A DNA stretch of 64,000 nucleotides from a virus, in IMG/VR virus record IMGVR_UViG_3300008450_000005, positions 1-64,000 of that record, one strand, 5' to 3'. Within the stretch, counting starts at the first letter, position 1, and each line of letters opens with the position of its first letter. Of the stretch, positions 1 to 64,000 are shown one piece after another. A program made the position numbers and the translations under genes. The notes under the pieces were generated by a model that was not told the origin of the DNA, searched no databases, and saw only the letters and a list, made by a program, of their open reading frames with translations.

Positions 1-39
1 CTATGGATAATTAATTGGTATAATAGCGACGAGGAAGGT

Positions 40-324
40 ATGATAGAATTTCTCGATGAAGAAAATGAAGAATTTGACGAGCAAGACGAGGAAATTGAAT
101 TTGAACCATGGTTTCCCACTAAGCTGCAGGTGATTTTAGCACCTCAGATAATCTCAGTAATTGAAAATATGCAGGCGATTGAGGAGACAACACATATACC
201 TTCTACAACTTCACTAGACAACATGCTAGAAGAAGCAATCAAAAAGGAGGATTATGAATTGGCCAACAAATTGAAAGCTGTGATATCACACAAAACAAAA
301 AACAAAAATAAAGAAGATAAATAG
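40..324 (+). CDS. Small acidic protein with C-terminal UVR (UvrB/UvrC-type) motif
   Basis: 94 aa; LDNMLEEAIKKEDYELANKLKAVI fits the UVR pattern L..M..A....dYE.A..lr..I. Confidence 0.65.
   Translation: MIEFLDEENEEFDEQDEEIEFEPWFPTKLQVILAPQIISVIENMQAIEETTHIPSTTSLDNMLEEAIKKEDYELANKLKAVISHKTKNKNKEDK
316..324 (+). promoter_or_regulatory. Putative late promoter variant (GATAAATAG)
   Basis: One-base variant of the recurring GATATATA box, just upstream of ATG 330; resembles the T4 late promoter TATAAATA. Confidence 0.45.
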
Positions 325-329
325 TCTAG

Positions 330-812
330 ATGAAACACATTAAGCATCTCGACGAGTTTTTTGACCCAGGAGTATTTGGTGATTCACCAGGATACGGCGG
401 TGCTAATGGTGTATTCAGGGTTTCCTACAAACCTTTTCATGATTTGTCAGTATCTGTTGGTCCAGATCCCAATGTTCCTAGAATTATTCAGGGAGCACAA
501 TATCAAGTTGGTGATCTAGTCATAGGAATTCCTGTTGACAAAAAAGATAAAGTAGCGGGCATGATTGTTAAGTCCTATCTTGCACCGGATAGCAAAACAT
601 ATCGTTACGATGTTATGGTTCAATCTATTGGACACGAAGATCATAAAGTGGTTGAGTTGAATCCTGAAACCATCCAGTTCATTGACCAGGGTGATAAGGG
701 TCACAAGGAGATTCTCAATAAATATAGCATTGCGAATCTACCTGGATCTATCTACAACCTCCCGACAGTATTCAACGATCCCGAACTGGGAATCGAAAGG
801 ATATCTCCATAG
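330..812 (+). CDS. Hypothetical protein with capsid-targeting-like N-terminus
   Basis: 160 aa; starts MKHIKHLDEFF; central part looks like a small SH3-type beta barrel (YQVGDLVIG...GMIVK...YDV). Confidence 0.7.
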   Translation: MKHIKHLDEFFDPGVFGDSPGYGGANGVFRVSYKPFHDLSVSVGPDPNVPRIIQGAQYQVGDLVIGIPVDKKDKVAGMIVKSYLAPDSKTYRYDVMVQSIGHEDHKVVELNPETIQFIDQGDKGHKEILNKYSIANLPGSIYNLPTVFNDPELGIERISP

Positions 813-840
813 GAACTTTCTTCCAATCTTTCTCTTTAAT
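812..840 (+). promoter_or_regulatory. Putative early/middle promoter GGAAC-N18-TTTAAT
   Basis: Same layout recurs at 14939 and 21300 ahead of non-structural genes. Confidence 0.4.
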
Positions 841-845
841 AATTG

Positions 846-1739
846 ATGCAGCCAAAAATCAATTATTCGCAGCCAAGGATCGGGTGGTTAAACGCCGATA
901 CTGATGCTCAAGGATGGAAAATAGAGCATCCCGCTGATTTTCTAGAACTGATAGAGATGCAAATACTCGAATCCGTTTCTAACGATGTAAAGATTGTATC
1001 TGTCAATATTTCCAATATACAGGAACTGGATTCTCTACTTGAGGATTTACTGGATTCCAAAGACGCTATGGTCAAGCATAGAATTCAGACAATCACCAAT
1101 CTGATTTCATACCATCAGATACGTTTAGTTTTTTCTCTGACCAAGACTTATTTGCTAGTACACAATTTAGAAGCCAAGAGGGAAGCATGTGTGGATATTA
1201 TAAATTCACTTGGTTTATTGATGGATATTTTTTCTCCACAGCAGGGGGACATTTTGATTCGCGTTGGTAGCGCATACGGTAACAGAAGGAATTCCATCAA
1301 TTTATTCAATAACGAGATCAAAAAAATATCGGAGTCTGCTTTTCAACGTTTAGCTATAATTAACGATGAGGAGCCCAGCTTATTTTCCGTTACCGATATC
1401 CTTGCAGGGATTTTCTTCAGTAACAAAATACCGATAGCATTCAGGACGTTATCCCACCTATCACATAACGGTGGATTGTCTTCGAGAGAAGCTTTCATGT
1501 TGAGCTATTCGACCTGGAAAGAAGGTAGAAAGCCACTTTTTGTTCATGCCGAGCCTCAAGAGATTTCTACCAAATATAAGTCCCCAATTCAGATCAAGAG
1601 TATCTTAGAGCATAGAATACCTTCTTTCAACGTAGAGTTTGATTGCTTAATCCAAACACAGGAAGGAGCGAAGGCATGCAACGTCTATAGGGCCAACTGG
1701 AAATCACTTCCGCCCATTGTCATTCCTAAAGAGGATTAG
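846..1739 (+). CDS. UV-damage endonuclease (UvsE)-like TIM-barrel protein, catalytically degenerate
   Basis: UvsE motif order kept (IRLVFS, IRVGSAYG, LAIINDE..LFSV.DIL, IPIAF, STW..GRKP..H, FDCLIQ) but metal ligands substituted; ATG 846 or TTG 843. Confidence 0.6.
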   Translation: MQPKINYSQPRIGWLNADTDAQGWKIEHPADFLELIEMQILESVSNDVKIVSVNISNIQELDSLLEDLLDSKDAMVKHRIQTITNLISYHQIRLVFSLTKTYLLVHNLEAKREACVDIINSLGLLMDIFSPQQGDILIRVGSAYGNRRNSINLFNNEIKKISESAFQRLAIINDEEPSLFSVTDILAGIFFSNKIPIAFRTLSHLSHNGGLSSREAFMLSYSTWKEGRKPLFVHAEPQEISTKYKSPIQIKSILEHRIPSFNVEFDCLIQTQEGAKACNVYRANWKSLPPIVIPKED

Positions 1740-1779
1740 AACTTTTTTATTAACGGGTTAATTGATGTAATTTTGGGAA

Positions 1780-2589
1780 ATGCCAGAATTAGCGGAAGTA
1801 CGATTAACCGGAGATTTCATCAACCAATCAGTTACCGAGGAGATGAGCTTCATCGGGACCTGGAAAAACCCTGTCCACAAGTTAGCCGATTTAGATCTAA
1901 CCAATGTTCTCTTACCAGACGAGGAATTTAAAATCAGAGCTGAATCGAGAGGCAAAGAGTTAAAGCTCTCTATCACTCCTCAAGAATCCCACCCCTTTTC
2001 TGTGATGTTCACCCTAGGAATGGGCGGGCACTTTTCTTTCGGTGAGGTACAAGAACGTCCTAAGCACACACATTTTTCATTTCTGACATCAGATGGTGAA
2101 AGGGAACTCCAATTCGTAGATATCCGCCGGTTTGGAAGATGGAAGATCGGGGATTGGAATCCAGATAGAAGCCCTGATCTTACAATAGAATTTGAAGCTT
2201 GGAGCAGAAACATAATGGAAAACATTCATCATAAGGATTTGGCTAAACCATTCTACGAATTTTTAATGAACCAAAAGTGGATAAATGGGTATGGCAATTA
2301 CCTGCGTGCTGAGCTTTGCGAAAGACTGGACATCAACCCATTCTGGGCAGCGAAGGATGTGGTCAGATACGATTTTGAAAGATTCTGTGAAATAGCAGCT
2401 CGCCTACCCATTGAAGCATACTTCTTAGGCGGAGGCCAAATATATTCTTGGAACAACCCTTTAGGAGTTACCAGGGATTCCGTTGTACAGGAATGGAATC
2501 AGTGGATGAAAGCATACAAGAATCCTGGATTTGAAAACTTAATTGATAACGGTGGTAGAAGATTCTGGTACCATCCCAAATGGAAATAA
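1780..2589 (+). CDS. nei: Fpg/Nei family DNA glycosylase/AP lyase, NEIL1-like (no zinc finger)
   Basis: Catalytic N-terminal MPELAE; RGKEL; LGMGG; FVDIRRFGRW; H2TH motif LMNQKWINGYGNYLRAE; C-terminal GRRFWY without a Cys4 finger. Confidence 0.9.
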   Translation: MPELAEVRLTGDFINQSVTEEMSFIGTWKNPVHKLADLDLTNVLLPDEEFKIRAESRGKELKLSITPQESHPFSVMFTLGMGGHFSFGEVQERPKHTHFSFLTSDGERELQFVDIRRFGRWKIGDWNPDRSPDLTIEFEAWSRNIMENIHHKDLAKPFYEFLMNQKWINGYGNYLRAELCERLDINPFWAAKDVVRYDFERFCEIAARLPIEAYFLGGGQIYSWNNPLGVTRDSVVQEWNQWMKAYKNPGFENLIDNGGRRFWYHPKWK

Positions 2590-2590
2590 T

Positions 2591-3289
2591 ATGATAAAGA
2601 AGAAAAACATAACAAAATATCTCCTTTTAGATATTGAAACTGCCTCTCAGTATCCCACGCTTGAAGAATTGCGAGAAGCAGATCAGAAGTTAGCCGATCT
2701 TTGGGTTAAACGACACGTCTACTATTCTGGGAGCTATTTCGAGTTCAAAGATTCAACCCCAGATCAAACATATAAAGCTAAAGCCCAATTAGAGCCTGAA
2801 TTTGGAAAGATAGTTTGTGTGACATTTGGAAGTTTCAAGGATGAATCGGAAGATGCAAGGATCATGAGTTTCAGTGGTTCCGAATTGGATATACTAGAGA
2901 AGGTTAAAAAAATCCTACAGAATGCCATGGTCATGAATTTCCTTCTTTGTGGACACAACATAAAGAATTTCGACATACCATGGATAGGAAAGAGGATGCT
3001 TTACAACGGGATAAATCCTCCTGATATCATTAAAGTCGGTAATAAAAAACCATGGGAACTTTCTTTTGTTGATACCGCCGAACTACTTTCTTTTGGAAGC
3101 TGGGTCCAGCAAAAATCCCTGAGTTTAGATCTTCTGTGTCATTCATTAGGGATCAAGTCACCCAAGGGAGGGATGGACGGTTCTATGGTTAGCGAATCTT
3201 TCCATGACGGAAGAATCGAAGAGATTGTCTCATATTGCGAAAGAGACGTCGAAGCACTAGGCTCAATTTTACAACGTATAGCAGACTGA
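2591..3289 (+). CDS. DEDDy 3'-5' exonuclease (PolB-exonuclease-related)
   Basis: ExoI LLLDIET, ExoII GHNIKNFDIPWI, ExoIII YCERDV; ATG at 2591 immediately after the nei stop preferred to the track start. Confidence 0.85.
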   Translation: MIKKKNITKYLLLDIETASQYPTLEELREADQKLADLWVKRHVYYSGSYFEFKDSTPDQTYKAKAQLEPEFGKIVCVTFGSFKDESEDARIMSFSGSELDILEKVKKILQNAMVMNFLLCGHNIKNFDIPWIGKRMLYNGINPPDIIKVGNKKPWELSFVDTAELLSFGSWVQQKSLSLDLLCHSLGIKSPKGGMDGSMVSESFHDGRIEEIVSYCERDVEALGSILQRIAD

Positions 3290-3303
3290 TCTTTTTTTTC
3301 TAC

Positions 3304-3311
3304 GATATATA
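3304..3311 (+). promoter_or_regulatory. Putative late promoter GATATATA
   Basis: Exact octamer in an intergenic gap; recurs upstream of at least 11 starts. Confidence 0.6.
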
Positions 3312-3333
3312 AAGTAGAAAAAAAAACTGAGCT

Positions 3334-4116
3334 GTGCTGTACCGTTTCCACCAATATATTAACGAGAAAAAAGTTTCTGAATTTTATCACGATGAACTAA
3401 ATCCTAAGTTTTGGACTAAAAAAACTAACAAGGATGGTTCTATCGATTGGGTATTCGATAAGAATATCAGAAAAAAGCTATTAAAAATAGCGGATGATTT
3501 CTATTCCAAATTTGAAGATACGATCGGCAAGCCCAAAATCGTAGATATTCAATTGACAGGCTCCCTGTCAAATTATAACTATACAGATTATTCGGACCTC
3601 GACGTCCATATTTTGGTTGATTTCGATAAGATCGATGCACCTAAAAAGGTTTTGAAATCTGCGATTGACGGAATCAGATTTATTTGGAATCTCCGCCACG
3701 ATGTCAAATTGAGAGGTCACGAGGTAGAAACATACATGCAAGATGAGGATGAACCTCATACAGCATCTGGCCTTTACTCGTTAATGGACGATGAGTGGAT
3801 AGTAAAGCCACAATTCGATCCGCCAACAGTTGATCCTGCAGACGTTCAAACCAAGTATGAAGGTATTGCTTCGGACATCGATAAGTTAGAATCTAAACTT
3901 GCCAAAGATAAATTACCCGCCGACCAGGCCAAACTTCTTTTCAGCCGAGCTAATAAGCTAAAGGATAAAATCATGAAGATGAGAAAGGAAGGATTGAGCG
4001 AGGAAGGTGAGTTCTCCGTAGGTAATCTTGCTTTCAAGAAGCTTCGTAATAAGGGATATATAGAAAAATTGATCGATACGATCAGTTTGGCTTACGACAA
4101 AATTTACTCTGAATAA
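3334..4116 (+). CDS. Pol-beta superfamily nucleotidyltransferase with capsid-targeting-like N-terminus
   Basis: LTGSLSNYNYTDYSDLDVHI = GS...DxD motif; third carboxylate candidate in EVETY; GTG start; N-terminus MLYRFHQYINE. Confidence 0.8.
   Translation: MLYRFHQYINEKKVSEFYHDELNPKFWTKKTNKDGSIDWVFDKNIRKKLLKIADDFYSKFEDTIGKPKIVDIQLTGSLSNYNYTDYSDLDVHILVDFDKIDAPKKVLKSAIDGIRFIWNLRHDVKLRGHEVETYMQDEDEPHTASGLYSLMDDEWIVKPQFDPPTVDPADVQTKYEGIASDIDKLESKLAKDKLPADQAKLLFSRANKLKDKIMKMRKEGLSEEGEFSVGNLAFKKLRNKGYIEKLIDTISLAYDKIYSE
4055..4062 (+). promoter_or_regulatory. Putative late promoter GATATATA (inside upstream CDS)
   Basis: About 54 nt upstream of ATG 4116. Confidence 0.45.
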
Positions 4117-6704
4117 TGATATTACTTCTACCTAATAAAGGCAGTTTAGGCGCTGGCCAAACGATGCCAATGATTCAAGTCCCTATCAGTGCGATTGAAG
4201 GCGGGGAATTTGTCGAATTAAATGATTTCCAGTGGTGGGCAAAGACCTCAGACTGGCAGAATTGGTTGAAATCCAATCCTAGAACTTGGCAGGCTGAATC
4301 GGAAGATCATGGATATTTGAAAGATCTTTTTGATTATCCTCACCATAGCGAAATAAAAAGACTCAAGACTTTTGAAGATTTTGCAGCAGACTTTGATCTG
4401 TTAAACGAGGATGAGGAGGGCGATCCACAAATGGGAGAGGCATACCTTAAATTTCTCAAAGCAAAAGATAATTTAGAGAAATCCGGAAAAATCGACGGGC
4501 AGATTGAATTCGAAAACGTTCAGACCGGAGAGGATAATGCTTGGTTTCTTTCATTCTCTGATGAGGGAGGAACTGATTCAACTGAATCTGAAATGGCTTA
4601 TAAGATCAAGAAGAAGTATTCTACGGGAGGTCAATTTGCTATTTACGATTTAACTGAAATCCAGCCACTCAATAAAACTCTTGATGACAAAAGTACATTC
4701 AAGGAGATATTCGAAAAGTCAGCAGATTTCTTTGGTAAAGCCTTACCGTATGCCCTAATGGGTCTTTCTGGTTTTGTCGCATTGAAAGCAGCTGGAGGAT
4801 TATTCAGATTGGTTGGTCTTTCTTCAAGTGTCAAAAATTTTGCTGGCAAAAGAAGAGCAGCTAAATCATTAGCTAATGCTAAATCCATTTTAACCAAAGG
4901 TGGAAAATGGGCATTTAGAGGTTTGAAGAACACCGGTAAATTACTGGCTGGCGTTACTCAGGGATTGGGTAAGGGATTCAAATGGGCTAAGCAAGGATAT
5001 AAATTTTCAAGAAATGCAGCTAAGACCCGCCCAACCGCGGTTATGAACAGCATTAAAGCTTTTGGAAGGGGTTTCTTAAAAACCGCTTCTAAGGCATTAC
5101 CAAAAACTGCAGTCGAGGCAATACCAGTGGTTGGATGGATCCTAGCAATAGGTGATGTTGCACAACAAACATATAACTGGTTCAGCGACAATCAAGCACC
5201 AAGATTTGCAGACTTTGATGGATCAGCGATAGCTCATGATTCTTTTGAGCCTGGAAAAATCCCAGCTGGAGAAATCATAACTATCTGCTGGACACAGGAA
5301 GGAAAATTGAGTAGTGGATGGGAAGGATTCCTACCATTCACAGCAGACGACACCAGAACAACTATGGATATTGCCAAGATTGGCGATTTTTCAAATTCAT
5401 CTCTGTTTATTCTACTCAATGTCGGATCAAAAGGTATGTCGGAAGCTCTTGCCAAGAATGATATCACATTTATCGTATTTGAGAAATCTTCTAAATTCGA
5501 ACACGGGTTTACAGACAATGACGATCTACAGTTCAGAATAGTAGGCATTCAAAATGCTTCAGAACACGCTGAAGCAATGTATTTCCACGGAATCTGTCCA
5601 TGGGCAACTTTCATGGACGCATACGATACAGCTTCTCCACAATTGGTTGAATTAGACCCAAGTGCTCCAGATAACTTTGAATTCAATTTTCAGCAAGGCG
5701 CTTCTAGAGTCAATGTTTCCGGAGAATTGGTTGATTCAAGCTTTGTGAATCTTTCTAATCCAGAATCGGGATTGAATAAGATGGTTGAAAAGGGAACGGA
5801 GAAAGAAATTGACGAGGAACCTGAAGTAGCTCCTGTTAAGTCAGCGAGCACCGAAGAAACACCTCAGCAAGCTCCAGCCGATAAGCCCGCACAGAGTGAA
5901 CCGCAAAAATCTCCAGAATTACCTAAGCCGGAAGAAGTATCACAGCCGAGCGAAAGCCGCGTTCTAAATTTCAGTTCATTCATGAGAATTTACGAATCAG
6001 CAGAACTAATAGTTGAAGCTGATGCTGAAGAGGCAGGGGAAGAAATTGATTTCAACTCTGTGAATGTTGCAATTTATAGAGTTAACTCGATAGAGAATGC
6101 AGATAGGAATTCTTCTACTGCTCCTCCAAAATTTGATTACTTTGTCGTAGATGCAACACCTGAAGTATGGGGCGCACAGGAAGGAGACCCAATCGACGTT
6201 GCTTCGGATGAATATGACATGGAGGATACCCGTAAAGGATTTGCTCCTGTAATCGGTAGACACGAAAGCGAATGGCTATCGATTGAACCAATCGAAGCGG
6301 CAGGCGAGGATGATGCAGCGTTAGATTACACAACTGAGCCTGATGAGGAAATAGCTTCTTCTTACATAGAAGTAGCTGATGATCAGGTAAAGCTGAAAAT
6401 CAAAGACGATATCCAGAAAATGAAGGATACAGCAGTCGGAGGGTTTAATCTTTTGAAAGAATTGACCACCGAGGATGAACGCAAACAATTGGGCATCGAC
6501 AAATGGGAAGAAGTTGATGTGATCAAGGTTAAAGGAGATCCTTTAAAAGGCGAGGAAAGATCCATTAAGATGAGAGAGAAAAAATCTTTCGGTGGATTCA
6601 TTCCCAACGGAGCAAAGAAAACATTCACGCCAAAAGATGGTGAATTATACTACCTAGCTACCAGTATCTTCAACAGAATGAAGAACAAGGTTAGGGTAAG
6701 ATAA
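4116..6704 (+). CDS. Large hypothetical protein, candidate internal head/ejection protein
   Basis: 862 aa; acidic ends, central basic G/A/K-rich segment between two hydrophobic stretches; internal motifs KTFEDF...LLNE and LNFSSF.RIYES; lies next to the prohead protease. Confidence 0.55.
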   Translation: MILLLPNKGSLGAGQTMPMIQVPISAIEGGEFVELNDFQWWAKTSDWQNWLKSNPRTWQAESEDHGYLKDLFDYPHHSEIKRLKTFEDFAADFDLLNEDEEGDPQMGEAYLKFLKAKDNLEKSGKIDGQIEFENVQTGEDNAWFLSFSDEGGTDSTESEMAYKIKKKYSTGGQFAIYDLTEIQPLNKTLDDKSTFKEIFEKSADFFGKALPYALMGLSGFVALKAAGGLFRLVGLSSSVKNFAGKRRAAKSLANAKSILTKGGKWAFRGLKNTGKLLAGVTQGLGKGFKWAKQGYKFSRNAAKTRPTAVMNSIKAFGRGFLKTASKALPKTAVEAIPVVGWILAIGDVAQQTYNWFSDNQAPRFADFDGSAIAHDSFEPGKIPAGEIITICWTQEGKLSSGWEGFLPFTADDTRTTMDIAKIGDFSNSSLFILLNVGSKGMSEALAKNDITFIVFEKSSKFEHGFTDNDDLQFRIVGIQNASEHAEAMYFHGICPWATFMDAYDTASPQLVELDPSAPDNFEFNFQQGASRVNVSGELVDSSFVNLSNPESGLNKMVEKGTEKEIDEEPEVAPVKSASTEETPQQAPADKPAQSEPQKSPELPKPEEVSQPSESRVLNFSSFMRIYESAELIVEADAEEAGEEIDFNSVNVAIYRVNSIENADRNSSTAPPKFDYFVVDATPEVWGAQEGDPIDVASDEYDMEDTRKGFAPVIGRHESEWLSIEPIEAAGEDDAALDYTTEPDEEIASSYIEVADDQVKLKIKDDIQKMKDTAVGGFNLLKELTTEDERKQLGIDKWEEVDVIKVKGDPLKGEERSIKMREKKSFGGFIPNGAKKTFTPKDGELYYLATSIFNRMKNKVRVR

Positions 6705-6722
6705 TTTTTCTTTCACGTGAAA

Positions 6723-6730
6723 GATATATA
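6723..6730 (+). promoter_or_regulatory. Putative late promoter GATATATA
   Basis: Intergenic, 24 nt upstream of the protease GTG start. Confidence 0.65.
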
Positions 6731-6754
6731 AAAGAACAAAAATAAACTGTATAA

Positions 6755-8719
6755 GTGAAAAATCAGGACTTAAACGAAAATTTGGTTTTCATCCTCGAGA
6801 GACAGGAAGCTGTCTTAGAAGCGAAAACCAAGGATGATGAGGTAGTTCTAGAAGGTGTTGCTGCTGTTTTCGGCGAAGAAAACAACAACGGACGAATCTA
6901 CGACGAAACCGAATACCTTCCACATTTGGAATACCTTAAAGAAAAAATCGCTCAGAATAGATTGGTTGGTGAACTTGACCATCCTGAGAAATTTGATGTT
7001 TCTTTGAAAAACATTTCTCACTTGATCCAAGAGCTTGATTACGATAAAAGCAAGAGATGCTTGAAGATCAAAGTAAAATTGTTGGATACCCCAGCTGGTA
7101 AAATTGCTAAAAGTTTAGTTGAAGCAGGAATTCCTATTTCAATTTCTTCAAGAGCAGCTGGTAATGTTGGTCCAGACAAGAAGGTTCAGATCAAGAAAAT
7201 TTTCACTTATGATCTAGTTGCTGATCCTGGTTTCAAGAATGCACAACTCTATAGAGTTAATGAAAGCGTAGATTTCAGCTTCGAAGAATTCAAAAATTAC
7301 AAAAAAAATAGCGTTGTAGCATCGCTTTCGTTAATAAATGAGAGCTTAGGATTAAAAAATGATTCCTTGACTCAGATATATAGCGTATCGAACAACGAAG
7401 AGTTCGAAAAATTAATCGGTATAGACAAAATAAAACAAGCACAAATGGATAATAACAAAGAATTCGTTACTGCAGACGAGCTTAACAAATACTCAGTGTA
7501 TTTGAAAGAGCAGATGAAAGCAATGAAGGAAGAGATCAATTCATTGAAATCTGCAGCTGATGTTTCTGCTACACTCGAAGTTTCTGAATCAGAATCAGGT
7601 TCTGAAGCAGACGCAAGAATCGCTAAATTAGAAAAGTATTGCGCCTACTTGGGAGAGAATTTAGAAAATTCGATCCGTTACGGAGAATACGTTGCTAAGA
7701 ATTTGGATGATTCAATTTCTTACTCAAAGTATTTGGCTAAGAGTTTAGATGAGAGCATTAGTTATTCTAAGTACTTGGCTGAGAATCTTGATAAGACGAT
7801 CGGCTACAGCGAATATGTTGCTGAAAGCGTAGACAAGAACATCGAATACAGCAAGTATTTGGCTGAGAAATTAGATACTAACATTTCTTACTCTGAGTAC
7901 ATTGCAGAAAATTTGGATAAGAATATTTCTTATTCTGAGTACATTGCAGAAAACGTAGAAAATAACATTGCTTACTCTGAGCATCTTTCTGAAAAGATCA
8001 ATCAAGGTATCTCTTACTCTGAGTACATTGCAGAAAACCTCGAAAAAGGTATCTCTTATTCAGAATACGTTGCAGAGAATGTTAACAAAGGTCTTGCATA
8101 CTCTGAGTACATCGCAGAGAAATTGGATTCTTCAATCCGTTACACCGAGTACATCGCTGAGTCTGTAGACACCAAAGAAACAGCTCCTGCTTTGAATGAG
8201 CAGGCTAAATCTGAAGCCGAATTAGCTTCTGCATCAGATTTGAATGAGTCTGGATTTGCTGGTGATTATGCAGATTTAGGAACTAAAATTGACAAACTTA
8301 TTGAATCAGTTAATACACAGAAGACTGAAAGTTTAATAAAGGAAGCTGAACAAAAAGTTTCCAAGGCCACAACACAGAAGGCTATCAACGAATCTCAAGA
8401 TGCTGATGTGAACGAAGGCGAAACCCCTAAATCAGGTTTCAAATTTATTGACGAAATGCCTGAAGAATTCCGTCCCGCATGGGAAGGTTTGAATGAGTCT
8501 CAACAGCACTCAATCAAAGCACAGGCTGCTCTTCGTAAACTTGACACCGACTACCAGATCAGAAATTTCTGGTCTACACGTCAATTGGGTGTTGAACCTA
8601 TCGGTTTACAGAAGTTGAATGAGAACGCAGAAATCCCAACTGCTGCAAATTCAAAAGAAATCTACGGTAATGGTTACTTGGATTTCTTAAGTAAAGAGTT
8701 GGAGAAACGCTTCAAATAA
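6755..8719 (+). CDS. gp21: Prohead core protease (T4 gp21-like) fused to scaffolding domain
   Basis: LEG...NNNGRIY, GELDHP, DTPAGKIAKSL, ISSRAAG, YDLVADPGF are gp21 motifs; long repeat-rich coiled-coil C-terminus; directly upstream of the capsid gene. Confidence 0.92.
   Translation: MKNQDLNENLVFILERQEAVLEAKTKDDEVVLEGVAAVFGEENNNGRIYDETEYLPHLEYLKEKIAQNRLVGELDHPEKFDVSLKNISHLIQELDYDKSKRCLKIKVKLLDTPAGKIAKSLVEAGIPISISSRAAGNVGPDKKVQIKKIFTYDLVADPGFKNAQLYRVNESVDFSFEEFKNYKKNSVVASLSLINESLGLKNDSLTQIYSVSNNEEFEKLIGIDKIKQAQMDNNKEFVTADELNKYSVYLKEQMKAMKEEINSLKSAADVSATLEVSESESGSEADARIAKLEKYCAYLGENLENSIRYGEYVAKNLDDSISYSKYLAKSLDESISYSKYLAENLDKTIGYSEYVAESVDKNIEYSKYLAEKLDTNISYSEYIAENLDKNISYSEYIAENVENNIAYSEHLSEKINQGISYSEYIAENLEKGISYSEYVAENVNKGLAYSEYIAEKLDSSIRYTEYIAESVDTKETAPALNEQAKSEAELASASDLNESGFAGDYADLGTKIDKLIESVNTQKTESLIKEAEQKVSKATTQKAINESQDADVNEGETPKSGFKFIDEMPEEFRPAWEGLNESQQHSIKAQAALRKLDTDYQIRNFWSTRQLGVEPIGLQKLNENAEIPTAANSKEIYGNGYLDFLSKELEKRFK
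7375..7382 (+). promoter_or_regulatory. Putative internal late promoter for a nested scaffold product
   Basis: GATATATAG between the protease and scaffold domains, upstream of in-frame ATG 7445 with an A-rich leader. Confidence 0.5.
7637..8170 (+). repeat. 13 tandem 42-bp (14-aa) coding repeats, consensus YSEYIAENLDKNIS
   Basis: Counted in the translation from YCAYLGENLENSIR to YTEYIAESVD; exact 42-nt period. Confidence 0.95.
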
Positions 8720-8737
8720 AAAAAACAAAACAAAAAA

Positions 8738-10441
8738 ATGAAACTCATTAACGAATCTGAGATTTATGATACCTGGGCGCCTATTTTGGAATCAAAAACC
8801 GGTATCAGCTCTCCCGAGAAAAAAGAATGGTTGGCTAAATACTGCCACTACCACTCATTAAACGAATCTGCCGGTGCATACAACACTTTGGGTGTATTGA
8901 ACGGTATGGGTCCTGTTGCTCCTCCTTTGTACCCTGGTATGAGCAGCTTCAGCGGTTCAAACGCTAACGCTGGTTTCTACAACAGTGCAAACTTTGGATC
9001 TGGTGACAAATTCCCTAGCTTATTGCCTTTGGCTATTCAGGTTGCTGCTAAAACCGTTGGTTTTGACATCGTTCCTGTAATTCCTATGTCAGGACCTACT
9101 GGCGTATTGTCTTACTTGGATTATGTTTACGCTGGTGGTAAATTGAACCCTAGCCAAATCAGCGCATCTTCAACTTCTGCTGAAGCTTTGGCTGCTGCTC
9201 CTTCAATGATTAAAGTTGAATTGTCTTCTGGCGCTTCTTCTTTGACCGTTGGTACTACTTACTACTTGACTTCAGCTACTTCAGCTGCTGCTTACATCAC
9301 TACTGCTTTCGTTGGTTACTCACGTATCGATGGCTTCGCTATCTTCCGTATTACCGACATGACAACAGGTGAAACAGTTGCTTCTACAGTTGCTTCAGGT
9401 ACTAAAGTTGGTACTTCAATCGACACTACAACTGGTGGTGGTACTGCTGCTGGAACTGCACAATTGGTTAAAACTTTGGAAGATCACATTCAAGGTTTCT
9501 CTGGTGCTGGTTTCAACAACAACCAAAACTGGCAAGGTCCTTACGTAGATGGTACTAAGACCTACAACCCAATGTTGAGAGGTACTGCAGAATCTACCTA
9601 CTACAATTCACTTGGTTTGAACACCTTCACCAAATTCGTTGAAGCTGACACTTTCCAAGTTGCTGCATCTGTAACTACTGAGCAAATTCAAGATTTGAAT
9701 AAGCAATTCGGTATCGACGTGATCAGCATGATCGAGAACGCTTTGGTTAACGAAGTATCTCAAGCCATCAACAAGCACATCTTGGCTCGTGCATTTGCCT
9801 TAGGTTGGTCTAACTGCTTCCAGTTCAACGCTACCGAAGGTCAAAACATGAACTTGAACTTGGTTATCGGTGGTACTGCAGGTTCTTACACTATTCCTTC
9901 ATACGTAGGTAAAGCAGATGCTGCTTTGACTATGACTGGAGTAGCTGGTCCTTCTTCAGGAACTTACGAGAACTTGTCTACTCTTCAGCGTCGTTTGTTC
10001 TCACGTATTTTGGCTGCTGCCAACGTCGTAGCAAACCGCGGACGTCGTGGACCTGCTAACTTCATCGTTACTAACGCTAACATCGCTAGTGCTTTGCAAG
10101 ATATCAGCCAGTTCACTTTCGCTCCTTTCACTAACACCTTGACTCAAAACAACGGTACTTTGTATCCTGTAGGTTCATTGGCTGGTATGACTGTATATGT
10201 TGACCAGAACATGGCTTTCAACGATACTCGCGTATTGGTTGGACGTAAAGGTGGTGATGACGAACCAGGTTTGAAATTCATGCCTTACATGATGGCTGAG
10301 TCAATTCAGACTATCTCAGAAGGTACTATGTCTCCTAAAATCGCAGTTAAGTCTCGCTATGCTTTGGTAGAAGCTGGACACTTGCCTGAGACCATGTATT
10401 TCTGCTTCAACGTTAACATCCCTGCTGGTGGTATTAACTAA
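8738..10441 (+). CDS. gp23: Major capsid protein (T4 gp23-like)
   Basis: W.PILE N-terminus, VIPMSGPTG, T.EQIQDL..QFGID, GRRGPANFIV, VYVD, FMPY, PKIAVKSRYAL; strongly biased codon usage; follows protease/scaffold. Confidence 0.95.
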   Translation: MKLINESEIYDTWAPILESKTGISSPEKKEWLAKYCHYHSLNESAGAYNTLGVLNGMGPVAPPLYPGMSSFSGSNANAGFYNSANFGSGDKFPSLLPLAIQVAAKTVGFDIVPVIPMSGPTGVLSYLDYVYAGGKLNPSQISASSTSAEALAAAPSMIKVELSSGASSLTVGTTYYLTSATSAAAYITTAFVGYSRIDGFAIFRITDMTTGETVASTVASGTKVGTSIDTTTGGGTAAGTAQLVKTLEDHIQGFSGAGFNNNQNWQGPYVDGTKTYNPMLRGTAESTYYNSLGLNTFTKFVEADTFQVAASVTTEQIQDLNKQFGIDVISMIENALVNEVSQAINKHILARAFALGWSNCFQFNATEGQNMNLNLVIGGTAGSYTIPSYVGKADAALTMTGVAGPSSGTYENLSTLQRRLFSRILAAANVVANRGRRGPANFIVTNANIASALQDISQFTFAPFTNTLTQNNGTLYPVGSLAGMTVYVDQNMAFNDTRVLVGRKGGDDEPGLKFMPYMMAESIQTISEGTMSPKIAVKSRYALVEAGHLPETMYFCFNVNIPAGGIN

Positions 10442-10460
10442 TCTAGCTAGAATATAAGCA

Positions 10461-10494
10461 ACAAAAAAACCCGGGGAAACTCGGGTTTTTTTGT
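10461..10494 (+). terminator. Rho-independent terminator after capsid gene
   Basis: A7-CCCGGG-GAAA-CTCGGG-T7 hairpin with one G:U pair. Confidence 0.9.
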
Positions 10495-10533
10495 GGTCTT
10501 TCCGCTCGGGGTTTCTTTTCATCTTTCTGTGTG

Positions 10534-10554
10534 GATATATAAGATCGATAAATA
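10534..10554 (+). promoter_or_regulatory. Tandem putative late promoters GATATATA and GATAAATA
   Basis: GATATATA at 10534 and GATAAATA at 10547, after the terminator and before ATG 10565. Confidence 0.6.
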
Positions 10555-10564
10555 ATCTATTTGT

Positions 10565-11275
10565 ATGAAGAAAATATTGGAGTACCGCGAATACCTTGAC
10601 AATAAAGAATTATTGGAGGGTTTCAGCCAAGATTCACCTGTTCTTGCTGAATTTTCCGAATTCATTTCGGAATCAATTAACGAATCTTCGTTTGTTCGTG
10701 GTGGTGACCAAATTCTAAACAACCTATCAAAAGCACTCTTTGGATCTCTTTCTAAAGTTTCGATGATCGATCAGACGGTTGATAAGATTTATCAGTTGAA
10801 AGCAAAACTAATAGATCAGGAGTATAATATGATCAAGGAGTTTGATAAGATTCAGGATAAGGTTAAAGAACTCAGAAGCAGCGGTGCTAGCCCTGAAATG
10901 GTCAGATCGGTACGCAAGCAGAGAGACGCAAAGCAAAATGAATTCGAGGCTTTCGAAAAAAGGACCAATCTTGAGATTGAAAGAGGAATGAAACTTCTCG
11001 GAGAAATCATTGGGAATAATAAAAGAAGGCAAGAATATTCAGATTCAGTAATCTCGCAAGCAGAAGTTAATCTGGCTGATTATGAATATAAGAAAGCAAA
11101 AAAAGAAGGTAAGGCAAGCGAGGCAGAACTGAAACAATTACTCAGTAACTTAGAAGACAAAAAAGAGGAATTGAAAGACGAAACCCAAGATTTAAAAGAT
11201 CTTGCTGCAAAACAGCAAAATCCTAAGCCTAAAGTTCCTGTCATGAAAGTAAGCAAGCCAATAAAGACAGCATGA
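10565..11275 (+). CDS. Coiled-coil hypothetical protein, putative internal head protein
   Basis: MKKILEYREYL...EFSEFISESINES; charged and helical. Confidence 0.65.
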   Translation: MKKILEYREYLDNKELLEGFSQDSPVLAEFSEFISESINESSFVRGGDQILNNLSKALFGSLSKVSMIDQTVDKIYQLKAKLIDQEYNMIKEFDKIQDKVKELRSSGASPEMVRSVRKQRDAKQNEFEAFEKRTNLEIERGMKLLGEIIGNNKRRQEYSDSVISQAEVNLADYEYKKAKKEGKASEAELKQLLSNLEDKKEELKDETQDLKDLAAKQQNPKPKVPVMKVSKPIKTA

Positions 11276-12150
11276 AAAATTTAGTAAGTTTCTCAGATTA
11301 TAACCTGAACGAATCGGTTCTATCGGATTTATACAATTCGGTGAAGAGACTATTCGGAGGTCAAAAAAGCAAACTTGATTCTCTCGCATCTGAATACGAG
11401 GAGGAAGAAATGAGCTATGCTAAAGAATGGAATGATATCGTAACGGATATTGACGAGCTTCAATTAAAAGAAACCGAGCCCGATTTAACTCCGGGTGAAA
11501 AAAGAGCTTATACACGACAGATTTCAAACAAAGAAAAATTGTTGAAGACTCTGGAGGTTAAAAGAGATCGTGAGATCAATTTTATCAATAAAAAAGCTCA
11601 GGAGATCGCCGGTAGCGATCCTAAAATCTCAGCGTATTGGGAAGTTAAAAAAGCTGGAATTGAATCAAAGATAGCTAAAAAACTTTTCGATTATGGTAAA
11701 AAGGTATCGAGCAAAACGTATACGCAAGGATTGAAATCCAGATACGAGAATGCAGCTCGCAATGCACGCAGTGCAGAAAGAACATTCAAGAATTACTTCA
11801 GCCAAATTGACACTGACGGAAAGAAAAGTTCAGAAAAGACTGTTAAGGAAGAAGATATCAAGACAAGAGAACTGATCGACATGCGTTTGAGTGATTTTCC
11901 TGACGCAATCAAGAAATTTCCTCAGTCTAAGATTAGAGAAATCCTTAGGGATCTAAAAAAAGAAAGAAACGAGACACTTCTTGCTTCTGATCTTGAAAGA
12001 GATGAGATTTACAAAAAATCACAAAAGATCTCCGATAATAAAAAAGCTAAAGAATTCACAGAAGAGGAATTTAGAAAAATCACAAAAAAGTACCGTGATA
12101 AAATTTCTGATCTGCGATCTAAAATAACAATAGCTCAGCGATATGATTAA
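11272..12150 (+). CDS. Coiled-coil hypothetical protein, putative internal head protein, probable paralog of the preceding ORF
   Basis: MKNLVSFSDYNLNES; ATGA overlap; similar L....K.LFG block. Confidence 0.65.
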   Translation: MKNLVSFSDYNLNESVLSDLYNSVKRLFGGQKSKLDSLASEYEEEEMSYAKEWNDIVTDIDELQLKETEPDLTPGEKRAYTRQISNKEKLLKTLEVKRDREINFINKKAQEIAGSDPKISAYWEVKKAGIESKIAKKLFDYGKKVSSKTYTQGLKSRYENAARNARSAERTFKNYFSQIDTDGKKSSEKTVKEEDIKTRELIDMRLSDFPDAIKKFPQSKIREILRDLKKERNETLLASDLERDEIYKKSQKISDNKKAKEFTEEEFRKITKKYRDKISDLRSKITIAQRYD

Positions 12151-12397
12151 AAGATATAATCAATTTTTGAATGAGGCTTCAAACGAAACCGAAATCAAAA
12201 CTTTAGAGGTAGACATCTCCAAATTGAGAGATCAGATTGCCACAGCTAAAGATGCGGTTAAGAATGCTGCGAATGACGCAGCCAGAAGAACAGCTCAGAT
12301 CAATGCGTATAATGTTGAATCGACCGTTCTAACCCAGATAGCTGCTAAGTTAAAAGAACTTGCCCGTTTGATGGCATTACCAACTACAACTACATAA
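12143..12397 (+). CDS. Small helical hypothetical protein, putative internal head protein
   Basis: MIKRYNQFLNEAS N-terminus. Confidence 0.7.
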   Translation: MIKRYNQFLNEASNETEIKTLEVDISKLRDQIATAKDAVKNAANDAARRTAQINAYNVESTVLTQIAAKLKELARLMALPTTTT

Positions 12398-12398
12398 G

Positions 12399-13601
12399 AT
12401 GAAGAATTATTTTGAAATAAACCCAGTTGCAGCTCAATTCATGAAGAGCGGTTCTGTTTTCGAAAGTCAGAAAACGGATGCTTTACTCTCTAATGGTGTT
12501 AAGATGTTTTGCGATGGATTGTATAATTGCATTTATGCATACGCTCCGAAGAGAGACAAAAACACTGAAGTCGTAACGAAAAAATTTGAAAGCATTACAA
12601 CATCGAAAAATCTGAAGTCTATGCTTTCTCAAGCCATCGAGCTTGCAGAAGATAACGACTTGGTTACCCCGATGTATTCCGAACCACGTAGACTGTCTGT
12701 TGACAGCATGCAAAAATTCTCTGATGCTCTTTTAAGATCTACAGAGATCGACAACAATAACACCAAAACGATCGTTAAGGAATTAAAGGATTGTTTGAAA
12801 GCTATTCTTCATACCATCGGTGAAATCAATGACGAGGAAAAGAAATTAAATGAATCTTTCGGTTTTGCAATGAAAACGCAGGATCTGAAAAATAGAATTA
12901 ATGATCTGCTTGTCAAATCTGAAGGGAAGGAAGGAAGCAAGGGATACCATAAAAACTGGAAAAACATTTTCACAGCTTTCGATCAGAAGATCAAGAGTCT
13001 TTCTGAAAGACCTGGTATTGCCGAGAAGGACTATGTACTTCTTGATACGTTAAAGAAGGAGATAGACAAGCACACTAAGAGCTTCAATCAGAGTATTGTT
13101 GATTCTTTCGACAAAGTTAAAAGCGGAATCGAGGACGATGAAGCTTACGAAAAATACGGAGACGTAATTTCAGGATTGAAGAAAGGAACAGAAATCTACA
13201 ATAGATGTATTGCTTCGGAAGAAAGTGTGAAGCAGGAAATGGACGATAAAAAATCTGATAACGAAGAATCGACCATATCTGCTATCTTTCCATTGAAGTC
13301 CGGCGATTCAGACGAAAAACCACGCTTCAAAGGTTATGAGGTAATCTCATTACTTAGAGATGCATTGTCTTCGGTACCAGAATTTGAAGAACTAATCAGT
13401 AAGGATAAAAAATCTACTTTCGGTAAAAATCTTAAGGTGGTGATCCAGGTGATCCAGAAGCAAACCGGAAATAATAACCCAACAGGAGAAGTTGATGCGG
13501 CTTTGTATACAGCTCTGAAGAATTCTGATTGGATTGAAGATGATCATAGAACCAAAATGGATCGTATCATTCTCGATATTATTAAAGATAAGAAAAAGTA
13601 A
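12399..13601 (+). CDS. Helical protein with C-terminal peptidoglycan-binding-like domain
   Basis: FGKNLKVVIQVIQKQTGNNNPTGEVDAALYTAL resembles PG_binding_1 (FG..T..Av..fQ...Gl..dG.vd..t..aL). Confidence 0.55.
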   Translation: MKNYFEINPVAAQFMKSGSVFESQKTDALLSNGVKMFCDGLYNCIYAYAPKRDKNTEVVTKKFESITTSKNLKSMLSQAIELAEDNDLVTPMYSEPRRLSVDSMQKFSDALLRSTEIDNNNTKTIVKELKDCLKAILHTIGEINDEEKKLNESFGFAMKTQDLKNRINDLLVKSEGKEGSKGYHKNWKNIFTAFDQKIKSLSERPGIAEKDYVLLDTLKKEIDKHTKSFNQSIVDSFDKVKSGIEDDEAYEKYGDVISGLKKGTEIYNRCIASEESVKQEMDDKKSDNEESTISAIFPLKSGDSDEKPRFKGYEVISLLRDALSSVPEFEELISKDKKSTFGKNLKVVIQVIQKQTGNNNPTGEVDAALYTALKNSDWIEDDHRTKMDRIILDIIKDKKK

Positions 13602-13602
13602 T

Positions 13603-14865
13603 ATGAGCAAAATTTATAACATAGCGGAGTATAATTCTCTGATCTTGGAGAACAAAATCAGTCTCAATAGATCTAATCTATCTGATGATCTCAAGTCATT
13701 CTTGGGAGCGGGTGAAACATCGAACGAGACTCCTTCAGAGGAAGATAAAAGTTCAAATAGTGTAAGCGAAGCTCTTTCCAAAGTATTGAGAAAGAAATGG
13801 AAGATGCAGGTTGAGTCTGAGGATTTCCATCGCAACGGGGATGGTCAATTGAAATCATCATACACCGAGGATTTCTTGCAAGCTTGGAAAAAAGCTGCAG
13901 ACGAGGGAGAACCCGGAGAAGATAAGTTTTTTTACTACGATGGCGGGATTTACGATATGACCAATCCTGACACCAGTTTGAAAATTCCAAAGAACTATCT
14001 CAAATGGGCTGATGTACGCGGAATTGAATCAATGAATGAGGAAGACAGTGTAGATTTCATGAGAAATTATATGTCTTCGTTCGAAACATTCGGTGGAGTA
14101 GATGCAAAATCTAGAAAGGTTTACGCCAATAAACTTTCAGAGGTACTCGAGAACATGGCCAACGAATTAAATGAAGATGAGGACACTCCTATTTTTACTG
14201 CTTACGACGGGGTAATGAAATTGAAGAAGAACGACGAGATCCCATTCGTTGGATACGATGATCTGAAAGGTCCAATCACTAAATCTATCAAAAAGATTGT
14301 CGATGAGTGCATGACCAATGACGATTACCAGAATAGAGACGTTGCCTTCTTAAATAATGCGATCTGTATGATTGCTCCGTGCGTTACCCATGATGGTGAA
14401 AATTTTGTACCTGCTTACAAATACGTTCTGGACAAAGTTTTGACACCCGAGGTAATGGAAAATAGCAATCTGTATCTCTTGAAAGAAAATTCTAACGATC
14501 CTATGATGTATTTCACATCAGATAATGGAGTTGATCTTTTCAATCCAAACACACCAAACGCAAAGCCGGAGAATATCTTCGATCTTTCAAAAATATCTGG
14601 CAATCTCCCAGGTATGAAGAAAATACACCCATCTTTGCACTTCTTACATGGTGTTGATCCTGATAACTATAAAGGAGCAGTAAAAACCCAAGATAGCGGT
14701 AAGTTCAAAACCCGCACTTCTAACATCTTCTTAAGAAATCTAGTGAATTCTTCTAGGGTGTTGAATAAGGTTAATACCCACTGTAAAAGAATTAATGCTG
14801 TAGAATCTGAGGACATTCCTCAAAAGGTAACTGGCAACAAGTGTATCATCATAGATATTATCTAA
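13603..14865 (+). CDS. Hypothetical protein
   Basis: ATG at 13603 just after the upstream stop; starts MSKIYNIAEYNSLILEN. Confidence 0.75.
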   Translation: MSKIYNIAEYNSLILENKISLNRSNLSDDLKSFLGAGETSNETPSEEDKSSNSVSEALSKVLRKKWKMQVESEDFHRNGDGQLKSSYTEDFLQAWKKAADEGEPGEDKFFYYDGGIYDMTNPDTSLKIPKNYLKWADVRGIESMNEEDSVDFMRNYMSSFETFGGVDAKSRKVYANKLSEVLENMANELNEDEDTPIFTAYDGVMKLKKNDEIPFVGYDDLKGPITKSIKKIVDECMTNDDYQNRDVAFLNNAICMIAPCVTHDGENFVPAYKYVLDKVLTPEVMENSNLYLLKENSNDPMMYFTSDNGVDLFNPNTPNAKPENIFDLSKISGNLPGMKKIHPSLHFLHGVDPDNYKGAVKTQDSGKFKTRTSNIFLRNLVNSSRVLNKVNTHCKRINAVESEDIPQKVTGNKCIIIDII

Positions 14866-14885
14866 TTAATATCAAAAAAACGAAG

Positions 14886-14913
14886 AGGAGGCTAGCCATT
14901 AGCCTCCTTTTTT
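14886..14913 (+). terminator. Rho-independent terminator
   Basis: AGGAGGCTA-GCCAT-TAGCCTCCT followed by a T-run. Confidence 0.85.
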
Positions 14914-14938
14914 ATTGTCGCTGATAGATGTTATATTT

Positions 14939-14967
14939 GGAACATCAAAATCAACATAAGATATAAT
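14939..14967 (+). promoter_or_regulatory. Putative early/middle promoter GGAAC-N18-TATAAT
   Basis: Lies after the terminator; TATAAT ends 6 nt before ATG 14974. Confidence 0.5.
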
Positions 14968-14973
14968 AGACTC

Positions 14974-15528
14974 ATGATTTATTTAATAGAAGGAGCTAGA
15001 AATTCAGGTAAAACATTCATCACCTCTTTTTTCAAAGAATCCAAAGATTATAAATTTCCGTTCACCCGATGGTTTGGTGATCTCGGTTACAATGATGAAA
15101 AGAAAGAAACCCATGATTTTGCATTGGGTAAAGAGATCATGCTGTTAGATCTGAATAAGAAAGGGTTTATCGAAGAAATGATATGCGACAGAGGAATCAT
15201 CACGGTTTTTGTCTGGGCAGTTCTCTCCGGAAGAATTTCGGAACAGAGAGCTCTGGAGGAACTCAATCTCGTAATCAAGGATGGACTATTCGATAATGTT
15301 AAGATCCTTTGGGTAAAAGGTAAAAACCCGGATCAGACATCCCGCAATAAAGATTTCTGGGACAGAAGAGAGCAGGAGAGGGAGAAAGAACATTTGCTTT
15401 TTAATTCATTTTTAGGGAAACTGAAAGGGGATAGTGCACATATAGATATTAAAGAGATCGAAAATACTTTTGACGAGCAGGTAAAATCAAGATTGGAGGA
15501 AATCAAAAATGTGTGGAATATTAATTAG
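14974..15528 (+). CDS. P-loop nucleotide (dNMP/thymidylate-type) kinase
   Basis: Walker A IEGARNSGKT; ICDRG motif typical of NMP kinases. Confidence 0.75.
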   Translation: MIYLIEGARNSGKTFITSFFKESKDYKFPFTRWFGDLGYNDEKKETHDFALGKEIMLLDLNKKGFIEEMICDRGIITVFVWAVLSGRISEQRALEELNLVIKDGLFDNVKILWVKGKNPDQTSRNKDFWDRREQEREKEHLLFNSFLGKLKGDSAHIDIKEIENTFDEQVKSRLEEIKNVWNIN

Positions 15529-16909
15529 TTTAGATAATTCTGAGAAAAGAATAATGTCAATCTCTCACAGAGGGACTGAGCATCTAACCATCGAAAGCAA
15601 CGGGGTTTATCTAACCCATCACCGACTACCTATCCAAACCTATGACGGAGACTCTTGGCAGCAGCCAATCGAAATACAAGAAAATGTTTATTTACTTTTT
15701 AATGGAGAAATTTTTAACTATGATACGAGCCTTTATTCATCAGACACAGAATATTTGGTTGATCTCTTCAGAGGATGGAGGGGTGATAATATCCAACTAT
15801 TTACCGCCAATTTTTTACCTCATATCCTGACATGGGACGGATTCTGGTCTATAGCAATAATTGATACAAACACTAAAGATATTATTGCTTTCACAGATCC
15901 TCTCGGGAAGAAACAATTATACAGGAACAAACAAGGAGAACTTTCCTCTGAGATAAAAGGTGTTAGAACAGCAGATTCTAAACTGAATCAACACTTCATC
16001 AGCACCGTTCTAAAATTCGGCTATAATACGGATAGCAACACAACTTGGGAAAATGTTGAACGACTCAAGCCGAACACCATCTATCATTGGAACCTTGCAG
16101 CAGCCGACTTTGTTACCACGTTCAGCAAATACTACAACTTCAATCACCCGATTTCTGATTTAGCCGGATCTGATTACGAAGCTCACATGGAATGGCTTTG
16201 GACTGCTATGTTCAGAAGCGTTTCTAGAAGAGCATTAGTTTCTAAGTATCCAACCTCTCTGTTGGTTAGTGGAGGATTGGATTCTGCTATTATTGCTGGA
16301 ATCATGCACCACCAGAATATTAATAGCCAGTGGTTCAGTATTGAAAACGGAGAGACCGAGTATGTCAAGCTGCTGGCTGAAAAATTCGACGCCAATCCTT
16401 TTTATCTTACCTATTCTATGGAAGACGATCATCGTTTCATTTATGATAAATGGAATGAATCGCCTATAGATCTTGGTTCTGTAATCCCTCAATTTTACCT
16501 ATTTGATGCAATTAAAAAGAACAGTAATTTCCGGGTAGTAATTTCCGGCGATGGTTCTGATGAATTATTTGGAGGATATCGAAGGATTGATGAATACGAT
16601 TCCCAGTCATCGGATATTTTTGATGAGCTAAGTTACTATCATCTTCCTAGATTGGATAAGATGTCTATGGCTCACACAATAGAGCTCAGAAATCCATTCC
16701 TCGACCACGAAATAATCAGATTTGCATTGAATCTTCCTTTTGAATGGAGGAAGAATAAAAAGATACTAAAAGACACATTCGGTCCAATTCTTCCAGCTGA
16801 AATAGTGGAAAGGAAGAAAGAGGCTTTGAAAAATCCGCAAATCAAGCAGGATGCAATCCAGTATAGATACAAAGTTGTAGGCGATTTCATTGACCGCAGG
16901 GATATATAG
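15509..16909 (+). CDS. asnB: Asparagine synthetase B-like glutamine amidotransferase
   Basis: Ntn MCGI start, HRG, HHRL, FNGEIFNY, SDTE, DPLGKKQLY, SGGLDS, SGDGSDELFGGY, ELRNPFLD. Confidence 0.9.
   Translation: MCGILISLDNSEKRIMSISHRGTEHLTIESNGVYLTHHRLPIQTYDGDSWQQPIEIQENVYLLFNGEIFNYDTSLYSSDTEYLVDLFRGWRGDNIQLFTANFLPHILTWDGFWSIAIIDTNTKDIIAFTDPLGKKQLYRNKQGELSSEIKGVRTADSKLNQHFISTVLKFGYNTDSNTTWENVERLKPNTIYHWNLAAADFVTTFSKYYNFNHPISDLAGSDYEAHMEWLWTAMFRSVSRRALVSKYPTSLLVSGGLDSAIIAGIMHHQNINSQWFSIENGETEYVKLLAEKFDANPFYLTYSMEDDHRFIYDKWNESPIDLGSVIPQFYLFDAIKKNSNFRVVISGDGSDELFGGYRRIDEYDSQSSDIFDELSYYHLPRLDKMSMAHTIELRNPFLDHEIIRFALNLPFEWRKNKKILKDTFGPILPAEIVERKKEALKNPQIKQDAIQYRYKVVGDFIDRRDI
16901..16908 (+). promoter_or_regulatory. 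Putative late promoter GATATATA
   Basis: 18 nt before ATG 16927. Confidence 0.6.
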
Positions 16910-16926
16910 GGTAAAATAATCCCTGT

Positions 16927-17568
16927 ATGGAATTGAATCCAAAATATATTCTGACCCTCGAGAATTTCAGTCCCGAAGATCATTCAACCAACGAAAACGA
17001 CCTAGTAGATTTCTTCTCTGGTCTGGTTGACATCGGAGGTGATGCTCTTCAGCGTCAGCTCAAGCAAAAAGTTACAGCTTTTCTTCTTGATAAACTTGGT
17101 ATTAAAGAAAAAAGCAAGTTTAGCAGAATCGTACAAGAAGTTGTTGAAGAAATTGAAATTGCAGATTACTACGATATCGTTGCTGGAAGAAAAGATGCCA
17201 ATTATTGGGCACCAAAACTCGCTAAATCTTTCCAAGGTTTTCTTTTATCCGAAGGATTAAACGGAATGGCAGAAAGCTGGGGTCTTGACACAACTGGATT
17301 TCTATACGGAACAATCAAAGAAGCAATGGAGGAATACTTCACAGACCCAGGATTCCAAAAGAAATTTGCTGAGTCGGTTGTATCTTTAATCTCTCCTCTG
17401 ATTGGAGGCGAATCCACGGCAGCTAAACCATTTAGTTCTACCGATTCAGGAATCAGAAGCGAAATTGAAGAATTCGTTAAGACCAAAAAACCTAACGAAA
17501 AACCTTCAAAGAAGGAAGCTGAATCCCTGGTAAATTCGATGATGACAGGATTTAATTTTAATAAATAA
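16927..17568 (+). CDS. Hypothetical helical protein
   Basis: 213-aa ORF; N-terminal KYILTLENF. Confidence 0.7.
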   Translation: MELNPKYILTLENFSPEDHSTNENDLVDFFSGLVDIGGDALQRQLKQKVTAFLLDKLGIKEKSKFSRIVQEVVEEIEIADYYDIVAGRKDANYWAPKLAKSFQGFLLSEGLNGMAESWGLDTTGFLYGTIKEAMEEYFTDPGFQKKFAESVVSLISPLIGGESTAAKPFSSTDSGIRSEIEEFVKTKKPNEKPSKKEAESLVNSMMTGFNFNK

Positions 17569-17576
17569 GAAAAACA

Positions 17577-17927
17577 ATGAATATAACAGATGTTTCTAAA
17601 AGAGAGGTTCTAGATTTCAAACAGTTCCTCGGAAAAGTGCACGATGATAAGTACAAGCCATTAGCTCCAGAAAATCAACCAGATTCGAGCGATAGAACAG
17701 GCTTGCACCGCATCCAGCGTCAGCCACAGTACGATTATGTTGGATATGCAAATGCAGCATTCAATAATACCTCTGGCATTGATGTACCAGGTTACAATTC
17801 TCATGGAGATCGTCAGTACGTTAACGGTATCGGTGGTGATATTGGAATCAATGGATCTGTGTTCAATATGGATACCAGCGAATCTGTGAAAGAATCTCGC
17901 ATCTCTAGTTTCAACGATTTCGAATAA
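17577..17927 (+). CDS. Hypothetical protein
   Basis: 116 aa; VLDFKQFL near the N-terminus and ESRISSFNDFE at the C-terminus. Confidence 0.7.
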   Translation: MNITDVSKREVLDFKQFLGKVHDDKYKPLAPENQPDSSDRTGLHRIQRQPQYDYVGYANAAFNNTSGIDVPGYNSHGDRQYVNGIGGDIGINGSVFNMDTSESVKESRISSFNDFE

Positions 17928-17935
17928 TCATAATC

Positions 17936-18427
17936 ATGCAGAATCTAAGATCCTTTTCAGACTTTTCAATTAACGAAAGTAAGTCTGATCCTAAATCAAA
18001 CCCAAGTTTTAGAATTTGGTCTCAGTGGAGATCATGGATCAATATGTCTGCAAATGAAATTGAGAAATTCCTAAATTCAGATCAGGGCAAGGAAGCTGGA
18101 CTATCCAGAAAAGAGGCAAAGAAAGAAGGCGGGATTAAGACTGGAAGAGATTCAGCCCGTGCTTTAGTTAGAATGATACCTAACGGTGGAAGTTGGAGAT
18201 CTGCTTTGGATAATTGGAGTCCTAACGATTGGGAGTGGGCTAGAAGACAAGTTTCTTTTAACTCAAGAATGAGTGGGATGAAGCCCACTACGAGAGACCC
18301 GCATTTTGAAAAAAATGGTGAATACACCGATTGGATGAAATCCATGCTTATATGGGGACATGATCCCAGAAAGCCAAAGAGACAGGTTGCTTCCGAACCA
18401 ACAAACCTTAAACCAGAATACAAATAA
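17936..18427 (+). CDS. DUF3140-like protein with capsid-targeting-like N-terminus
   Basis: INMSANEIEKFL, GRDSAR, SMLIWGHDP match the DUF3140 pattern (VNM...L..WL...G..SGR...SLMNWGHDP); starts MQNLRSFSDFSINES. Confidence 0.65.
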   Translation: MQNLRSFSDFSINESKSDPKSNPSFRIWSQWRSWINMSANEIEKFLNSDQGKEAGLSRKEAKKEGGIKTGRDSARALVRMIPNGGSWRSALDNWSPNDWEWARRQVSFNSRMSGMKPTTRDPHFEKNGEYTDWMKSMLIWGHDPRKPKRQVASEPTNLKPEYK

Positions 18428-18456
18428 AAAATCCCCTCGAAAGAGGGGATTTTTTT
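18426..18456. terminator. Bidirectional rho-independent terminator
   Basis: A-run, ATCCCCTC-GAAA-GAGGGGAT, T-run between convergent genes. Confidence 0.9.
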
Positions 18457-19172
18457 TAGAATAGGTTTATTGCTTTTTCCTTTGCTATTTTAACTAATTC
18501 TTCGTTGGAATCTATATCTGCATCAATCTCGGCGATAAAGACTCTTGGCGTATATAATTTTGATTTGATCCTGTCTAGGACCTCGTGGATTATAAATTCA
18601 TAATCCGAAGAGAATTTATAATCATATTCCATCTGTACCTTCTTCATGATTACACCTGACAGTGAATGACCATCCTGGTTGATTATGCTTTCTTTCATGA
18701 GGTAAGCGTGGATACGATTTGTTTTCTTAGATCTGATCAATAGAAGAGAAAATGAATTACCTGAATTTTTTTGATCTACTGCTGGGACAAATTCCTTCAC
18801 TTCTACTAACTTTTCTAAATTTTTCAAGATATTAAGCATTTCTTCTCCGAATCCATACAAAATATCTTCAGAATCAGCTACGATACGATCTACCAAAGCC
18901 AATTTTTGATCTAAATCCTCTTGCTCAAAAAATTTTGTTTTTGTGTTTTCTTCTTTTTTAGTTATTTTTTCAATCCTTTCAGGAGATAAGCTTCTGTTCG
19001 TCCTGAAATTTTTCAAGTCATCAAGGCGGAGAAAAATCTCTCTCGCACTTTTTCTTGTACTTCTTTCATTCAGTTCTATTCTTAACTCTTGAAGAAAATC
19101 CATCAGCACATAATACTTATGTTCCGGATCGAGCGGTTCCTGTAGAAACCAATACGGGCTTAATCTTTTCAT
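18456..19172 (-). CDS. Hypothetical protein
   Basis: 238-aa ORF filling the gap; N-terminal WFLQEPLDPEHKYYVLMDFLQ. Confidence 0.8.
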   Translation of the reverse strand: MKRLSPYWFLQEPLDPEHKYYVLMDFLQELRIELNERSTRKSAREIFLRLDDLKNFRTNRSLSPERIEKITKKEENTKTKFFEQEDLDQKLALVDRIVADSEDILYGFGEEMLNILKNLEKLVEVKEFVPAVDQKNSGNSFSLLLIRSKKTNRIHAYLMKESIINQDGHSLSGVIMKKVQMEYDYKFSSDYEFIIHEVLDRIKSKLYTPRVFIAEIDADIDSNEELVKIAKEKAINLF

Positions 19173-19214
19173 TTACTCAGACAAATTATTTTTAAACCCC
19201 AGTAGTAAATCATA

Positions 19215-19262
19215 CTATATATTTATGGAAATTATTCATAGGCAACGATACTCGGATATATA
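19215..19262. promoter_or_regulatory. Divergent putative late promoters
   Basis: AATATATAG on the - strand (19215-19223) and GATATATA on the + strand (19255-19262). Confidence 0.55.
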
Positions 19263-19278
19263 GAAAAAAATAAGATAT

Positions 19279-19707
19279 ATGGCAAGAATATATGATTTCA
19301 ATAATTTCTCCAGTAGCTCGGGCTCGAGAGAAGATTATGAATTCAGATACGAGTTGGACTTTACTGATACCACCGTGGTGAATCCTCCAGAGGAATTAAA
19401 AAATCTCGACACTGCTTCGGTTAATGTCACTTATAAATCTAGTGTAAAAATTGATAAAAACGGTATCTATGATATCGATTTTTCTATCTCTGAGATGGAG
19501 ATAAGATTCGAAATGGATGATTATCCCAATGAATCAATTATTGAAGAGATCGAGCTTAAACCCGGTGTTAACATACCCGAAGATCAGATCAAGATCACCA
19601 AGGGAGATTATCTAATACCGACATATCCATCATCGATTACGATCGATATGAAAAAGGCAAACGATTCTGGAAAATTTTATATCGAAATCACATTTGGTAA
19701 GGACTAA
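19279..19707 (+). CDS. Hypothetical beta-rich acidic protein
   Basis: 142 aa; starts MARIYDFNNF. Confidence 0.7.
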   Translation: MARIYDFNNFSSSSGSREDYEFRYELDFTDTTVVNPPEELKNLDTASVNVTYKSSVKIDKNGIYDIDFSISEMEIRFEMDDYPNESIIEEIELKPGVNIPEDQIKITKGDYLIPTYPSSITIDMKKANDSGKFYIEITFGKD

Positions 19708-19708
19708 A

Positions 19709-20620
19709 ATGAATTTACTCAGATACGATCAATATAGAATAAATGAAGGCTTCAGCTGGGAAGACGAAGAAATCCTCCTGCCTTGTTTAACCGGAGAGGA
19801 GCAGCCAGACTTTTTCCCTTGCTTACACCTGGTCACTTCGGGTGAGAAAGATCATTTGAATTGCTGGAATAAAAAGGGAGAGATGGTTCTCGATTTCCCA
19901 ATAGCACGGTCTTCTTACGAAATAGCCACAGACAACCCGGGAAATTTACAAATGCTGAAAATGAATCCATGGAGTACATGGATGAGAAATGAAGCTAATA
20001 GGGAAAACATTTTAGATCTGAAAGAGATTCTAGATGACACCGAAGAAGAGGATGATTTTAATCCAACCGACGAGGTTTTGCTATTTTTAGATCTTTGCGG
20101 ACTGAATTCACTGAAAACTAATTCTCACCAGAAATTAGAAAACGGAATCCACCTAATTGGATTGGATAACGGAATGGAGGCTGAGGTTGACTACGACGAA
20201 GAAAATAGGCTCATGAAAAAGTTAGATATTTTTTCTGCACCTAATGAAAAATACCCTGCAATCAGTATTTGCATCAAGCCGAAGTTAAAATGGGGTTTCA
20301 GAATTGATGACATGAATTACGAGATTAATGATGTCAAGAAGATCTCTGATCGCCAAAATTTGATTAGCTCATTAATCACTGCTGCTTTGGGCAAAACTCA
20401 GGATGATGAATCGATTGGGAATATCAGATCGTATTACGAGGAGCAACTCGCATCTCTGAAAAAACTTGTTAATTTACCAAATTTCCATAGATCAAATCTC
20501 GATCAAAAAGACGAAGAGATTTATAGATTCAAAAATCTTGTCTCTAAATACATAGGAGAAAAAACTGCTGACGAGCTTTACAAGAAAGCAAAATCTGAAA
20601 TATACCAACATTATAAATAA
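19709..20620 (+). CDS. Hypothetical protein with capsid-targeting-like N-terminus
   Basis: ATG 19709 gives MNLLRYDQYRINEG. Confidence 0.7.
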   Translation: MNLLRYDQYRINEGFSWEDEEILLPCLTGEEQPDFFPCLHLVTSGEKDHLNCWNKKGEMVLDFPIARSSYEIATDNPGNLQMLKMNPWSTWMRNEANRENILDLKEILDDTEEEDDFNPTDEVLLFLDLCGLNSLKTNSHQKLENGIHLIGLDNGMEAEVDYDEENRLMKKLDIFSAPNEKYPAISICIKPKLKWGFRIDDMNYEINDVKKISDRQNLISSLITAALGKTQDDESIGNIRSYYEEQLASLKKLVNLPNFHRSNLDQKDEEIYRFKNLVSKYIGEKTADELYKKAKSEIYQHYK

Positions 20621-20621
20621 T

Positions 20622-21296
20622 ATGTACGGAATTAAAAGCCTACCAGGCGGATCCCACAAGGGCAAATCCAAATACGCTTACGAAGATCTCGATTTGAGCA
20701 CCTACCAGAAAGAGGTTTTTACCACTTTGGTCCGTGCACTAAGTAAGGATTACGAAAAAAGCCAGAAAGAAACACAAAAAGAGGTTTCCTCTGTTAAAAA
20801 GAAAATATTGGATATCATAGAAGATTGCTATCCAGATATGAGCGTGACCAACTGTGTGAAGAAGATATTGGACAAGTATTCAACATTCTTTAATAAGGAG
20901 CTGAAGGAGAACAATATATTATCACTTGATGAATTTGGGTACTGGATGGAAATGGATGAGTCGTTAGAAGACGTTGAATCTTTAGATGAGGCGGCATCAA
21001 ATCTGGACGCAACCATCCAAAAGTATGCTGAAGACTATTCGAAAAAGGTCGTTCGCGGTAAGACCGTACCAGTATCAACTCTTAAGAGAATCCTGAAGAA
21101 AGTACATTCTAGAGGGATGCAAGCTTTTAGAAATGCTCCGCAGTCTGTTAGACCATGGATCAGACAAATGGGAGATCCAGCAGGTGCAATTGTCTGGGGA
21201 ACATCCAGAATTAAGGCTTTCTTGAGAAAAAGCAAAGGGACTTGGTACAAATTTGATTCCGACCTAGCTGAAGACGTAACGAAAGCAGCTAATTAA
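20622..21296 (+). CDS. Hypothetical protein with a conserved viral C-terminal domain (DUF5824-like)
   Basis: LKKVHSRGMQAF...VRP...WGTSRIKAFL resembles the L..Vy.RG..A....RP...Wa.aRv..F pattern. Confidence 0.5.
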   Translation: MYGIKSLPGGSHKGKSKYAYEDLDLSTYQKEVFTTLVRALSKDYEKSQKETQKEVSSVKKKILDIIEDCYPDMSVTNCVKKILDKYSTFFNKELKENNILSLDEFGYWMEMDESLEDVESLDEAASNLDATIQKYAEDYSKKVVRGKTVPVSTLKRILKKVHSRGMQAFRNAPQSVRPWIRQMGDPAGAIVWGTSRIKAFLRKSKGTWYKFDSDLAEDVTKAAN

Positions 21297-21299
21297 GTC

Positions 21300-21329
21300 G
21301 AAACTAATTTTCCTTCTCGAGTCTATAAC
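21300..21329 (+). promoter_or_regulatory. Putative early/middle promoter GAAAC-N19-TATAAC
   Basis: Similar to the elements at 812 and 14939. Confidence 0.35.
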
Positions 21330-21338
21330 TGTTCATCT

Positions 21339-21572
21339 ATGGATAACGAGATTCTAAAAATAGACGAAACCATTAGGTTTAAAGCCAAAAAAGGCTTTAC
21401 CGTCCATGAATTCCATAGGCTAGGTAAGGAAGAAGAATTTCTTTCCGAAACAGTAGAGTATTTCAAGTATGATACAAGGAAAAAAGCTAAAGGAAAGAGC
21501 TCTTGGATACTTCTGAAAGATCTACAGGGTTGGATCGATATGTTAAACGGAATGGATTATGAACAATTTTAA
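21339..21572 (+). CDS. Hypothetical protein
   Basis: 77-aa ORF tiling the + strand. Confidence 0.65.
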   Translation: MDNEILKIDETIRFKAKKGFTVHEFHRLGKEEEFLSETVEYFKYDTRKKAKGKSSWILLKDLQGWIDMLNGMDYEQF

Positions 21573-21586
21573 TCACGGATATTCAT

Positions 21587-22288
21587 ATGTTCGGAAAATT
21601 GAAAAGACTGTTTAAAAGTGAAATTAAGAAACCAATTTCAAAAATGAGTAATTATAGCGAATTAAGTCCCGAAGAATTGCACGAAAAATTTTCTGCATTT
21701 GATTTTACTTGGATCAAGGGCGATAATACCGGTAACACAGAAAGGTTCGTCAAAGTATCTGCCAATGACCCAAATGGTCCTAAATTTATTGTTTTCCAAG
21801 GCGGAAATCGGATAAACGTCGATCTCATGGACGAATATATGGCGATGTTCCCTAAAGCTCCATCTGATGTTATCTTCGAGTCAGCTCAAAATCAGGCTCC
21901 TCAGCTTACACAGCCACTACCGATACCAAGTCAGCAAAATAAATCAAGGGTAGAAACTTCTGTCCAATCGATTTCATATGCAGATCAGAATAACATAAAT
22001 TCCGACTCACCCATTTACAAGCTTCTTGCTAAGCAAAAGAAAAACCTGGTTGATGTCAACATCAAGTTGAAGATTAATCTTCCTTCCCGCGATCTTTATA
22101 ACGTTTTAATAGATTCATTCGAAGGTGCGGAGGACGATGTTATTGATTTCATAATTAATGGTATCGAGATTGACGATATCAAGAAAAGTCTTGCTGATTC
22201 TATCAAGAAGAATTATTACAATAAGGTAATAGTAGAAAAAAATACATTGCCTGCTAAATTCAAAAAACCCTTAACAGAAACCGAATAA
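21587..22288 (+). CDS. Hypothetical protein
   Basis: 233 aa; two domains joined by a Q/P/S linker. Confidence 0.75.
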   Translation: MFGKLKRLFKSEIKKPISKMSNYSELSPEELHEKFSAFDFTWIKGDNTGNTERFVKVSANDPNGPKFIVFQGGNRINVDLMDEYMAMFPKAPSDVIFESAQNQAPQLTQPLPIPSQQNKSRVETSVQSISYADQNNINSDSPIYKLLAKQKKNLVDVNIKLKINLPSRDLYNVLIDSFEGAEDDVIDFIINGIEIDDIKKSLADSIKKNYYNKVIVEKNTLPAKFKKPLTETE

Positions 22289-22289
22289 A

Positions 22290-22814
22290 ATGGAGAATAT
22301 TTTAGGAAAATATCGTGGCTTCAATGTGGTCGAAAGAGATGGAAAAGAAGGAATTCAAGTTCTATTTGACAATGTTGTTATCATGCCATTCGTTAGAGAT
22401 GATAAAGGACTTCCGCTGATGATCGGAGTTATCAAAGAGCCCAACCCATTTAGAGAGGGCGGGCAGACTATTTCGTTAATCACAGGAACGAAAGATCCTT
22501 CGGACGGAGATTATTTAACTACAGCCATGAGAGAATTGAAGGAGGAATCCGGATATGACGTAACCGATTCTGATCGCTGGTTTTACATGGGCAATGTCTT
22601 TTCATCCAAACTGGTGGATCACGAACAGCCATGCTTCGCTGTAGACGTAACTGGTGTTAAAAGAGGTGAAGCAACAGGAGATGGATCCGAATCAGAGGCA
22701 CAGCAGGAGTTCATCCTAATCCCGGCTAATGATGTTGTTAAGGTGAAAGATATTTTTATCCCTGGACTTTTCATCAAGCTATTTAAATACGTGATGGGAA
22801 TTGATATCCACTAA
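22290..22814 (+). CDS. Nudix hydrolase
   Basis: Nudix box variant GTKDPSDGDYLTTAMRELKEESGY. Confidence 0.85.
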   Translation: MENILGKYRGFNVVERDGKEGIQVLFDNVVIMPFVRDDKGLPLMIGVIKEPNPFREGGQTISLITGTKDPSDGDYLTTAMRELKEESGYDVTDSDRWFYMGNVFSSKLVDHEQPCFAVDVTGVKRGEATGDGSESEAQQEFILIPANDVVKVKDIFIPGLFIKLFKYVMGIDIH

Positions 22815-22838
22815 TAAAGAAGACAAAACCGCATAGTC

Positions 22839-23147
22839 ATGAGTTTATCACGAAAAGAAAGAAGACAAGCAGCAAAAAAAATGGGATTCCTATCGCAAGA
22901 TAACTCATTCAAGAATTTTGCTGAACGACTTGGTAGATCTAACCAGGCTGGAAGCATGATACACCAAAGGCATTTAGAGGACCAACGATGGGATCTGAAG
23001 AAGCAGGAAGAGATCAGAGAGAGGGAAAGACTCATGAGCGAAATAAATGCAAGGAAAGAATCGCACAAAGAAGAAGAGTTCAGACTCGACGTTTCATCAT
23101 TTGATTTCCTAAATCAAATGGAAAATGGTGAAGATCAACCTCAATAA
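22839..23147 (+). CDS. Hypothetical protein
   Basis: 102 aa; basic N-terminus SRKERRQAAKKMG. Confidence 0.7.
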   Translation: MSLSRKERRQAAKKMGFLSQDNSFKNFAERLGRSNQAGSMIHQRHLEDQRWDLKKQEEIRERERLMSEINARKESHKEEEFRLDVSSFDFLNQMENGEDQPQ

Positions 23148-23477
23148 ATGCTAACTAATTCCGTAAGATTGACGTTTTTTGTAACAGAACAGAATCTGAA
23201 AGAAGCTAAAAAAAGGCTTGGTAGCCGAGAACTGTACATTGTAGACATCTCGAAGATCATTCGAGATCTGGGTTATAGCGTTTGTGATTTAACTCCTGAA
23301 AGTGAATTCGTGATCAATTTTTCTGTAATGAAGAAAATCCAACAAGGAATATATAATACGAAGAGTAAAGATATACTTGTGATCAATAAAGAAATGAGTG
23401 ACGGATTCATGGAAGGACTACAATTCTTTCTGGATGGTTTCGTAGAAATTGATTATGAGATAGATTTACTCGAGTAA
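23148..23477 (+). CDS. Hypothetical protein
   Basis: 109-aa ORF abutting both neighbours. Confidence 0.7.
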   Translation: MLTNSVRLTFFVTEQNLKEAKKRLGSRELYIVDISKIIRDLGYSVCDLTPESEFVINFSVMKKIQQGIYNTKSKDILVINKEMSDGFMEGLQFFLDGFVEIDYEIDLLE

Positions 23478-23491
23478 ATCAATCATATTGA

Positions 23492-25360
23492 ATGGCTACC
23501 GGAAAAATTACACCAGCTTCGTCAGGTAATTATACAGCAACCCAGCAGAATGGAATCATTCAATCGCAGGGGACTGAATCTGAGCTAAAGACAAAATCAA
23601 CCAAAACTCTTATCGATGCCGCTTCGAATCTGGGAGCGGATAACCCATTCAAGAAATACAACCCGAAGTCTTTATTCTACGACGGGGCAAAAATAGATTC
23701 ACCTATTGCGACTGGTGCATTTTTATTTTATGCTTTTGACGGCAGCAGGGGTAACAATCAGGTAATTCAAAATACCTATAGTAATTCAGAAAGTGCTGAT
23801 AACAATAAGAAAATCTCTTCTCTAGAATCAAGAAATCCAACGGCAGCAAGTTTAGTAAGGCAAGCTGATCAGTTAATTCAGAGATCTGTTGGAGGCAATC
23901 CTACTGGAAGGGGAATTAATAACTCAATTATAGGCGGGAGATCAGCTCCGTATTATTGGAAAGACTTTCTTTACTGTAAATATTATGGCATGATTCCTAA
24001 TAATTACATGGTCACTCTGAGGAGATATCCAACTCCGATGAATGACAATTTAAGTCTCCCGAGATTTGTCAAAGATAATCCCAAGCTTTATGAGCAGGGA
24101 ACGGGAGTTCCAGTTTCCCAGATAGTGACTTGGGTTGGAGGTAACACTGGAAATAAGCTGAGCGATTTATTAAAATTCTCTACCGGCCTGAAGTTTACAC
24201 CAAAAACTCAAAACACAACGGTTGAGCAAAATGCTTTTAGCAAAGGATTTTTCCAAGATCTTGTTCAGATACAGGCTTTTACCGACGCAGTTCAAAAGGT
24301 AGTCCCAACTTATGACCCTGCTCAAACTCCGATTCTGGATCTTTTAGACGTTATTTTGGGCTCGAGCACGGATCAAGCTTTCAAAGAAACTATTGCGCCC
24401 AGAATAAATTACCAATTACTGAATAAGCTGGTTGGTTCTCAGTCGGAACCTGGACCGCTGTCTGGATTTAATATTTTTACTCCATTGGATGTAGTAACAA
24501 GTACGTATGTTAGGGACACTGGACTAGATTTCACCTGGGAGGGTTTAAATATTAATGTTTCCTATGAATTAACCTCTGTTGGGAATGTTAATACTAAAGC
24601 TGCACTTCTTGATATCATGGGTAATATTCTTTCAATGGGTACTAACTATGGAAATTTCATTACCCCATTTACGAGATATAATTCAGAATTCCCTGCTGTT
24701 GGATTCCCTGGTGGAGATGCCGGATTAGAGGAATTTTATAGAAATCCAAAAGCTTTCTTTGATAAATTTATTAAGAATTTCAACGAATCCGTAACTGGAA
24801 CAGCTGCTGGAGATCTGAAGGTAAGTTTAGAAAATAACAAAGAGAAAATTTCACAGCTAATAGCAAAACTCAAAACCGATAATAACGGGTTGGGTGGCGG
24901 AGTGGCGGAACGAGGAGCATTTTCTATAGTCAACTATGACCAGGGTAACAATTTTGCATCTAAGGTGCAATTACCACAATCGTTATTGACAGGTGCACCG
25001 ATCGGTGAATGGCATTTGACAATAGGAAACCCCATGAACCCAATAGCAATGATAGGAAATCTTATTTGCACAGGGGTCGAAATAACATTTGGCGATACTC
25101 TCGGTCCGGACGATTTCCCAACAGAGATCAATGCTAAATTCACGATGAAGCATGCCAGACCTAGAGAAAGAGGTGAAATAGAATCAATCTTCAATAGAGG
25201 TGACGGAAGACTTTATCAGGCTACTGTTAGAACTCAATCACAGAATGTTTCTGCAGGTTCTATTACGACAACAGAGGGTGGATCACCAATAGACAGGAAG
25301 GGCCAGATAAATTCACTAACTGGACGCACGGATTATCAGACAAACACTTCCGGAAATTAA
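23492..25360 (+). CDS. Virion structural protein, possible tail-tube/baseplate junction (gp48/gp54-like)
   Basis: First gene of the baseplate block; C-terminal WHLTIGNP...NLICTGVEITF...DDFPTEINAKFTM resembles tube-fold proteins. Confidence 0.45.
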   Translation: MATGKITPASSGNYTATQQNGIIQSQGTESELKTKSTKTLIDAASNLGADNPFKKYNPKSLFYDGAKIDSPIATGAFLFYAFDGSRGNNQVIQNTYSNSESADNNKKISSLESRNPTAASLVRQADQLIQRSVGGNPTGRGINNSIIGGRSAPYYWKDFLYCKYYGMIPNNYMVTLRRYPTPMNDNLSLPRFVKDNPKLYEQGTGVPVSQIVTWVGGNTGNKLSDLLKFSTGLKFTPKTQNTTVEQNAFSKGFFQDLVQIQAFTDAVQKVVPTYDPAQTPILDLLDVILGSSTDQAFKETIAPRINYQLLNKLVGSQSEPGPLSGFNIFTPLDVVTSTYVRDTGLDFTWEGLNINVSYELTSVGNVNTKAALLDIMGNILSMGTNYGNFITPFTRYNSEFPAVGFPGGDAGLEEFYRNPKAFFDKFIKNFNESVTGTAAGDLKVSLENNKEKISQLIAKLKTDNNGLGGGVAERGAFSIVNYDQGNNFASKVQLPQSLLTGAPIGEWHLTIGNPMNPIAMIGNLICTGVEITFGDTLGPDDFPTEINAKFTMKHARPRERGEIESIFNRGDGRLYQATVRTQSQNVSAGSITTTEGGSPIDRKGQINSLTGRTDYQTNTSGN

Positions 25361-25370
25361 ATAAACAGAT

Positions 25371-25952
25371 ATGCTACGAATTGATACTTTACAGAAGGGA
25401 AAAAGAATTTTCAACCCTAATCAGGGAGAGCAGAGGGAGGCTGATGGTATTTATGATCTCACTATCGGTTCGATGACGTTCGAGAACGTTACACTTCGTT
25501 TTACAGACACCTATTTGGTACCTGATGATTATAGAATGAGACCAGATCTGATCGCCAGAGATACCATGGGGGATATTTCTAAGCTTGGATCACTTCTAAA
25601 GGTAAATTCAATTTCAAACCCATTTGCTATTGACACAAGATTTTTACTTCTTGTACCAAATGCTGGTGATATCGATTACTCTTTTCAAAAGAAAAATGAG
25701 CGGGACCAAAACAAAAAAGATATCCCAAATAACGCTAACAACTTTAGAAAGATCCAACAAAATAAAGTTTTCGAGGTTTCAACCTCTAGAAAAGCTTTTA
25801 TTGAAACACAGAATAAATCAAAATCTCCCACTGCAATGGCTTTGCCTCCGAATGTACTTCAGCCTGGACAAACCCCAGTAACTGTAGAAAGCGGTGCAAT
25901 ATTCCTCGGAAGAGATTCTGGTGGTGGGGCTAACCAACAAGCATTGATCTAA
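25371..25952 (+). CDS. Baseplate wedge protein (T4 gp53-like, LysM-like)
   Basis: RPDLIARDTMGD....LLKVNSISNPF motif. Confidence 0.7.
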   Translation: MLRIDTLQKGKRIFNPNQGEQREADGIYDLTIGSMTFENVTLRFTDTYLVPDDYRMRPDLIARDTMGDISKLGSLLKVNSISNPFAIDTRFLLLVPNAGDIDYSFQKKNERDQNKKDIPNNANNFRKIQQNKVFEVSTSRKAFIETQNKSKSPTAMALPPNVLQPGQTPVTVESGAIFLGRDSGGGANQQALI

Positions 25953-25955
25953 TAA

Positions 25956-27461
25956 ATGGCTGACTATAAGATTTCATCCTTTGCAAATCCTACGATCAAA
26001 CTCGACGAAATAATAATTTCGAATAGAAGTGCTGGGCAGGAGGTTCTCGATAGGGGACTCAAAAATACTGACTCAAATTCAATTGGTATATTTGCACCAT
26101 GGGTAGTCATAAACGGTCTTCCTTTAAATCCCGGATTGACTTATTTTCAATTGGATCTTAACGAGAGAATACCTGTTGTTAGGCTCGAATATAAAATGAC
26201 AACTTCACTTTTCCTTGGAATGGCTTATCCAAAGGACGGTGATATAGTTTCGGTTTTTCTTTCCTCCCCTGGCAACATTTACAAACCGATCAGGATGGAT
26301 TTCAACGTTTTAACTGTTAAGAGTTCTAGCCGTCCAAAGGGTAATGATCCTCGATTTCAGGAAGGTCTGGAAATGACATTTTCTATTATGGGTGAAACGA
26401 GAATACCCAGATTTTACTCTACGCTCTGTAAGTCATTCCCAGCTCATACTTCATATAACACTATTTTTGAGGTGTCACAAGAATTAGAACTCGGATTTTC
26501 TACCAATGATACTGAAATGACAGACTCGATGACGTGGATTGCACCAAATATTTCACGTTGGGAGTTTCTAAATAGTGTGATCCGCCATGCTTATAAAGAT
26601 GATGAATCTTTTTTCGACTATTGGATTGACCCATATTATAATTTGAATTTTGTAAATCTTGCCCCTTCTTTTAATAAGATTGATACGGTGGTTGACACAA
26701 TCATGGTTGTAGCAGGGCAGAACAAATCTCTTCCAGAAACTCAATCCCCTGGCGTTTCATCCAATGCACAAGAATATTCATTACTGCTTACGAATTCCCC
26801 TGGATTTGATGATTTTCCTTTCAAGATCAGAACATATACTCTCATATCAAACGCTGGCCAGCATACCAATCTAACAGGTTATATCCAAGACATAATCTAT
26901 TATGATCAGAATGAGGAAGACGTAGAAAATATCGACGAAAGATTTATTGAATACCAGATTGAATCCACCACTATCCATAACGTAGAAGACGGCCAGCAAT
27001 TGCAGAAGGGAAGGGGAGCGGAGAATATCTACAAGGACGAGATTAGAAAAAGATGGCTCGGTGTTTTGAATAAGGGTCCGGTCGGAAGTACACATGCCAA
27101 TTTTTTTCATGCACAGGTGCAGAATCCTATGAATCTATTGGATGCGACTAAGTTCATACTCAGGGTAGAACTGTCCGGTTATCTACCGTCAATATATAAA
27201 GGGCAGGTCATTCCGGTAGAAATATACACTTTCGAGGATGGCCTTAAAAGAGAAAATACAGGAAAAGCAAAGGGAGGACAGAAAACGACTCAGCAAACCC
27301 CGATAATAGATGTGTTTCTTAGCGGAAATTATGTCCTTATGGGTTACGAAGTTGTTTTCACGCCTGGACAGGGATTGAGACAAATTCTGAATCTATGTAA
27401 AAGGGTTTGGGATCTCAATACTGCAGGGTCTCTTCCCAAGGTTTCTCCTATTGAATATTAA
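25956..27461 (+). CDS. Putative baseplate hub protein (gp27-like)
   Basis: Lies between gp53-like and gp5-like genes; WIDPYYNLNFV; C-terminal GQVIPV...LSGNYVL...LCKR typical of hub proteins. Confidence 0.55.
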   Translation: MADYKISSFANPTIKLDEIIISNRSAGQEVLDRGLKNTDSNSIGIFAPWVVINGLPLNPGLTYFQLDLNERIPVVRLEYKMTTSLFLGMAYPKDGDIVSVFLSSPGNIYKPIRMDFNVLTVKSSSRPKGNDPRFQEGLEMTFSIMGETRIPRFYSTLCKSFPAHTSYNTIFEVSQELELGFSTNDTEMTDSMTWIAPNISRWEFLNSVIRHAYKDDESFFDYWIDPYYNLNFVNLAPSFNKIDTVVDTIMVVAGQNKSLPETQSPGVSSNAQEYSLLLTNSPGFDDFPFKIRTYTLISNAGQHTNLTGYIQDIIYYDQNEEDVENIDERFIEYQIESTTIHNVEDGQQLQKGRGAENIYKDEIRKRWLGVLNKGPVGSTHANFFHAQVQNPMNLLDATKFILRVELSGYLPSIYKGQVIPVEIYTFEDGLKRENTGKAKGGQKTTQQTPIIDVFLSGNYVLMGYEVVFTPGQGLRQILNLCKRVWDLNTAGSLPKVSPIEY

Positions 27462-27472
27462 TAATATCAGCT

Positions 27473-29746
27473 ATGGCAACATCACAAAATAGGTTGAATT
27501 TTCTAAGCGGGTTCAAAAATACACCGCAGGGAGGATACGAGGATCCAACCTATCTTGGATTCAAAATTATATTTGATTTCGAAGGAGCTCTTCCGATTGG
27601 AGCAGATGACGGGTTACCCCCTAGCCCTTTATTTAAGGATAGCGCATACGGAACCTCTGCGAATGGAAGTATGGCCGGTACGAATCCATTTGGATTAAAT
27701 GAATATAATTTCAGAGGAAATAATATAGATTTTCATTCTGCCCAATCTTATCTTGTACAAAGAGAGGATGGATATAACAACGGACAGGGTGGAAAAAGAG
27801 CTGATGCCCTAAATCAATTTAAAAATCTTCTCAAACAAATCAATAACGAATCACCTTGGTTTTTCCAGAGTATTCAAGGACTTGATAAATTAGCAAGTGT
27901 TGCTAAAACCGGCTATAATGGTGCAGCAAATGCGGAGATTGGATTCAATTCACACAGAACTTCTGGCAAGTTTCTAACTTTTTCGTGTTTGGAATCTTTA
28001 AATCTTAGGGTTTCTACACTTGCTGAATTATACAGGCAGTCTACCTTCGACTTCGATTATATGAGAGAGGTGGTACCACGCAACCTAAGAAAATTCAAAA
28101 TGTTTATCTATGTTTCGGAAATCCGAAACCTTAATAAAACTAGTAGACTCAGTGCGCTATCAGCTTCAGTACAAGCTTTAGGAGCTACCACCAATTTATT
28201 GACAAACGGGATGAATCCCGGAAACTCGCTTGGTGAAGGAAGCACACCGAACGCTGCCCAGAATTCTTTAGTTTCTGGAATACTTAATAAAAGTGGTCTT
28301 CAGAGTGATTTCCAGGCATTGTCTAACTTCGGTAATCAAACTGAACAATCCGGCGTTACCCCATACATAATTTTTGAATGCGGACAATGTGAATTTGATT
28401 TTGATTCAACAACTCCGATAAAAAATACAATGGATAATGGTTCTGGACAAGCCACCCCGGAAACAGCATCCTTTATCGTTCATGTTGGAAAAATAAGAAC
28501 TAAAATTCAGGCTCCGAACATTAGGGATGACGGAAATTTCTTGATTGTTGCGGACAACTTCGAACTTGCTTCTTCTAGTGTCAAAAAAGTAAATAGAGAG
28601 ACTGACGCTCTTAATAAAGAGGGTTCTTTCCTGGATGGACTTTTAATACAGGGACAAAATGCTTTAACCAATTTTGTTGGTAATTCAATAAATAATTTTG
28701 TCAACACCCAGGTTAGCCGACTATCAAATATCTTAGGTGGTGTTGATAGGTTCCTTTTGGGTAACGTTTACAGTTTTGCCCCAGGAGCTGCCTTATCAAA
28801 CCCAAGTTTTGATAACATCACAGATCTCGCTCAGCAGTTCAACAATGGATTGGACCTTCGCGGATTAATAAGAAATGAATCTAAATTACCAAATCCCCAG
28901 ACTTCTGGACTAGGAGGTCCGCCTCAAAGAGCATATGCGAATCCAGAAGGTGATAGTTATTCAGGAGTTCCTGGGAATGATCTAGGCGTACCCAACCGCA
29001 TATATCAGCAACCTAAAGGAGATGCCTATCCAAATGTTCCTGGTGGCGACCTGGGGGTACCTCAAAGATCTTATCCATCCGTGGAAGCTGACGTTTACGC
29101 TAATGTACCCGGATCAGATCTTGGCGGCCCACAAAGGATTTATCCATCTCCTCTTGATGATTTTTATCCCGATTCTCCTGGAAGCAGTTTAGGTGTTCCT
29201 GACCGCATATACCCAGAACCAGAGGGCGATTTTTATCCAACCAATCCTGGTGAAAGCTTAGGAGTTCCTGATAGAGTTTATAGCCAGCCAGAAGGGGATG
29301 TTTATACGAGAGTACCCGGATCAGATCTAGGGGTACCTGACAGAAGATACACATTAGATAACACCGATGTATACCAAAAATCACCGGGAAGCGATCTAGG
29401 TGTACCTGATAGAAATTACGATTTCGATGGCGGAAAGGTTTATCCTGCGCAGGATCAGAATCTGAGATCACCACAATTTGGTGCAATCTATGAGGAATCA
29501 CCTTTGCAATCTTCTGGTATAAAGGAGAGAGTTTACAGAGAGGCTGAATCCAACAGCCGATTTGATACCCCTGCGGGAAATCTTTATGGTCCGCAGCCTC
29601 CTGACTACAATTCAAAAAACCTTGGTATGGTTTATTCGAAATTAGCCGAAGACTTCCAACCTGATACCCAATCTTTAGGGAACCTTAAGCCGGCTGACGG
29701 ATATAATTTCAGTCTCGGAGACATAAACGGAATTGACGAAGATTAA
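27473..29746 (+). CDS. Virion structural protein with C-terminal Pro/Gly repeats
   Basis: 757 aa within the baseplate block; globular N-terminus followed by a 23-aa repeat tract. Confidence 0.6.
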   Translation: MATSQNRLNFLSGFKNTPQGGYEDPTYLGFKIIFDFEGALPIGADDGLPPSPLFKDSAYGTSANGSMAGTNPFGLNEYNFRGNNIDFHSAQSYLVQREDGYNNGQGGKRADALNQFKNLLKQINNESPWFFQSIQGLDKLASVAKTGYNGAANAEIGFNSHRTSGKFLTFSCLESLNLRVSTLAELYRQSTFDFDYMREVVPRNLRKFKMFIYVSEIRNLNKTSRLSALSASVQALGATTNLLTNGMNPGNSLGEGSTPNAAQNSLVSGILNKSGLQSDFQALSNFGNQTEQSGVTPYIIFECGQCEFDFDSTTPIKNTMDNGSGQATPETASFIVHVGKIRTKIQAPNIRDDGNFLIVADNFELASSSVKKVNRETDALNKEGSFLDGLLIQGQNALTNFVGNSINNFVNTQVSRLSNILGGVDRFLLGNVYSFAPGAALSNPSFDNITDLAQQFNNGLDLRGLIRNESKLPNPQTSGLGGPPQRAYANPEGDSYSGVPGNDLGVPNRIYQQPKGDAYPNVPGGDLGVPQRSYPSVEADVYANVPGSDLGGPQRIYPSPLDDFYPDSPGSSLGVPDRIYPEPEGDFYPTNPGESLGVPDRVYSQPEGDVYTRVPGSDLGVPDRRYTLDNTDVYQKSPGSDLGVPDRNYDFDGGKVYPAQDQNLRSPQFGAIYEESPLQSSGIKERVYREAESNSRFDTPAGNLYGPQPPDYNSKNLGMVYSKLAEDFQPDTQSLGNLKPADGYNFSLGDINGIDED
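28910..29419 (+). repeat. About 7.5 tandem 23-aa coding repeats, consensus GDxYxxxPGxDLGVPDRxYxxPE
   Basis: Eight LG(V/G)P..R.Y units at about 69-nt spacing. Confidence 0.9.
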
Positions 29747-30426
29747 TGGCATTTGACACCGTCCTACTTGGTATAGTCGTTGATAACAACGATCCAACAC
29801 GAACAGGAAGAGCAAGAATTCGGGTAAGAGGGGTTTTTGACGATATACCTGACGAAGATTTACCTTGGGCAAATCAGAGTTCAGTGGTAAGCTTTGGTTC
29901 CAAGGATGGAGGAGGGATGATATCAATCCCTAAAATAGGATCTCTTGTGAGTGTTCAGTTCGACGATGGTAACTGGTATGTTCCTTATTTCACTTCGACC
30001 TGGGATACCGACCCTACTTTAGTTGAAGCATTCATGAAGAGTGAAAATGGCGAATCTTATTTTGGAGCTCATTCTATTATTTACGACACCGAAGCAGTTC
30101 CTGGTCCTCTTAAATTAATTTACCAGACAGATAATGGATTGCTTATCGAACTCGGTGAATCCAAATTCCACCTGTCATACGACGGGCAGGATTTAAAGGT
30201 TGTGATCAAGATAAAGCAAAATGAAATAGTGATGGACGGGGATAAAGTAATTGTTGATTCTTCAAATATCGAATTGGGGAAAAATGCTATTGAAGCTTTG
30301 GTGAAGGGAGATTCCTTCCTAACATTCTTCAATTCACATGTTCATGCTACACCAGCAGGTCCTTCCGCACCACCAACTGTTCCTATGACTGACGTCTTGC
30401 TCAGTCAGGTTTCTAAAACCCTTTAA
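29746..30426 (+). CDS. Baseplate central spike (gp5/gpV-like, no lysozyme domain)
   Basis: OB-fold GIVVDNNDPTRTGRARIRV..DLPWA..IPKIGSLVSVQF; short beta-helix; FNSHVH metal-binding tip. Confidence 0.85.
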   Translation: MAFDTVLLGIVVDNNDPTRTGRARIRVRGVFDDIPDEDLPWANQSSVVSFGSKDGGGMISIPKIGSLVSVQFDDGNWYVPYFTSTWDTDPTLVEAFMKSENGESYFGAHSIIYDTEAVPGPLKLIYQTDNGLLIELGESKFHLSYDGQDLKVVIKIKQNEIVMDGDKVIVDSSNIELGKNAIEALVKGDSFLTFFNSHVHATPAGPSAPPTVPMTDVLLSQVSKTL

Positions 30427-30427
30427 A

Positions 30428-31366
30428 ATGGCAGTAATCTGGGCAAATTTTATCACGGAGTTAAGCCAATTTCTCTCATCTAAGAAAAGTAGCGGAGCTC
30501 AAGAGACTGGAAGTAAAATAGCCACGATCTACATTAATTCTCTCAAAACTTCTCAGACGCCAACCGGAAATTTATTTAGCTCAGCACCTGGTGAGGAAGC
30601 ACTGAAGGTTGCTTTTGGTGCGGTTTTCGAAAAATTGAGCAAATCAACTTCACCCACAGCTGAAGAAAAATCGCAGGATCCAAATTTCAAGCCTGCCCCA
30701 GAAGAGGATATACCTTCCGGATCATCTCTTTCCGAAGAGCAGGAACAGGAATTTAAGGATTATCTGAAATCAAGCCAGCAGGTTAAATTCAGGTTCTATG
30801 AGTTAAAAGAGGGAGGTTCCGAATTTGTTTTAGAAACTGATCCAGCAAAATTGGAAGAGGTCTTGAAGAATAGAGGTTTTGGAATAAGAGGACAGAAATT
30901 CAGAGAGGAATTATTTAATAAGGAAAAAGTCGTTTATGCTGAACTTCAAAAACGATATTTCGAAGAATCCGCTGCTGAGGAGAATAGGAAGGCTAAACAG
31001 GACGAGAAGAAAGAAAAAGATCCTTATGATGATCTGGCAGCTGCCGTAATCGCTTTTTGGATTACTTCCGGTCCTATCGTGTTTTCATCGCTCCCGCCAA
31101 TTCCTCCTGCAACTCTAAACACACCAGGAACATATACTATTCTATATCCTGGTAATCCCTCTGTTCTAGCAGATGGTATAAGAAGATCTTTCAATTTGGG
31201 TCTAGATTCAAAATTTAAAGATGACCCGACAGGGATACTTTCGGCCACTGCAATTTCGAAAGCATTGGCTGTGGTTTTGGCCAAGCATCTTCTCACTCTG
31301 AAGTTCATTTACTCCGGTGCAACACCGGCTTCTCCGATAGTTGCTGTGGTTCCGGGGATATTTTAG
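30428..31366 (+). CDS. Hypothetical protein, probably virion-associated
   Basis: 312 aa directly downstream of the spike gene. Confidence 0.65.
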   Translation: MAVIWANFITELSQFLSSKKSSGAQETGSKIATIYINSLKTSQTPTGNLFSSAPGEEALKVAFGAVFEKLSKSTSPTAEEKSQDPNFKPAPEEDIPSGSSLSEEQEQEFKDYLKSSQQVKFRFYELKEGGSEFVLETDPAKLEEVLKNRGFGIRGQKFREELFNKEKVVYAELQKRYFEESAAEENRKAKQDEKKEKDPYDDLAAAVIAFWITSGPIVFSSLPPIPPATLNTPGTYTILYPGNPSVLADGIRRSFNLGLDSKFKDDPTGILSATAISKALAVVLAKHLLTLKFIYSGATPASPIVAVVPGIF

Positions 31367-31383
31367 GATTAGCTTTGTCCGTT

Positions 31384-31391
31384 GATATATA
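31384..31391 (+). promoter_or_regulatory. Putative late promoter GATATATA
   Basis: 23 nt before ATG 31415. Confidence 0.6.
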
Positions 31392-31414
31392 AGGGCAGGT
31401 ACAATCCTAATAAA

Positions 31415-32584
31415 ATGAACGAAATTGAAAACGCAAATTTAACAGAATTCGATTGGAATTCAACAGGCCGTTACACAAGAAACACTGGAATCTACACACC
31501 TAAGGGGATAAAAGTTTATTCCCATGAAGCTTACGCAAAATCTTTACTATCCGTTTATCTTGGAAATTTCAGTCCAGAAAATTCAACCATTTCTCTGGCG
31601 AAGGATCTTTCAGATGGTGAAACTTACGAGTGCCAGGTAGTTAGCATCAATCAAAAGTTTGTGATTGCACAAACAGGAACTGGACAATCAATTTTTATTG
31701 ATTTAGTTAAGGAGCAGAAAGATGCTGCAAGATTGGAAATCGGTGGTCTAGATTTCAGGATTGGACAAAATATTCAGGCTACCGTTCGCAATGTGAATGG
31801 TAATTACTATGGATCTGTCATCGATAATCTCATAGGCAATTTGAAGCACGAACTCTTTTCACAAATCAAAGAGCAAAGTTCAGCTTATCGTGTTAAGATT
31901 GAATCTATCAATAAGGGAGGTTACATTGTTGATCTATCTGGAATTAAATGCTTCTTGCCAGGTTCTTTGGCAGCTGCCAATAAGATTACTGACTTCAATT
32001 CTTACATCGGAAAAGAAATCCATGTAATGATGGAAGGATATGTTGAAGCGAAAGATATGTTTGTCGTTTCATATAAGAAGTATTTGAACAGAATCATTGA
32101 TTCTAAAATTCAAGATCTTGATCTTACCAAAAAGTACAGTGGTCAGGTTACAGGAACCTCTGAATTCGGAGTATTCGTTGAGTGGGAAGACATCTATACA
32201 GGTCTTCTTCATAAAACAGAGTTTGAAGACGATCAGCAAATCGAAAAATTCCAACCTGGCGACACAGTTGAATTCTATATCAAGGAAATTAAAGATAAGA
32301 ATCGTTTAACCCTTTCTTTTAACGAGCCATTGGAAAAAAATATTAGATTGTCTGAGATCGCTAGTGAAATCGAATCAGGACAGGAGAAAATTTTCAATGC
32401 TAAGATTAAGCACAAGAGAAGAAACGGTTGTTTGGTAGAAATTACTGAAATTGGATCATTTGCTTTAGTTCCTCAAGATAAATACAGTAAAGACATGAAG
32501 AGCAAGAAAACCGGTGATGACTTACTGGTTAAAATCTACGAAGTAGATTTGATTGCTGGAAAACTATTCGCAGAACCATTATAA
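31415..32584 (+). CDS. Ribosomal protein S1-like protein (about four S1/OB domains)
   Basis: INKGGYIVDLSGIKCFLPGSL, VVSYKKYL, GQVTGTSEFGVFVE...GLLHKTE, PGDTVEFYIKEI...RLTLS; ATG 31415 preferred to the track TTG. Confidence 0.8.
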   Translation: MNEIENANLTEFDWNSTGRYTRNTGIYTPKGIKVYSHEAYAKSLLSVYLGNFSPENSTISLAKDLSDGETYECQVVSINQKFVIAQTGTGQSIFIDLVKEQKDAARLEIGGLDFRIGQNIQATVRNVNGNYYGSVIDNLIGNLKHELFSQIKEQSSAYRVKIESINKGGYIVDLSGIKCFLPGSLAAANKITDFNSYIGKEIHVMMEGYVEAKDMFVVSYKKYLNRIIDSKIQDLDLTKKYSGQVTGTSEFGVFVEWEDIYTGLLHKTEFEDDQQIEKFQPGDTVEFYIKEIKDKNRLTLSFNEPLEKNIRLSEIASEIESGQEKIFNAKIKHKRRNGCLVEITEIGSFALVPQDKYSKDMKSKKTGDDLLVKIYEVDLIAGKLFAEPL

Positions 32585-33981
32585 TGGAAAATGGAAACTA
32601 TTTCGACGATGCTCACGCTTTAAGTTCGGCAAATATTGGGTTCGAATTCGAATTCTTTTCACCTATGATGAAAGGCAGGTTAGCTGAAATCATATCGAAA
32701 GAATTAGGAAAAAAAGTACAAGTTTCTGAGAAATATCATTCCGATCTTCCAGTAGACAGGAATACCTTCAAGTTAGAGGCTGATTATTCAGGCGGTTCAG
32801 ATATGGTTGAACTGATCACTGGACCTATGCCTTATCAAGAAGCTATTCCTGTCCTTTATAAAATTCTGGCCATCATCAAAGAATATGGCTACACAAATGA
32901 TCGCTGTGCTTTCCAATTCAACGTTTCGTACGATGAGATGAGAAAGGATGTTAGAACACCACTCCAGCATGTCGACAAACTCAAATTTGTTTTGTCTTTA
33001 GATGAAGGACTTATCTATGACAAGTTCGGATCTAGATTCGGAAATGTTTATGCTAAGAGCATCAAGAAGATCGTGCCTAGAAACAGGTATATGATCCTCG
33101 ACAATATTCAAAGCATAGATCCTACAATGTTTAGGTTGCCCAATGAAAAATACTACGGGGTAAATTTCACTAAGCTGAAAGATGGGTATTTGGAATTTAG
33201 ATATCTAGGCGGAAGAGATTACGAGAAAAAAGGATCATCGATCGTCAAGGTTATTGATTACATCGTTTTGCACCTATATAAAATTCTTGCAGGTGATTCC
33301 AACTACACAAAAAGAGATGTTGAGGTTCTTCAAAATATCATGAACCAATACAAGAAAGTGGTGAGAAGCTTTTCGAATCCCGACCAATTCTTTATGAACT
33401 ATCCGGATATCCATATAATGGTAGATCTGAAAGGCTGGGACGAAAACATCAAATCTCTTTGGAGTACGATCCGCGATAAAATTTTCGATTTGATCGTGGA
33501 AGGTGGACTTAGGAGAGGATATTTCAATTACGATACTTCAATAGGAAAATTCCAGATTAAAGAGGGTGAGTTCAAGGATGGAATGATCATTTCTGATGTT
33601 GACCTAGTGGAATGCAAGCTCAAAAGATGCAGCATCAATAATTGCAGGATTTTCTATTCTGAAATCAATAATTCAGAATTGAATGAAAGTCAGCTTTTCA
33701 ATAACAACCGTGTAGAGAAAAGTAAAATTAAGGACACATCAATAGAATTCTCAAATACCTGTATCGATTGTTACGTTGATAGCAAAGGTAAAAAGATCGG
33801 AGGTAAATTAGTTGGCGGCGTTTTAAGAAATGGTAACGTTACAGAATACTCTGAAATCAGTTCTAAAACTAAAATTGTTAAGACGAAAGACGAGAGCAGA
33901 CAATTCATTTCCAGTAAATCGTTTGGCGACGACAATCTTAAGCCTGTAAAGATACAGAAGTTCAAAGATCTAAATTATTAA
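32584..33981 (+). CDS. Putative amidoligase (COOH-NH2 ligase) family protein with C-terminal beta-helix
   Basis: IGFEFEF, EADYS, ELITGP, TNDRCAFQFNV, KYYGVNF, LEFRYLGG; five-residue periodic C-terminus. Confidence 0.7.
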   Translation: MENGNYFDDAHALSSANIGFEFEFFSPMMKGRLAEIISKELGKKVQVSEKYHSDLPVDRNTFKLEADYSGGSDMVELITGPMPYQEAIPVLYKILAIIKEYGYTNDRCAFQFNVSYDEMRKDVRTPLQHVDKLKFVLSLDEGLIYDKFGSRFGNVYAKSIKKIVPRNRYMILDNIQSIDPTMFRLPNEKYYGVNFTKLKDGYLEFRYLGGRDYEKKGSSIVKVIDYIVLHLYKILAGDSNYTKRDVEVLQNIMNQYKKVVRSFSNPDQFFMNYPDIHIMVDLKGWDENIKSLWSTIRDKIFDLIVEGGLRRGYFNYDTSIGKFQIKEGEFKDGMIISDVDLVECKLKRCSINNCRIFYSEINNSELNESQLFNNNRVEKSKIKDTSIEFSNTCIDCYVDSKGKKIGGKLVGGVLRNGNVTEYSEISSKTKIVKTKDESRQFISSKSFGDDNLKPVKIQKFKDLNY

Positions 33982-33982
33982 C

Positions 33983-34771
33983 ATGACAGAATTAGAATTA
34001 ATCCGAGAAATTGAAGACGCTTTGTCTTACTCTTGCTCTCTTCCGTACAATTTGAATCAAACCGAAATCCAGAGAATAATCAAAAGGGCTCGGGATTATT
34101 TCTATGACAATTACCAGTACTCGGTTGAGAAAAGAATCATAGTTTTAGGTAGATCTATTTTTGCAAATGCAAATTTTAGAGCTACCCGTCAGATTAAGCT
34201 TCCTGACAATATAGTTTCGATATTTGATGTTAGAGAGACCAATGGTAGCGGGATTTCTGGAAACCCTGACCGAGATTTTGGCGATTCCAAACTTTTAGGA
34301 TCGGAATTGCTTTTATCACCGTTTGTTGGTGATAACCTCGTTTACCGTACCGTTATGTATTCATATTTTGATTTGGCTAAAGCATATTTGCTTGAAACAT
34401 TCGCTTATAACTGGAACAAGAACACCAAAAAACTAACAATTCTGGGAAGAGATCCAAACCGGGTTAATACCGGAGGGGTTAATGGTGCAGGAGTTAATGG
34501 TGATTATCCCGGCGGTGTTGATGTAGCGATCTCTTGTTTCGTAAAAATCGTCGAAGATGATCTTTATGCTGACGAGCTTTTCGTTAGATACTGCATAGGA
34601 AAAAGCAAGGAAGCATTGGGTAACATGCTTTCGGTGTTTGACTATAATCTTCCAGGCGGAGTAAAAGTTAATGCTCAAGGTATAATTAGTATGGGTAAAG
34701 AAGAGGTTCAAGAGGTCATGCAGATGATAAATGACGAGAACACACCAAGCTATTTCCTGCAATGGAATTGA
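33983..34771 (+). CDS. Neck/head-completion protein (T4 gp13-like)
   Basis: RARDYFYDNY, YNWNKNTKKLTILG, RYCIGKSK..LG.....YNLPGGVKVN. Confidence 0.75.
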   Translation: MTELELIREIEDALSYSCSLPYNLNQTEIQRIIKRARDYFYDNYQYSVEKRIIVLGRSIFANANFRATRQIKLPDNIVSIFDVRETNGSGISGNPDRDFGDSKLLGSELLLSPFVGDNLVYRTVMYSYFDLAKAYLLETFAYNWNKNTKKLTILGRDPNRVNTGGVNGAGVNGDYPGGVDVAISCFVKIVEDDLYADELFVRYCIGKSKEALGNMLSVFDYNLPGGVKVNAQGIISMGKEEVQEVMQMINDENTPSYFLQWN

Positions 34772-34786
34772 AAAATTAATAGGTTT

Positions 34787-34918
34787 ATGGCATATAAATA
34801 TAGAAACATATATTTATGCCCTGTGTACTTGACAACATTGAATACTAGAGAGATAAATCTTGGGTTATCTTTTAAATTCCGGATTTATGATTCTAAAAGG
34901 AATAGAACCATAAAATAG
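34787..34918 (+). CDS. Possible 43-aa small ORF
   Basis: Hand-translated MAYKYRNIYLCPVYLTTLNTREINLGLSFKFRIYDSKRNRTIK; lies in the 197-nt gap, below the track cutoff. Confidence 0.25.
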   Translation: MAYKYRNIYLCPVYLTTLNTREINLGLSFKFRIYDSKRNRTIK

Positions 34919-34953
34919 CTTATGTTTCTAAAATTGCACACTCTCAATAGGCT

Positions 34954-34961
34954 GATATATA
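34954..34961 (+). promoter_or_regulatory. Putative late promoter GATATATA
   Basis: 7 nt before ATG 34969. Confidence 0.6.
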
Positions 34962-34968
34962 AGTAGCC

Positions 34969-35340
34969 ATGAGGGAAATTTACAACCGGGATCCTAACGA
35001 TCCCATGTATAAATCAGATATTATAGAGGTAACTGATCCGGTAGAAATTTGTATCGGCCAGTTAAAAATGTGTTTGCTCACTAATAAAGGTGAGGTCTTG
35101 GGCGATGCATCATTTGGTATGGACTTAGAATCTATGCTTTTTGATCTTGAATTATCGGAAGATGGGCTTAGAAACGAACTAAATCTCCACTTGACCACAT
35201 ACGTACCGATCTTTTTTGACCTTGGAGGATACTATAACATTGAATTCTACCAGGGAACACAGAGGGATATTGCATATTTCGATTTTTTTCTTCCTGTAAA
35301 TGGGGGAGAAAGTCCGGTAGTTTCACTAAAATTCACATAA
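34969..35340 (+). CDS. Baseplate wedge/sheath initiator (T4 gp25-like)
   Basis: LLTNKGEVLGDASFGMDLESMLFD is a gp25-type motif. Confidence 0.8.
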   Translation: MREIYNRDPNDPMYKSDIIEVTDPVEICIGQLKMCLLTNKGEVLGDASFGMDLESMLFDLELSEDGLRNELNLHLTTYVPIFFDLGGYYNIEFYQGTQRDIAYFDFFLPVNGGESPVVSLKFT

Positions 35341-35343
35341 GTA

Positions 35344-37059
35344 ATGAATATCTTTAGAAAAAATAATATCCTAATTGGCGGATTGCTCAGGCAATCATTC
35401 GATTTTTTGCAGCTGACTTATAACCAGACAAGAAATATTTTCACCGTTGCATCCGCTTGGGGACAAATCCTGTTTGTTATTCAGAATCTTTCACAATTGA
35501 TTTTGTATTTTATCGAGGATTCAATCACCGAACTTAATATTAATCAAGCTACTAGGGACTATTCTATAAGATCTTTAGCAAGAATTGCTGGATATGATGC
35601 AGGAAGAGCTTCTGCTGCTAGGGGCGAAATAACCATTTCATGGAATAGGAAAGAAGGAGATGTTGGTGGAGGTGCGGTTCTAATCACAAATAACACTGGG
35701 ATTAGAAACGAGCAAAATGGACTTACATACGTAATGAGACTAGCAGGTCCGAATGCTCGTATAAATTTAACCGCTGACACATCGTTGAGATGCACCATAA
35801 TACAGGGGGTAACCGATTCTGCATCTTTTACAGGAAATGGTGCTTTACTTCAAAGCTATAACGTTCCTTCCAGATCTGGAATTTACGTCGACCAATTCAA
35901 CATCGACGTTTATGTCAACAATGAGCAGTGGAAGAGATATGATTCACTCTATGACATACCTTTGAATGGAAAGGGATACCTAGTGAAAACCGGAATTTCA
36001 GAGGGCATCGATGTTTACTTCGGTAACGTTAACTTCGGAGCTACGCCTCCTCCTGGATCTGTGATTCGTGTAGATTTCATTCAGACATCAGGATTCGCTG
36101 GGAATATAGCTTCAACCAAAGACAAACCATTAACCTATACTTTCGTTAGCCAAGGCAGCGATTTATTTGGCAGAGAGGTTAATTTGAATAACTATCTGCT
36201 AATCCAGTCAACGATCGATCCGAGCTTCGGAACTGATCCTGAGCCAATACAATTGGTGAGACTTGTTGCACCTCAAACCAGTAGAGCTTTTGTTTTTGCC
36301 AATACCGCTAACTACGAAATCTACCTCCAACGTTTAGGTATATTTTCTCAAGTTCAGGCATTTACAACTTTTGATGATCAATATTTAGATGACGATAACG
36401 TTGTTTATCTTTTTCTGGTTCCTGATGTGACTTTAACTCTGGAAAGCAATGAAGACTATTTCAATATAGGTCTTAACGAATTCCTTCTAACAAAGGAACA
36501 GCGTTTAGCTATTCTAAACTTATTAGAAGAATCTGGACAAATGATAGCGACCACAGTGGTAAAAATCGTTCAGCCATCAATCTCTAAATACGTTGGAATT
36601 GCAGTTATAGATATTTTCGAAGGCTATGACCCTGATATCATCGAGTCAAAAATTAGACAAGGTATTTCAGAATACTTCATAAATTTGAAAAGAAGAGATA
36701 GAGTTCCTAAATCTGACATGATTGCTTTAATAGAAGCAATCGATGGAGTTGATTCGGTAGATTTCAGCTTCCTAGGCGATCAAAACGAGGCAAACGCAAT
36801 CAAAGCTTTAAATGCTGGTAATACCCCAAGTTCACTTGTTGGTATTGATCAATTTGGGAATATCATAATTGGCAGAAACGAACTTATAGTAATCCGCGGA
36901 GGATGGACAGACAGATACGGTACCCAATATGAAGAAGGTATCGTTCCAGGAAAACCTAGTGCTCTGAATATTACTATTCGTGGCGTTGTTCCCATGAACT
37001 ATAACGCAGAAAGAAACATAGCTCAAAGAAGAGCATTAATCGACAGTATCAATGGTTAA
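35344..37059 (+). CDS. Baseplate wedge subunit (T4 gp6/baseplate J-like)
   Basis: ATRDYSIRSLARIAGY, VYFGNVNFGATPPPGSVIRVDFI, GTDPE, IDGVDSV. Confidence 0.85.
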   Translation: MNIFRKNNILIGGLLRQSFDFLQLTYNQTRNIFTVASAWGQILFVIQNLSQLILYFIEDSITELNINQATRDYSIRSLARIAGYDAGRASAARGEITISWNRKEGDVGGGAVLITNNTGIRNEQNGLTYVMRLAGPNARINLTADTSLRCTIIQGVTDSASFTGNGALLQSYNVPSRSGIYVDQFNIDVYVNNEQWKRYDSLYDIPLNGKGYLVKTGISEGIDVYFGNVNFGATPPPGSVIRVDFIQTSGFAGNIASTKDKPLTYTFVSQGSDLFGREVNLNNYLLIQSTIDPSFGTDPEPIQLVRLVAPQTSRAFVFANTANYEIYLQRLGIFSQVQAFTTFDDQYLDDDNVVYLFLVPDVTLTLESNEDYFNIGLNEFLLTKEQRLAILNLLEESGQMIATTVVKIVQPSISKYVGIAVIDIFEGYDPDIIESKIRQGISEYFINLKRRDRVPKSDMIALIEAIDGVDSVDFSFLGDQNEANAIKALNAGNTPSSLVGIDQFGNIIIGRNELIVIRGGWTDRYGTQYEEGIVPGKPSALNITIRGVVPMNYNAERNIAQRRALIDSING

Positions 37060-37582
37060 CAAATATAGCCAATATCTTCCGGACAATCCGGAATTAGCCT
37101 ACAATGCCACTGGTGTTAAATTCCAGTCATCTGTAACTTCGCCCTTTAATAAAGAGGACCTGTACACGGATGAAGCAGTAGCATTGGCAAGGTCGGAGAG
37201 CATGGGATGTTCGGGTGCAAGAACTATTTTGGTTTCCAGTACCGGCCAATATAAATATGCGCCATGCTCAGATATTACTACGTATAGAACTATTTCTAAG
37301 CAGCTAACACAGACACAGGAAGAAAGACGTTATTACGCATTCTTCCCAGACGAGAATTTAACCGATATCAAAAATAGCATCAACGACCGTGTTTATTCTG
37401 GATTCGACTATAAAGAGGTCATTCTAAAAAGAAGCATGTCAAATGTTTTCTTCAGAGATCCTGTCAAGGACTCGATCTTAGCTACTTTTAATCGTGTTAT
37501 TTTCGGTGTGATTGAAAGCGTAAAGGAAATAAAAAACTATTTTAATTATACAGTACCAAGAAATAACAAAAGGGTGTTCTAA
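37052..37582 (+). CDS. Hypothetical baseplate-associated protein
   Basis: 176 aa overlapping the gp6-like gene; contains A.ARS..MGCSG...YAPC. Confidence 0.6.
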   Translation: MVNKYSQYLPDNPELAYNATGVKFQSSVTSPFNKEDLYTDEAVALARSESMGCSGARTILVSSTGQYKYAPCSDITTYRTISKQLTQTQEERRYYAFFPDENLTDIKNSINDRVYSGFDYKEVILKRSMSNVFFRDPVKDSILATFNRVIFGVIESVKEIKNYFNYTVPRNNKRVF

Positions 37583-40500
37583 TGTCGAATTCAGTCAATT
37601 TAAACTTAAGATTTTTTGATAAGAGCGGGAGCCCTTTAAATTTCGAATACGTCGGGCCTACCGGATCATTCCCTAGTGTAGACAACTCGTCCTATTTTAT
37701 CACCAGTCTTTCATCGTCCTCACCCGGGCAGATTAATCTTTCTACCCTAGGGTCAGGATATTTTGAAATTAACCATTTCGATAGAAATAGCTATAGTGTG
37801 CTGGCCTGGTCTCAGCGGATTGAAGAGTGGCTAAATTTCGGATCAAGCATCACCGTGGTTTTAGAAGTTCAAGGCGGACAAAGCATTGAAATCTATGTTG
37901 ATTCTATTTCTATATCGGCTAACTACTCTACCCTTAATTTTACCAGATACAATGGTAACCTGATCGTTAGTTCCGATAGAACGGTAACTGTTAAAACCGC
38001 TTATCGTGATGCACCAGGTGGTTATTATACTGGATTTATTTACTTTGACAATGTCAGCGCAGGTCTATTCGAGAACGAGCAGATCTTTATCATCCAGGAA
38101 TTCAAAGACACTTCAGGTAATACTATCTTTGGATATCCACACTCTGGATTAACCGGAACTTCTGAGCCTGTCCAATGGAGAACACGCTGGAATAATAGCT
38201 CGTACGGTAATGTCGATGTAACAGACATTATTTTCACGTATCAGATCACGGAAAGCGACCCTACAATCGGCGGTGATCCTAGTATCAGCAATTACCCCAA
38301 CCTCATCTATACCATTCCCGTTGAGTCTACCGATTCTTTGGCGGATGGATTTGCAGTTACCTCTTATAATCTTGAAGCTCCTATCACAATTAGTGCAGCT
38401 ATCAATTCATCAAACGTAGCTGCAGACGTTTATGAGAGACAGCTTATCATCGAGCAAATAGTTGGTTTGACCGGAGCAGCTCCTCTAAAAATTGCGGAGA
38501 TAAATTTCTACGGACAGATTGAAAGCGAGGATGAAAGATTTTCCACCCTGCTAGAGAATCTGGGAAGAACCCTAACAGCGGATGAAACTATGGTTTTCAG
38601 AGACCATGACCCATCAGAACCCTTGCCTAACTACGTTGAGCTAAACGTGAAGCGTAAGGAGCTTATGGTGGCTGGTGAGCAGATATTCCCATATCTCGGA
38701 TCGTATAAAGGTCTGATCAATGCTCTAAGATTTTTTGGATATCAGGACTTAAGGATCAAAGAATATTGGCTGAACATAGATTACAAGACCAATACAACTC
38801 CTGGGGTATCAGTACTTGAAAATCAGAAATATCTAGACTCTCTTAAAAAGCTTCCATACTCTAATTCTTTCATGATTGATGAAATCATAAACAGCCCTAA
38901 TTCAGGGAAGTTTAGGATGGTTCAAACATATGGCCCGGATCAGGATGGAGTTTATCGATTAGATGTAGCAAATGAGGATACTATCGTTCCCAGCGGAACG
39001 TATAAGAAAACAGCCTTATTCGGACTATACTATGACCTGAATAAGGTAACCAATACAGAAAACGAATTCGGCTATCCGATAGTTGATGACTCTTTCTTAT
39101 TTTCACAGGAGGAAGTTTTAGTTAAACTTTTCTCTCTTAAGCAAATTCTAAAAAACAAGTACCTCCCGATTAATGCGAGAATAATCGATATTACCGGAGA
39201 GGGAATCTATTTTAACGTTTATAACACTAAAAGCTGGTCCGATGTCATGGACCGCTTTGAGATCAACCTAGGAAATGATGTTGATTTCATAGTTAATCCA
39301 GATTTCGGATATCTTGAAGATCTACGAAATTTCGGTGTACGATATTCAACGTCATCTATCCAGATCCCGATGAATTATGGTGCTACTGGAGGATTTGATG
39401 TAACACTAGCCGGATCTACCGGTGGAACTTCTGCTGGCGGGGCTTTAAAATTTAGTGGCTTTTCTGGTAACAATCCAACAATAGAATTGACCCGTGGTAA
39501 AGAATATGAATTTACCAATCTTACTGGTTATGGGCTTTACATTACTACTGAGTCTTCTCTTACACAGGTTGACCCGCTTGGGATCATTTCTAACGGAGCA
39601 ACAGGAGGACAAATTATTCTGAATGTTAACCCACAGGAACAAAACTCACTCTATTATTACCTGGATGTAAATTCGGTTGTACTTAATGGACAGATCAATA
39701 TTGTCAACGCTTCAATTTCTGATCTTGGCAATACCATCCTTCCTTTAGACAGCGGACAACAGTACACGGGAGACCAGAACCTGGCAATGATTCAGGCTAT
39801 CTCTGAATTCTATACTCTTAAACAGAATGGACAGATAGTCGAGTTTATGGATTCCAAATGGGATCCGGAGGCTTATATCAATCCAGACACAGGAGAAAGA
39901 TGGGTGAATCCTGTCGGAATGCCCATAGTTTTTGAATATGACGTTGATCAATGGATGTGGGACGAGATGGACGTAAATTGGAAATCTCTGTATTCACCAT
40001 ATAGTTTAGGACTTACCGGTTCGACACCAACTAATTTCAATTCTATTTTAACTTGGAATAACATTAATTTCGGAAACTGTAACGAGATTGAATGGATCAT
40101 CACAAAAAGCGCAAGCAGTGCAGGAAGTCCTTACTATTTCTCATATCGAGGTTACATAATGGATTTCTATAGACTTGCTCACTTTGTTCCTTATACGGGC
40201 ATCTACGACGTGCAATGCAACGTTTATGATGCCAACAACTCAATCCTAAGAAAGATTGAAAAGCAAGTCTTACAGGTTGCACCCAAACTAATCGATCTTC
40301 AGGCTTGGACAAGATACAGAGAAAACGAATTTTATACCTGGGACTACACCATTAAGGATTGGGATACTTACGAGTCTAAATGGCTTTATCCTGCCGAGGG
40401 TATGACCGAAAAACAATTGGAGCAAAGACTTCCACCCGATCTTTTGGACTTTGCCTTTTATGGTAACAATGCTTCAGAGGGAGAAGAAATAGATGTTGAA

Positions 40501-41649
40501 ATAACATCAGGAGGTCGCGGTGCAACTGGCTCATTCAGCATCTCACAGAACGTATTAACCGTAACTTCTATAGGCGGTCCTAGAATAACAGGGACTCAGT
40601 TTGGATTATGCACAGTAACCACAACAACACCTCATGGACTTTCCAATGGAGATTATGTTTACATCAAAAATTCTATCGAGGTTGTCAACGGAAAGTGGCA
40701 GATAATCTACGATAGCACACTTGCTTCTAATCAATTCAAGATACCAGTAGTACTTTCACCACAAGCTGGAATCCTTGTTACCCTTTCGCAGATCACTGTC
40801 GACACATCTCTTTACCCGAACATGCAAGTTGTAGGTGAAGGGACTATATCGGTATCTGTGAATGGTAGGGTAATTGGTGCTACGGCTGGAGGATCTACGT
40901 TACAATCGACTGCAAATTCTATAGTAACCCAGATAAATTCAGTCATCACACAGCCTGATTTCTTTGCTACGACTTTTAATCCAGCTGCAAATCCTTGCTC
41001 GATTCTAATTTCATCACCATCTACTTCTGGTGCAATCTATAATGGATATCCGCTATCAATAACTGCTACCGGATCTATTCAGGTAGTTTCACAAGATATA
41101 ATTTTAAATGGTGGACAAAACATCGACAACGTGTATGTTCAATGGGACGAAAGCCAGGAGGAACTTCCAAATGCTAATTTGAAGTATTGGGGAACACAAA
41201 ATCTCGTCTGGAAGAATTTCAACGAGGTTACGTGGGACGCAGGATATGCTCATTCGTGGTGGGATTTTGAATACAATAATACTTGGTTGGGAGGATTTGA
41301 AATCCACTCTTCCTTGGTTGGAGATAGTATCAAAGTTGATACAGGAAAACAAACAACTCCGTTTGCTAACGGAGTTACTTTCGTTGGATTTGGTGCTACT
41401 GGGGCAAGCGGGTATTTAACGCTAGGTCAGGTGGCAGATCAACTTAACGCATCTACCGATCCACATATTACCAATTTCTACTATAGAGTTTTCCCGTCCG
41501 GATATGATGACTTTTTGACCATCACCGGACCTAGCAATCGTGTTATCACGAATGTATCATCACCAACAGGTACCTACCCTGCTCCTCCATCAGTTTTGGG
41601 AGCAAATCCAGTACTCTGTGTTGATTTCACTTACGCAACAGGACCATAA
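37582..41649 (+). CDS. Large baseplate/tail structural protein (gp7-like wedge with inserted domains)
   Basis: 1355 aa; GSYKGLINALRFFGY..L.IKEYW resembles wedge proteins; Trp-periodic segments. Confidence 0.6.
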   Translation: MSNSVNLNLRFFDKSGSPLNFEYVGPTGSFPSVDNSSYFITSLSSSSPGQINLSTLGSGYFEINHFDRNSYSVLAWSQRIEEWLNFGSSITVVLEVQGGQSIEIYVDSISISANYSTLNFTRYNGNLIVSSDRTVTVKTAYRDAPGGYYTGFIYFDNVSAGLFENEQIFIIQEFKDTSGNTIFGYPHSGLTGTSEPVQWRTRWNNSSYGNVDVTDIIFTYQITESDPTIGGDPSISNYPNLIYTIPVESTDSLADGFAVTSYNLEAPITISAAINSSNVAADVYERQLIIEQIVGLTGAAPLKIAEINFYGQIESEDERFSTLLENLGRTLTADETMVFRDHDPSEPLPNYVELNVKRKELMVAGEQIFPYLGSYKGLINALRFFGYQDLRIKEYWLNIDYKTNTTPGVSVLENQKYLDSLKKLPYSNSFMIDEIINSPNSGKFRMVQTYGPDQDGVYRLDVANEDTIVPSGTYKKTALFGLYYDLNKVTNTENEFGYPIVDDSFLFSQEEVLVKLFSLKQILKNKYLPINARIIDITGEGIYFNVYNTKSWSDVMDRFEINLGNDVDFIVNPDFGYLEDLRNFGVRYSTSSIQIPMNYGATGGFDVTLAGSTGGTSAGGALKFSGFSGNNPTIELTRGKEYEFTNLTGYGLYITTESSLTQVDPLGIISNGATGGQIILNVNPQEQNSLYYYLDVNSVVLNGQINIVNASISDLGNTILPLDSGQQYTGDQNLAMIQAISEFYTLKQNGQIVEFMDSKWDPEAYINPDTGERWVNPVGMPIVFEYDVDQWMWDEMDVNWKSLYSPYSLGLTGSTPTNFNSILTWNNINFGNCNEIEWIITKSASSAGSPYYFSYRGYIMDFYRLAHFVPYTGIYDVQCNVYDANNSILRKIEKQVLQVAPKLIDLQAWTRYRENEFYTWDYTIKDWDTYESKWLYPAEGMTEKQLEQRLPPDLLDFAFYGNNASEGEEIDVEITSGGRGATGSFSISQNVLTVTSIGGPRITGTQFGLCTVTTTTPHGLSNGDYVYIKNSIEVVNGKWQIIYDSTLASNQFKIPVVLSPQAGILVTLSQITVDTSLYPNMQVVGEGTISVSVNGRVIGATAGGSTLQSTANSIVTQINSVITQPDFFATTFNPAANPCSILISSPSTSGAIYNGYPLSITATGSIQVVSQDIILNGGQNIDNVYVQWDESQEELPNANLKYWGTQNLVWKNFNEVTWDAGYAHSWWDFEYNNTWLGGFEIHSSLVGDSIKVDTGKQTTPFANGVTFVGFGATGASGYLTLGQVADQLNASTDPHITNFYYRVFPSGYDDFLTITGPSNRVITNVSSPTGTYPAPPSVLGANPVLCVDFTYATGP

Positions 41650-41651
41650 TT

Positions 41652-43490
41652 ATGCCAGATCCAATATTGAATATTTTACAGGGAGAGCAGGTTTACTTCG
41701 ATCCAGATTCTACGGTCGGAGCTACCGCATCTTATTCCTGGACGTTTCCGGGTGGAACCCCAGGAAATTCAGCATCACATTACCCTGTGGTGACCTACAA
41801 TAATATTGGCGATTATAATGCAAGTTTAACCGTAACTGATACCTACGGTACCTCAAGAACTTTAACTAAATACCAGATAATTAGTGTAGATAAGAACGTA
41901 CTCACAGTCAATTTCACAGTTCCTGGATCACCGGTTGAAATGAACGAATTGTTCACCATCACCGACACATCCTCACCGGTTCCAACCGATTGGGAATGGG
42001 TATTACCAGGTTTTGCAAATATTGTTGGTGTACAGAACCTAACAAACTATCAATACGGAGACTGGTATGACGCTACAGGCACTTATCTGGGTGATCCCGG
42101 GGCTACTGCTTCAATTCCGATTCAACTGACAGCAGCGACGAACTTCGACATAGGAACGAAGACCCAAAATATGGTTGTTAAAAAATTAGGAGCTGGTCAG
42201 GATGAATTTGATCTTAGCTACGAATGGGTTTCCGTTTACGGTCCAACCGCTTATGTGATGACCTCGTCATTGGGAACAACCGCTGGCGCTCCATTTACAT
42301 TAGGCTCTTACGGTCTTACAGGAAATTCAACTGGATTTATTGTTGTCGTGGATCTGACTGCTATGAGAACTTTGGGCCCGGCAGTACCAGGAACCGGATT
42401 TCAAACGAATAATTATTTCCATTCTAACGAAGAGATTGCCCAATATACCGGACACTTTGGCTATGTTGAATCGACGTCTCCATATCCATTTGGATTAACG
42501 GGATATGTGATTGTAGATTCTTCTGCATACACCACAGCTTTATTTTCCCTTAATACACCGATCACAGCTGGACGCTATATGCTTAAAGACTATGTTCTTG
42601 GTAACAGAGGGGGAATGTTCGCTGACCGTGGTGCATTTCTTAGAACCAAATGGAACGCAGTTTCTTCAGGCGGACGTGCTTGGCCTTTAGCTCTACTGAA
42701 TGAGTTCCTGAATATGGCAGCAAAAGTAAGAATGCTTTCTCGGGACGTTGAAGAACCTTATTTGTCTGTTGGCGGAACGGGAGGAGGATTCCCACCTTTA
42801 CTTTACACGAACATTTTGTCGTCCGTGCACGGTAACTTTACGATTTCAAATTATGGGGTAGTTGCTATTCCTAGCTCAGGATTTATGCTTCCCAGAACAA
42901 ACCCCGCCGGAGACCAATACTTTAAGATTTATATCACTGTACACTGGTCCAATGGTGTTGACCTGGTTCAAACCAATTTTGATGCGTCTGCAGGATTGTC
43001 CGGTAATGACGGATATGGATTTTTTAAAGCCCAGGACGTAGGTCCAAATCTTGGTATTGCATCGGTGTTAAACCAGTCGATAACAAGTTATTTCACACCC
43101 ATCGGTAGTGGTATAATTCCAATTAGGGTTAAAGAAAGCGAAGATTACAATCCTTATTTCGTGTCTACAAATTTTGTCTATGGATTAACGGGATACAATA
43201 ACAGATCTGATTACCACGGTATTCTAATCGAATCAATTGACGCAACAGTTACTAGAATAGAGATCACCGATAATTCATCACTCGTACAATGGACAGTTGT
43301 CGTAGCACCTTCAACCGGTGTAGGACTATCCGGACCTGCTGCATTCCCAAGCGATTGGCTGAATCCATCTAACGCAAGGTTCAGGTATGCTTCATGGCTT
43401 GGTTGCGTAGATGATCAGACCCAGCTTAACCCGATGCCTGGTATCATCCCAGGTCCCAGCGGAGGATGGTATTATGGTGGAAGTTTATAA
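41652..43490 (+). CDS. PKD-domain virion protein
   Basis: SYSWTFPGGTP...PVVTYNNIGDYNASLTVTD is a PKD signature; a second degenerate PKD follows. Confidence 0.75.
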   Translation: MPDPILNILQGEQVYFDPDSTVGATASYSWTFPGGTPGNSASHYPVVTYNNIGDYNASLTVTDTYGTSRTLTKYQIISVDKNVLTVNFTVPGSPVEMNELFTITDTSSPVPTDWEWVLPGFANIVGVQNLTNYQYGDWYDATGTYLGDPGATASIPIQLTAATNFDIGTKTQNMVVKKLGAGQDEFDLSYEWVSVYGPTAYVMTSSLGTTAGAPFTLGSYGLTGNSTGFIVVVDLTAMRTLGPAVPGTGFQTNNYFHSNEEIAQYTGHFGYVESTSPYPFGLTGYVIVDSSAYTTALFSLNTPITAGRYMLKDYVLGNRGGMFADRGAFLRTKWNAVSSGGRAWPLALLNEFLNMAAKVRMLSRDVEEPYLSVGGTGGGFPPLLYTNILSSVHGNFTISNYGVVAIPSSGFMLPRTNPAGDQYFKIYITVHWSNGVDLVQTNFDASAGLSGNDGYGFFKAQDVGPNLGIASVLNQSITSYFTPIGSGIIPIRVKESEDYNPYFVSTNFVYGLTGYNNRSDYHGILIESIDATVTRIEITDNSSLVQWTVVVAPSTGVGLSGPAAFPSDWLNPSNARFRYASWLGCVDDQTQLNPMPGIIPGPSGGWYYGGSL

Positions 43491-43508
43491 TAATGAATAA
43501 ATACAGCA

Positions 43509-46500
43509 ATGCCCGCTAACGATTTAAAGATAACACAGATAAAGCTCGACAACAAGAATAGGGTTTGGGCAGTAGGACAAGATATTTCTTATTTTGATGG
43601 AGATAATTGGACATACCTAAACTATCAAAATTCTGCTCTTCCGAGCAACGATCCATATTATCTAGATACCCGGTGCTTAAGCATTGATGCTGATCAGAGC
43701 AAATGGATTGGATGCGCTAATGGACCATGCATTTCAGATGTTGCGGTCACCAAATTATATGGTCAGGACAATGAAAAATCAGAATCCTGGACATTCACCG
43801 AACTTGGCTTCACCGGAGGATACTATCAATGTCCGGTAATCGAGGCAAGCCCTTATGGATCAGAAGTTCTAGCTTTCATCAATTCTTTGAATGATGGCAT
43901 AGGTGTAACCGGAACAACAGGATTTATTGGAGCCACCGCGGGTAATTTATTAATCTATAACACAGAGGCGAGGGAGTGGAGAAATATTCTGGGAGAAGGT
44001 AATACTATTCCTCGTGTTTATACTATTCAGCCAAGAGGTTTAGATGGATTCTCTTATGAATATTGGATAGGAACATCTAACGGTATCTGGATCCTTAAAG
44101 ATTCTTATTACCAGACAGAAAATTTATACTCGGAAAGTATCTACGTACCTCACGTTAAGGTTCTTACCACTGAGAATTCTGGATTACCAGGAAATCAAAT
44201 TAGAGCAATCGAATTTGATGAAAATGGTAATGTGTGGATAGGCACAGAATCTGGATTTTGCTTCTATGATTTTAACGAATGGCAAGCATGGAACTCATCA
44301 TCATTTACCAATCTTTCGTCTAATCTTATAACTACCATAACTGTTAGACCCAATGGTCATATATTCTTTTCAGCAGGGGAAGGGGAATTGAAGCAGGGAA
44401 CAGGACTTTACCATTTTAATGGATCATTTCTTACCAATTTCGATGTATCAACGGGCGATTTACCAAACGACAACATCATCTCCGCTGAACTGATATCCCA
44501 AAATACACAAAATGATAATTTCAGGAATTACACAAACGATCTCTGGATATCTTGTTATAATGATTTAGTTCAGTTCTCATACGTAATCCCACACGTAAGA
44601 GCTACATCGGATTACGAGGGCGCAACTGGATGGGATTTTGTAGACTATACCAACACAGATTCACTCAGATTACCAAAAGCAAACAAATACACTTGGGATT
44701 ATCCATCGTGGAGCGGGGACGACTTCGATTATTTGATGAGACAGCATCCTGGGACAGATCCTAGATTGCTTTTCGTAAACTCTGATTTAGAATCTATTAT
44801 CACTGGTGAGGTAGGAAATCCTAATTTTTATTCTGCTGGACCAATTCCTTTATCCTCTCAGATCCAAACTGCAGAAGGTCTAACCGGATCTTCTTTCCTC
44901 GTTAGTGCAACAGGAGGAACCGCATACATCACAACATCTACCACCAATAATGGTAATGTAATAGTTGGTGGTTATACTAATGCAGCTGGCGTTTATTTAG
45001 GATATAAGAACGGATCAAACTATGTCCAATTCGCAAACCCGAATCCAACCAACGCAGGATCACCTGTTCCGGCTGGGTCTAATTTGAATGCTGGTTTCTT
45101 GGCTTATTATTCAAAATCGGGACAGCCTTTAGGTGCTATTCCTTTTAGAGGATATTCAACTAAGGTACTTTCGGTTTCCTCTGGATTCAACGACGAATCA
45201 ATCTTCGTAGCTGGAACTTTCCGCAGATATTTGGAAGTTGGCAAATTTGTTTATAATAACGTATATCCGAACGCTGCATCTCTAACAACAACAGGGATCA
45301 CCGGTCCAACCGGAGGACCTATTGGATTGTCTTCTTTATATTACCCAGGTATCACTGGTCCAACCTTTGAGTACCCTTGGATTCTGAATGGAGCAACCGC
45401 ATCAGTGAGTGGTCCATTTATTCCAGACCCTTCCTTGATCTCAAATGATGCAGAGTCATTATTCGTTCTAGAGATTGACCACAATCTTGGATCTAGCATG
45501 AGCTTTGGTGACATCAACTTTGGAGTAACCGGTGGATTTGAAAGATCTTATAAAGTAAAAAACTTTAGATACTTCCCGATTGCTGCAAGCGATTTTGATG
45601 CTACTGGTGTAACTGGAATCTTTGGCTATTTGAATACCGAAAGCATTCATTTGGATGCAGGGAATAAATGGGTCAATGTGGTTCTTGGTGTATCTGGAGG
45701 ATATAGCACTCTAGCAAACCAGTGGGAATTTACTAACGATCTTCCTAATAATAACCCATTTGAATTTTCATCATACTCATCAGGATATCTACAATCTGGC
45801 AGTATGATTCAGCTTGATAGAGATTTGAATCTCTATGATAGCTTCATAACAGCAGGAACTGGTAACACACACTTCAACCAGTCAGTTCAGGATTCATCTT
45901 CAAACACGATTCTGGTAACCGGATCTACAAACCAAAATTTCACATTCGGTAGTACTGGTTCAACTGCAGCTAACAATCTTGGACACGAGCCTTTCTTCTT
46001 CGTAACTGACAGAAATGGAACAGTGACAAGTAAAGGAATCCAGATTGTTAAAAGAGGTTTCTACGATGACGAGAATTATGGCGTCTTTGCTTTCTCACAT
46101 GAAGGATTATATTCTGTAGCTACCATAACTGAACAGAATCCTAATTATTCAATAAACCAAGGATCATATTCAGTTACTGGAGGCACTTCATTCTACGTTC
46201 AAAGATTCACTCCGAATGGAATGATTAAGAAAGAATTTTCTTATCCGATCAATGATTCTTTTGCTTTCTTAGACGAGTCTATCATCACCGAGAGAGATGA
46301 ATACGTTTTGAATATGAAACAGTTTGGATCGACAGGTACAACTGGCTATTACAAAGCTTATAAATTATCTTTATCTGGTACTTTGAATGATACTCTAGAT
46401 TTAACATCCAACCAAATTGAGGTTGCAGGACTATCTCTGGCTTACGATGCAGATTCTAATCTTTACTATAGCATAACTCATTCAGGAGCAACTGGAGCAA

Positions 46501-47123
46501 CCGGAATTGCTTTGCCTTCTTCGGTATCTAAAATACCTTCTGTTTTCAAAATCGCCCAGTATAATCCCCCGATCGGTATCAATTACGGAAACGTTGATTC
46601 CAGATATGGCGAAGGATCCTGGAATTGGTGCGATGTGCACATGAATGGATCTAATTTCAAAATCCCTCTCATGAGCACGGTCTTCATGACAAACTATCCT
46701 TCTGATATCTACGGGAAGAATATGAATACGTGGAGATTGCTCGACTCGAGATCTGGCGATAAGATTTTGGATGTAAGAAAAGTACCTTATTTCATTTATA
46801 CGTTTATCAAGCCTGGTTTCTATACTCTAGAAAATTCTGTAGAGGATGCAAACGGGAACGTCTATGAGATAACCCAGAATGCTTTCATCGAGGTCGTTGA
46901 TCATACCGCTAAAAAAGAAGATGATCCGGATCCGTTTGTAGTAAATTCCTCAGACTACGGCTACACAGTTCCTAAACAAACCCAGGAAGTGAAGATTAAT
47001 GATCTTTCTAAAGATCTATTAGCTGAGCAAATGAGAATATTGAGACAAGCTGGTGAGAATCTTAAAGGATCTCCGTTACTTTTGAAAAACGATCCAGACG
47101 CTACATTTAGACCTATAGATTAA
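43509..47123 (+). CDS. Beta-propeller (Reg_prop-like) virion/tail protein
   Basis: NSGLPGNQIRAIEFDENGNVWIGTESG, NSALPSN...LSIDADQSKWIG, LSSNLITTITVRPNGHIFF, LPNDNI blades. Confidence 0.75.
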   Translation: MPANDLKITQIKLDNKNRVWAVGQDISYFDGDNWTYLNYQNSALPSNDPYYLDTRCLSIDADQSKWIGCANGPCISDVAVTKLYGQDNEKSESWTFTELGFTGGYYQCPVIEASPYGSEVLAFINSLNDGIGVTGTTGFIGATAGNLLIYNTEAREWRNILGEGNTIPRVYTIQPRGLDGFSYEYWIGTSNGIWILKDSYYQTENLYSESIYVPHVKVLTTENSGLPGNQIRAIEFDENGNVWIGTESGFCFYDFNEWQAWNSSSFTNLSSNLITTITVRPNGHIFFSAGEGELKQGTGLYHFNGSFLTNFDVSTGDLPNDNIISAELISQNTQNDNFRNYTNDLWISCYNDLVQFSYVIPHVRATSDYEGATGWDFVDYTNTDSLRLPKANKYTWDYPSWSGDDFDYLMRQHPGTDPRLLFVNSDLESIITGEVGNPNFYSAGPIPLSSQIQTAEGLTGSSFLVSATGGTAYITTSTTNNGNVIVGGYTNAAGVYLGYKNGSNYVQFANPNPTNAGSPVPAGSNLNAGFLAYYSKSGQPLGAIPFRGYSTKVLSVSSGFNDESIFVAGTFRRYLEVGKFVYNNVYPNAASLTTTGITGPTGGPIGLSSLYYPGITGPTFEYPWILNGATASVSGPFIPDPSLISNDAESLFVLEIDHNLGSSMSFGDINFGVTGGFERSYKVKNFRYFPIAASDFDATGVTGIFGYLNTESIHLDAGNKWVNVVLGVSGGYSTLANQWEFTNDLPNNNPFEFSSYSSGYLQSGSMIQLDRDLNLYDSFITAGTGNTHFNQSVQDSSSNTILVTGSTNQNFTFGSTGSTAANNLGHEPFFFVTDRNGTVTSKGIQIVKRGFYDDENYGVFAFSHEGLYSVATITEQNPNYSINQGSYSVTGGTSFYVQRFTPNGMIKKEFSYPINDSFAFLDESIITERDEYVLNMKQFGSTGTTGYYKAYKLSLSGTLNDTLDLTSNQIEVAGLSLAYDADSNLYYSITHSGATGATGIALPSSVSKIPSVFKIAQYNPPIGINYGNVDSRYGEGSWNWCDVHMNGSNFKIPLMSTVFMTNYPSDIYGKNMNTWRLLDSRSGDKILDVRKVPYFIYTFIKPGFYTLENSVEDANGNVYEITQNAFIEVVDHTAKKEDDPDPFVVNSSDYGYTVPKQTQEVKINDLSKDLLAEQMRILRQAGENLKGSPLLLKNDPDATFRPID

Positions 47124-47809
47124 GACCTTTTGGCCATATTTCTATATTTCCAATTTTCGTAACGCTTTACTATCTCTTTGAGGATGTCTGATCTTACAAT
47201 ATCAGCGTCAGTGAAAACCACTTCCGATACGCCTTCGATATCTTTAACCAGATCGATAAATTCGGGGAGTGCAACTTTTTCATAAGAAATATCATGCTGA
47301 GTCACGTCGCCTGCAATAACCATTTTAGAATTTTTTCCAAGACGTGAAGTGTAAAGCATTAACTGCTTCATGTCACAGTTTTGGGCTTCATCTAAAATCA
47401 TAATGCAGTCATCAAATGTCGATCCACGCATATAAGCCAATGGTCTGAATTCAATAATTCCCTCTCTTAAAAGCTGGAGAACTTTTTCTTTTGGAATAAT
47501 TTTTTCGATGGTTGAAACGAAAGAATCCATGAAAGGAGCAATCTTTTCATTTACGTCACCAGGCAAGCTTCCTAACTTTTCTCCAGACTCCTGAATGGGT
47601 TTTGTTAGAATTATTTTCTTCACCTGACCTTTGGCTAAAAGCTTCAAAGCTGAATAGCAGGCTGAAAAAGTTTTAGAACTACCGGCAGGACCCCAACAGA
47701 AAGTAATAATATTTTCTAAGATTGATTGGGAATATTTGTGCTGGTTTTTACTAAGAGAAATGTCAAAGAAATCTTTCTGAGACACGCGGATTTTTGAATT
47801 TGTCGTCAT
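47120..47809 (-). CDS. phoH: PhoH family ATPase
   Basis: GPAGSSKT, GEKLGSLPGD, PLAYMRGSTF, ILDEAQN, GDVTQHD, DIVRS; ATG at 47809 avoids overlap with the divergent gene. Confidence 0.95.
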   Translation of the reverse strand: MTTNSKIRVSQKDFFDISLSKNQHKYSQSILENIITFCWGPAGSSKTFSACYSALKLLAKGQVKKIILTKPIQESGEKLGSLPGDVNEKIAPFMDSFVSTIEKIIPKEKVLQLLREGIIEFRPLAYMRGSTFDDCIMILDEAQNCDMKQLMLYTSRLGKNSKMVIAGDVTQHDISYEKVALPEFIDLVKDIEGVSEVVFTDADIVRSDILKEIVKRYENWKYRNMAKRS

Positions 47810-47819
47810 ATATGAACTC

Positions 47820-47830
47820 GATATATATTC
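47820..47830. promoter_or_regulatory. Putative bidirectional late promoter GATATATATTC
   Basis: GATATATA on + and AATATATA on - within the 46-nt divergent gap. Confidence 0.55.
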
Positions 47831-47855
47831 AACAGCTGAAATAAGAAAAAAAACT

Positions 47856-48761
47856 ATGTCAACGATAAGCATCACCGAAATCTTGGGAACTGATTCTATC
47901 TCTGGATCAAGAACAACCATCAATTCCAATTTCATCACTCTGGAAAACTGGGTAAACACCTATTCCACCAATTTTGGAATTGATACAAATAATGGAATCC
48001 TGGATATTTCCACCCAGCCAACCGGAAGGGTATCCGCGAAAATCGGACAATTTAATTCCATTCAGGTCCCAACAGGATCAACTGCAGCAGCACAGATTCT
48101 TTCTAATGGTGCAGGATCGTTTACCGGTCTTTCAACAACAACCTTAACTGGTTCTGGAGCAGTTACATTCAGTGGAACAACCACCGTGACCTCAACCGGA
48201 ACATTCACAGCAGGCGGAACAGCTAACTTCAACGGAAGATTAAATGCGAATTCGTCTTTGGCAATCGGTCCAGCAGGATTTACCCTCTTGGGAAATACCA
48301 CTTACACAACCGGTCTAACAGCCAGTCAGGAATTCCCTGCATCAAATAATGCTTCGCTTAGCGGTGGTGGTGTAACTTCATCACTTAACTCACCCTATGC
48401 AATCACCGGAACAGAGAATGTGATTTTCGCAGATTGCGGTCCAACAGGTTTTTACATGAAAGTTTCTGAAACGTCTGGCGGAACAGCTTCTAACATTCCT
48501 GCAGGTTTCACTGTCACTATCGTTAACACTAAGGGAGCAACGGGATACATCTTCACCGGTGTAACTGGTTCTACCTCTTATTATACAGGCTTCAATACAG
48601 CTGCAGCATACGGAAACTGGCCTTCAGCTGGTATCGTTGTCACAGCCAACTCTCAATATCAATCTTCAATCACTTTGAGATGGGAACCAAGAGTGGCTGG
48701 TGCGCAAGCAACACAAAAAGGATCATGGGTAGTACTAGGAGCTACTAACATGTCCTTTTAA
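47856..48761 (+). CDS. Putative tail fibre/spike protein
   Basis: T/G/S-rich; N-terminal ILGTDSISGSRTTINSNF helix like fibre attachment segments. Confidence 0.6.
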   Translation: MSTISITEILGTDSISGSRTTINSNFITLENWVNTYSTNFGIDTNNGILDISTQPTGRVSAKIGQFNSIQVPTGSTAAAQILSNGAGSFTGLSTTTLTGSGAVTFSGTTTVTSTGTFTAGGTANFNGRLNANSSLAIGPAGFTLLGNTTYTTGLTASQEFPASNNASLSGGGVTSSLNSPYAITGTENVIFADCGPTGFYMKVSETSGGTASNIPAGFTVTIVNTKGATGYIFTGVTGSTSYYTGFNTAAAYGNWPSAGIVVTANSQYQSSITLRWEPRVAGAQATQKGSWVVLGATNMSF

Positions 48762-48787
48762 TTTTAATTAAATAATAGCTCAGGAAA

Positions 48788-50998
48788 ATGGCTAAAACCC
48801 CTTTTATACAACCTTTACAGCTGACCGGCGGAACTTTTTATACGTTCACGTCCGCTGCAGAGGATCTGTCGTTTACTTTCAATAACTCAACTAATAAATT
48901 TAAGTTTTCGAAGTTTGCTCTTTTAAACATCCCAGATATTGATTATTTCGACGCAACAGGGAATACAGTTAAACTGCCTGCACCGGATTCAGCATTTCTT
49001 GATTGGAGTTCAGGAAGTAATGTTCTTGTCCCCGCTGATGGAAATGTAGCATTTTCTCAAAGTTTCCAGAGCTACTGTTTAAATCTAGAAACGACTATCA
49101 CAAGTACGGATGAATACGATCCTACTTTGAAGCAGAATATTTCAGAAAGGGTTTTCTTCAAATGGTTGAAGGAGGTTGGAGCTATGCGTTTCCAACCCGC
49201 ATCATCAACTGAGGTTGCTTCAACGCTCGACCAGAATACTGTCATAGTTACAGACGGATTACCAATCACACAAAAAAGATATGTTGAAGGTGATCCTGTA
49301 GCTGGAGTAACCGGTTCATTTGGATTGACAGGAGCAACTTACAATCGTGTTGTTCAATACGTTGGAGAATTAGACATCGTAAATTCAGTTAAGAACGAGA
49401 ATAACGCATACACTGAAGTTTATGTTTACGTTCCTACTAAAGATGGATCTACGCCAACCGTTCTCTTCAAAAATGTAGTAGATCAAAACTATACATTGGA
49501 TACAACCTGGACTAATAATCCAACCGATCCATTGAATGACGAATATTTGAGCGGAAGATCTTATACTGAAGTCAATCCTAGCGGATTGTCAACTTTAGCT
49601 ATTTTCGACGATGATGTTATTGGCCAGCCTAGTGCGACCTATACCGATACAACAAACGGAACAACAGGATCAGGAAACTGGTATTCTCCAAGAGCAGTAG
49701 CTAATACGTATTTCAACGATGCTACTTTCACCGATCCTACTTCTTTAATTTTAACAAAAACAAACACAGCAACTCCACCATACAACAGTTTAACGTATGC
49801 TAGGACAAAGCTGGATTCAATTGGAATCGATTTCGATACCAATTCTTATTATGATATTATAACAAACCCAAGTATTTCAACTTTCTCTGAGTACAACGCT
49901 ACGGCGGATGCAGAGAATTTTGATTTTAATGCGGTTCTTATTTACTATGATGTTTATGATCCTGCAAATCCAGGTGATTCGGCAACTAACCTCTATGGAG
50001 TTTTATTCTTAGATGATGTTGTAACATCAGGTGGCGAAACATACATCCCTCGTCTTAAGAAGTACAAACCAAACATCGTAACCAAACTCAACGGAAACTC
50101 GTACGGCTTCAAAATCAACCTGAAGTTTGACGTAGATGTTGACCAGACTGGTGTTGAGCAGGCTATTAACGACTACTCTCCATTCTCACTTTCCATGTTC
50201 ATGGACGCTGTGAATGTTCTTCAAGATGCTTCATCAACTTTAAATAACGGTGCAGCTCAGTTCACATCACTCGAGCAAAGAATTACCAGTCTAGAAAATC
50301 TGGTTCTAACTTCAGATTCAGCTTTGGATTTGAATCAAAGAATAAATGCTTTGGAATCAACGATTGCAGCCAATCAGGCTCTTTTCACCAATACACAGGC
50401 AATTGTAGGTTTGATTAATCAGAATTACGAATTGATCAGAGCGATTATCAATAATGATATTCCTTCTATCGAAATCTCCTATAATTTGGACGTAATTAGA
50501 CAGGGATTAGGAGTTTTGGTTAATCGCGATATTCCTAATCAGGTTACAATTTCGAACAATACTCAGAACTACACAATCGGTGCAGGAAATAACGTGGTGA
50601 CGTTTAGTACGTCATCTAATAACATTGTTCCATTGCTACCTTTTGGTAACTACTATAAACATGTTAACGGAGGTACTCCTCTCAGTTTAACATCCGATTT
50701 AACTATCCGCATTGATGATAGTTCTAATAATTGGAAAAGAGGTCAAACACTTCGTTTATCTTTCGGAGATCAAGTATATCCGAACGATTTCGTAGTAACA
50801 ATTTTGACAAACGCATTAGGAAGATATCCTTTATCTTCACCTAGTGGCATTGCATACTCAACTACTATCTTGGTCTTGGACAAGGACGATTTCGCCCAAG
50901 AGTCTAATATACCAACGATAGATATCGTTTGTGTGGACGATGAAAATTTAATTTTCCAAGCTGATATCGTAGGTAAATCTTTAACAAATAATCCGTAA
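48788..50998 (+). CDS. Virion structural protein (tail region)
   Basis: 736 aa; T/N/D-rich with a short coiled coil (LEQRITSLE...LNQRINALE). Confidence 0.6.
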   Translation: MAKTPFIQPLQLTGGTFYTFTSAAEDLSFTFNNSTNKFKFSKFALLNIPDIDYFDATGNTVKLPAPDSAFLDWSSGSNVLVPADGNVAFSQSFQSYCLNLETTITSTDEYDPTLKQNISERVFFKWLKEVGAMRFQPASSTEVASTLDQNTVIVTDGLPITQKRYVEGDPVAGVTGSFGLTGATYNRVVQYVGELDIVNSVKNENNAYTEVYVYVPTKDGSTPTVLFKNVVDQNYTLDTTWTNNPTDPLNDEYLSGRSYTEVNPSGLSTLAIFDDDVIGQPSATYTDTTNGTTGSGNWYSPRAVANTYFNDATFTDPTSLILTKTNTATPPYNSLTYARTKLDSIGIDFDTNSYYDIITNPSISTFSEYNATADAENFDFNAVLIYYDVYDPANPGDSATNLYGVLFLDDVVTSGGETYIPRLKKYKPNIVTKLNGNSYGFKINLKFDVDVDQTGVEQAINDYSPFSLSMFMDAVNVLQDASSTLNNGAAQFTSLEQRITSLENLVLTSDSALDLNQRINALESTIAANQALFTNTQAIVGLINQNYELIRAIINNDIPSIEISYNLDVIRQGLGVLVNRDIPNQVTISNNTQNYTIGAGNNVVTFSTSSNNIVPLLPFGNYYKHVNGGTPLSLTSDLTIRIDDSSNNWKRGQTLRLSFGDQVYPNDFVVTILTNALGRYPLSSPSGIAYSTTILVLDKDDFAQESNIPTIDIVCVDDENLIFQADIVGKSLTNNP

Positions 50999-51000
50999 GA

Positions 51001-54000
51001 ATGGCTGCTACCCAGAATTCGATAAGTTCTTTAATCGCCCAGTTTCTGAGGCTACAAACAAACGCTCTTGAAATTATTCAAGGTTTAAATCAGGTTGCTA
51101 CCTCGACAAACGAATCTGTAGAAATCCAAATTTTGGATGAAAATGGAACACCTCGAGTAGTTAGCGTACCAGGATTTGGATATCTGCAAAATCAAATCGA
51201 TAGACTCGATAATAACGTTGAAGCTTTGGCCGGTTTAGGCACAAATGCTTCTACTGTTAGAAACGCGGACGGGACGTACGCTCAAATCTATAAAGCCCAG
51301 CCACTGCAGGATCCTCCTGCATTAATTGGTTTGAATGTTCCAAAAACATTCGGAACCAAAAATAACTGGTTTTTTGAGAGCTTTTTAACGCCTCTTCTCT
51401 ACGTTCAAATCGATCTTACCAATCAGATATCAGCCTTATCAGAGAATGATAGATTGATGGTCGAGAATGCAGATCGTATCCTTTGCCGCAGAATCATCGC
51501 TAACACATTAACAGACACAGAAAGAACTTTCTTCGACAGTAATCTCAAAGGTAGGAACGATCTTACCTATACAGAATTTGTCACGGAATTGACCAACGCT
51601 GGTATCAACTATTTTGTTGACGAGGACATTTTACAACTTCCTTTGAGAACACTAGCTAATGTTGGAAATTTCAGTGTTTTAGGTGTTTATGATGATGTTG
51701 TAACTGTATATGATGCATCCGGAACAGCCAGACAGGAGACTAGAAGAAACTATTCCTTAGATACACTTAATTATACTGATGTCACTAGTAATATACAAGG
51801 AGGAAAAACCCTTGATGTAAACGATCTATTGGCAACAGAAGACGGATCAAGATATAGAATCGTTTCTATCGACAGAAGCCAAGGATCGGTTCAGGTAACA
51901 AGAGTTGCTGGATATCAGCCAATTTCTATTGGTGAGAATTCCTTAAGTTTTGTTTCCCAACAATTTTCTCCCAAGTATATCGACGTCAATGTCGGATACA
52001 ACGAAAGACAGGGTATTTTCTTCAAAACCCTAGACGATAATTTCAATCTGATTGGTTCACAATGGTCAACAGGGGTTACATTCTGGAGCTCAGAATTGAC
52101 CATCACAACTCCATTAGGGGTTCAAAGCCTTGAGACCTATTACAACACACAGGTTGCTGACATTGGTCAGATTTTCTTTGGAATGGCTAAGGAAAGAAAA
52201 GTTTCTGCCATCCAAGGTTTAATCCCGAACACTCCAGTTGTTAATACCACAGACTTCAAAGTTGTCCAGATCAATAAGCAATTAACGGATAACACAAGTA
52301 CCACGCAACTGAATGATCTGCTGGCTCAGAAATCTCAATTAAAAAGCGAAATTTCAGAGCTTGACCAGGCAATCAATAGAGTGAGATCTCAAGTGAATAC
52401 CTTACAGGGTTCGGTTGGCGTTTCTTCGCTTCCAACAAGTGGATTATCTTTGACCAGTCCGGTTTCAACGGTTCAAACGTCAGGTTTATCTTCTTTGGTG
52501 GCTATAACTCAGCCTTCCTTCAACCAGGTATCGGATCCTTCTCAGGTAAATTCTTTACAGTCACAATTAAATAGCTTAACAATTCAAAGGAATCAAAAAT
52601 CTCAACTTTATGATTCCGTTGTTCAGTCTATCAGAACAACGTCTTTGGATGTACCTCAGCTTTCTGAACCACCTAAATATCGTGTAAGAGGTTTTTGGCC
52701 TATTCCCGAGCCAAAGGAAAGTCCAGAAACGGGTCCACAGGCTGTTATTCAATTCCAAATCCGTTACAGGTATAGAAGCCAATCGGGTGCGGTTCAACCA
52801 ACCGAACAAATCGAATACCAAGATTTAAATGGCGAAAGAAAAACAGGAGCTTTTTCTAACTGGGTAGTTATTAAAACTGAGGTTAGAAAAAAGATCTATA
52901 ATATTGAATCGGGAACTTATGTTTGGGCGGATGAAAATCCAGATAATGCAGACGTTGTCAACATCAATCAGCTAGATATTGCTATCACTAAAGGTGAGCA
53001 GTTAGAGATCCAGATCTTATCGATCTCAGAAGCTGGATGGCCAGACAATCCTCTCCTTTCTCCATACTCTAATTCTGTTATTGTTACATTCCCAGAGAAT
53101 TTAACAACTGAATCGCAATTAACTACAGTATTAAACAATAGCACGGATCAAGCATTGGTCATCATGAAGCAGGAATTATCTGCTCAAGGATTGAACTCTC
53201 ACTTGTCCGAGCAATTTGAGACTAATAATAGAACCTTCTATCACACAGCAAACGGAATTGCTTCCGGTTTCTTTGGTAATGATGGAACGGTTATTAATCT
53301 CTACCAAAAATTGGTCGACCTTCAGAATCAGGTTGACGCATTACGTGCACTTGTTAACCAGCAGGTTGGGGAATTGGCAGTGGAGATCATCAGCTCAGAT
53401 CTGCAGATCCCTGCGGGTTCTGTTGCTCCCGGATCGACAGTTTCATTGGAAGTTCAACCATTTTCAAATGTTTACCAGAATCCTTTAACAACAGACGCAG
53501 GAAAGATCAGTACCACTACATTAAGCTTGAAGATTTCGAATGTAGCAGCAAGTCCTCTTGAATTATCTTCTTTGCTGCCAGGTTCTATGAGTGTTAAGGT
53601 TTCTGATTCTATCCCGCCGTTAATTGGTTATGCTCAGAATCTCAGATACGAGGATGTACCTGTAAGCCAAAGATCTTTGGAACCAGCCGATATTATCGGT
53701 CCTACAGGAAGTCCTGACAACATGTCAACCTCACAAGCACCTCCATATGCTTCAGCAAACTTATACAGCCAATGGATGTATCCAAGATACAAATCCGTTG
53801 GAGGTGATAGAACACTCTATGTAATTAATGATGCCGCTTATGCATCAAATTATGATTATGCGGGAGCGGTTCCTGTAAACGGTAACCAGCTAATTCCTCA
53901 TGATCCTACCTTGATCAGTCCAAGTGGATCTTTAAGTGGCGGATCTAACGCTTCTGTTTGGTCAGGCGGATATACAGGTGGCACCGGGGCAAGAACACCT

Positions 54001-54642
54001 ATCGGTAATGGTCCATTATCAGAATTCAGCGTGCATATTAATCATCCTTCACTTAATAACGGGAATGGAACTGCATTCCAGGAATTAGTTAAGCCTAATT
54101 ATGCAAACGGTACTATCGTTTATCCTGCGTTCAGACAATCTCTTTATTTCGAGACCGACGTAAATCAGAATGATTACTACAAACAGCTAGGTTACAGACA
54201 GGTTAATACTCCTTTTGTTACCGGTCCTTCTGGTTCTAATAGAACAGATTCGATGTATCCGATGAAATTGGGATTTGAACAGAATGACGAGTTCTTAATA
54301 GGTAAATACTCTTGTGGTTCTTATCTGTTCTTAGCACCAGCTACTAATTCGTCGATCCAAGTTCCTGGAACAACTTCTTTATCTACAACAATTATTGGGA
54401 CTGGAATTTCCAATTCAATTATCATCCCAGTGATATTCCAATTCAGACCAGTGGACAAGCTTGGTTACATAGGAGGATTTAGATTAAATGGTAATTTAAC
54501 TAATATTACTTATTCAAAAACTATCGGAATTGATATCAAACCCAGATATTCTGACGTTTTCTCTTTCGATGTAAAAGTAACAGGAAGATTCAAGACCGAT
54601 GATTTACGCTCTCCATTAACAAATGTCTCACCGAGTCTATAA
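51001..54642 (+). CDS. Large virion structural protein (tail region)
   Basis: 1213 aa; coiled coils plus an FN3-like beta segment. Confidence 0.6.
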   Translation: MAATQNSISSLIAQFLRLQTNALEIIQGLNQVATSTNESVEIQILDENGTPRVVSVPGFGYLQNQIDRLDNNVEALAGLGTNASTVRNADGTYAQIYKAQPLQDPPALIGLNVPKTFGTKNNWFFESFLTPLLYVQIDLTNQISALSENDRLMVENADRILCRRIIANTLTDTERTFFDSNLKGRNDLTYTEFVTELTNAGINYFVDEDILQLPLRTLANVGNFSVLGVYDDVVTVYDASGTARQETRRNYSLDTLNYTDVTSNIQGGKTLDVNDLLATEDGSRYRIVSIDRSQGSVQVTRVAGYQPISIGENSLSFVSQQFSPKYIDVNVGYNERQGIFFKTLDDNFNLIGSQWSTGVTFWSSELTITTPLGVQSLETYYNTQVADIGQIFFGMAKERKVSAIQGLIPNTPVVNTTDFKVVQINKQLTDNTSTTQLNDLLAQKSQLKSEISELDQAINRVRSQVNTLQGSVGVSSLPTSGLSLTSPVSTVQTSGLSSLVAITQPSFNQVSDPSQVNSLQSQLNSLTIQRNQKSQLYDSVVQSIRTTSLDVPQLSEPPKYRVRGFWPIPEPKESPETGPQAVIQFQIRYRYRSQSGAVQPTEQIEYQDLNGERKTGAFSNWVVIKTEVRKKIYNIESGTYVWADENPDNADVVNINQLDIAITKGEQLEIQILSISEAGWPDNPLLSPYSNSVIVTFPENLTTESQLTTVLNNSTDQALVIMKQELSAQGLNSHLSEQFETNNRTFYHTANGIASGFFGNDGTVINLYQKLVDLQNQVDALRALVNQQVGELAVEIISSDLQIPAGSVAPGSTVSLEVQPFSNVYQNPLTTDAGKISTTTLSLKISNVAASPLELSSLLPGSMSVKVSDSIPPLIGYAQNLRYEDVPVSQRSLEPADIIGPTGSPDNMSTSQAPPYASANLYSQWMYPRYKSVGGDRTLYVINDAAYASNYDYAGAVPVNGNQLIPHDPTLISPSGSLSGGSNASVWSGGYTGGTGARTPIGNGPLSEFSVHINHPSLNNGNGTAFQELVKPNYANGTIVYPAFRQSLYFETDVNQNDYYKQLGYRQVNTPFVTGPSGSNRTDSMYPMKLGFEQNDEFLIGKYSCGSYLFLAPATNSSIQVPGTTSLSTTIIGTGISNSIIIPVIFQFRPVDKLGYIGGFRLNGNLTNITYSKTIGIDIKPRYSDVFSFDVKVTGRFKTDDLRSPLTNVSPSL

Positions 54643-54660
54643 AACGTTATATAGAGCATA

Positions 54661-57600
54661 ATGGCAGGAGAAAAATTATACGATAGTAATACTTCGTTTC
54701 AAATTCTTAGAACGAATCCTAAACTAACTGGGAATTTCCGCATCGCGGTGGATTCCCAGAATAAAGTTTGGCTGAATTCTTTGGATGTAAACACCACGCT
54801 ATCAAATAATAGGTACAAAAAATTTGAGGTTACAGGTCAGCAATCTTATGCTACTGATGTCTTCAATTTTTTTCAAAGAGGATCAACCCCTAACGAGGTT
54901 ATCTTCGAGTCTGCCAGTCTAACAGACGGAAACCTACAGTCGAGCACCACCTTCAACGATCAGTATGATTTTTTCTACGCGTCTGGTGCTTCAACTCTGG
55001 TTGATAAAAACTATCCGGAAAATTTCAGATACTTTGCTCCTTTATGGATTAAAGATGTTATTCCTGATTACTTTGTTATATTCAAAGTTCCAAACCCACT
55101 TTCTTTTCCTTACACAACAAACGTAACAAGTATTGTTGCTGGGAAAACATATAAAGTGATCCAAAACCCTACTTCTTCTGATGTATTTTCTGTTAGCTAT
55201 GGAATCGATTTATCTGGTAATCCAGTAACTTACACAGCGGGACAGTTTATCACCGGTGTAGATTCTTATTCAACTTATACAATCATTTCTGGACAGGGTA
55301 ACGTTGCGCTTTTTGACGAGCTTGCATTTTATCCTGAGGTTAGCGATGTTTCTGCGTATTTCGAAGATCAGATACTTCCTAATTGTCAGAGTATTGCTAC
55401 TTTTGATCTTAGAGAGGGAACAACAATCGGAAATTATATCCGTAATCTGTACCGAGACCAGAATTATAACCAATCTCCGGTTACTTTCGGAATGGGCAAT
55501 GCCTACACGTATTGGAATGGTGTAAACCTGACCTCCGGAGTGCTAGGACAAAAAGGAGAAATCCTTGATTCTTATTTTAGAAGCACGAGTTCGATCCCTA
55601 TGATCGACTTCGAAGCCACAATGACTGGAGGATTTGAAAGAAATGGGATAGTTTGTGCCAATCTTTTGAATCTAGAATTCTATTTTGATGACGACGATTC
55701 TGATCTTTACACGATCAATCGTTACTTCGGAGCATACGTTTCTAGAAATGATACAGGATCTTTTAAATTAAATGGTGATTTCTTCTGGGATTACAAAGAT
55801 GAACCCGGAAATTTAAATCTACCCAAACCCACCAGAGACAATTTAGGATATTACTATAACAATGTTAGTGCTTTCCAGAGTTCAACCGGCGGTGTTCGTC
55901 TCTATTACGAGGGAGCAACCGGATGGATTCCTGGTGCATTGGACATTAACCAGAATAATCCAGATAAGCTTTTCTATATTACTGATAAGCTGGATAGATT
56001 ATATTCTTTGAAAAGAACACCGGAAGCTTCCATTCCAGATTATGCTGAATTCGGACCTTGGCTGGGCATAACAGGAGGATTTGGTACCACAGGTTTTGTT
56101 GGTGCGACTTCTGGAAGTCTAGTTATTGGTGATCAGCAAGTAAATCTATTGGACTTCACCGGTCCAGACGATAAGTTAGGATCATTCAACGGATCTACCC
56201 CTGTTGATGCAGGATGCTCTTATATCTCAATCACATTTAAGAATGAGATACCAGTTAGCAAAAAAATAGTTTTTAGAATTGCTTGGCCGGAAGGAAGCAG
56301 AGGAACGCTTCAAGAAAAATTCGATCTCGTAGAGAATGGGGATTTTTCCGGATCGCAAATACGCTGGATCCCTGGTGATTCTTATGCCGTTGGTAATGAT
56401 TATTACTTCAATGGTTTAATTGGCCAAGGTGGAACCGGTGATATTGCTAAAAGTTTTTCCGGAGCAGCTGGAGAGATTACTTCGATTGGCTGGATTTCAG
56501 CACCATCTGGGACTGATTCAGTTATTCGCTTAGTCGTACCTGGAAGTTACGGAAACAAAACTTACAGAGTTTCTGTCCACGACGATTATCAAATTTTTGC
56601 TACAAGCTATGTGGGCGATTGGAATACAACCTCATTTTATCCCACCGGCGTAATTGTTTTATATGGAGGAGAGTATTGGCAATCGATCGCCTCTGTTCCC
56701 TCTACTATCACGGGAAATCTTACCCCCGATAGTGATCCAGTTTTTTGGCAAAAATACTATTCATTAAGTGATACGTCACTTTCTGATACAATCTTTTTGG
56801 ATGGTAAGGACGCTACTTCAATTTCAGGTCCTGTCCATTTTAGAGGAGGAACTGATTCTAACCAGATTAGAGTAGTTTTTGGCAAGGAGAATGATCTTTC
56901 CGTTGTAAAAGGTAATTGGATCGAAACCACCACAGGATTCTCAATAATCAAGCAGGTTGACAAATACGTTGACTCACCTTCATTCACGAACGGATTTCCT
57001 AGCGGATGGAATGGATACAATAGTTTATCTGTAGCGGTTTTGGCTGATCAAAATGCCATCGTGAGTTTCGGTACCAATAGGCAATTCAACGCCTTTAAGA
57101 TGACCGAACTTTCAACAGGTGTATTTACATTTTTTGACGTTAGAGATCTTGATTTCGATTTCTATTCATCTGTTTATGCAACGACTCCAACACCGGAATT
57201 CTATAGATATTTCCAGCTTATTTCTAATCAGGCAGGAAACATCATTAATGGCGTAAAATATCTGGTTCAGACTGGTTCTATCACTTACAATGGAACGGTT
57301 TATACACCTGGTAAAATATTCATAGGAACCAGCTCTGCAAATCTTTTCATAGATAACATTCAGAGCGGACCAAAATCAATTGTTGTACCGGCGGAATTTA
57401 CTAAGCTTGTTTATAGTGATTCTTCGGCAACGTATAACGTTCCAGTTGATGCTGAGAACAATATTGGGAAATTCCAAGGATTTATCGGGATTGAATCAAT
57501 TTCTACCATAAATCGTGATCCCAATCTTACACCAAAAGAATATCAATTCGAAGGGAATAAACTCACGAATGAGTATGATTATCTCGAAGAGAACTATACG

Positions 57601-60132
57601 ACCGGCAGAGCCAATTTTTCTCGTATCGTTCCGATCGTAAATAAATGGGTTTATACAGGCGGTACGGATGCACGTGGAAACATGTACAGACTAAATCTGA
57701 CACCTGCTTTCTCCACTACAAACTTTTCACCTAGTTTAGAGAAAGAAACACCAGATCCTAACTATTTAACCCACGAATGGTTTGTTTTAGAGGGATTACC
57801 ACAGCAATACCCTCCTTCAGCTCTAGAAAATCAAAATAGCTATCTACCATATAAAGTAGATCTAGATACTTTGAGAAGCGCTGATCCTACTAATTCTCTG
57901 TATTTCAGCGATACCTTCACAGTCGAGGGAACAGACTATCTAGGGGCTTATTCGAATTCGACTTTACCAACGAAAGAATTTTTCACTCCTCTATATTTCA
58001 ATAAATCCAATGGTTTTTATGAAACACTATTCAGAGGGGTAAAGATCCAATTCAGAAAAAGATCAACCTTAACCAACCCGACTAACGATCTTGATCGGTA
58101 TGTTCCTAATTATCGTGGATACGAAGGATATAAATTTTCAGCTATCTTACGGATAGTAGAAGAGGATAGCACCTCAATCCAAAGTCCGGTACAGTATGAG
58201 GTAATCGAAAATGCAACCCAGCAATTTGTTCTTCTGGTTTGCTACGTTACGATTAATGACTACCGTGCTAATGTATTAGGACACACCGGTGCAACCGGTT
58301 TTTCACCGTATCTGGATTACCTCTTGATGTATTCTCTGATAGACAAGAAGAAAAATAGCGGTATAGGTTTAACCGCTAGCACACCTCAAGAACTTTATAA
58401 GATAGGAGACACAAAGCTCAGCGTAGCTCTTGATTTGAGCGTGACGTCTGGAAGCTCAGTTACTTCGTTCACTGATCCGGGTGTTATCTATTCGATTCCG
58501 AACCCAGATTATGATAGTGATTTGAGAGAAGAGATTAATCTTTTCTACCCACAAGGAGCAAATACTCTGATTGGATCAACCGGGGCTGGAAGTTTTTCGG
58601 TTCCTAGCAACACATCAACCTATCCTTGGCCAACCGGAAGATCTATTTCTTTTGTTAATTTTGGACCAATTGATTCTCTCAATTATACTTTTAATATTCC
58701 GTTCTCACCAACCTCACCAGCGACAATCCCTCTCGGATCAAAGCTCACTTATGAGGATAAACCGGTTTTCCAATTATCGGGCGGAGAGAACTACTTTGAT
58801 TTCATTATAAAAAGGATATCCACTGCAGAGATTGCAAAAAGGTTTAATAACTTAAACCCCTATATCTCATATAATTCGTACTATTGGGATTCAGCCACAT
58901 CTTCTACTTTGGTAGATACCCAATCATTGAACATGAACTTCTTGAAGCCTAGTTATCTTTCAAGAAATACTGGTTTAAGACCGGCTCCATCAGTTCAAGG
59001 ACCATCTACCCTGGGTGTTTCTACGATTACAACTTACGACATTGTTGATGGTGGAATACAATATGCTTCTGACCTAGCTCGTTATAATGGTGGGTATGAG
59101 CCTTTAACTCGCAAAAGCATTCTATTCAAAAACGATAAGACTGATACTATTGTTGGATACACCGCTATAGATCTTTCTTTCAGAAATTGTACTTTCGCTC
59201 CTAACCAGAAGGGATTTGGACTAATCAAGAATTTGTGTTATACCAAGGTGAGCACGAATAAGGGATTGCTGGACAAGGCCGCTAATCTCCCTCAGGGACC
59301 TGTTTATCCATTGGTTGGTTTAACCCCAGTGGCTAAAAAGGATTTCTCGATCTTCCAATCCAATTGGGAATCTGGCTATTATAATTTATTCAGCGACGTT
59401 TTTTCTGAAACACCAGTTGCTGGAACCAGGTCTATGAAAGAATATAACTCTTTCTTTGGCTCGAAGATGATGAGAACCCCTGATAATATTTTGGCTTCTA
59501 CATTCATCACATTGCCAGTTTCACGTTTGAGCGGTAATAGTAATGTTGATGAAATAAATCTCGCTGCAGCAGCTGCAGTTACCCAGATCCAAAATATGCC
59601 TATCACATCCAGCGGGACTGGAATAGGACAATTGGACACTGCTTTTGTTTCAGTAGATCTTCAGGTTCTTGATCTGAACATATATCCTGATGTTGAAGTA
59701 TTCTATCAGCTTCTTGATTCGAACCAATTATTCGGTATTATCAGATTAGATAGAATTCTAAGAAGATTCTTGTTGAATGCTGGAGTAAAGAATGTTTTCC
59801 AGCAGAATATGATATCTGAATTTGGTGTGGGCAATCCAAACAGCATTGAAGATGATATCAGAGAATATATCGCATTGAACGTAATTCCGATCTTCACTGC
59901 ACAATCATTTAACCTCTATGTCAAGCAGGTTTCCGATCCATCCACAGATAATGGCGGTCTGCGTTACGTAGTAGGTGATATTTTAGGTAAGGATAGATAC
60001 AAGGAAGGCTATAAACCGGAGGATGGTTTAAGCCTGGTTAAAATAAGTGAATTGGTTTACACGTTCACTTATGATGTACCAGCAACCTCTAATTGGTCTC
60101 TAAACTTCAGTTTTGGAATACAAAAAATTTAA
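54661..60132 (+). CDS. Very large virion structural protein with internal CBM5/12-like module
   Basis: 1823 aa; WNTTSFYPTGVIVLYGGEYWQS...PDSDPVFWQ. Confidence 0.6.
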   Translation: MAGEKLYDSNTSFQILRTNPKLTGNFRIAVDSQNKVWLNSLDVNTTLSNNRYKKFEVTGQQSYATDVFNFFQRGSTPNEVIFESASLTDGNLQSSTTFNDQYDFFYASGASTLVDKNYPENFRYFAPLWIKDVIPDYFVIFKVPNPLSFPYTTNVTSIVAGKTYKVIQNPTSSDVFSVSYGIDLSGNPVTYTAGQFITGVDSYSTYTIISGQGNVALFDELAFYPEVSDVSAYFEDQILPNCQSIATFDLREGTTIGNYIRNLYRDQNYNQSPVTFGMGNAYTYWNGVNLTSGVLGQKGEILDSYFRSTSSIPMIDFEATMTGGFERNGIVCANLLNLEFYFDDDDSDLYTINRYFGAYVSRNDTGSFKLNGDFFWDYKDEPGNLNLPKPTRDNLGYYYNNVSAFQSSTGGVRLYYEGATGWIPGALDINQNNPDKLFYITDKLDRLYSLKRTPEASIPDYAEFGPWLGITGGFGTTGFVGATSGSLVIGDQQVNLLDFTGPDDKLGSFNGSTPVDAGCSYISITFKNEIPVSKKIVFRIAWPEGSRGTLQEKFDLVENGDFSGSQIRWIPGDSYAVGNDYYFNGLIGQGGTGDIAKSFSGAAGEITSIGWISAPSGTDSVIRLVVPGSYGNKTYRVSVHDDYQIFATSYVGDWNTTSFYPTGVIVLYGGEYWQSIASVPSTITGNLTPDSDPVFWQKYYSLSDTSLSDTIFLDGKDATSISGPVHFRGGTDSNQIRVVFGKENDLSVVKGNWIETTTGFSIIKQVDKYVDSPSFTNGFPSGWNGYNSLSVAVLADQNAIVSFGTNRQFNAFKMTELSTGVFTFFDVRDLDFDFYSSVYATTPTPEFYRYFQLISNQAGNIINGVKYLVQTGSITYNGTVYTPGKIFIGTSSANLFIDNIQSGPKSIVVPAEFTKLVYSDSSATYNVPVDAENNIGKFQGFIGIESISTINRDPNLTPKEYQFEGNKLTNEYDYLEENYTTGRANFSRIVPIVNKWVYTGGTDARGNMYRLNLTPAFSTTNFSPSLEKETPDPNYLTHEWFVLEGLPQQYPPSALENQNSYLPYKVDLDTLRSADPTNSLYFSDTFTVEGTDYLGAYSNSTLPTKEFFTPLYFNKSNGFYETLFRGVKIQFRKRSTLTNPTNDLDRYVPNYRGYEGYKFSAILRIVEEDSTSIQSPVQYEVIENATQQFVLLVCYVTINDYRANVLGHTGATGFSPYLDYLLMYSLIDKKKNSGIGLTASTPQELYKIGDTKLSVALDLSVTSGSSVTSFTDPGVIYSIPNPDYDSDLREEINLFYPQGANTLIGSTGAGSFSVPSNTSTYPWPTGRSISFVNFGPIDSLNYTFNIPFSPTSPATIPLGSKLTYEDKPVFQLSGGENYFDFIIKRISTAEIAKRFNNLNPYISYNSYYWDSATSSTLVDTQSLNMNFLKPSYLSRNTGLRPAPSVQGPSTLGVSTITTYDIVDGGIQYASDLARYNGGYEPLTRKSILFKNDKTDTIVGYTAIDLSFRNCTFAPNQKGFGLIKNLCYTKVSTNKGLLDKAANLPQGPVYPLVGLTPVAKKDFSIFQSNWESGYYNLFSDVFSETPVAGTRSMKEYNSFFGSKMMRTPDNILASTFITLPVSRLSGNSNVDEINLAAAAAVTQIQNMPITSSGTGIGQLDTAFVSVDLQVLDLNIYPDVEVFYQLLDSNQLFGIIRLDRILRRFLLNAGVKNVFQQNMISEFGVGNPNSIEDDIREYIALNVIPIFTAQSFNLYVKQVSDPSTDNGGLRYVVGDILGKDRYKEGYKPEDGLSLVKISELVYTFTYDVPATSNWSLNFSFGIQKI

Positions 60133-60135
60133 CAG

Positions 60136-61662
60136 ATGGCTGAACCAAGTATACTATCATTTAATTATTCCGACGATCAGTTAGAGATTGTAAGAAAATT
60201 AAATTACAATTTCGAGCAGATCTCCGCCGCAGATGGTGGGGTTCAAGGACCAATCGGCCCAACTGGTGCTACTGGATTAATAGGACAGATCGGTCCAATT
60301 GGTCCAACCGGTAATACCGGTCCGAGAGGAAGTAGATGGTTTGTAGGCGGGATTGAAGCACCGACTGGAGGATATGGAGATGTAACGGTTGAAGGAGACT
60401 ACTGGATCGATACCGATGCTATAGAAAAAACTCTTTATGTTTTTGGTCCATCGGGATGGCTTGATACAGGCTATGACTTGATACCCGAGGACGAGTTTAA
60501 GTTTATCCCTGATCTAATTACAGCCACTGGTGCAACTTCTAATTTTTTGGCAATTGTCCAGAACACTCTTTTACCATCGTCAAACACATTCGTTTTAAGC
60601 GACGGTAATCCATCTATTGAATTAACCAATCCCGATTATACAAATTTCCTGATCACGACAGACCCTGGGGTTAATCAGTATCCGATCATGGAGTTCTCTC
60701 GCAGCGATGCGACTATAATTGGAGCTTCAGGTTATTTCAAAAGACCAATTTGGAGATGGACTGGCGGGGATAATGACTATAACTTGGCTTTCGCTGTCCC
60801 TAGCGATAGGCTAACTATTTTGACCAAGTCGGGAATAACCGGAACCGTCACAAATAAGGCAAATTTCCAGGCGGATGATTCACTCTTTTTGACCAGCAAA
60901 TCAACAATAGATTTCACTTCAGGAGGTCCTTCATTCTTCAATACTCCCGGATCTTTGGGTATTACAGCATCAAATTTATCACTAAATAGTACAAGGCTGG
61001 AAACTGATGTTGATTTGAAAATCCAGACTATACCTGGTAAATCTCCATCAAATGATCCAGTTTTCGGTAATTACTCTCTCTGGATAGACAACCCTTCAGG
61101 GACATCCTTATTCTTGGGAGCAACCGGTATTGCCACAGGTGGCAATCATTTAATGGTTGCAAAGAAGGATCAAACCAATTTACTCGAAGTTAGAAGCGAT
61201 GGAGTATTTTACGCTAAGAAAAGAACCACATACAATAAAAGGCCGGTTTTCAATTCTTCAAATTCTATCTCAATAGATTATGGAAGTGGATTGATAATCT
61301 CCTGGTATTTCATAACTGCATCTAGCCTGTCCTACAATAATACATTCCTTATTGATGTAAATCCGGCCAACGATATCGGTGTGGCCGTTAACGTAAGATC
61401 TGGAGACGGTGATAACGTTATGAACTTGCTAGAAAAATACCAGTCCATGAAAATAAACGTTCTAACTAGCACGAACGATCCGATGAAAAAAATCAAATAT
61501 CTAGGATATTACACTGGTTCTCCACCATTGGTAGGCCAATATATAAAATTTGGCTCAGGATTGAACCAGGCTGAATTGGAAGTTCTCAGAGGAGACGGTA
61601 TCACAGCAACTAGCAGTAGAATTCTTTATTCATCGAATCAGGGGTCGGGTAGATTGCTTTAA
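60136..61662 (+). CDS. Collagen-like tail fibre protein
   Basis: KLNYNF helix, about 10 Gly-X-Y triplets, RGSRW, GDYWI. Confidence 0.7.
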
Positions 61663-61673
61663 TAGATAAATTT

Positions 61674-61859
61674 ATGTTGACTTGCGGAAATTCATGCGAC
61701 ATCAAATGGGAAATCTCGGTCTTACATGAGACGAAAGATGGTTTACTAGTTATGACACCAAACGGTGACCTGAACTGGATGAGCCATATAGATTATCAAA
61801 ATTTTTTAAACCAAAGGAAGTTAAGATCCAAATCCGTGCTGGAAGAAGATGATAATTAA
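61674..61859 (+). CDS. Small hypothetical protein
   Basis: 61-aa ORF filling the gap between fibre genes. Confidence 0.5.
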   Translation: MLTCGNSCDIKWEISVLHETKDGLLVMTPNGDLNWMSHIDYQNFLNQRKLRSKSVLEEDDN

Positions 61860-61883
61860 TAATAGGGCCGTTTAGAGATTATC

Positions 61884-61891
61884 GATATATA
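61884..61891 (+). promoter_or_regulatory. Putative late promoter GATATATA
   Basis: 5 nt before ATG 61897. Confidence 0.6.
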
Positions 61892-61896
61892 AATAC

Positions 61897-63504
61897 ATGG
61901 CCGATTTAAAGCTTGTTCGGATTACAAAAGGAGATACCCAAACGGTACTCATAAATAAATTAAATCAAAATTTCGGAAGGATACTTTCTTCCGGCGGAGG
62001 AACCTATGGAAGGACTGGACAGGCAGGAACAATTGGCAACCCTGGGCTAACAGGTCCAACTGGAGACTATGGATCACCTGGTATCAGAGGATCTAAATGG
62101 TTTGTCTCGAATCTAGAACCACCCACAGGACTAACCGGATATTATGATGGTGACCATTGGGTAGTATCAACTGATGACTTCAAAGATTACATTTTAACTG
62201 GCGGGGTTTGGACTCCAAGCGGTTTATTTCTAACCGGAACTCAGTTTTTCACCAAAATCGAAGACATCAAGGATAGAACCGGCGATCAGACTAAAAATGC
62301 AATCGTCGAATTCACATCTACCCCATCTTCAACAACCATGGTTTTGTCTGATACCACCACGAGTACTTCGTATGGTAACAGTCAATATTCAAAATTCCAA
62401 ATATCCACTATTGGATCAGCTGGTAGAAATGTCCTAGAATTCTCTAAATCTGAATTACAGGACGGAACCGGTGCGGAAGCTTCGAAACATCCATATTTTG
62501 CATGGGAATTTGATGCAACACCGAATGATTACAGTCTAGTTTGGGGAATGACCGGCGGAGGATTCTTTTTGTCTGCTTCTGATTTGGCTATGATATCCCA
62601 AACTTCTGACTTTGAAATAGGAGTTACCGGAGCGATCATTTTTGATAATTCAAGTTCTCTGTTTCAATTTTCTAAAGAAAACATTGAGGTATCAACCGGG
62701 TCAGATTTTTATCTTTCATCAACAAGCACAAGTTTAGGAGCTACCGGTCTATCACTCTCCGGCAGTTTAAAGATTAACTCGGATTCAGCAACGGTTCCGG
62801 GAGTTACTTCAGATTCGTATATTACTGACGGTGGAAATGTTAGAATAACCTACACTACACCAAGCTCACTCAATCTACAGGATTCTCAAATCTCCTTAGT
62901 TAACGTAGTCCACGATTCAATCACAAACCCACTGTTCTTAAGCACAGCAGACGGCGAAACGAGATTTGCAAATTTATCTGAATCATATAACCAGGACCTA
63001 ACCGTTTTATCTGGCGCAACGGGAGCATATACCCGTGGTGGCACTGGATATTATATAAATTGGGCATCGGTTTCTCCAGCACCGGTCGGACCTACTGCCG
63101 ATCGTTCTCTTGCATACTTTAACACCGTAATAGTAAGTCCTTCGGGATTAACAGGTGGTGGAACAGCGGGCAATCCATTTAATGGGGTCAGCTTTTTAGG
63201 CACTTACGGATCAGGAATGAATAATAACCCTCTTGCTAAGATGATCGAAGAAAATAGATCATTCTCCCTCACTGTAACAGGGACTACGCAAGACCATTCA
63301 TTTAAAGCTGTTGGGATTGGAACTTATTCTAATCCAGCATCTCCTTTCCCGAATCCGTCAGTTGGTTCCGAATGGCAGATTTTACCATTTGCGTCACCGG
63401 CTGTTACTTTCCATGTCATGAGATTACCAAACAACGGAGCAACTGGTAGCTGGAGGGTTTTCTTCGAGGCTAATAAATTTTCAGGATTACTTTACGAGGC
63501 ATGA
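61897..63504 (+). CDS. Collagen-like tail fibre protein (paralog 2)
   Basis: GDTQTVLINKLNQNF, Gly-X-Y run, RGSKW, GDHWV. Confidence 0.7.
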   Translation: MADLKLVRITKGDTQTVLINKLNQNFGRILSSGGGTYGRTGQAGTIGNPGLTGPTGDYGSPGIRGSKWFVSNLEPPTGLTGYYDGDHWVVSTDDFKDYILTGGVWTPSGLFLTGTQFFTKIEDIKDRTGDQTKNAIVEFTSTPSSTTMVLSDTTTSTSYGNSQYSKFQISTIGSAGRNVLEFSKSELQDGTGAEASKHPYFAWEFDATPNDYSLVWGMTGGGFFLSASDLAMISQTSDFEIGVTGAIIFDNSSSLFQFSKENIEVSTGSDFYLSSTSTSLGATGLSLSGSLKINSDSATVPGVTSDSYITDGGNVRITYTTPSSLNLQDSQISLVNVVHDSITNPLFLSTADGETRFANLSESYNQDLTVLSGATGAYTRGGTGYYINWASVSPAPVGPTADRSLAYFNTVIVSPSGLTGGGTAGNPFNGVSFLGTYGSGMNNNPLAKMIEENRSFSLTVTGTTQDHSFKAVGIGTYSNPASPFPNPSVGSEWQILPFASPAVTFHVMRLPNNGATGSWRVFFEANKFSGLLYEA

Positions 63505-64000
63505 AAATTAACAATAAATATATTAGAACAGGCGACCCTGCTTCTACAATCATCGATAAATCGAATTTCAACTTCGATCAAATTCTAGCGAGTGGATTTG
63601 GTGGAACCGGCTTCAATGGAGTTAAGGGACCAACCGGCGTAATAGGAAAAATTGGGCCTGATGGACCACAAGGAGCTACAGGTGTAAGAGGTTCTAATTG
63701 GTATCAGCAGAACACTTCTCCTTCAACAGCAGGAGCAAGTCCTTATGATTACTGGATAAATACTTCTAGCACGAATCAAGACCAGGTTTATTACTATGCC
63801 GGACCAACTTCTGGTTGGGTTGATTCGGGAGCATCTCTCAGAACTAATGGGGTCTTTGCTGGTGTTCAATCACTTTTGGGACCAGAAGGAGCTACAGGTT
63901 ATTCCGCAATTGTTATTAACGGCACTGGCGGAAGCCAAGCCAGAACTACTTTTGTCTATTCTGACACTGTATTTTCGGCTATCAACGCCAATCCCAATTT
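63501..64000 (+). CDS. Collagen-like tail fibre protein (paralog 3), truncated by window end
   Basis: Hand-translated from an ATGA overlap: MKINNKYIRTGDPASTIIDKSNFNFDQIL...GPTGVIGKIGPDGPQGATGVRGSNW; open to the window edge; not in the ORF track. Confidence 0.8.
   Translation, partial: MKINNKYIRTGDPASTIIDKSNFNFDQILASGFGGTGFNGVKGPTGVIGKIGPDGPQGATGVRGSNWYQQNTSPSTAGASPYDYWINTSSTNQDQVYYYAGPTSGWVDSGASLRTNGVFAGVQSLLGPEGATGYSAIVINGTGGSQARTTFVYSDTVFSAINANPN

Follow-up and report, generated by a model that had tools for sequence, protein, structure and literature searches.

Why a single four-residue word, Gly-x-Thr-Gly (G-x-T-G), recurs throughout the distal tail proteins of an uncultured giant aquatic phage, and whether it marks sites of modification, is the question raised by this locus. 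The window, i.e., the whole stretch of DNA analysed, comprises positions 1-64,000 (64,000 nt) of IMGVR_UViG_3300008450_000005. The ten motif-bearing ORFs at 37582-64000 are referred to as F1 to F10, the last of them extending to contig position 65009, and a further ORF past the window end (contig 66097-68493) as F11.

The motif in the distal tail module

An earlier note on this DNA had counted the motif by hand in F1 to F10, and a recount returned exactly the same numbers (9, 4, 15, 3, 3, 3, 7, 6, 11 and 4, i.e., 65 in 8,453 residues). The low chance expectation assumed there was likewise reproduced: composition-preserving shuffles give 7.0 motifs, with Gly and Thr making up 9.1% and 9.2% of the residues, and the enrichment persists under this control. 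As F10 at full length contains 11 motifs and F11 another five (0.4 expected), the total for the module F1 to F11 is 77, against 7.5±2.7 expected. The remaining 91 ORFs of the contig hold seven motifs against 6.1 expected; the capsid protein has one and the gp6-like protein none, also as first reported.

All ten ORFs are encoded on the plus strand. F1 (37582..41649), a distal tail protein of 1355 aa located immediately 3' of the baseplate genes and matching phrog_28177 (function unknown), carries nine motifs, seven of them isolated, where shuffles give 0.80 (p<0.001); its orthologues in 78 clade loci show 599 against 70.5 (8.5 fold). F2 (41652..43490, 612 aa) begins with a PKD domain (PF18911, 1.4e-7) and has four motifs, three isolated, against 0.73 expected (p=0.006; family 130 against 30.4, 4.3 fold). 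The richest member, F3 (43509..47123), is a 1204-aa tandem beta-propeller and candidate glycan-binding tail protein with 15 motifs where 0.98 are expected. The Gly- and Thr-rich F4 (47856..48761, 301 aa) has three against 0.87, which at p=0.058 is not significant taken alone (family 148 against 69.4, 2.1 fold). Three motifs are also found in F5 (48788..50998, 736 aa; 0.25 expected, p=0.003; 205 against 18.1 in 81 orthologues, 11.3 fold) and in F6 (51001..54642), a 1213-aa member of the tail protein family phrog_29329, which is common to many jumbo phages (0.48 expected, p=0.015; clade orthologues 122 against 42.9, 2.8 fold). F7 (54661..60132, 1823 aa), a match to phrog_31887 with seven motifs against 1.09 (p<0.001), has a short loop rich in G-x-T-G in common with F3. 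The fibre F8 (60136..61662, 508 aa; 6 against 0.54) starts with a collagen-like run of about ten triplets, a segment which matches tail-fibre PHROGs. Its paralogue F9 (61897..63504, 535 aa) holds 11 motifs, eight isolated, against 0.87 (509 against 94 in 150 family representatives), and the third paralogue F10 (63501..64000 for the N-terminal 166 aa in the window, with four motifs) has its 11 against 0.66 over the full 502 aa. Collagen-like runs of about ten triplets are confined to F8-F10, and F9 and F10 score 17.5 and 18.6 bits with the collagen triple helix profile PF01391 (cut-off 27.2).

An artefact of composition is ruled out by whole-protein shuffles, by local shuffles and by permuted words. 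Shuffling inside blocks of 10, 20, 40 or 80 residues gives an expectation of 8-12 (11.8 for 10-residue blocks) and a maximum of 22, compared with the 77 observed, and words made of the same letters in another order (GT.G, G.GT, TG.G etc.) occur 7-25 times. Thr takes the third place in 65 of 134 G-x-x-G words; the other G-x-x-G words are not enriched, and neither is G-x-S-G (9 against 7.4). A DNA-level repeat or recombination signal was considered as well and rejected, since the 65 motifs in the window are written in varied synonymous codon strings, of which the commonest 12-mers occur only twice. The enrichment is thus specific for Thr and for residue order and acts at the protein level. Moreover, the statement that most motifs lie outside collagen runs was borne out: 42 of the 77 are isolated single triplets (6.2±2.5 in shuffles), 19 belong to two-triplet units and 16 to runs of at least three triplets. 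The 42 single-triplet motifs cannot form a triple helix, and with the collagen-like runs masked, G.TG still ranks first of 8000 spaced patterns (z = 21.8). The statistics of the motif fit a recognition site.

Distribution and structural setting

Aquatic jumbo phages of the 'moraphage'-like clade share the enrichment; their hosts are probably Bacteroidota. A megablast search against cultured phages gave no match, and single-protein queries of IMG/VR returned no close relatives, whereas alignment-based scans did find relatives. In the F3 family, 120 homologues contain 1346 motifs against 143 expected (about 10 fold), and the adjoining family of the gp6-like baseplate protein is the sole one that looks depleted (3 against 10.3). 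The complete relative G005 has 43 motifs in its module against 5.4 expected, and 14 against 13 elsewhere; with the seven against 6.1 in the rest of the present proteome, there was no sign that proteins outside the target set avoid the motif.

An alignment of 59 F3 sequences has 68 columns with the motif in at least one sequence, of which six are widely kept (present in at least half of the 59 homologues), 16 are specific to subclades and 46 are rare. Judging from this alignment, the F3 family has seen turnover of its motif sites, with the six kept ones conserved down to 34% identity. The convergent gain proposed in the earlier note is therefore not sustained as stated: a large part of the enrichment is old and shared by orthologues, as indicated by these six sites and by the synteny of F1 to F7 across the clade. 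Outside the clade, the F6 orthologues of LR756500, MaF61, LR756502 and LR756501 have 0-1 motifs each; no motif enrichment was found beside those of LR756502 and LR756501, and LR756502 has its motif-rich genes elsewhere.

The carriers are mostly non-homologous, as had been supposed, with BLASTP paralogy only among F8, F9 and F10. In AlphaFold (AF2) models of F3 and F9, which have different folds, 91% of the motif residues (95 of 104) were placed in loops or tight turns, compared with 52-54% coil overall. The F3 model (pLDDT 77.5) has 56 of 60 motif residues in coil, and Foldseek matches it to propellers of Bacteroides hybrid two-component sensors (5e-17); for the F9 model (pLDDT 71.8) the figure is 39 of 44, no significant PDB fold match was obtained, and four motifs (at 242, 281, 373 and 381) each make up the turn linking two strands. 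In these predictions, the coil placement recurs in the beta-propeller, in beta-sandwich hairpins and in beta-rich regions of short strands. One repeat fold shared by all carriers is ruled out by the restricted paralogy, the tandem propeller of F3 and the lack of a PDB match for F9.

This setting invites a purely structural explanation, in which G-x-T-G is a tight turn of four residues that is favoured but unmodified, or a collagen-like remnant of one triplet, inherited and reused in beta-rich tail proteins, with Gly at both ends presumed to give backbone freedom and with a beta-branched Thr. The predicted position in turns and loops, often right between two strands, would agree with this, as would the hydrophobic or beta-branched residues flanking the motif, as at strand ends, the raised Gly at positions -3 and +6, which shows kinship with collagen periodicity, the retention of several sites throughout the F3 family, six of them at the low identity given above, and the lack of Ser replacing Thr. 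Nevertheless, the motif occurs in unrelated folds, the other beta-rich virion proteins of the phage are not enriched, the gp6-like family is depleted, and many sites are lineage-specific gains. Besides, neither F6 orthologues nor whole proteomes of relatives without the enzyme described below show enrichment, and the linkage of that enzyme family to Gly-x-Thr proteins would stay unexplained. Accordingly, the structural explanation is considered unlikely.

A GT2-TPR glycosyltransferase and its relatives

A search of the genome for glycosyltransferases, which the earlier note had proposed, yielded a conserved GT2-TPR enzyme of 408 aa on the same contig (92852-94078), outside the window. Its PF00535 scores of 31.8 bits (genome search) and 30.8 bits (protein scan) both exceed the cut-off of 23.3. 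Its own TPR matches are weak and below the cut-offs; its profile matches designed TPR proteins at 6e-4, and its homologues carry precomputed TPR Pfam matches. A D-A-D-D motif (D114-A-D116-D117) is invariant and aligns with the D-A-D of GmaR and SunS. When the whole PDB was searched with the profile, GmaR (7.8e-9), SunS (1e-7) and ThuS (2.5e-5) were the only matches to the catalytic part at E<0.01. The score for the NCBIfam SunS equivalog TIGR04195 (30.8 bits) is far under the cut-off of 350, which makes the enzyme a relative and not a SunS orthologue. To judge from its sequence, it is a cytoplasmic protein in which a GT2 (GT-A) catalytic domain is joined to a TPR-like domain for substrate binding. 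In all five of five complete clade genomes it is 65-67% identical, whereas F3 reaches only 34-38% there.

The gene is not adjacent to its putative substrate genes; 24 kb separate it from the fibre module here, and 31 kb do so in G005. It is flanked by genes for adenylate kinase and for a protein with gyrase B-type domains (Toprim, HATPase_c), and ribonucleotide reductase is encoded a short way upstream, so that it is situated among genes of nucleotide metabolism; it is preceded by a sigma-70-like -10 box, while many structural genes are preceded by a GATATATA-type motif instead. Both the distance and the nucleotide-metabolism setting count against reading G-x-T-G as a glycosylation sequon. The same neighbours could indicate that the enzyme serves another acceptor, e.g., modified cytosine in the phage DNA, and that its co-occurrence with the motif is coincidental; phage GT-A enzymes which glycosylate 5hmC in DNA are known, have a JGT/TarP-like fold with R...DDD...EDY/F motifs and lie beside a ThyS or 5mYOX gene (bioRxiv 10.1101/2023.12.21.572611). 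The described DNA enzymes are devoid of a TPR part, however, whereas the present enzyme has a TPR-like part and no TarP/JGT-like PDB match (motifs were compared by eye), its PDB profile matches are protein or peptide glycosyltransferases only, and its bacterial homologues adjoin collagen-like genes and not DNA-modification genes. A DNA acceptor is thus improbable.

These bacterial homologues were sampled at 67 loci encoding a protein 37-44% identical to the phage enzyme. A G-x-T-G-rich ORF (P<1e-6) is present in 34 of them, at less than 2 kb in 29 and less than 1 kb in 25, and the neighbours are Gly-x-Thr collagen-like genes. The enzyme family is tightly linked to such genes. Likewise, in the distant huge phage Tunturi_5 a single protein is G-x-T-G-rich, a tail fibre with 66 motifs against 4.6 expected, and its gene is 3.7 kb away from that of the homologue. 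LR756502, also a distant huge phage, has two G-x-T-G-rich proteins, one of them encoded at 6 kb from the homologue. The enzyme is missing from LR756500 and MaF61, whose whole proteomes contain no G-x-T-G-rich protein; nor does one occur in the small podovirus MW202524, where a distant homologue of the enzyme is encoded in fused form. No Clostridioides record was among the best 80 enzyme matches in genome contigs. As read from these gene pairs, the enzyme and its Gly-x-Thr protein would form a surface-glycoprotein system that is widespread, extending over Actinomycetota, Myxococcota, Pseudomonadota, Chlamydiota and Bacteroidota; no description of the pair in those phyla was found in the literature, nor was anything found there on a GXTG motif in phages.

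The linkage also bears on the alternative that the motif is a docking site, be it for a decoration or cement protein or for Hsp70/DnaJ or another assembly chaperone, or a site of another Thr modification, e.g., phosphorylation. The motif is repeated, would be exposed by its predicted position and is restricted to one virion module, and both Hsp70 and DnaJ are encoded on the contig, all of which would suit such a role. Still, no candidate binder was identified, Hsp70 binding sites are hydrophobic and basic and thus unlike Gly-Thr, and the glycosyltransferase link is specific and replicated, which makes this alternative very unlikely.

A candidate O-glycosylation sequon and its counterparts

Given this evidence, G-x-T-G is somewhat more probably than otherwise an O-glycosylation sequon of the SgtA/BclA3 type. 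The idea that the motif is recognized by a glycosyltransferase is strengthened by the non-homologous carriers, the predicted loops and turns, the restriction to the distal tail and to the clade, and the presence of a fitting enzyme; it is weakened by the 24 kb separating that enzyme from the module. The motif excess together with the fitting enzyme suggests that the tail tips are probably sugar-coated. During infection, the enzyme would use a nucleotide sugar to glycosylate the hydroxyl group of Thr in G-x-T-G, and the glycan may be extended by further glycosyltransferases found in complete relatives. Targets would be the short collagen-like runs of the fibres F8-F10 and, furthermore, the single copies that at least eight more distal tail proteins have acquired during evolution, in loops taken to be exposed and in strand-turn-strand elements. 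Glycans would thereby cover the host-recognition end of the particle and leave head, sheath and inner baseplate uncoated; such a coat could plausibly shield the proteins from proteases, keep the surface hydrated or less prone to unspecific sticking, and tune adsorption. As the motif in Tunturi_5 and LR756502 is confined to long collagen runs, modification of the isolated copies is an extrapolation.

The earlier note knew of no description of such a system, yet a close precedent exists in Clostridioides difficile, where SgtA (358 aa, GT-A and TPR) attaches beta-O-GlcNAc to Thr of short G-x-T-G peptides of BclA3, a collagen-like exosporium glycoprotein (PMC7157674). SgtA is active on a single-site peptide and accepts Ser in vitro (PMC7157674). 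The missing excess of G-x-S-G, despite this tolerance, counts against the sequon reading. By architecture, not by sequence comparison, SgtA resembles the phage enzyme, with a GT-A domain followed by TPR (358 aa against 408 aa); the acceptor Thr in Gly-x-Thr-Gly would be common to both, a surface filament is decorated in both cases (here putatively), and short unfolded peptides, down to a single site, suffice for SgtA. The systems differ in that the setting is a spore there and a phage virion here, in the enzyme gene not lying beside its putative substrates here, and in that more than half of the sites here are single, in loops of globular non-collagen proteins, and spread across 11-12 proteins. 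Bacillus BclA is a further close known system.

Other glycosyltransferases are related more loosely. The glycocin S/O-glycosyltransferases SunS and ThuS and the flagellin O-GlcNAc transferase GmaR of Listeria share the GT2 core and the D-x-D and H-E motifs with the phage enzyme and act in the cytoplasm on proteins or peptides, and the alignments of SunS and ThuS reach past the core into the region with weak TPR-like matches; the phage locus is without glycocin precursor, transporter or flagellin context, and its putative acceptor motif differs. Strongly over-represented short words across paralogous and divergent beta-rich surface proteins are likewise a feature of the chlamydial Pmp family, whose tetrapeptide repeats GGA(I/L/V) and FxxN are interpreted as rungs that build up a single beta-helix fold. 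There, one fold within one protein family would account for the words, in contrast to the differing folds and the linked modifying enzyme found here. In mycobacteriophages, as summarized in PMC12619734, own glycosyltransferases decorate capsid and tail-tube subunits at C-terminal tails (Freeman et al., 2023). Phage-encoded glycosyltransferases acting on structural proteins (here predicted) would be the likeness, as far as that summary goes; the target set it gives differs, because in the present phage no enrichment is seen in capsid, tube or sheath, and a defined four-residue word of the distal tail proteins provides the putative sites. Upstream of the module, head, neck and inner-tail ORFs have at most one motif each, the capsid with its single motif included, and no Ser/Thr-rich C-terminal tail was noted.

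A broader reading is put forward tentatively, as plausible if not quite probable: the isolated Gly-x-Thr-Gly turn may be a portable minimal O-glycosylation sequon which, in this abundant aquatic clade, left the collagen-like fibres and spread to exposed loops in about a dozen distal tail proteins that are unrelated to each other, so that one conserved SgtA-like GT2-TPR enzyme could coat specifically the host-recognition apparatus, the same pair being widespread in bacteria. To our knowledge, mycobacteriophages are the only tailed phages for which glycosylation of the virion is established, and we know of no sequence rule for it. If the proposal is true, glycosylated phage proteins would be predictable from sequence alone by the four-residue sequon and the enzyme, and the pair would offer a simple tag and enzyme for the cytoplasmic O-glycosylation of recombinant proteins. 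Moreover, the pairs found in bacteria point to BclA-like glycosylated collagen filaments occurring far beyond the spore-formers where they were described. For the large aquatic phages themselves, such a coat could partly explain how they protect or tune their receptor-binding machinery.

Motif enrichment in the distal tail module

The source contig (116 kb, viral, 42% complete according to CheckV), whose first 64 kb form the window, carries ten consecutive distal tail or fibre ORFs (F1 to F10; window 37582-64000, + strand), directly preceded by a gp6-like baseplate wedge gene (window 35344-37059). An earlier note regarded Gly-x-Thr-Gly (G-x-T-G) in these ORFs as a candidate virion-wide modification sequon, and its hand count proved exact, with 9, 4, 15, 3, 3, 3, 7, 6, 11 and 4 copies, i.e., 65 in 8,453 residues, compared to 7.0 expected from shuffles. 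The full F10, which runs past the window to contig position 65009, contains 11 copies and the following F11 (contig 66097-68493) another 5. The whole module F1 to F11 features 77 motifs vs. 7.5±2.7 expected, and the other 91 ORFs of the contig feature 7 vs. 6.1. The enrichment also survives composition control, as shuffling within 10-residue blocks gives just 11.8±3.2 copies. Permuted words of the same letters occur 7-25 times each, and Thr occupies the third place in 65 of 134 G-x-x-G words, the remaining ones being at expectation; G-x-S-G is not enriched in the ten window ORFs. Codons of the motif vary freely, and selection therefore acts at the protein level. Single triplets, lacking Gly at -3 and +6, account for 42 motifs (6.2±2.5 from shuffles), and with collagen-like runs masked, G.TG is by far the strongest among 8000 spaced patterns (z = 21.8). 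Detectable paralogy is limited to F8, F9, and F10. In these three (window 60136-64000, on to contig 65009), the N-terminus is conserved and leads into about 10-11 collagen-like triplets whose register is identical in all paralogues, an arrangement compatible with a heterotrimer.

Clade-wide conservation and placement in loops

The major capsid protein (window 8738-10441) shares 45% identity with its counterpart in the huge phage LR756500 and 43-44% with those of Lak phages, Hsp70 and DnaJ (full) are encoded beyond the window, and relatives were found in lake, estuary, and marine metagenomes. Accordingly, the contig fits the aquatic 'moraphage' lineage, for which Bacteroidota hosts are predicted and four core glycosyltransferase families described (PMC12619734). 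Its distal part (about 65-116 kb; loci L083-L085) also codes for ferritin-like, UvdE, and MreB-like proteins, ribonucleotide reductase, and topoisomerase subunits, with family-B DNA polymerase matches falling in two separate ORFs. In addition, the whole contig has 42 copies of GATA-N-ATA on the + strand and two on the - strand, often 10-40 bases upstream of start codons (e.g., window 19255, 34954, 47820, 61884), a pattern reminiscent of T4-late-type phage promoters.

The order of the ten ORFs is kept across dozens of related contigs. The F3 family contains 1346 motifs vs. 143 expected (120 homologues) and the F9 family 509 vs. 94 (150 representatives); orthologues in about 150 related loci are enriched 8.5-fold for F1, 4.3 for F2, 10 for F3, 2.1 for F4, 11.3 for F5, and 2.8 for F6. 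The family of the adjoining gp6-like wedge is depleted (3 vs. 10.3 expected, 55 orthologues). For the complete relative G005 (319 kb), motif counts are 43 vs. 5.4 expected in the module and 14 vs. 13 in the remaining 270 ORFs. The enrichment is restricted to one virion module and to one clade: among more distant relatives, whole-genome scans of LR756500 and MaF61 revealed no protein with more than 4 motifs, and the regions around the fibre genes of Lak-A1, LR756501, and LR756502 are unenriched. Two G005 proteins were observed besides, a 570-aa ORF (C1:274330-276042; 4 motifs vs. 0.55), probably the capsid protein judging by length and position, and an unplaced 1117-aa protein (306812-310165; 5 vs. 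0.55); clade members may not all carry the motif in the same proteins.

Aligning 59 F3 homologues showed 6 motif columns present in at least half of them, 16 subclade-specific, and 46 rare ones, with ordinary loop residues in sequences lacking a motif at a given column. The convergent gain previously proposed therefore has to be qualified, since much of the signal is old and orthologous, with sites both gained and lost. In AlphaFold2 models of F3 (pLDDT 77.5) and F9 (pLDDT 71.8), 95 of 104 motif residues are predicted as coil vs. 52-54% overall. Motifs at F9 242, 281, 373, and 381 and at F3 814 and 940 are modelled as four-residue strand-to-strand turns; others lie in long loops, including three low-confidence F3 segments, two of which coincide with widely conserved motif sites. 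F3 is modelled as a tandem beta-propeller, whereas F9 gave no significant fold match; F2 starts with a PKD domain. The models thus place the motif at loops or turns of several distinct folds rather than in a buried rung of one repeat fold. Some motif sites are deeply conserved, which a purely structural turn would account for as well, and this counts against a modification sequon. As the best fold matches of F3 (window 43509-47123) are the periplasmic domains with which Bacteroides hybrid two-component systems sense glycans, this protein is a candidate for carbohydrate-binding receptor recognition.

A GT2-TPR glycosyltransferase and the genomic linkage of its family

A 408-aa enzyme (contig 92852-94078), encoded 24 kb downstream of the module, matches GT2 above the Pfam cut-off and TPR weakly. 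Its identity amounts to 65-67% in all five complete clade genomes vs. just 34-38% for F3, and close homologues in metagenomes number thousands; further GT2 and GT1-type genes occur in complete relatives. In a PDB-wide family-profile search, the catalytic part matched solely GmaR of Listeria (7.8e-9), SunS (1e-7), and ThuS (2.5e-5), all three being protein or peptide O/S-glycosyltransferases, and its invariant D-A-D-D and H-E motifs align with their counterparts. Orthology to SunS was rejected.

A scan of prokaryotes with one genome per species revealed at least 568 relatives, the best 80 of which were analyzed (35-65% identity, mostly 37-44%, with near full-length matches in most). Among these 80, 67 loci comprised at least 9 kb, and 34 of them contain an extremely G-x-T-G-rich ORF (P<1e-6; usually with 20-70 copies), whose motif cluster and the enzyme gene are <2 kb apart in 29 and <1 kb apart in 25 of the 67. 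The motif-rich neighbours are collagen-like proteins, several of six inspected with a signal-peptide-like N-terminus, and the loci belong to Streptomyces, Polyangiaceae, Burkholderiales, Chlamydiota, Verrucomicrobiota, and Bacteroidota. Such gene pairs (L282, L283, L287, L292, L295, L302, L312, L316, L320, L331, L342, L346, and others) suggest that BclA/SgtA-like systems for surface glycoproteins are widespread beyond the spore-formers. Likewise, the sole motif-rich protein of the 309-kb Tunturiibacter phage Tunturi_5 is a tail fibre (66 vs. 4.6) ending 3.7 kb from the gene of a 38% identical homologue, and in LR756502 (642 kb) a 29% identical homologue is encoded 6 kb from one of two motif-rich collagen-like proteins (36 vs. 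3.4). LR756500, MaF61, and Lak-A1 feature no homologue, and the first two, scanned whole, likewise no motif-rich protein. The enzyme might instead serve DNA sugar modification, given that GT-A glycosyltransferases acting on DNA are known (bioRxiv 10.1101/2023.12.21.572611); nevertheless, the relatives and gene neighbours of the enzyme family point away from this role. In the 42.5-kb podovirus MW202524.1 (L278; 1656-7307), a single small ORF separates the major capsid gene from the gene downstream of it for a 761-aa fused homologue; two more annotated glycosyltransferases follow, and methyltransferase genes are <5 kb away. The locus looks like a capsid-linked glycosylation cassette, and no G-x-T-G-rich protein is present in this phage.

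Proposed glycosylation of the distal tail

A close precedent is SgtA of C. difficile, a GT-A + TPR enzyme of 358 aa whose gene adjoins that of the collagen-like bclA3, and which transfers beta-O-GlcNAc from UDP-GlcNAc onto Thr of short synthetic Gly-Pro-Thr collagen-region peptides, including a single-site G-A-T-G peptide (PMC7157674). An enzyme with this architecture, which the larger phage enzyme shares, can therefore work without a triple helix or an array of repeats. Several findings argue against glycosylation of the module. Unlike sgtA, the phage gene is far from its presumed substrates, in a setting of nucleotide-metabolism genes, and is preceded by a sigma-70-like promoter box, not a GATATATA-type motif. 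SgtA accepts Ser in vitro as well (PMC7157674), whereas Ser variants are not enriched in the phage module, and in Tunturi_5 and LR756502 the motif is confined to long collagen runs. On balance, an SgtA/BclA3-like O-glycosylation system with G-x-T-G as the acceptor is nevertheless favoured, and we infer that the enzyme acts on the module proteins, that isolated motif copies serve as acceptors, and that the glycans have a biological role. The acceptor word would then have spread beyond collagen-like fibres and entered loops of numerous proteins in the distal tail.
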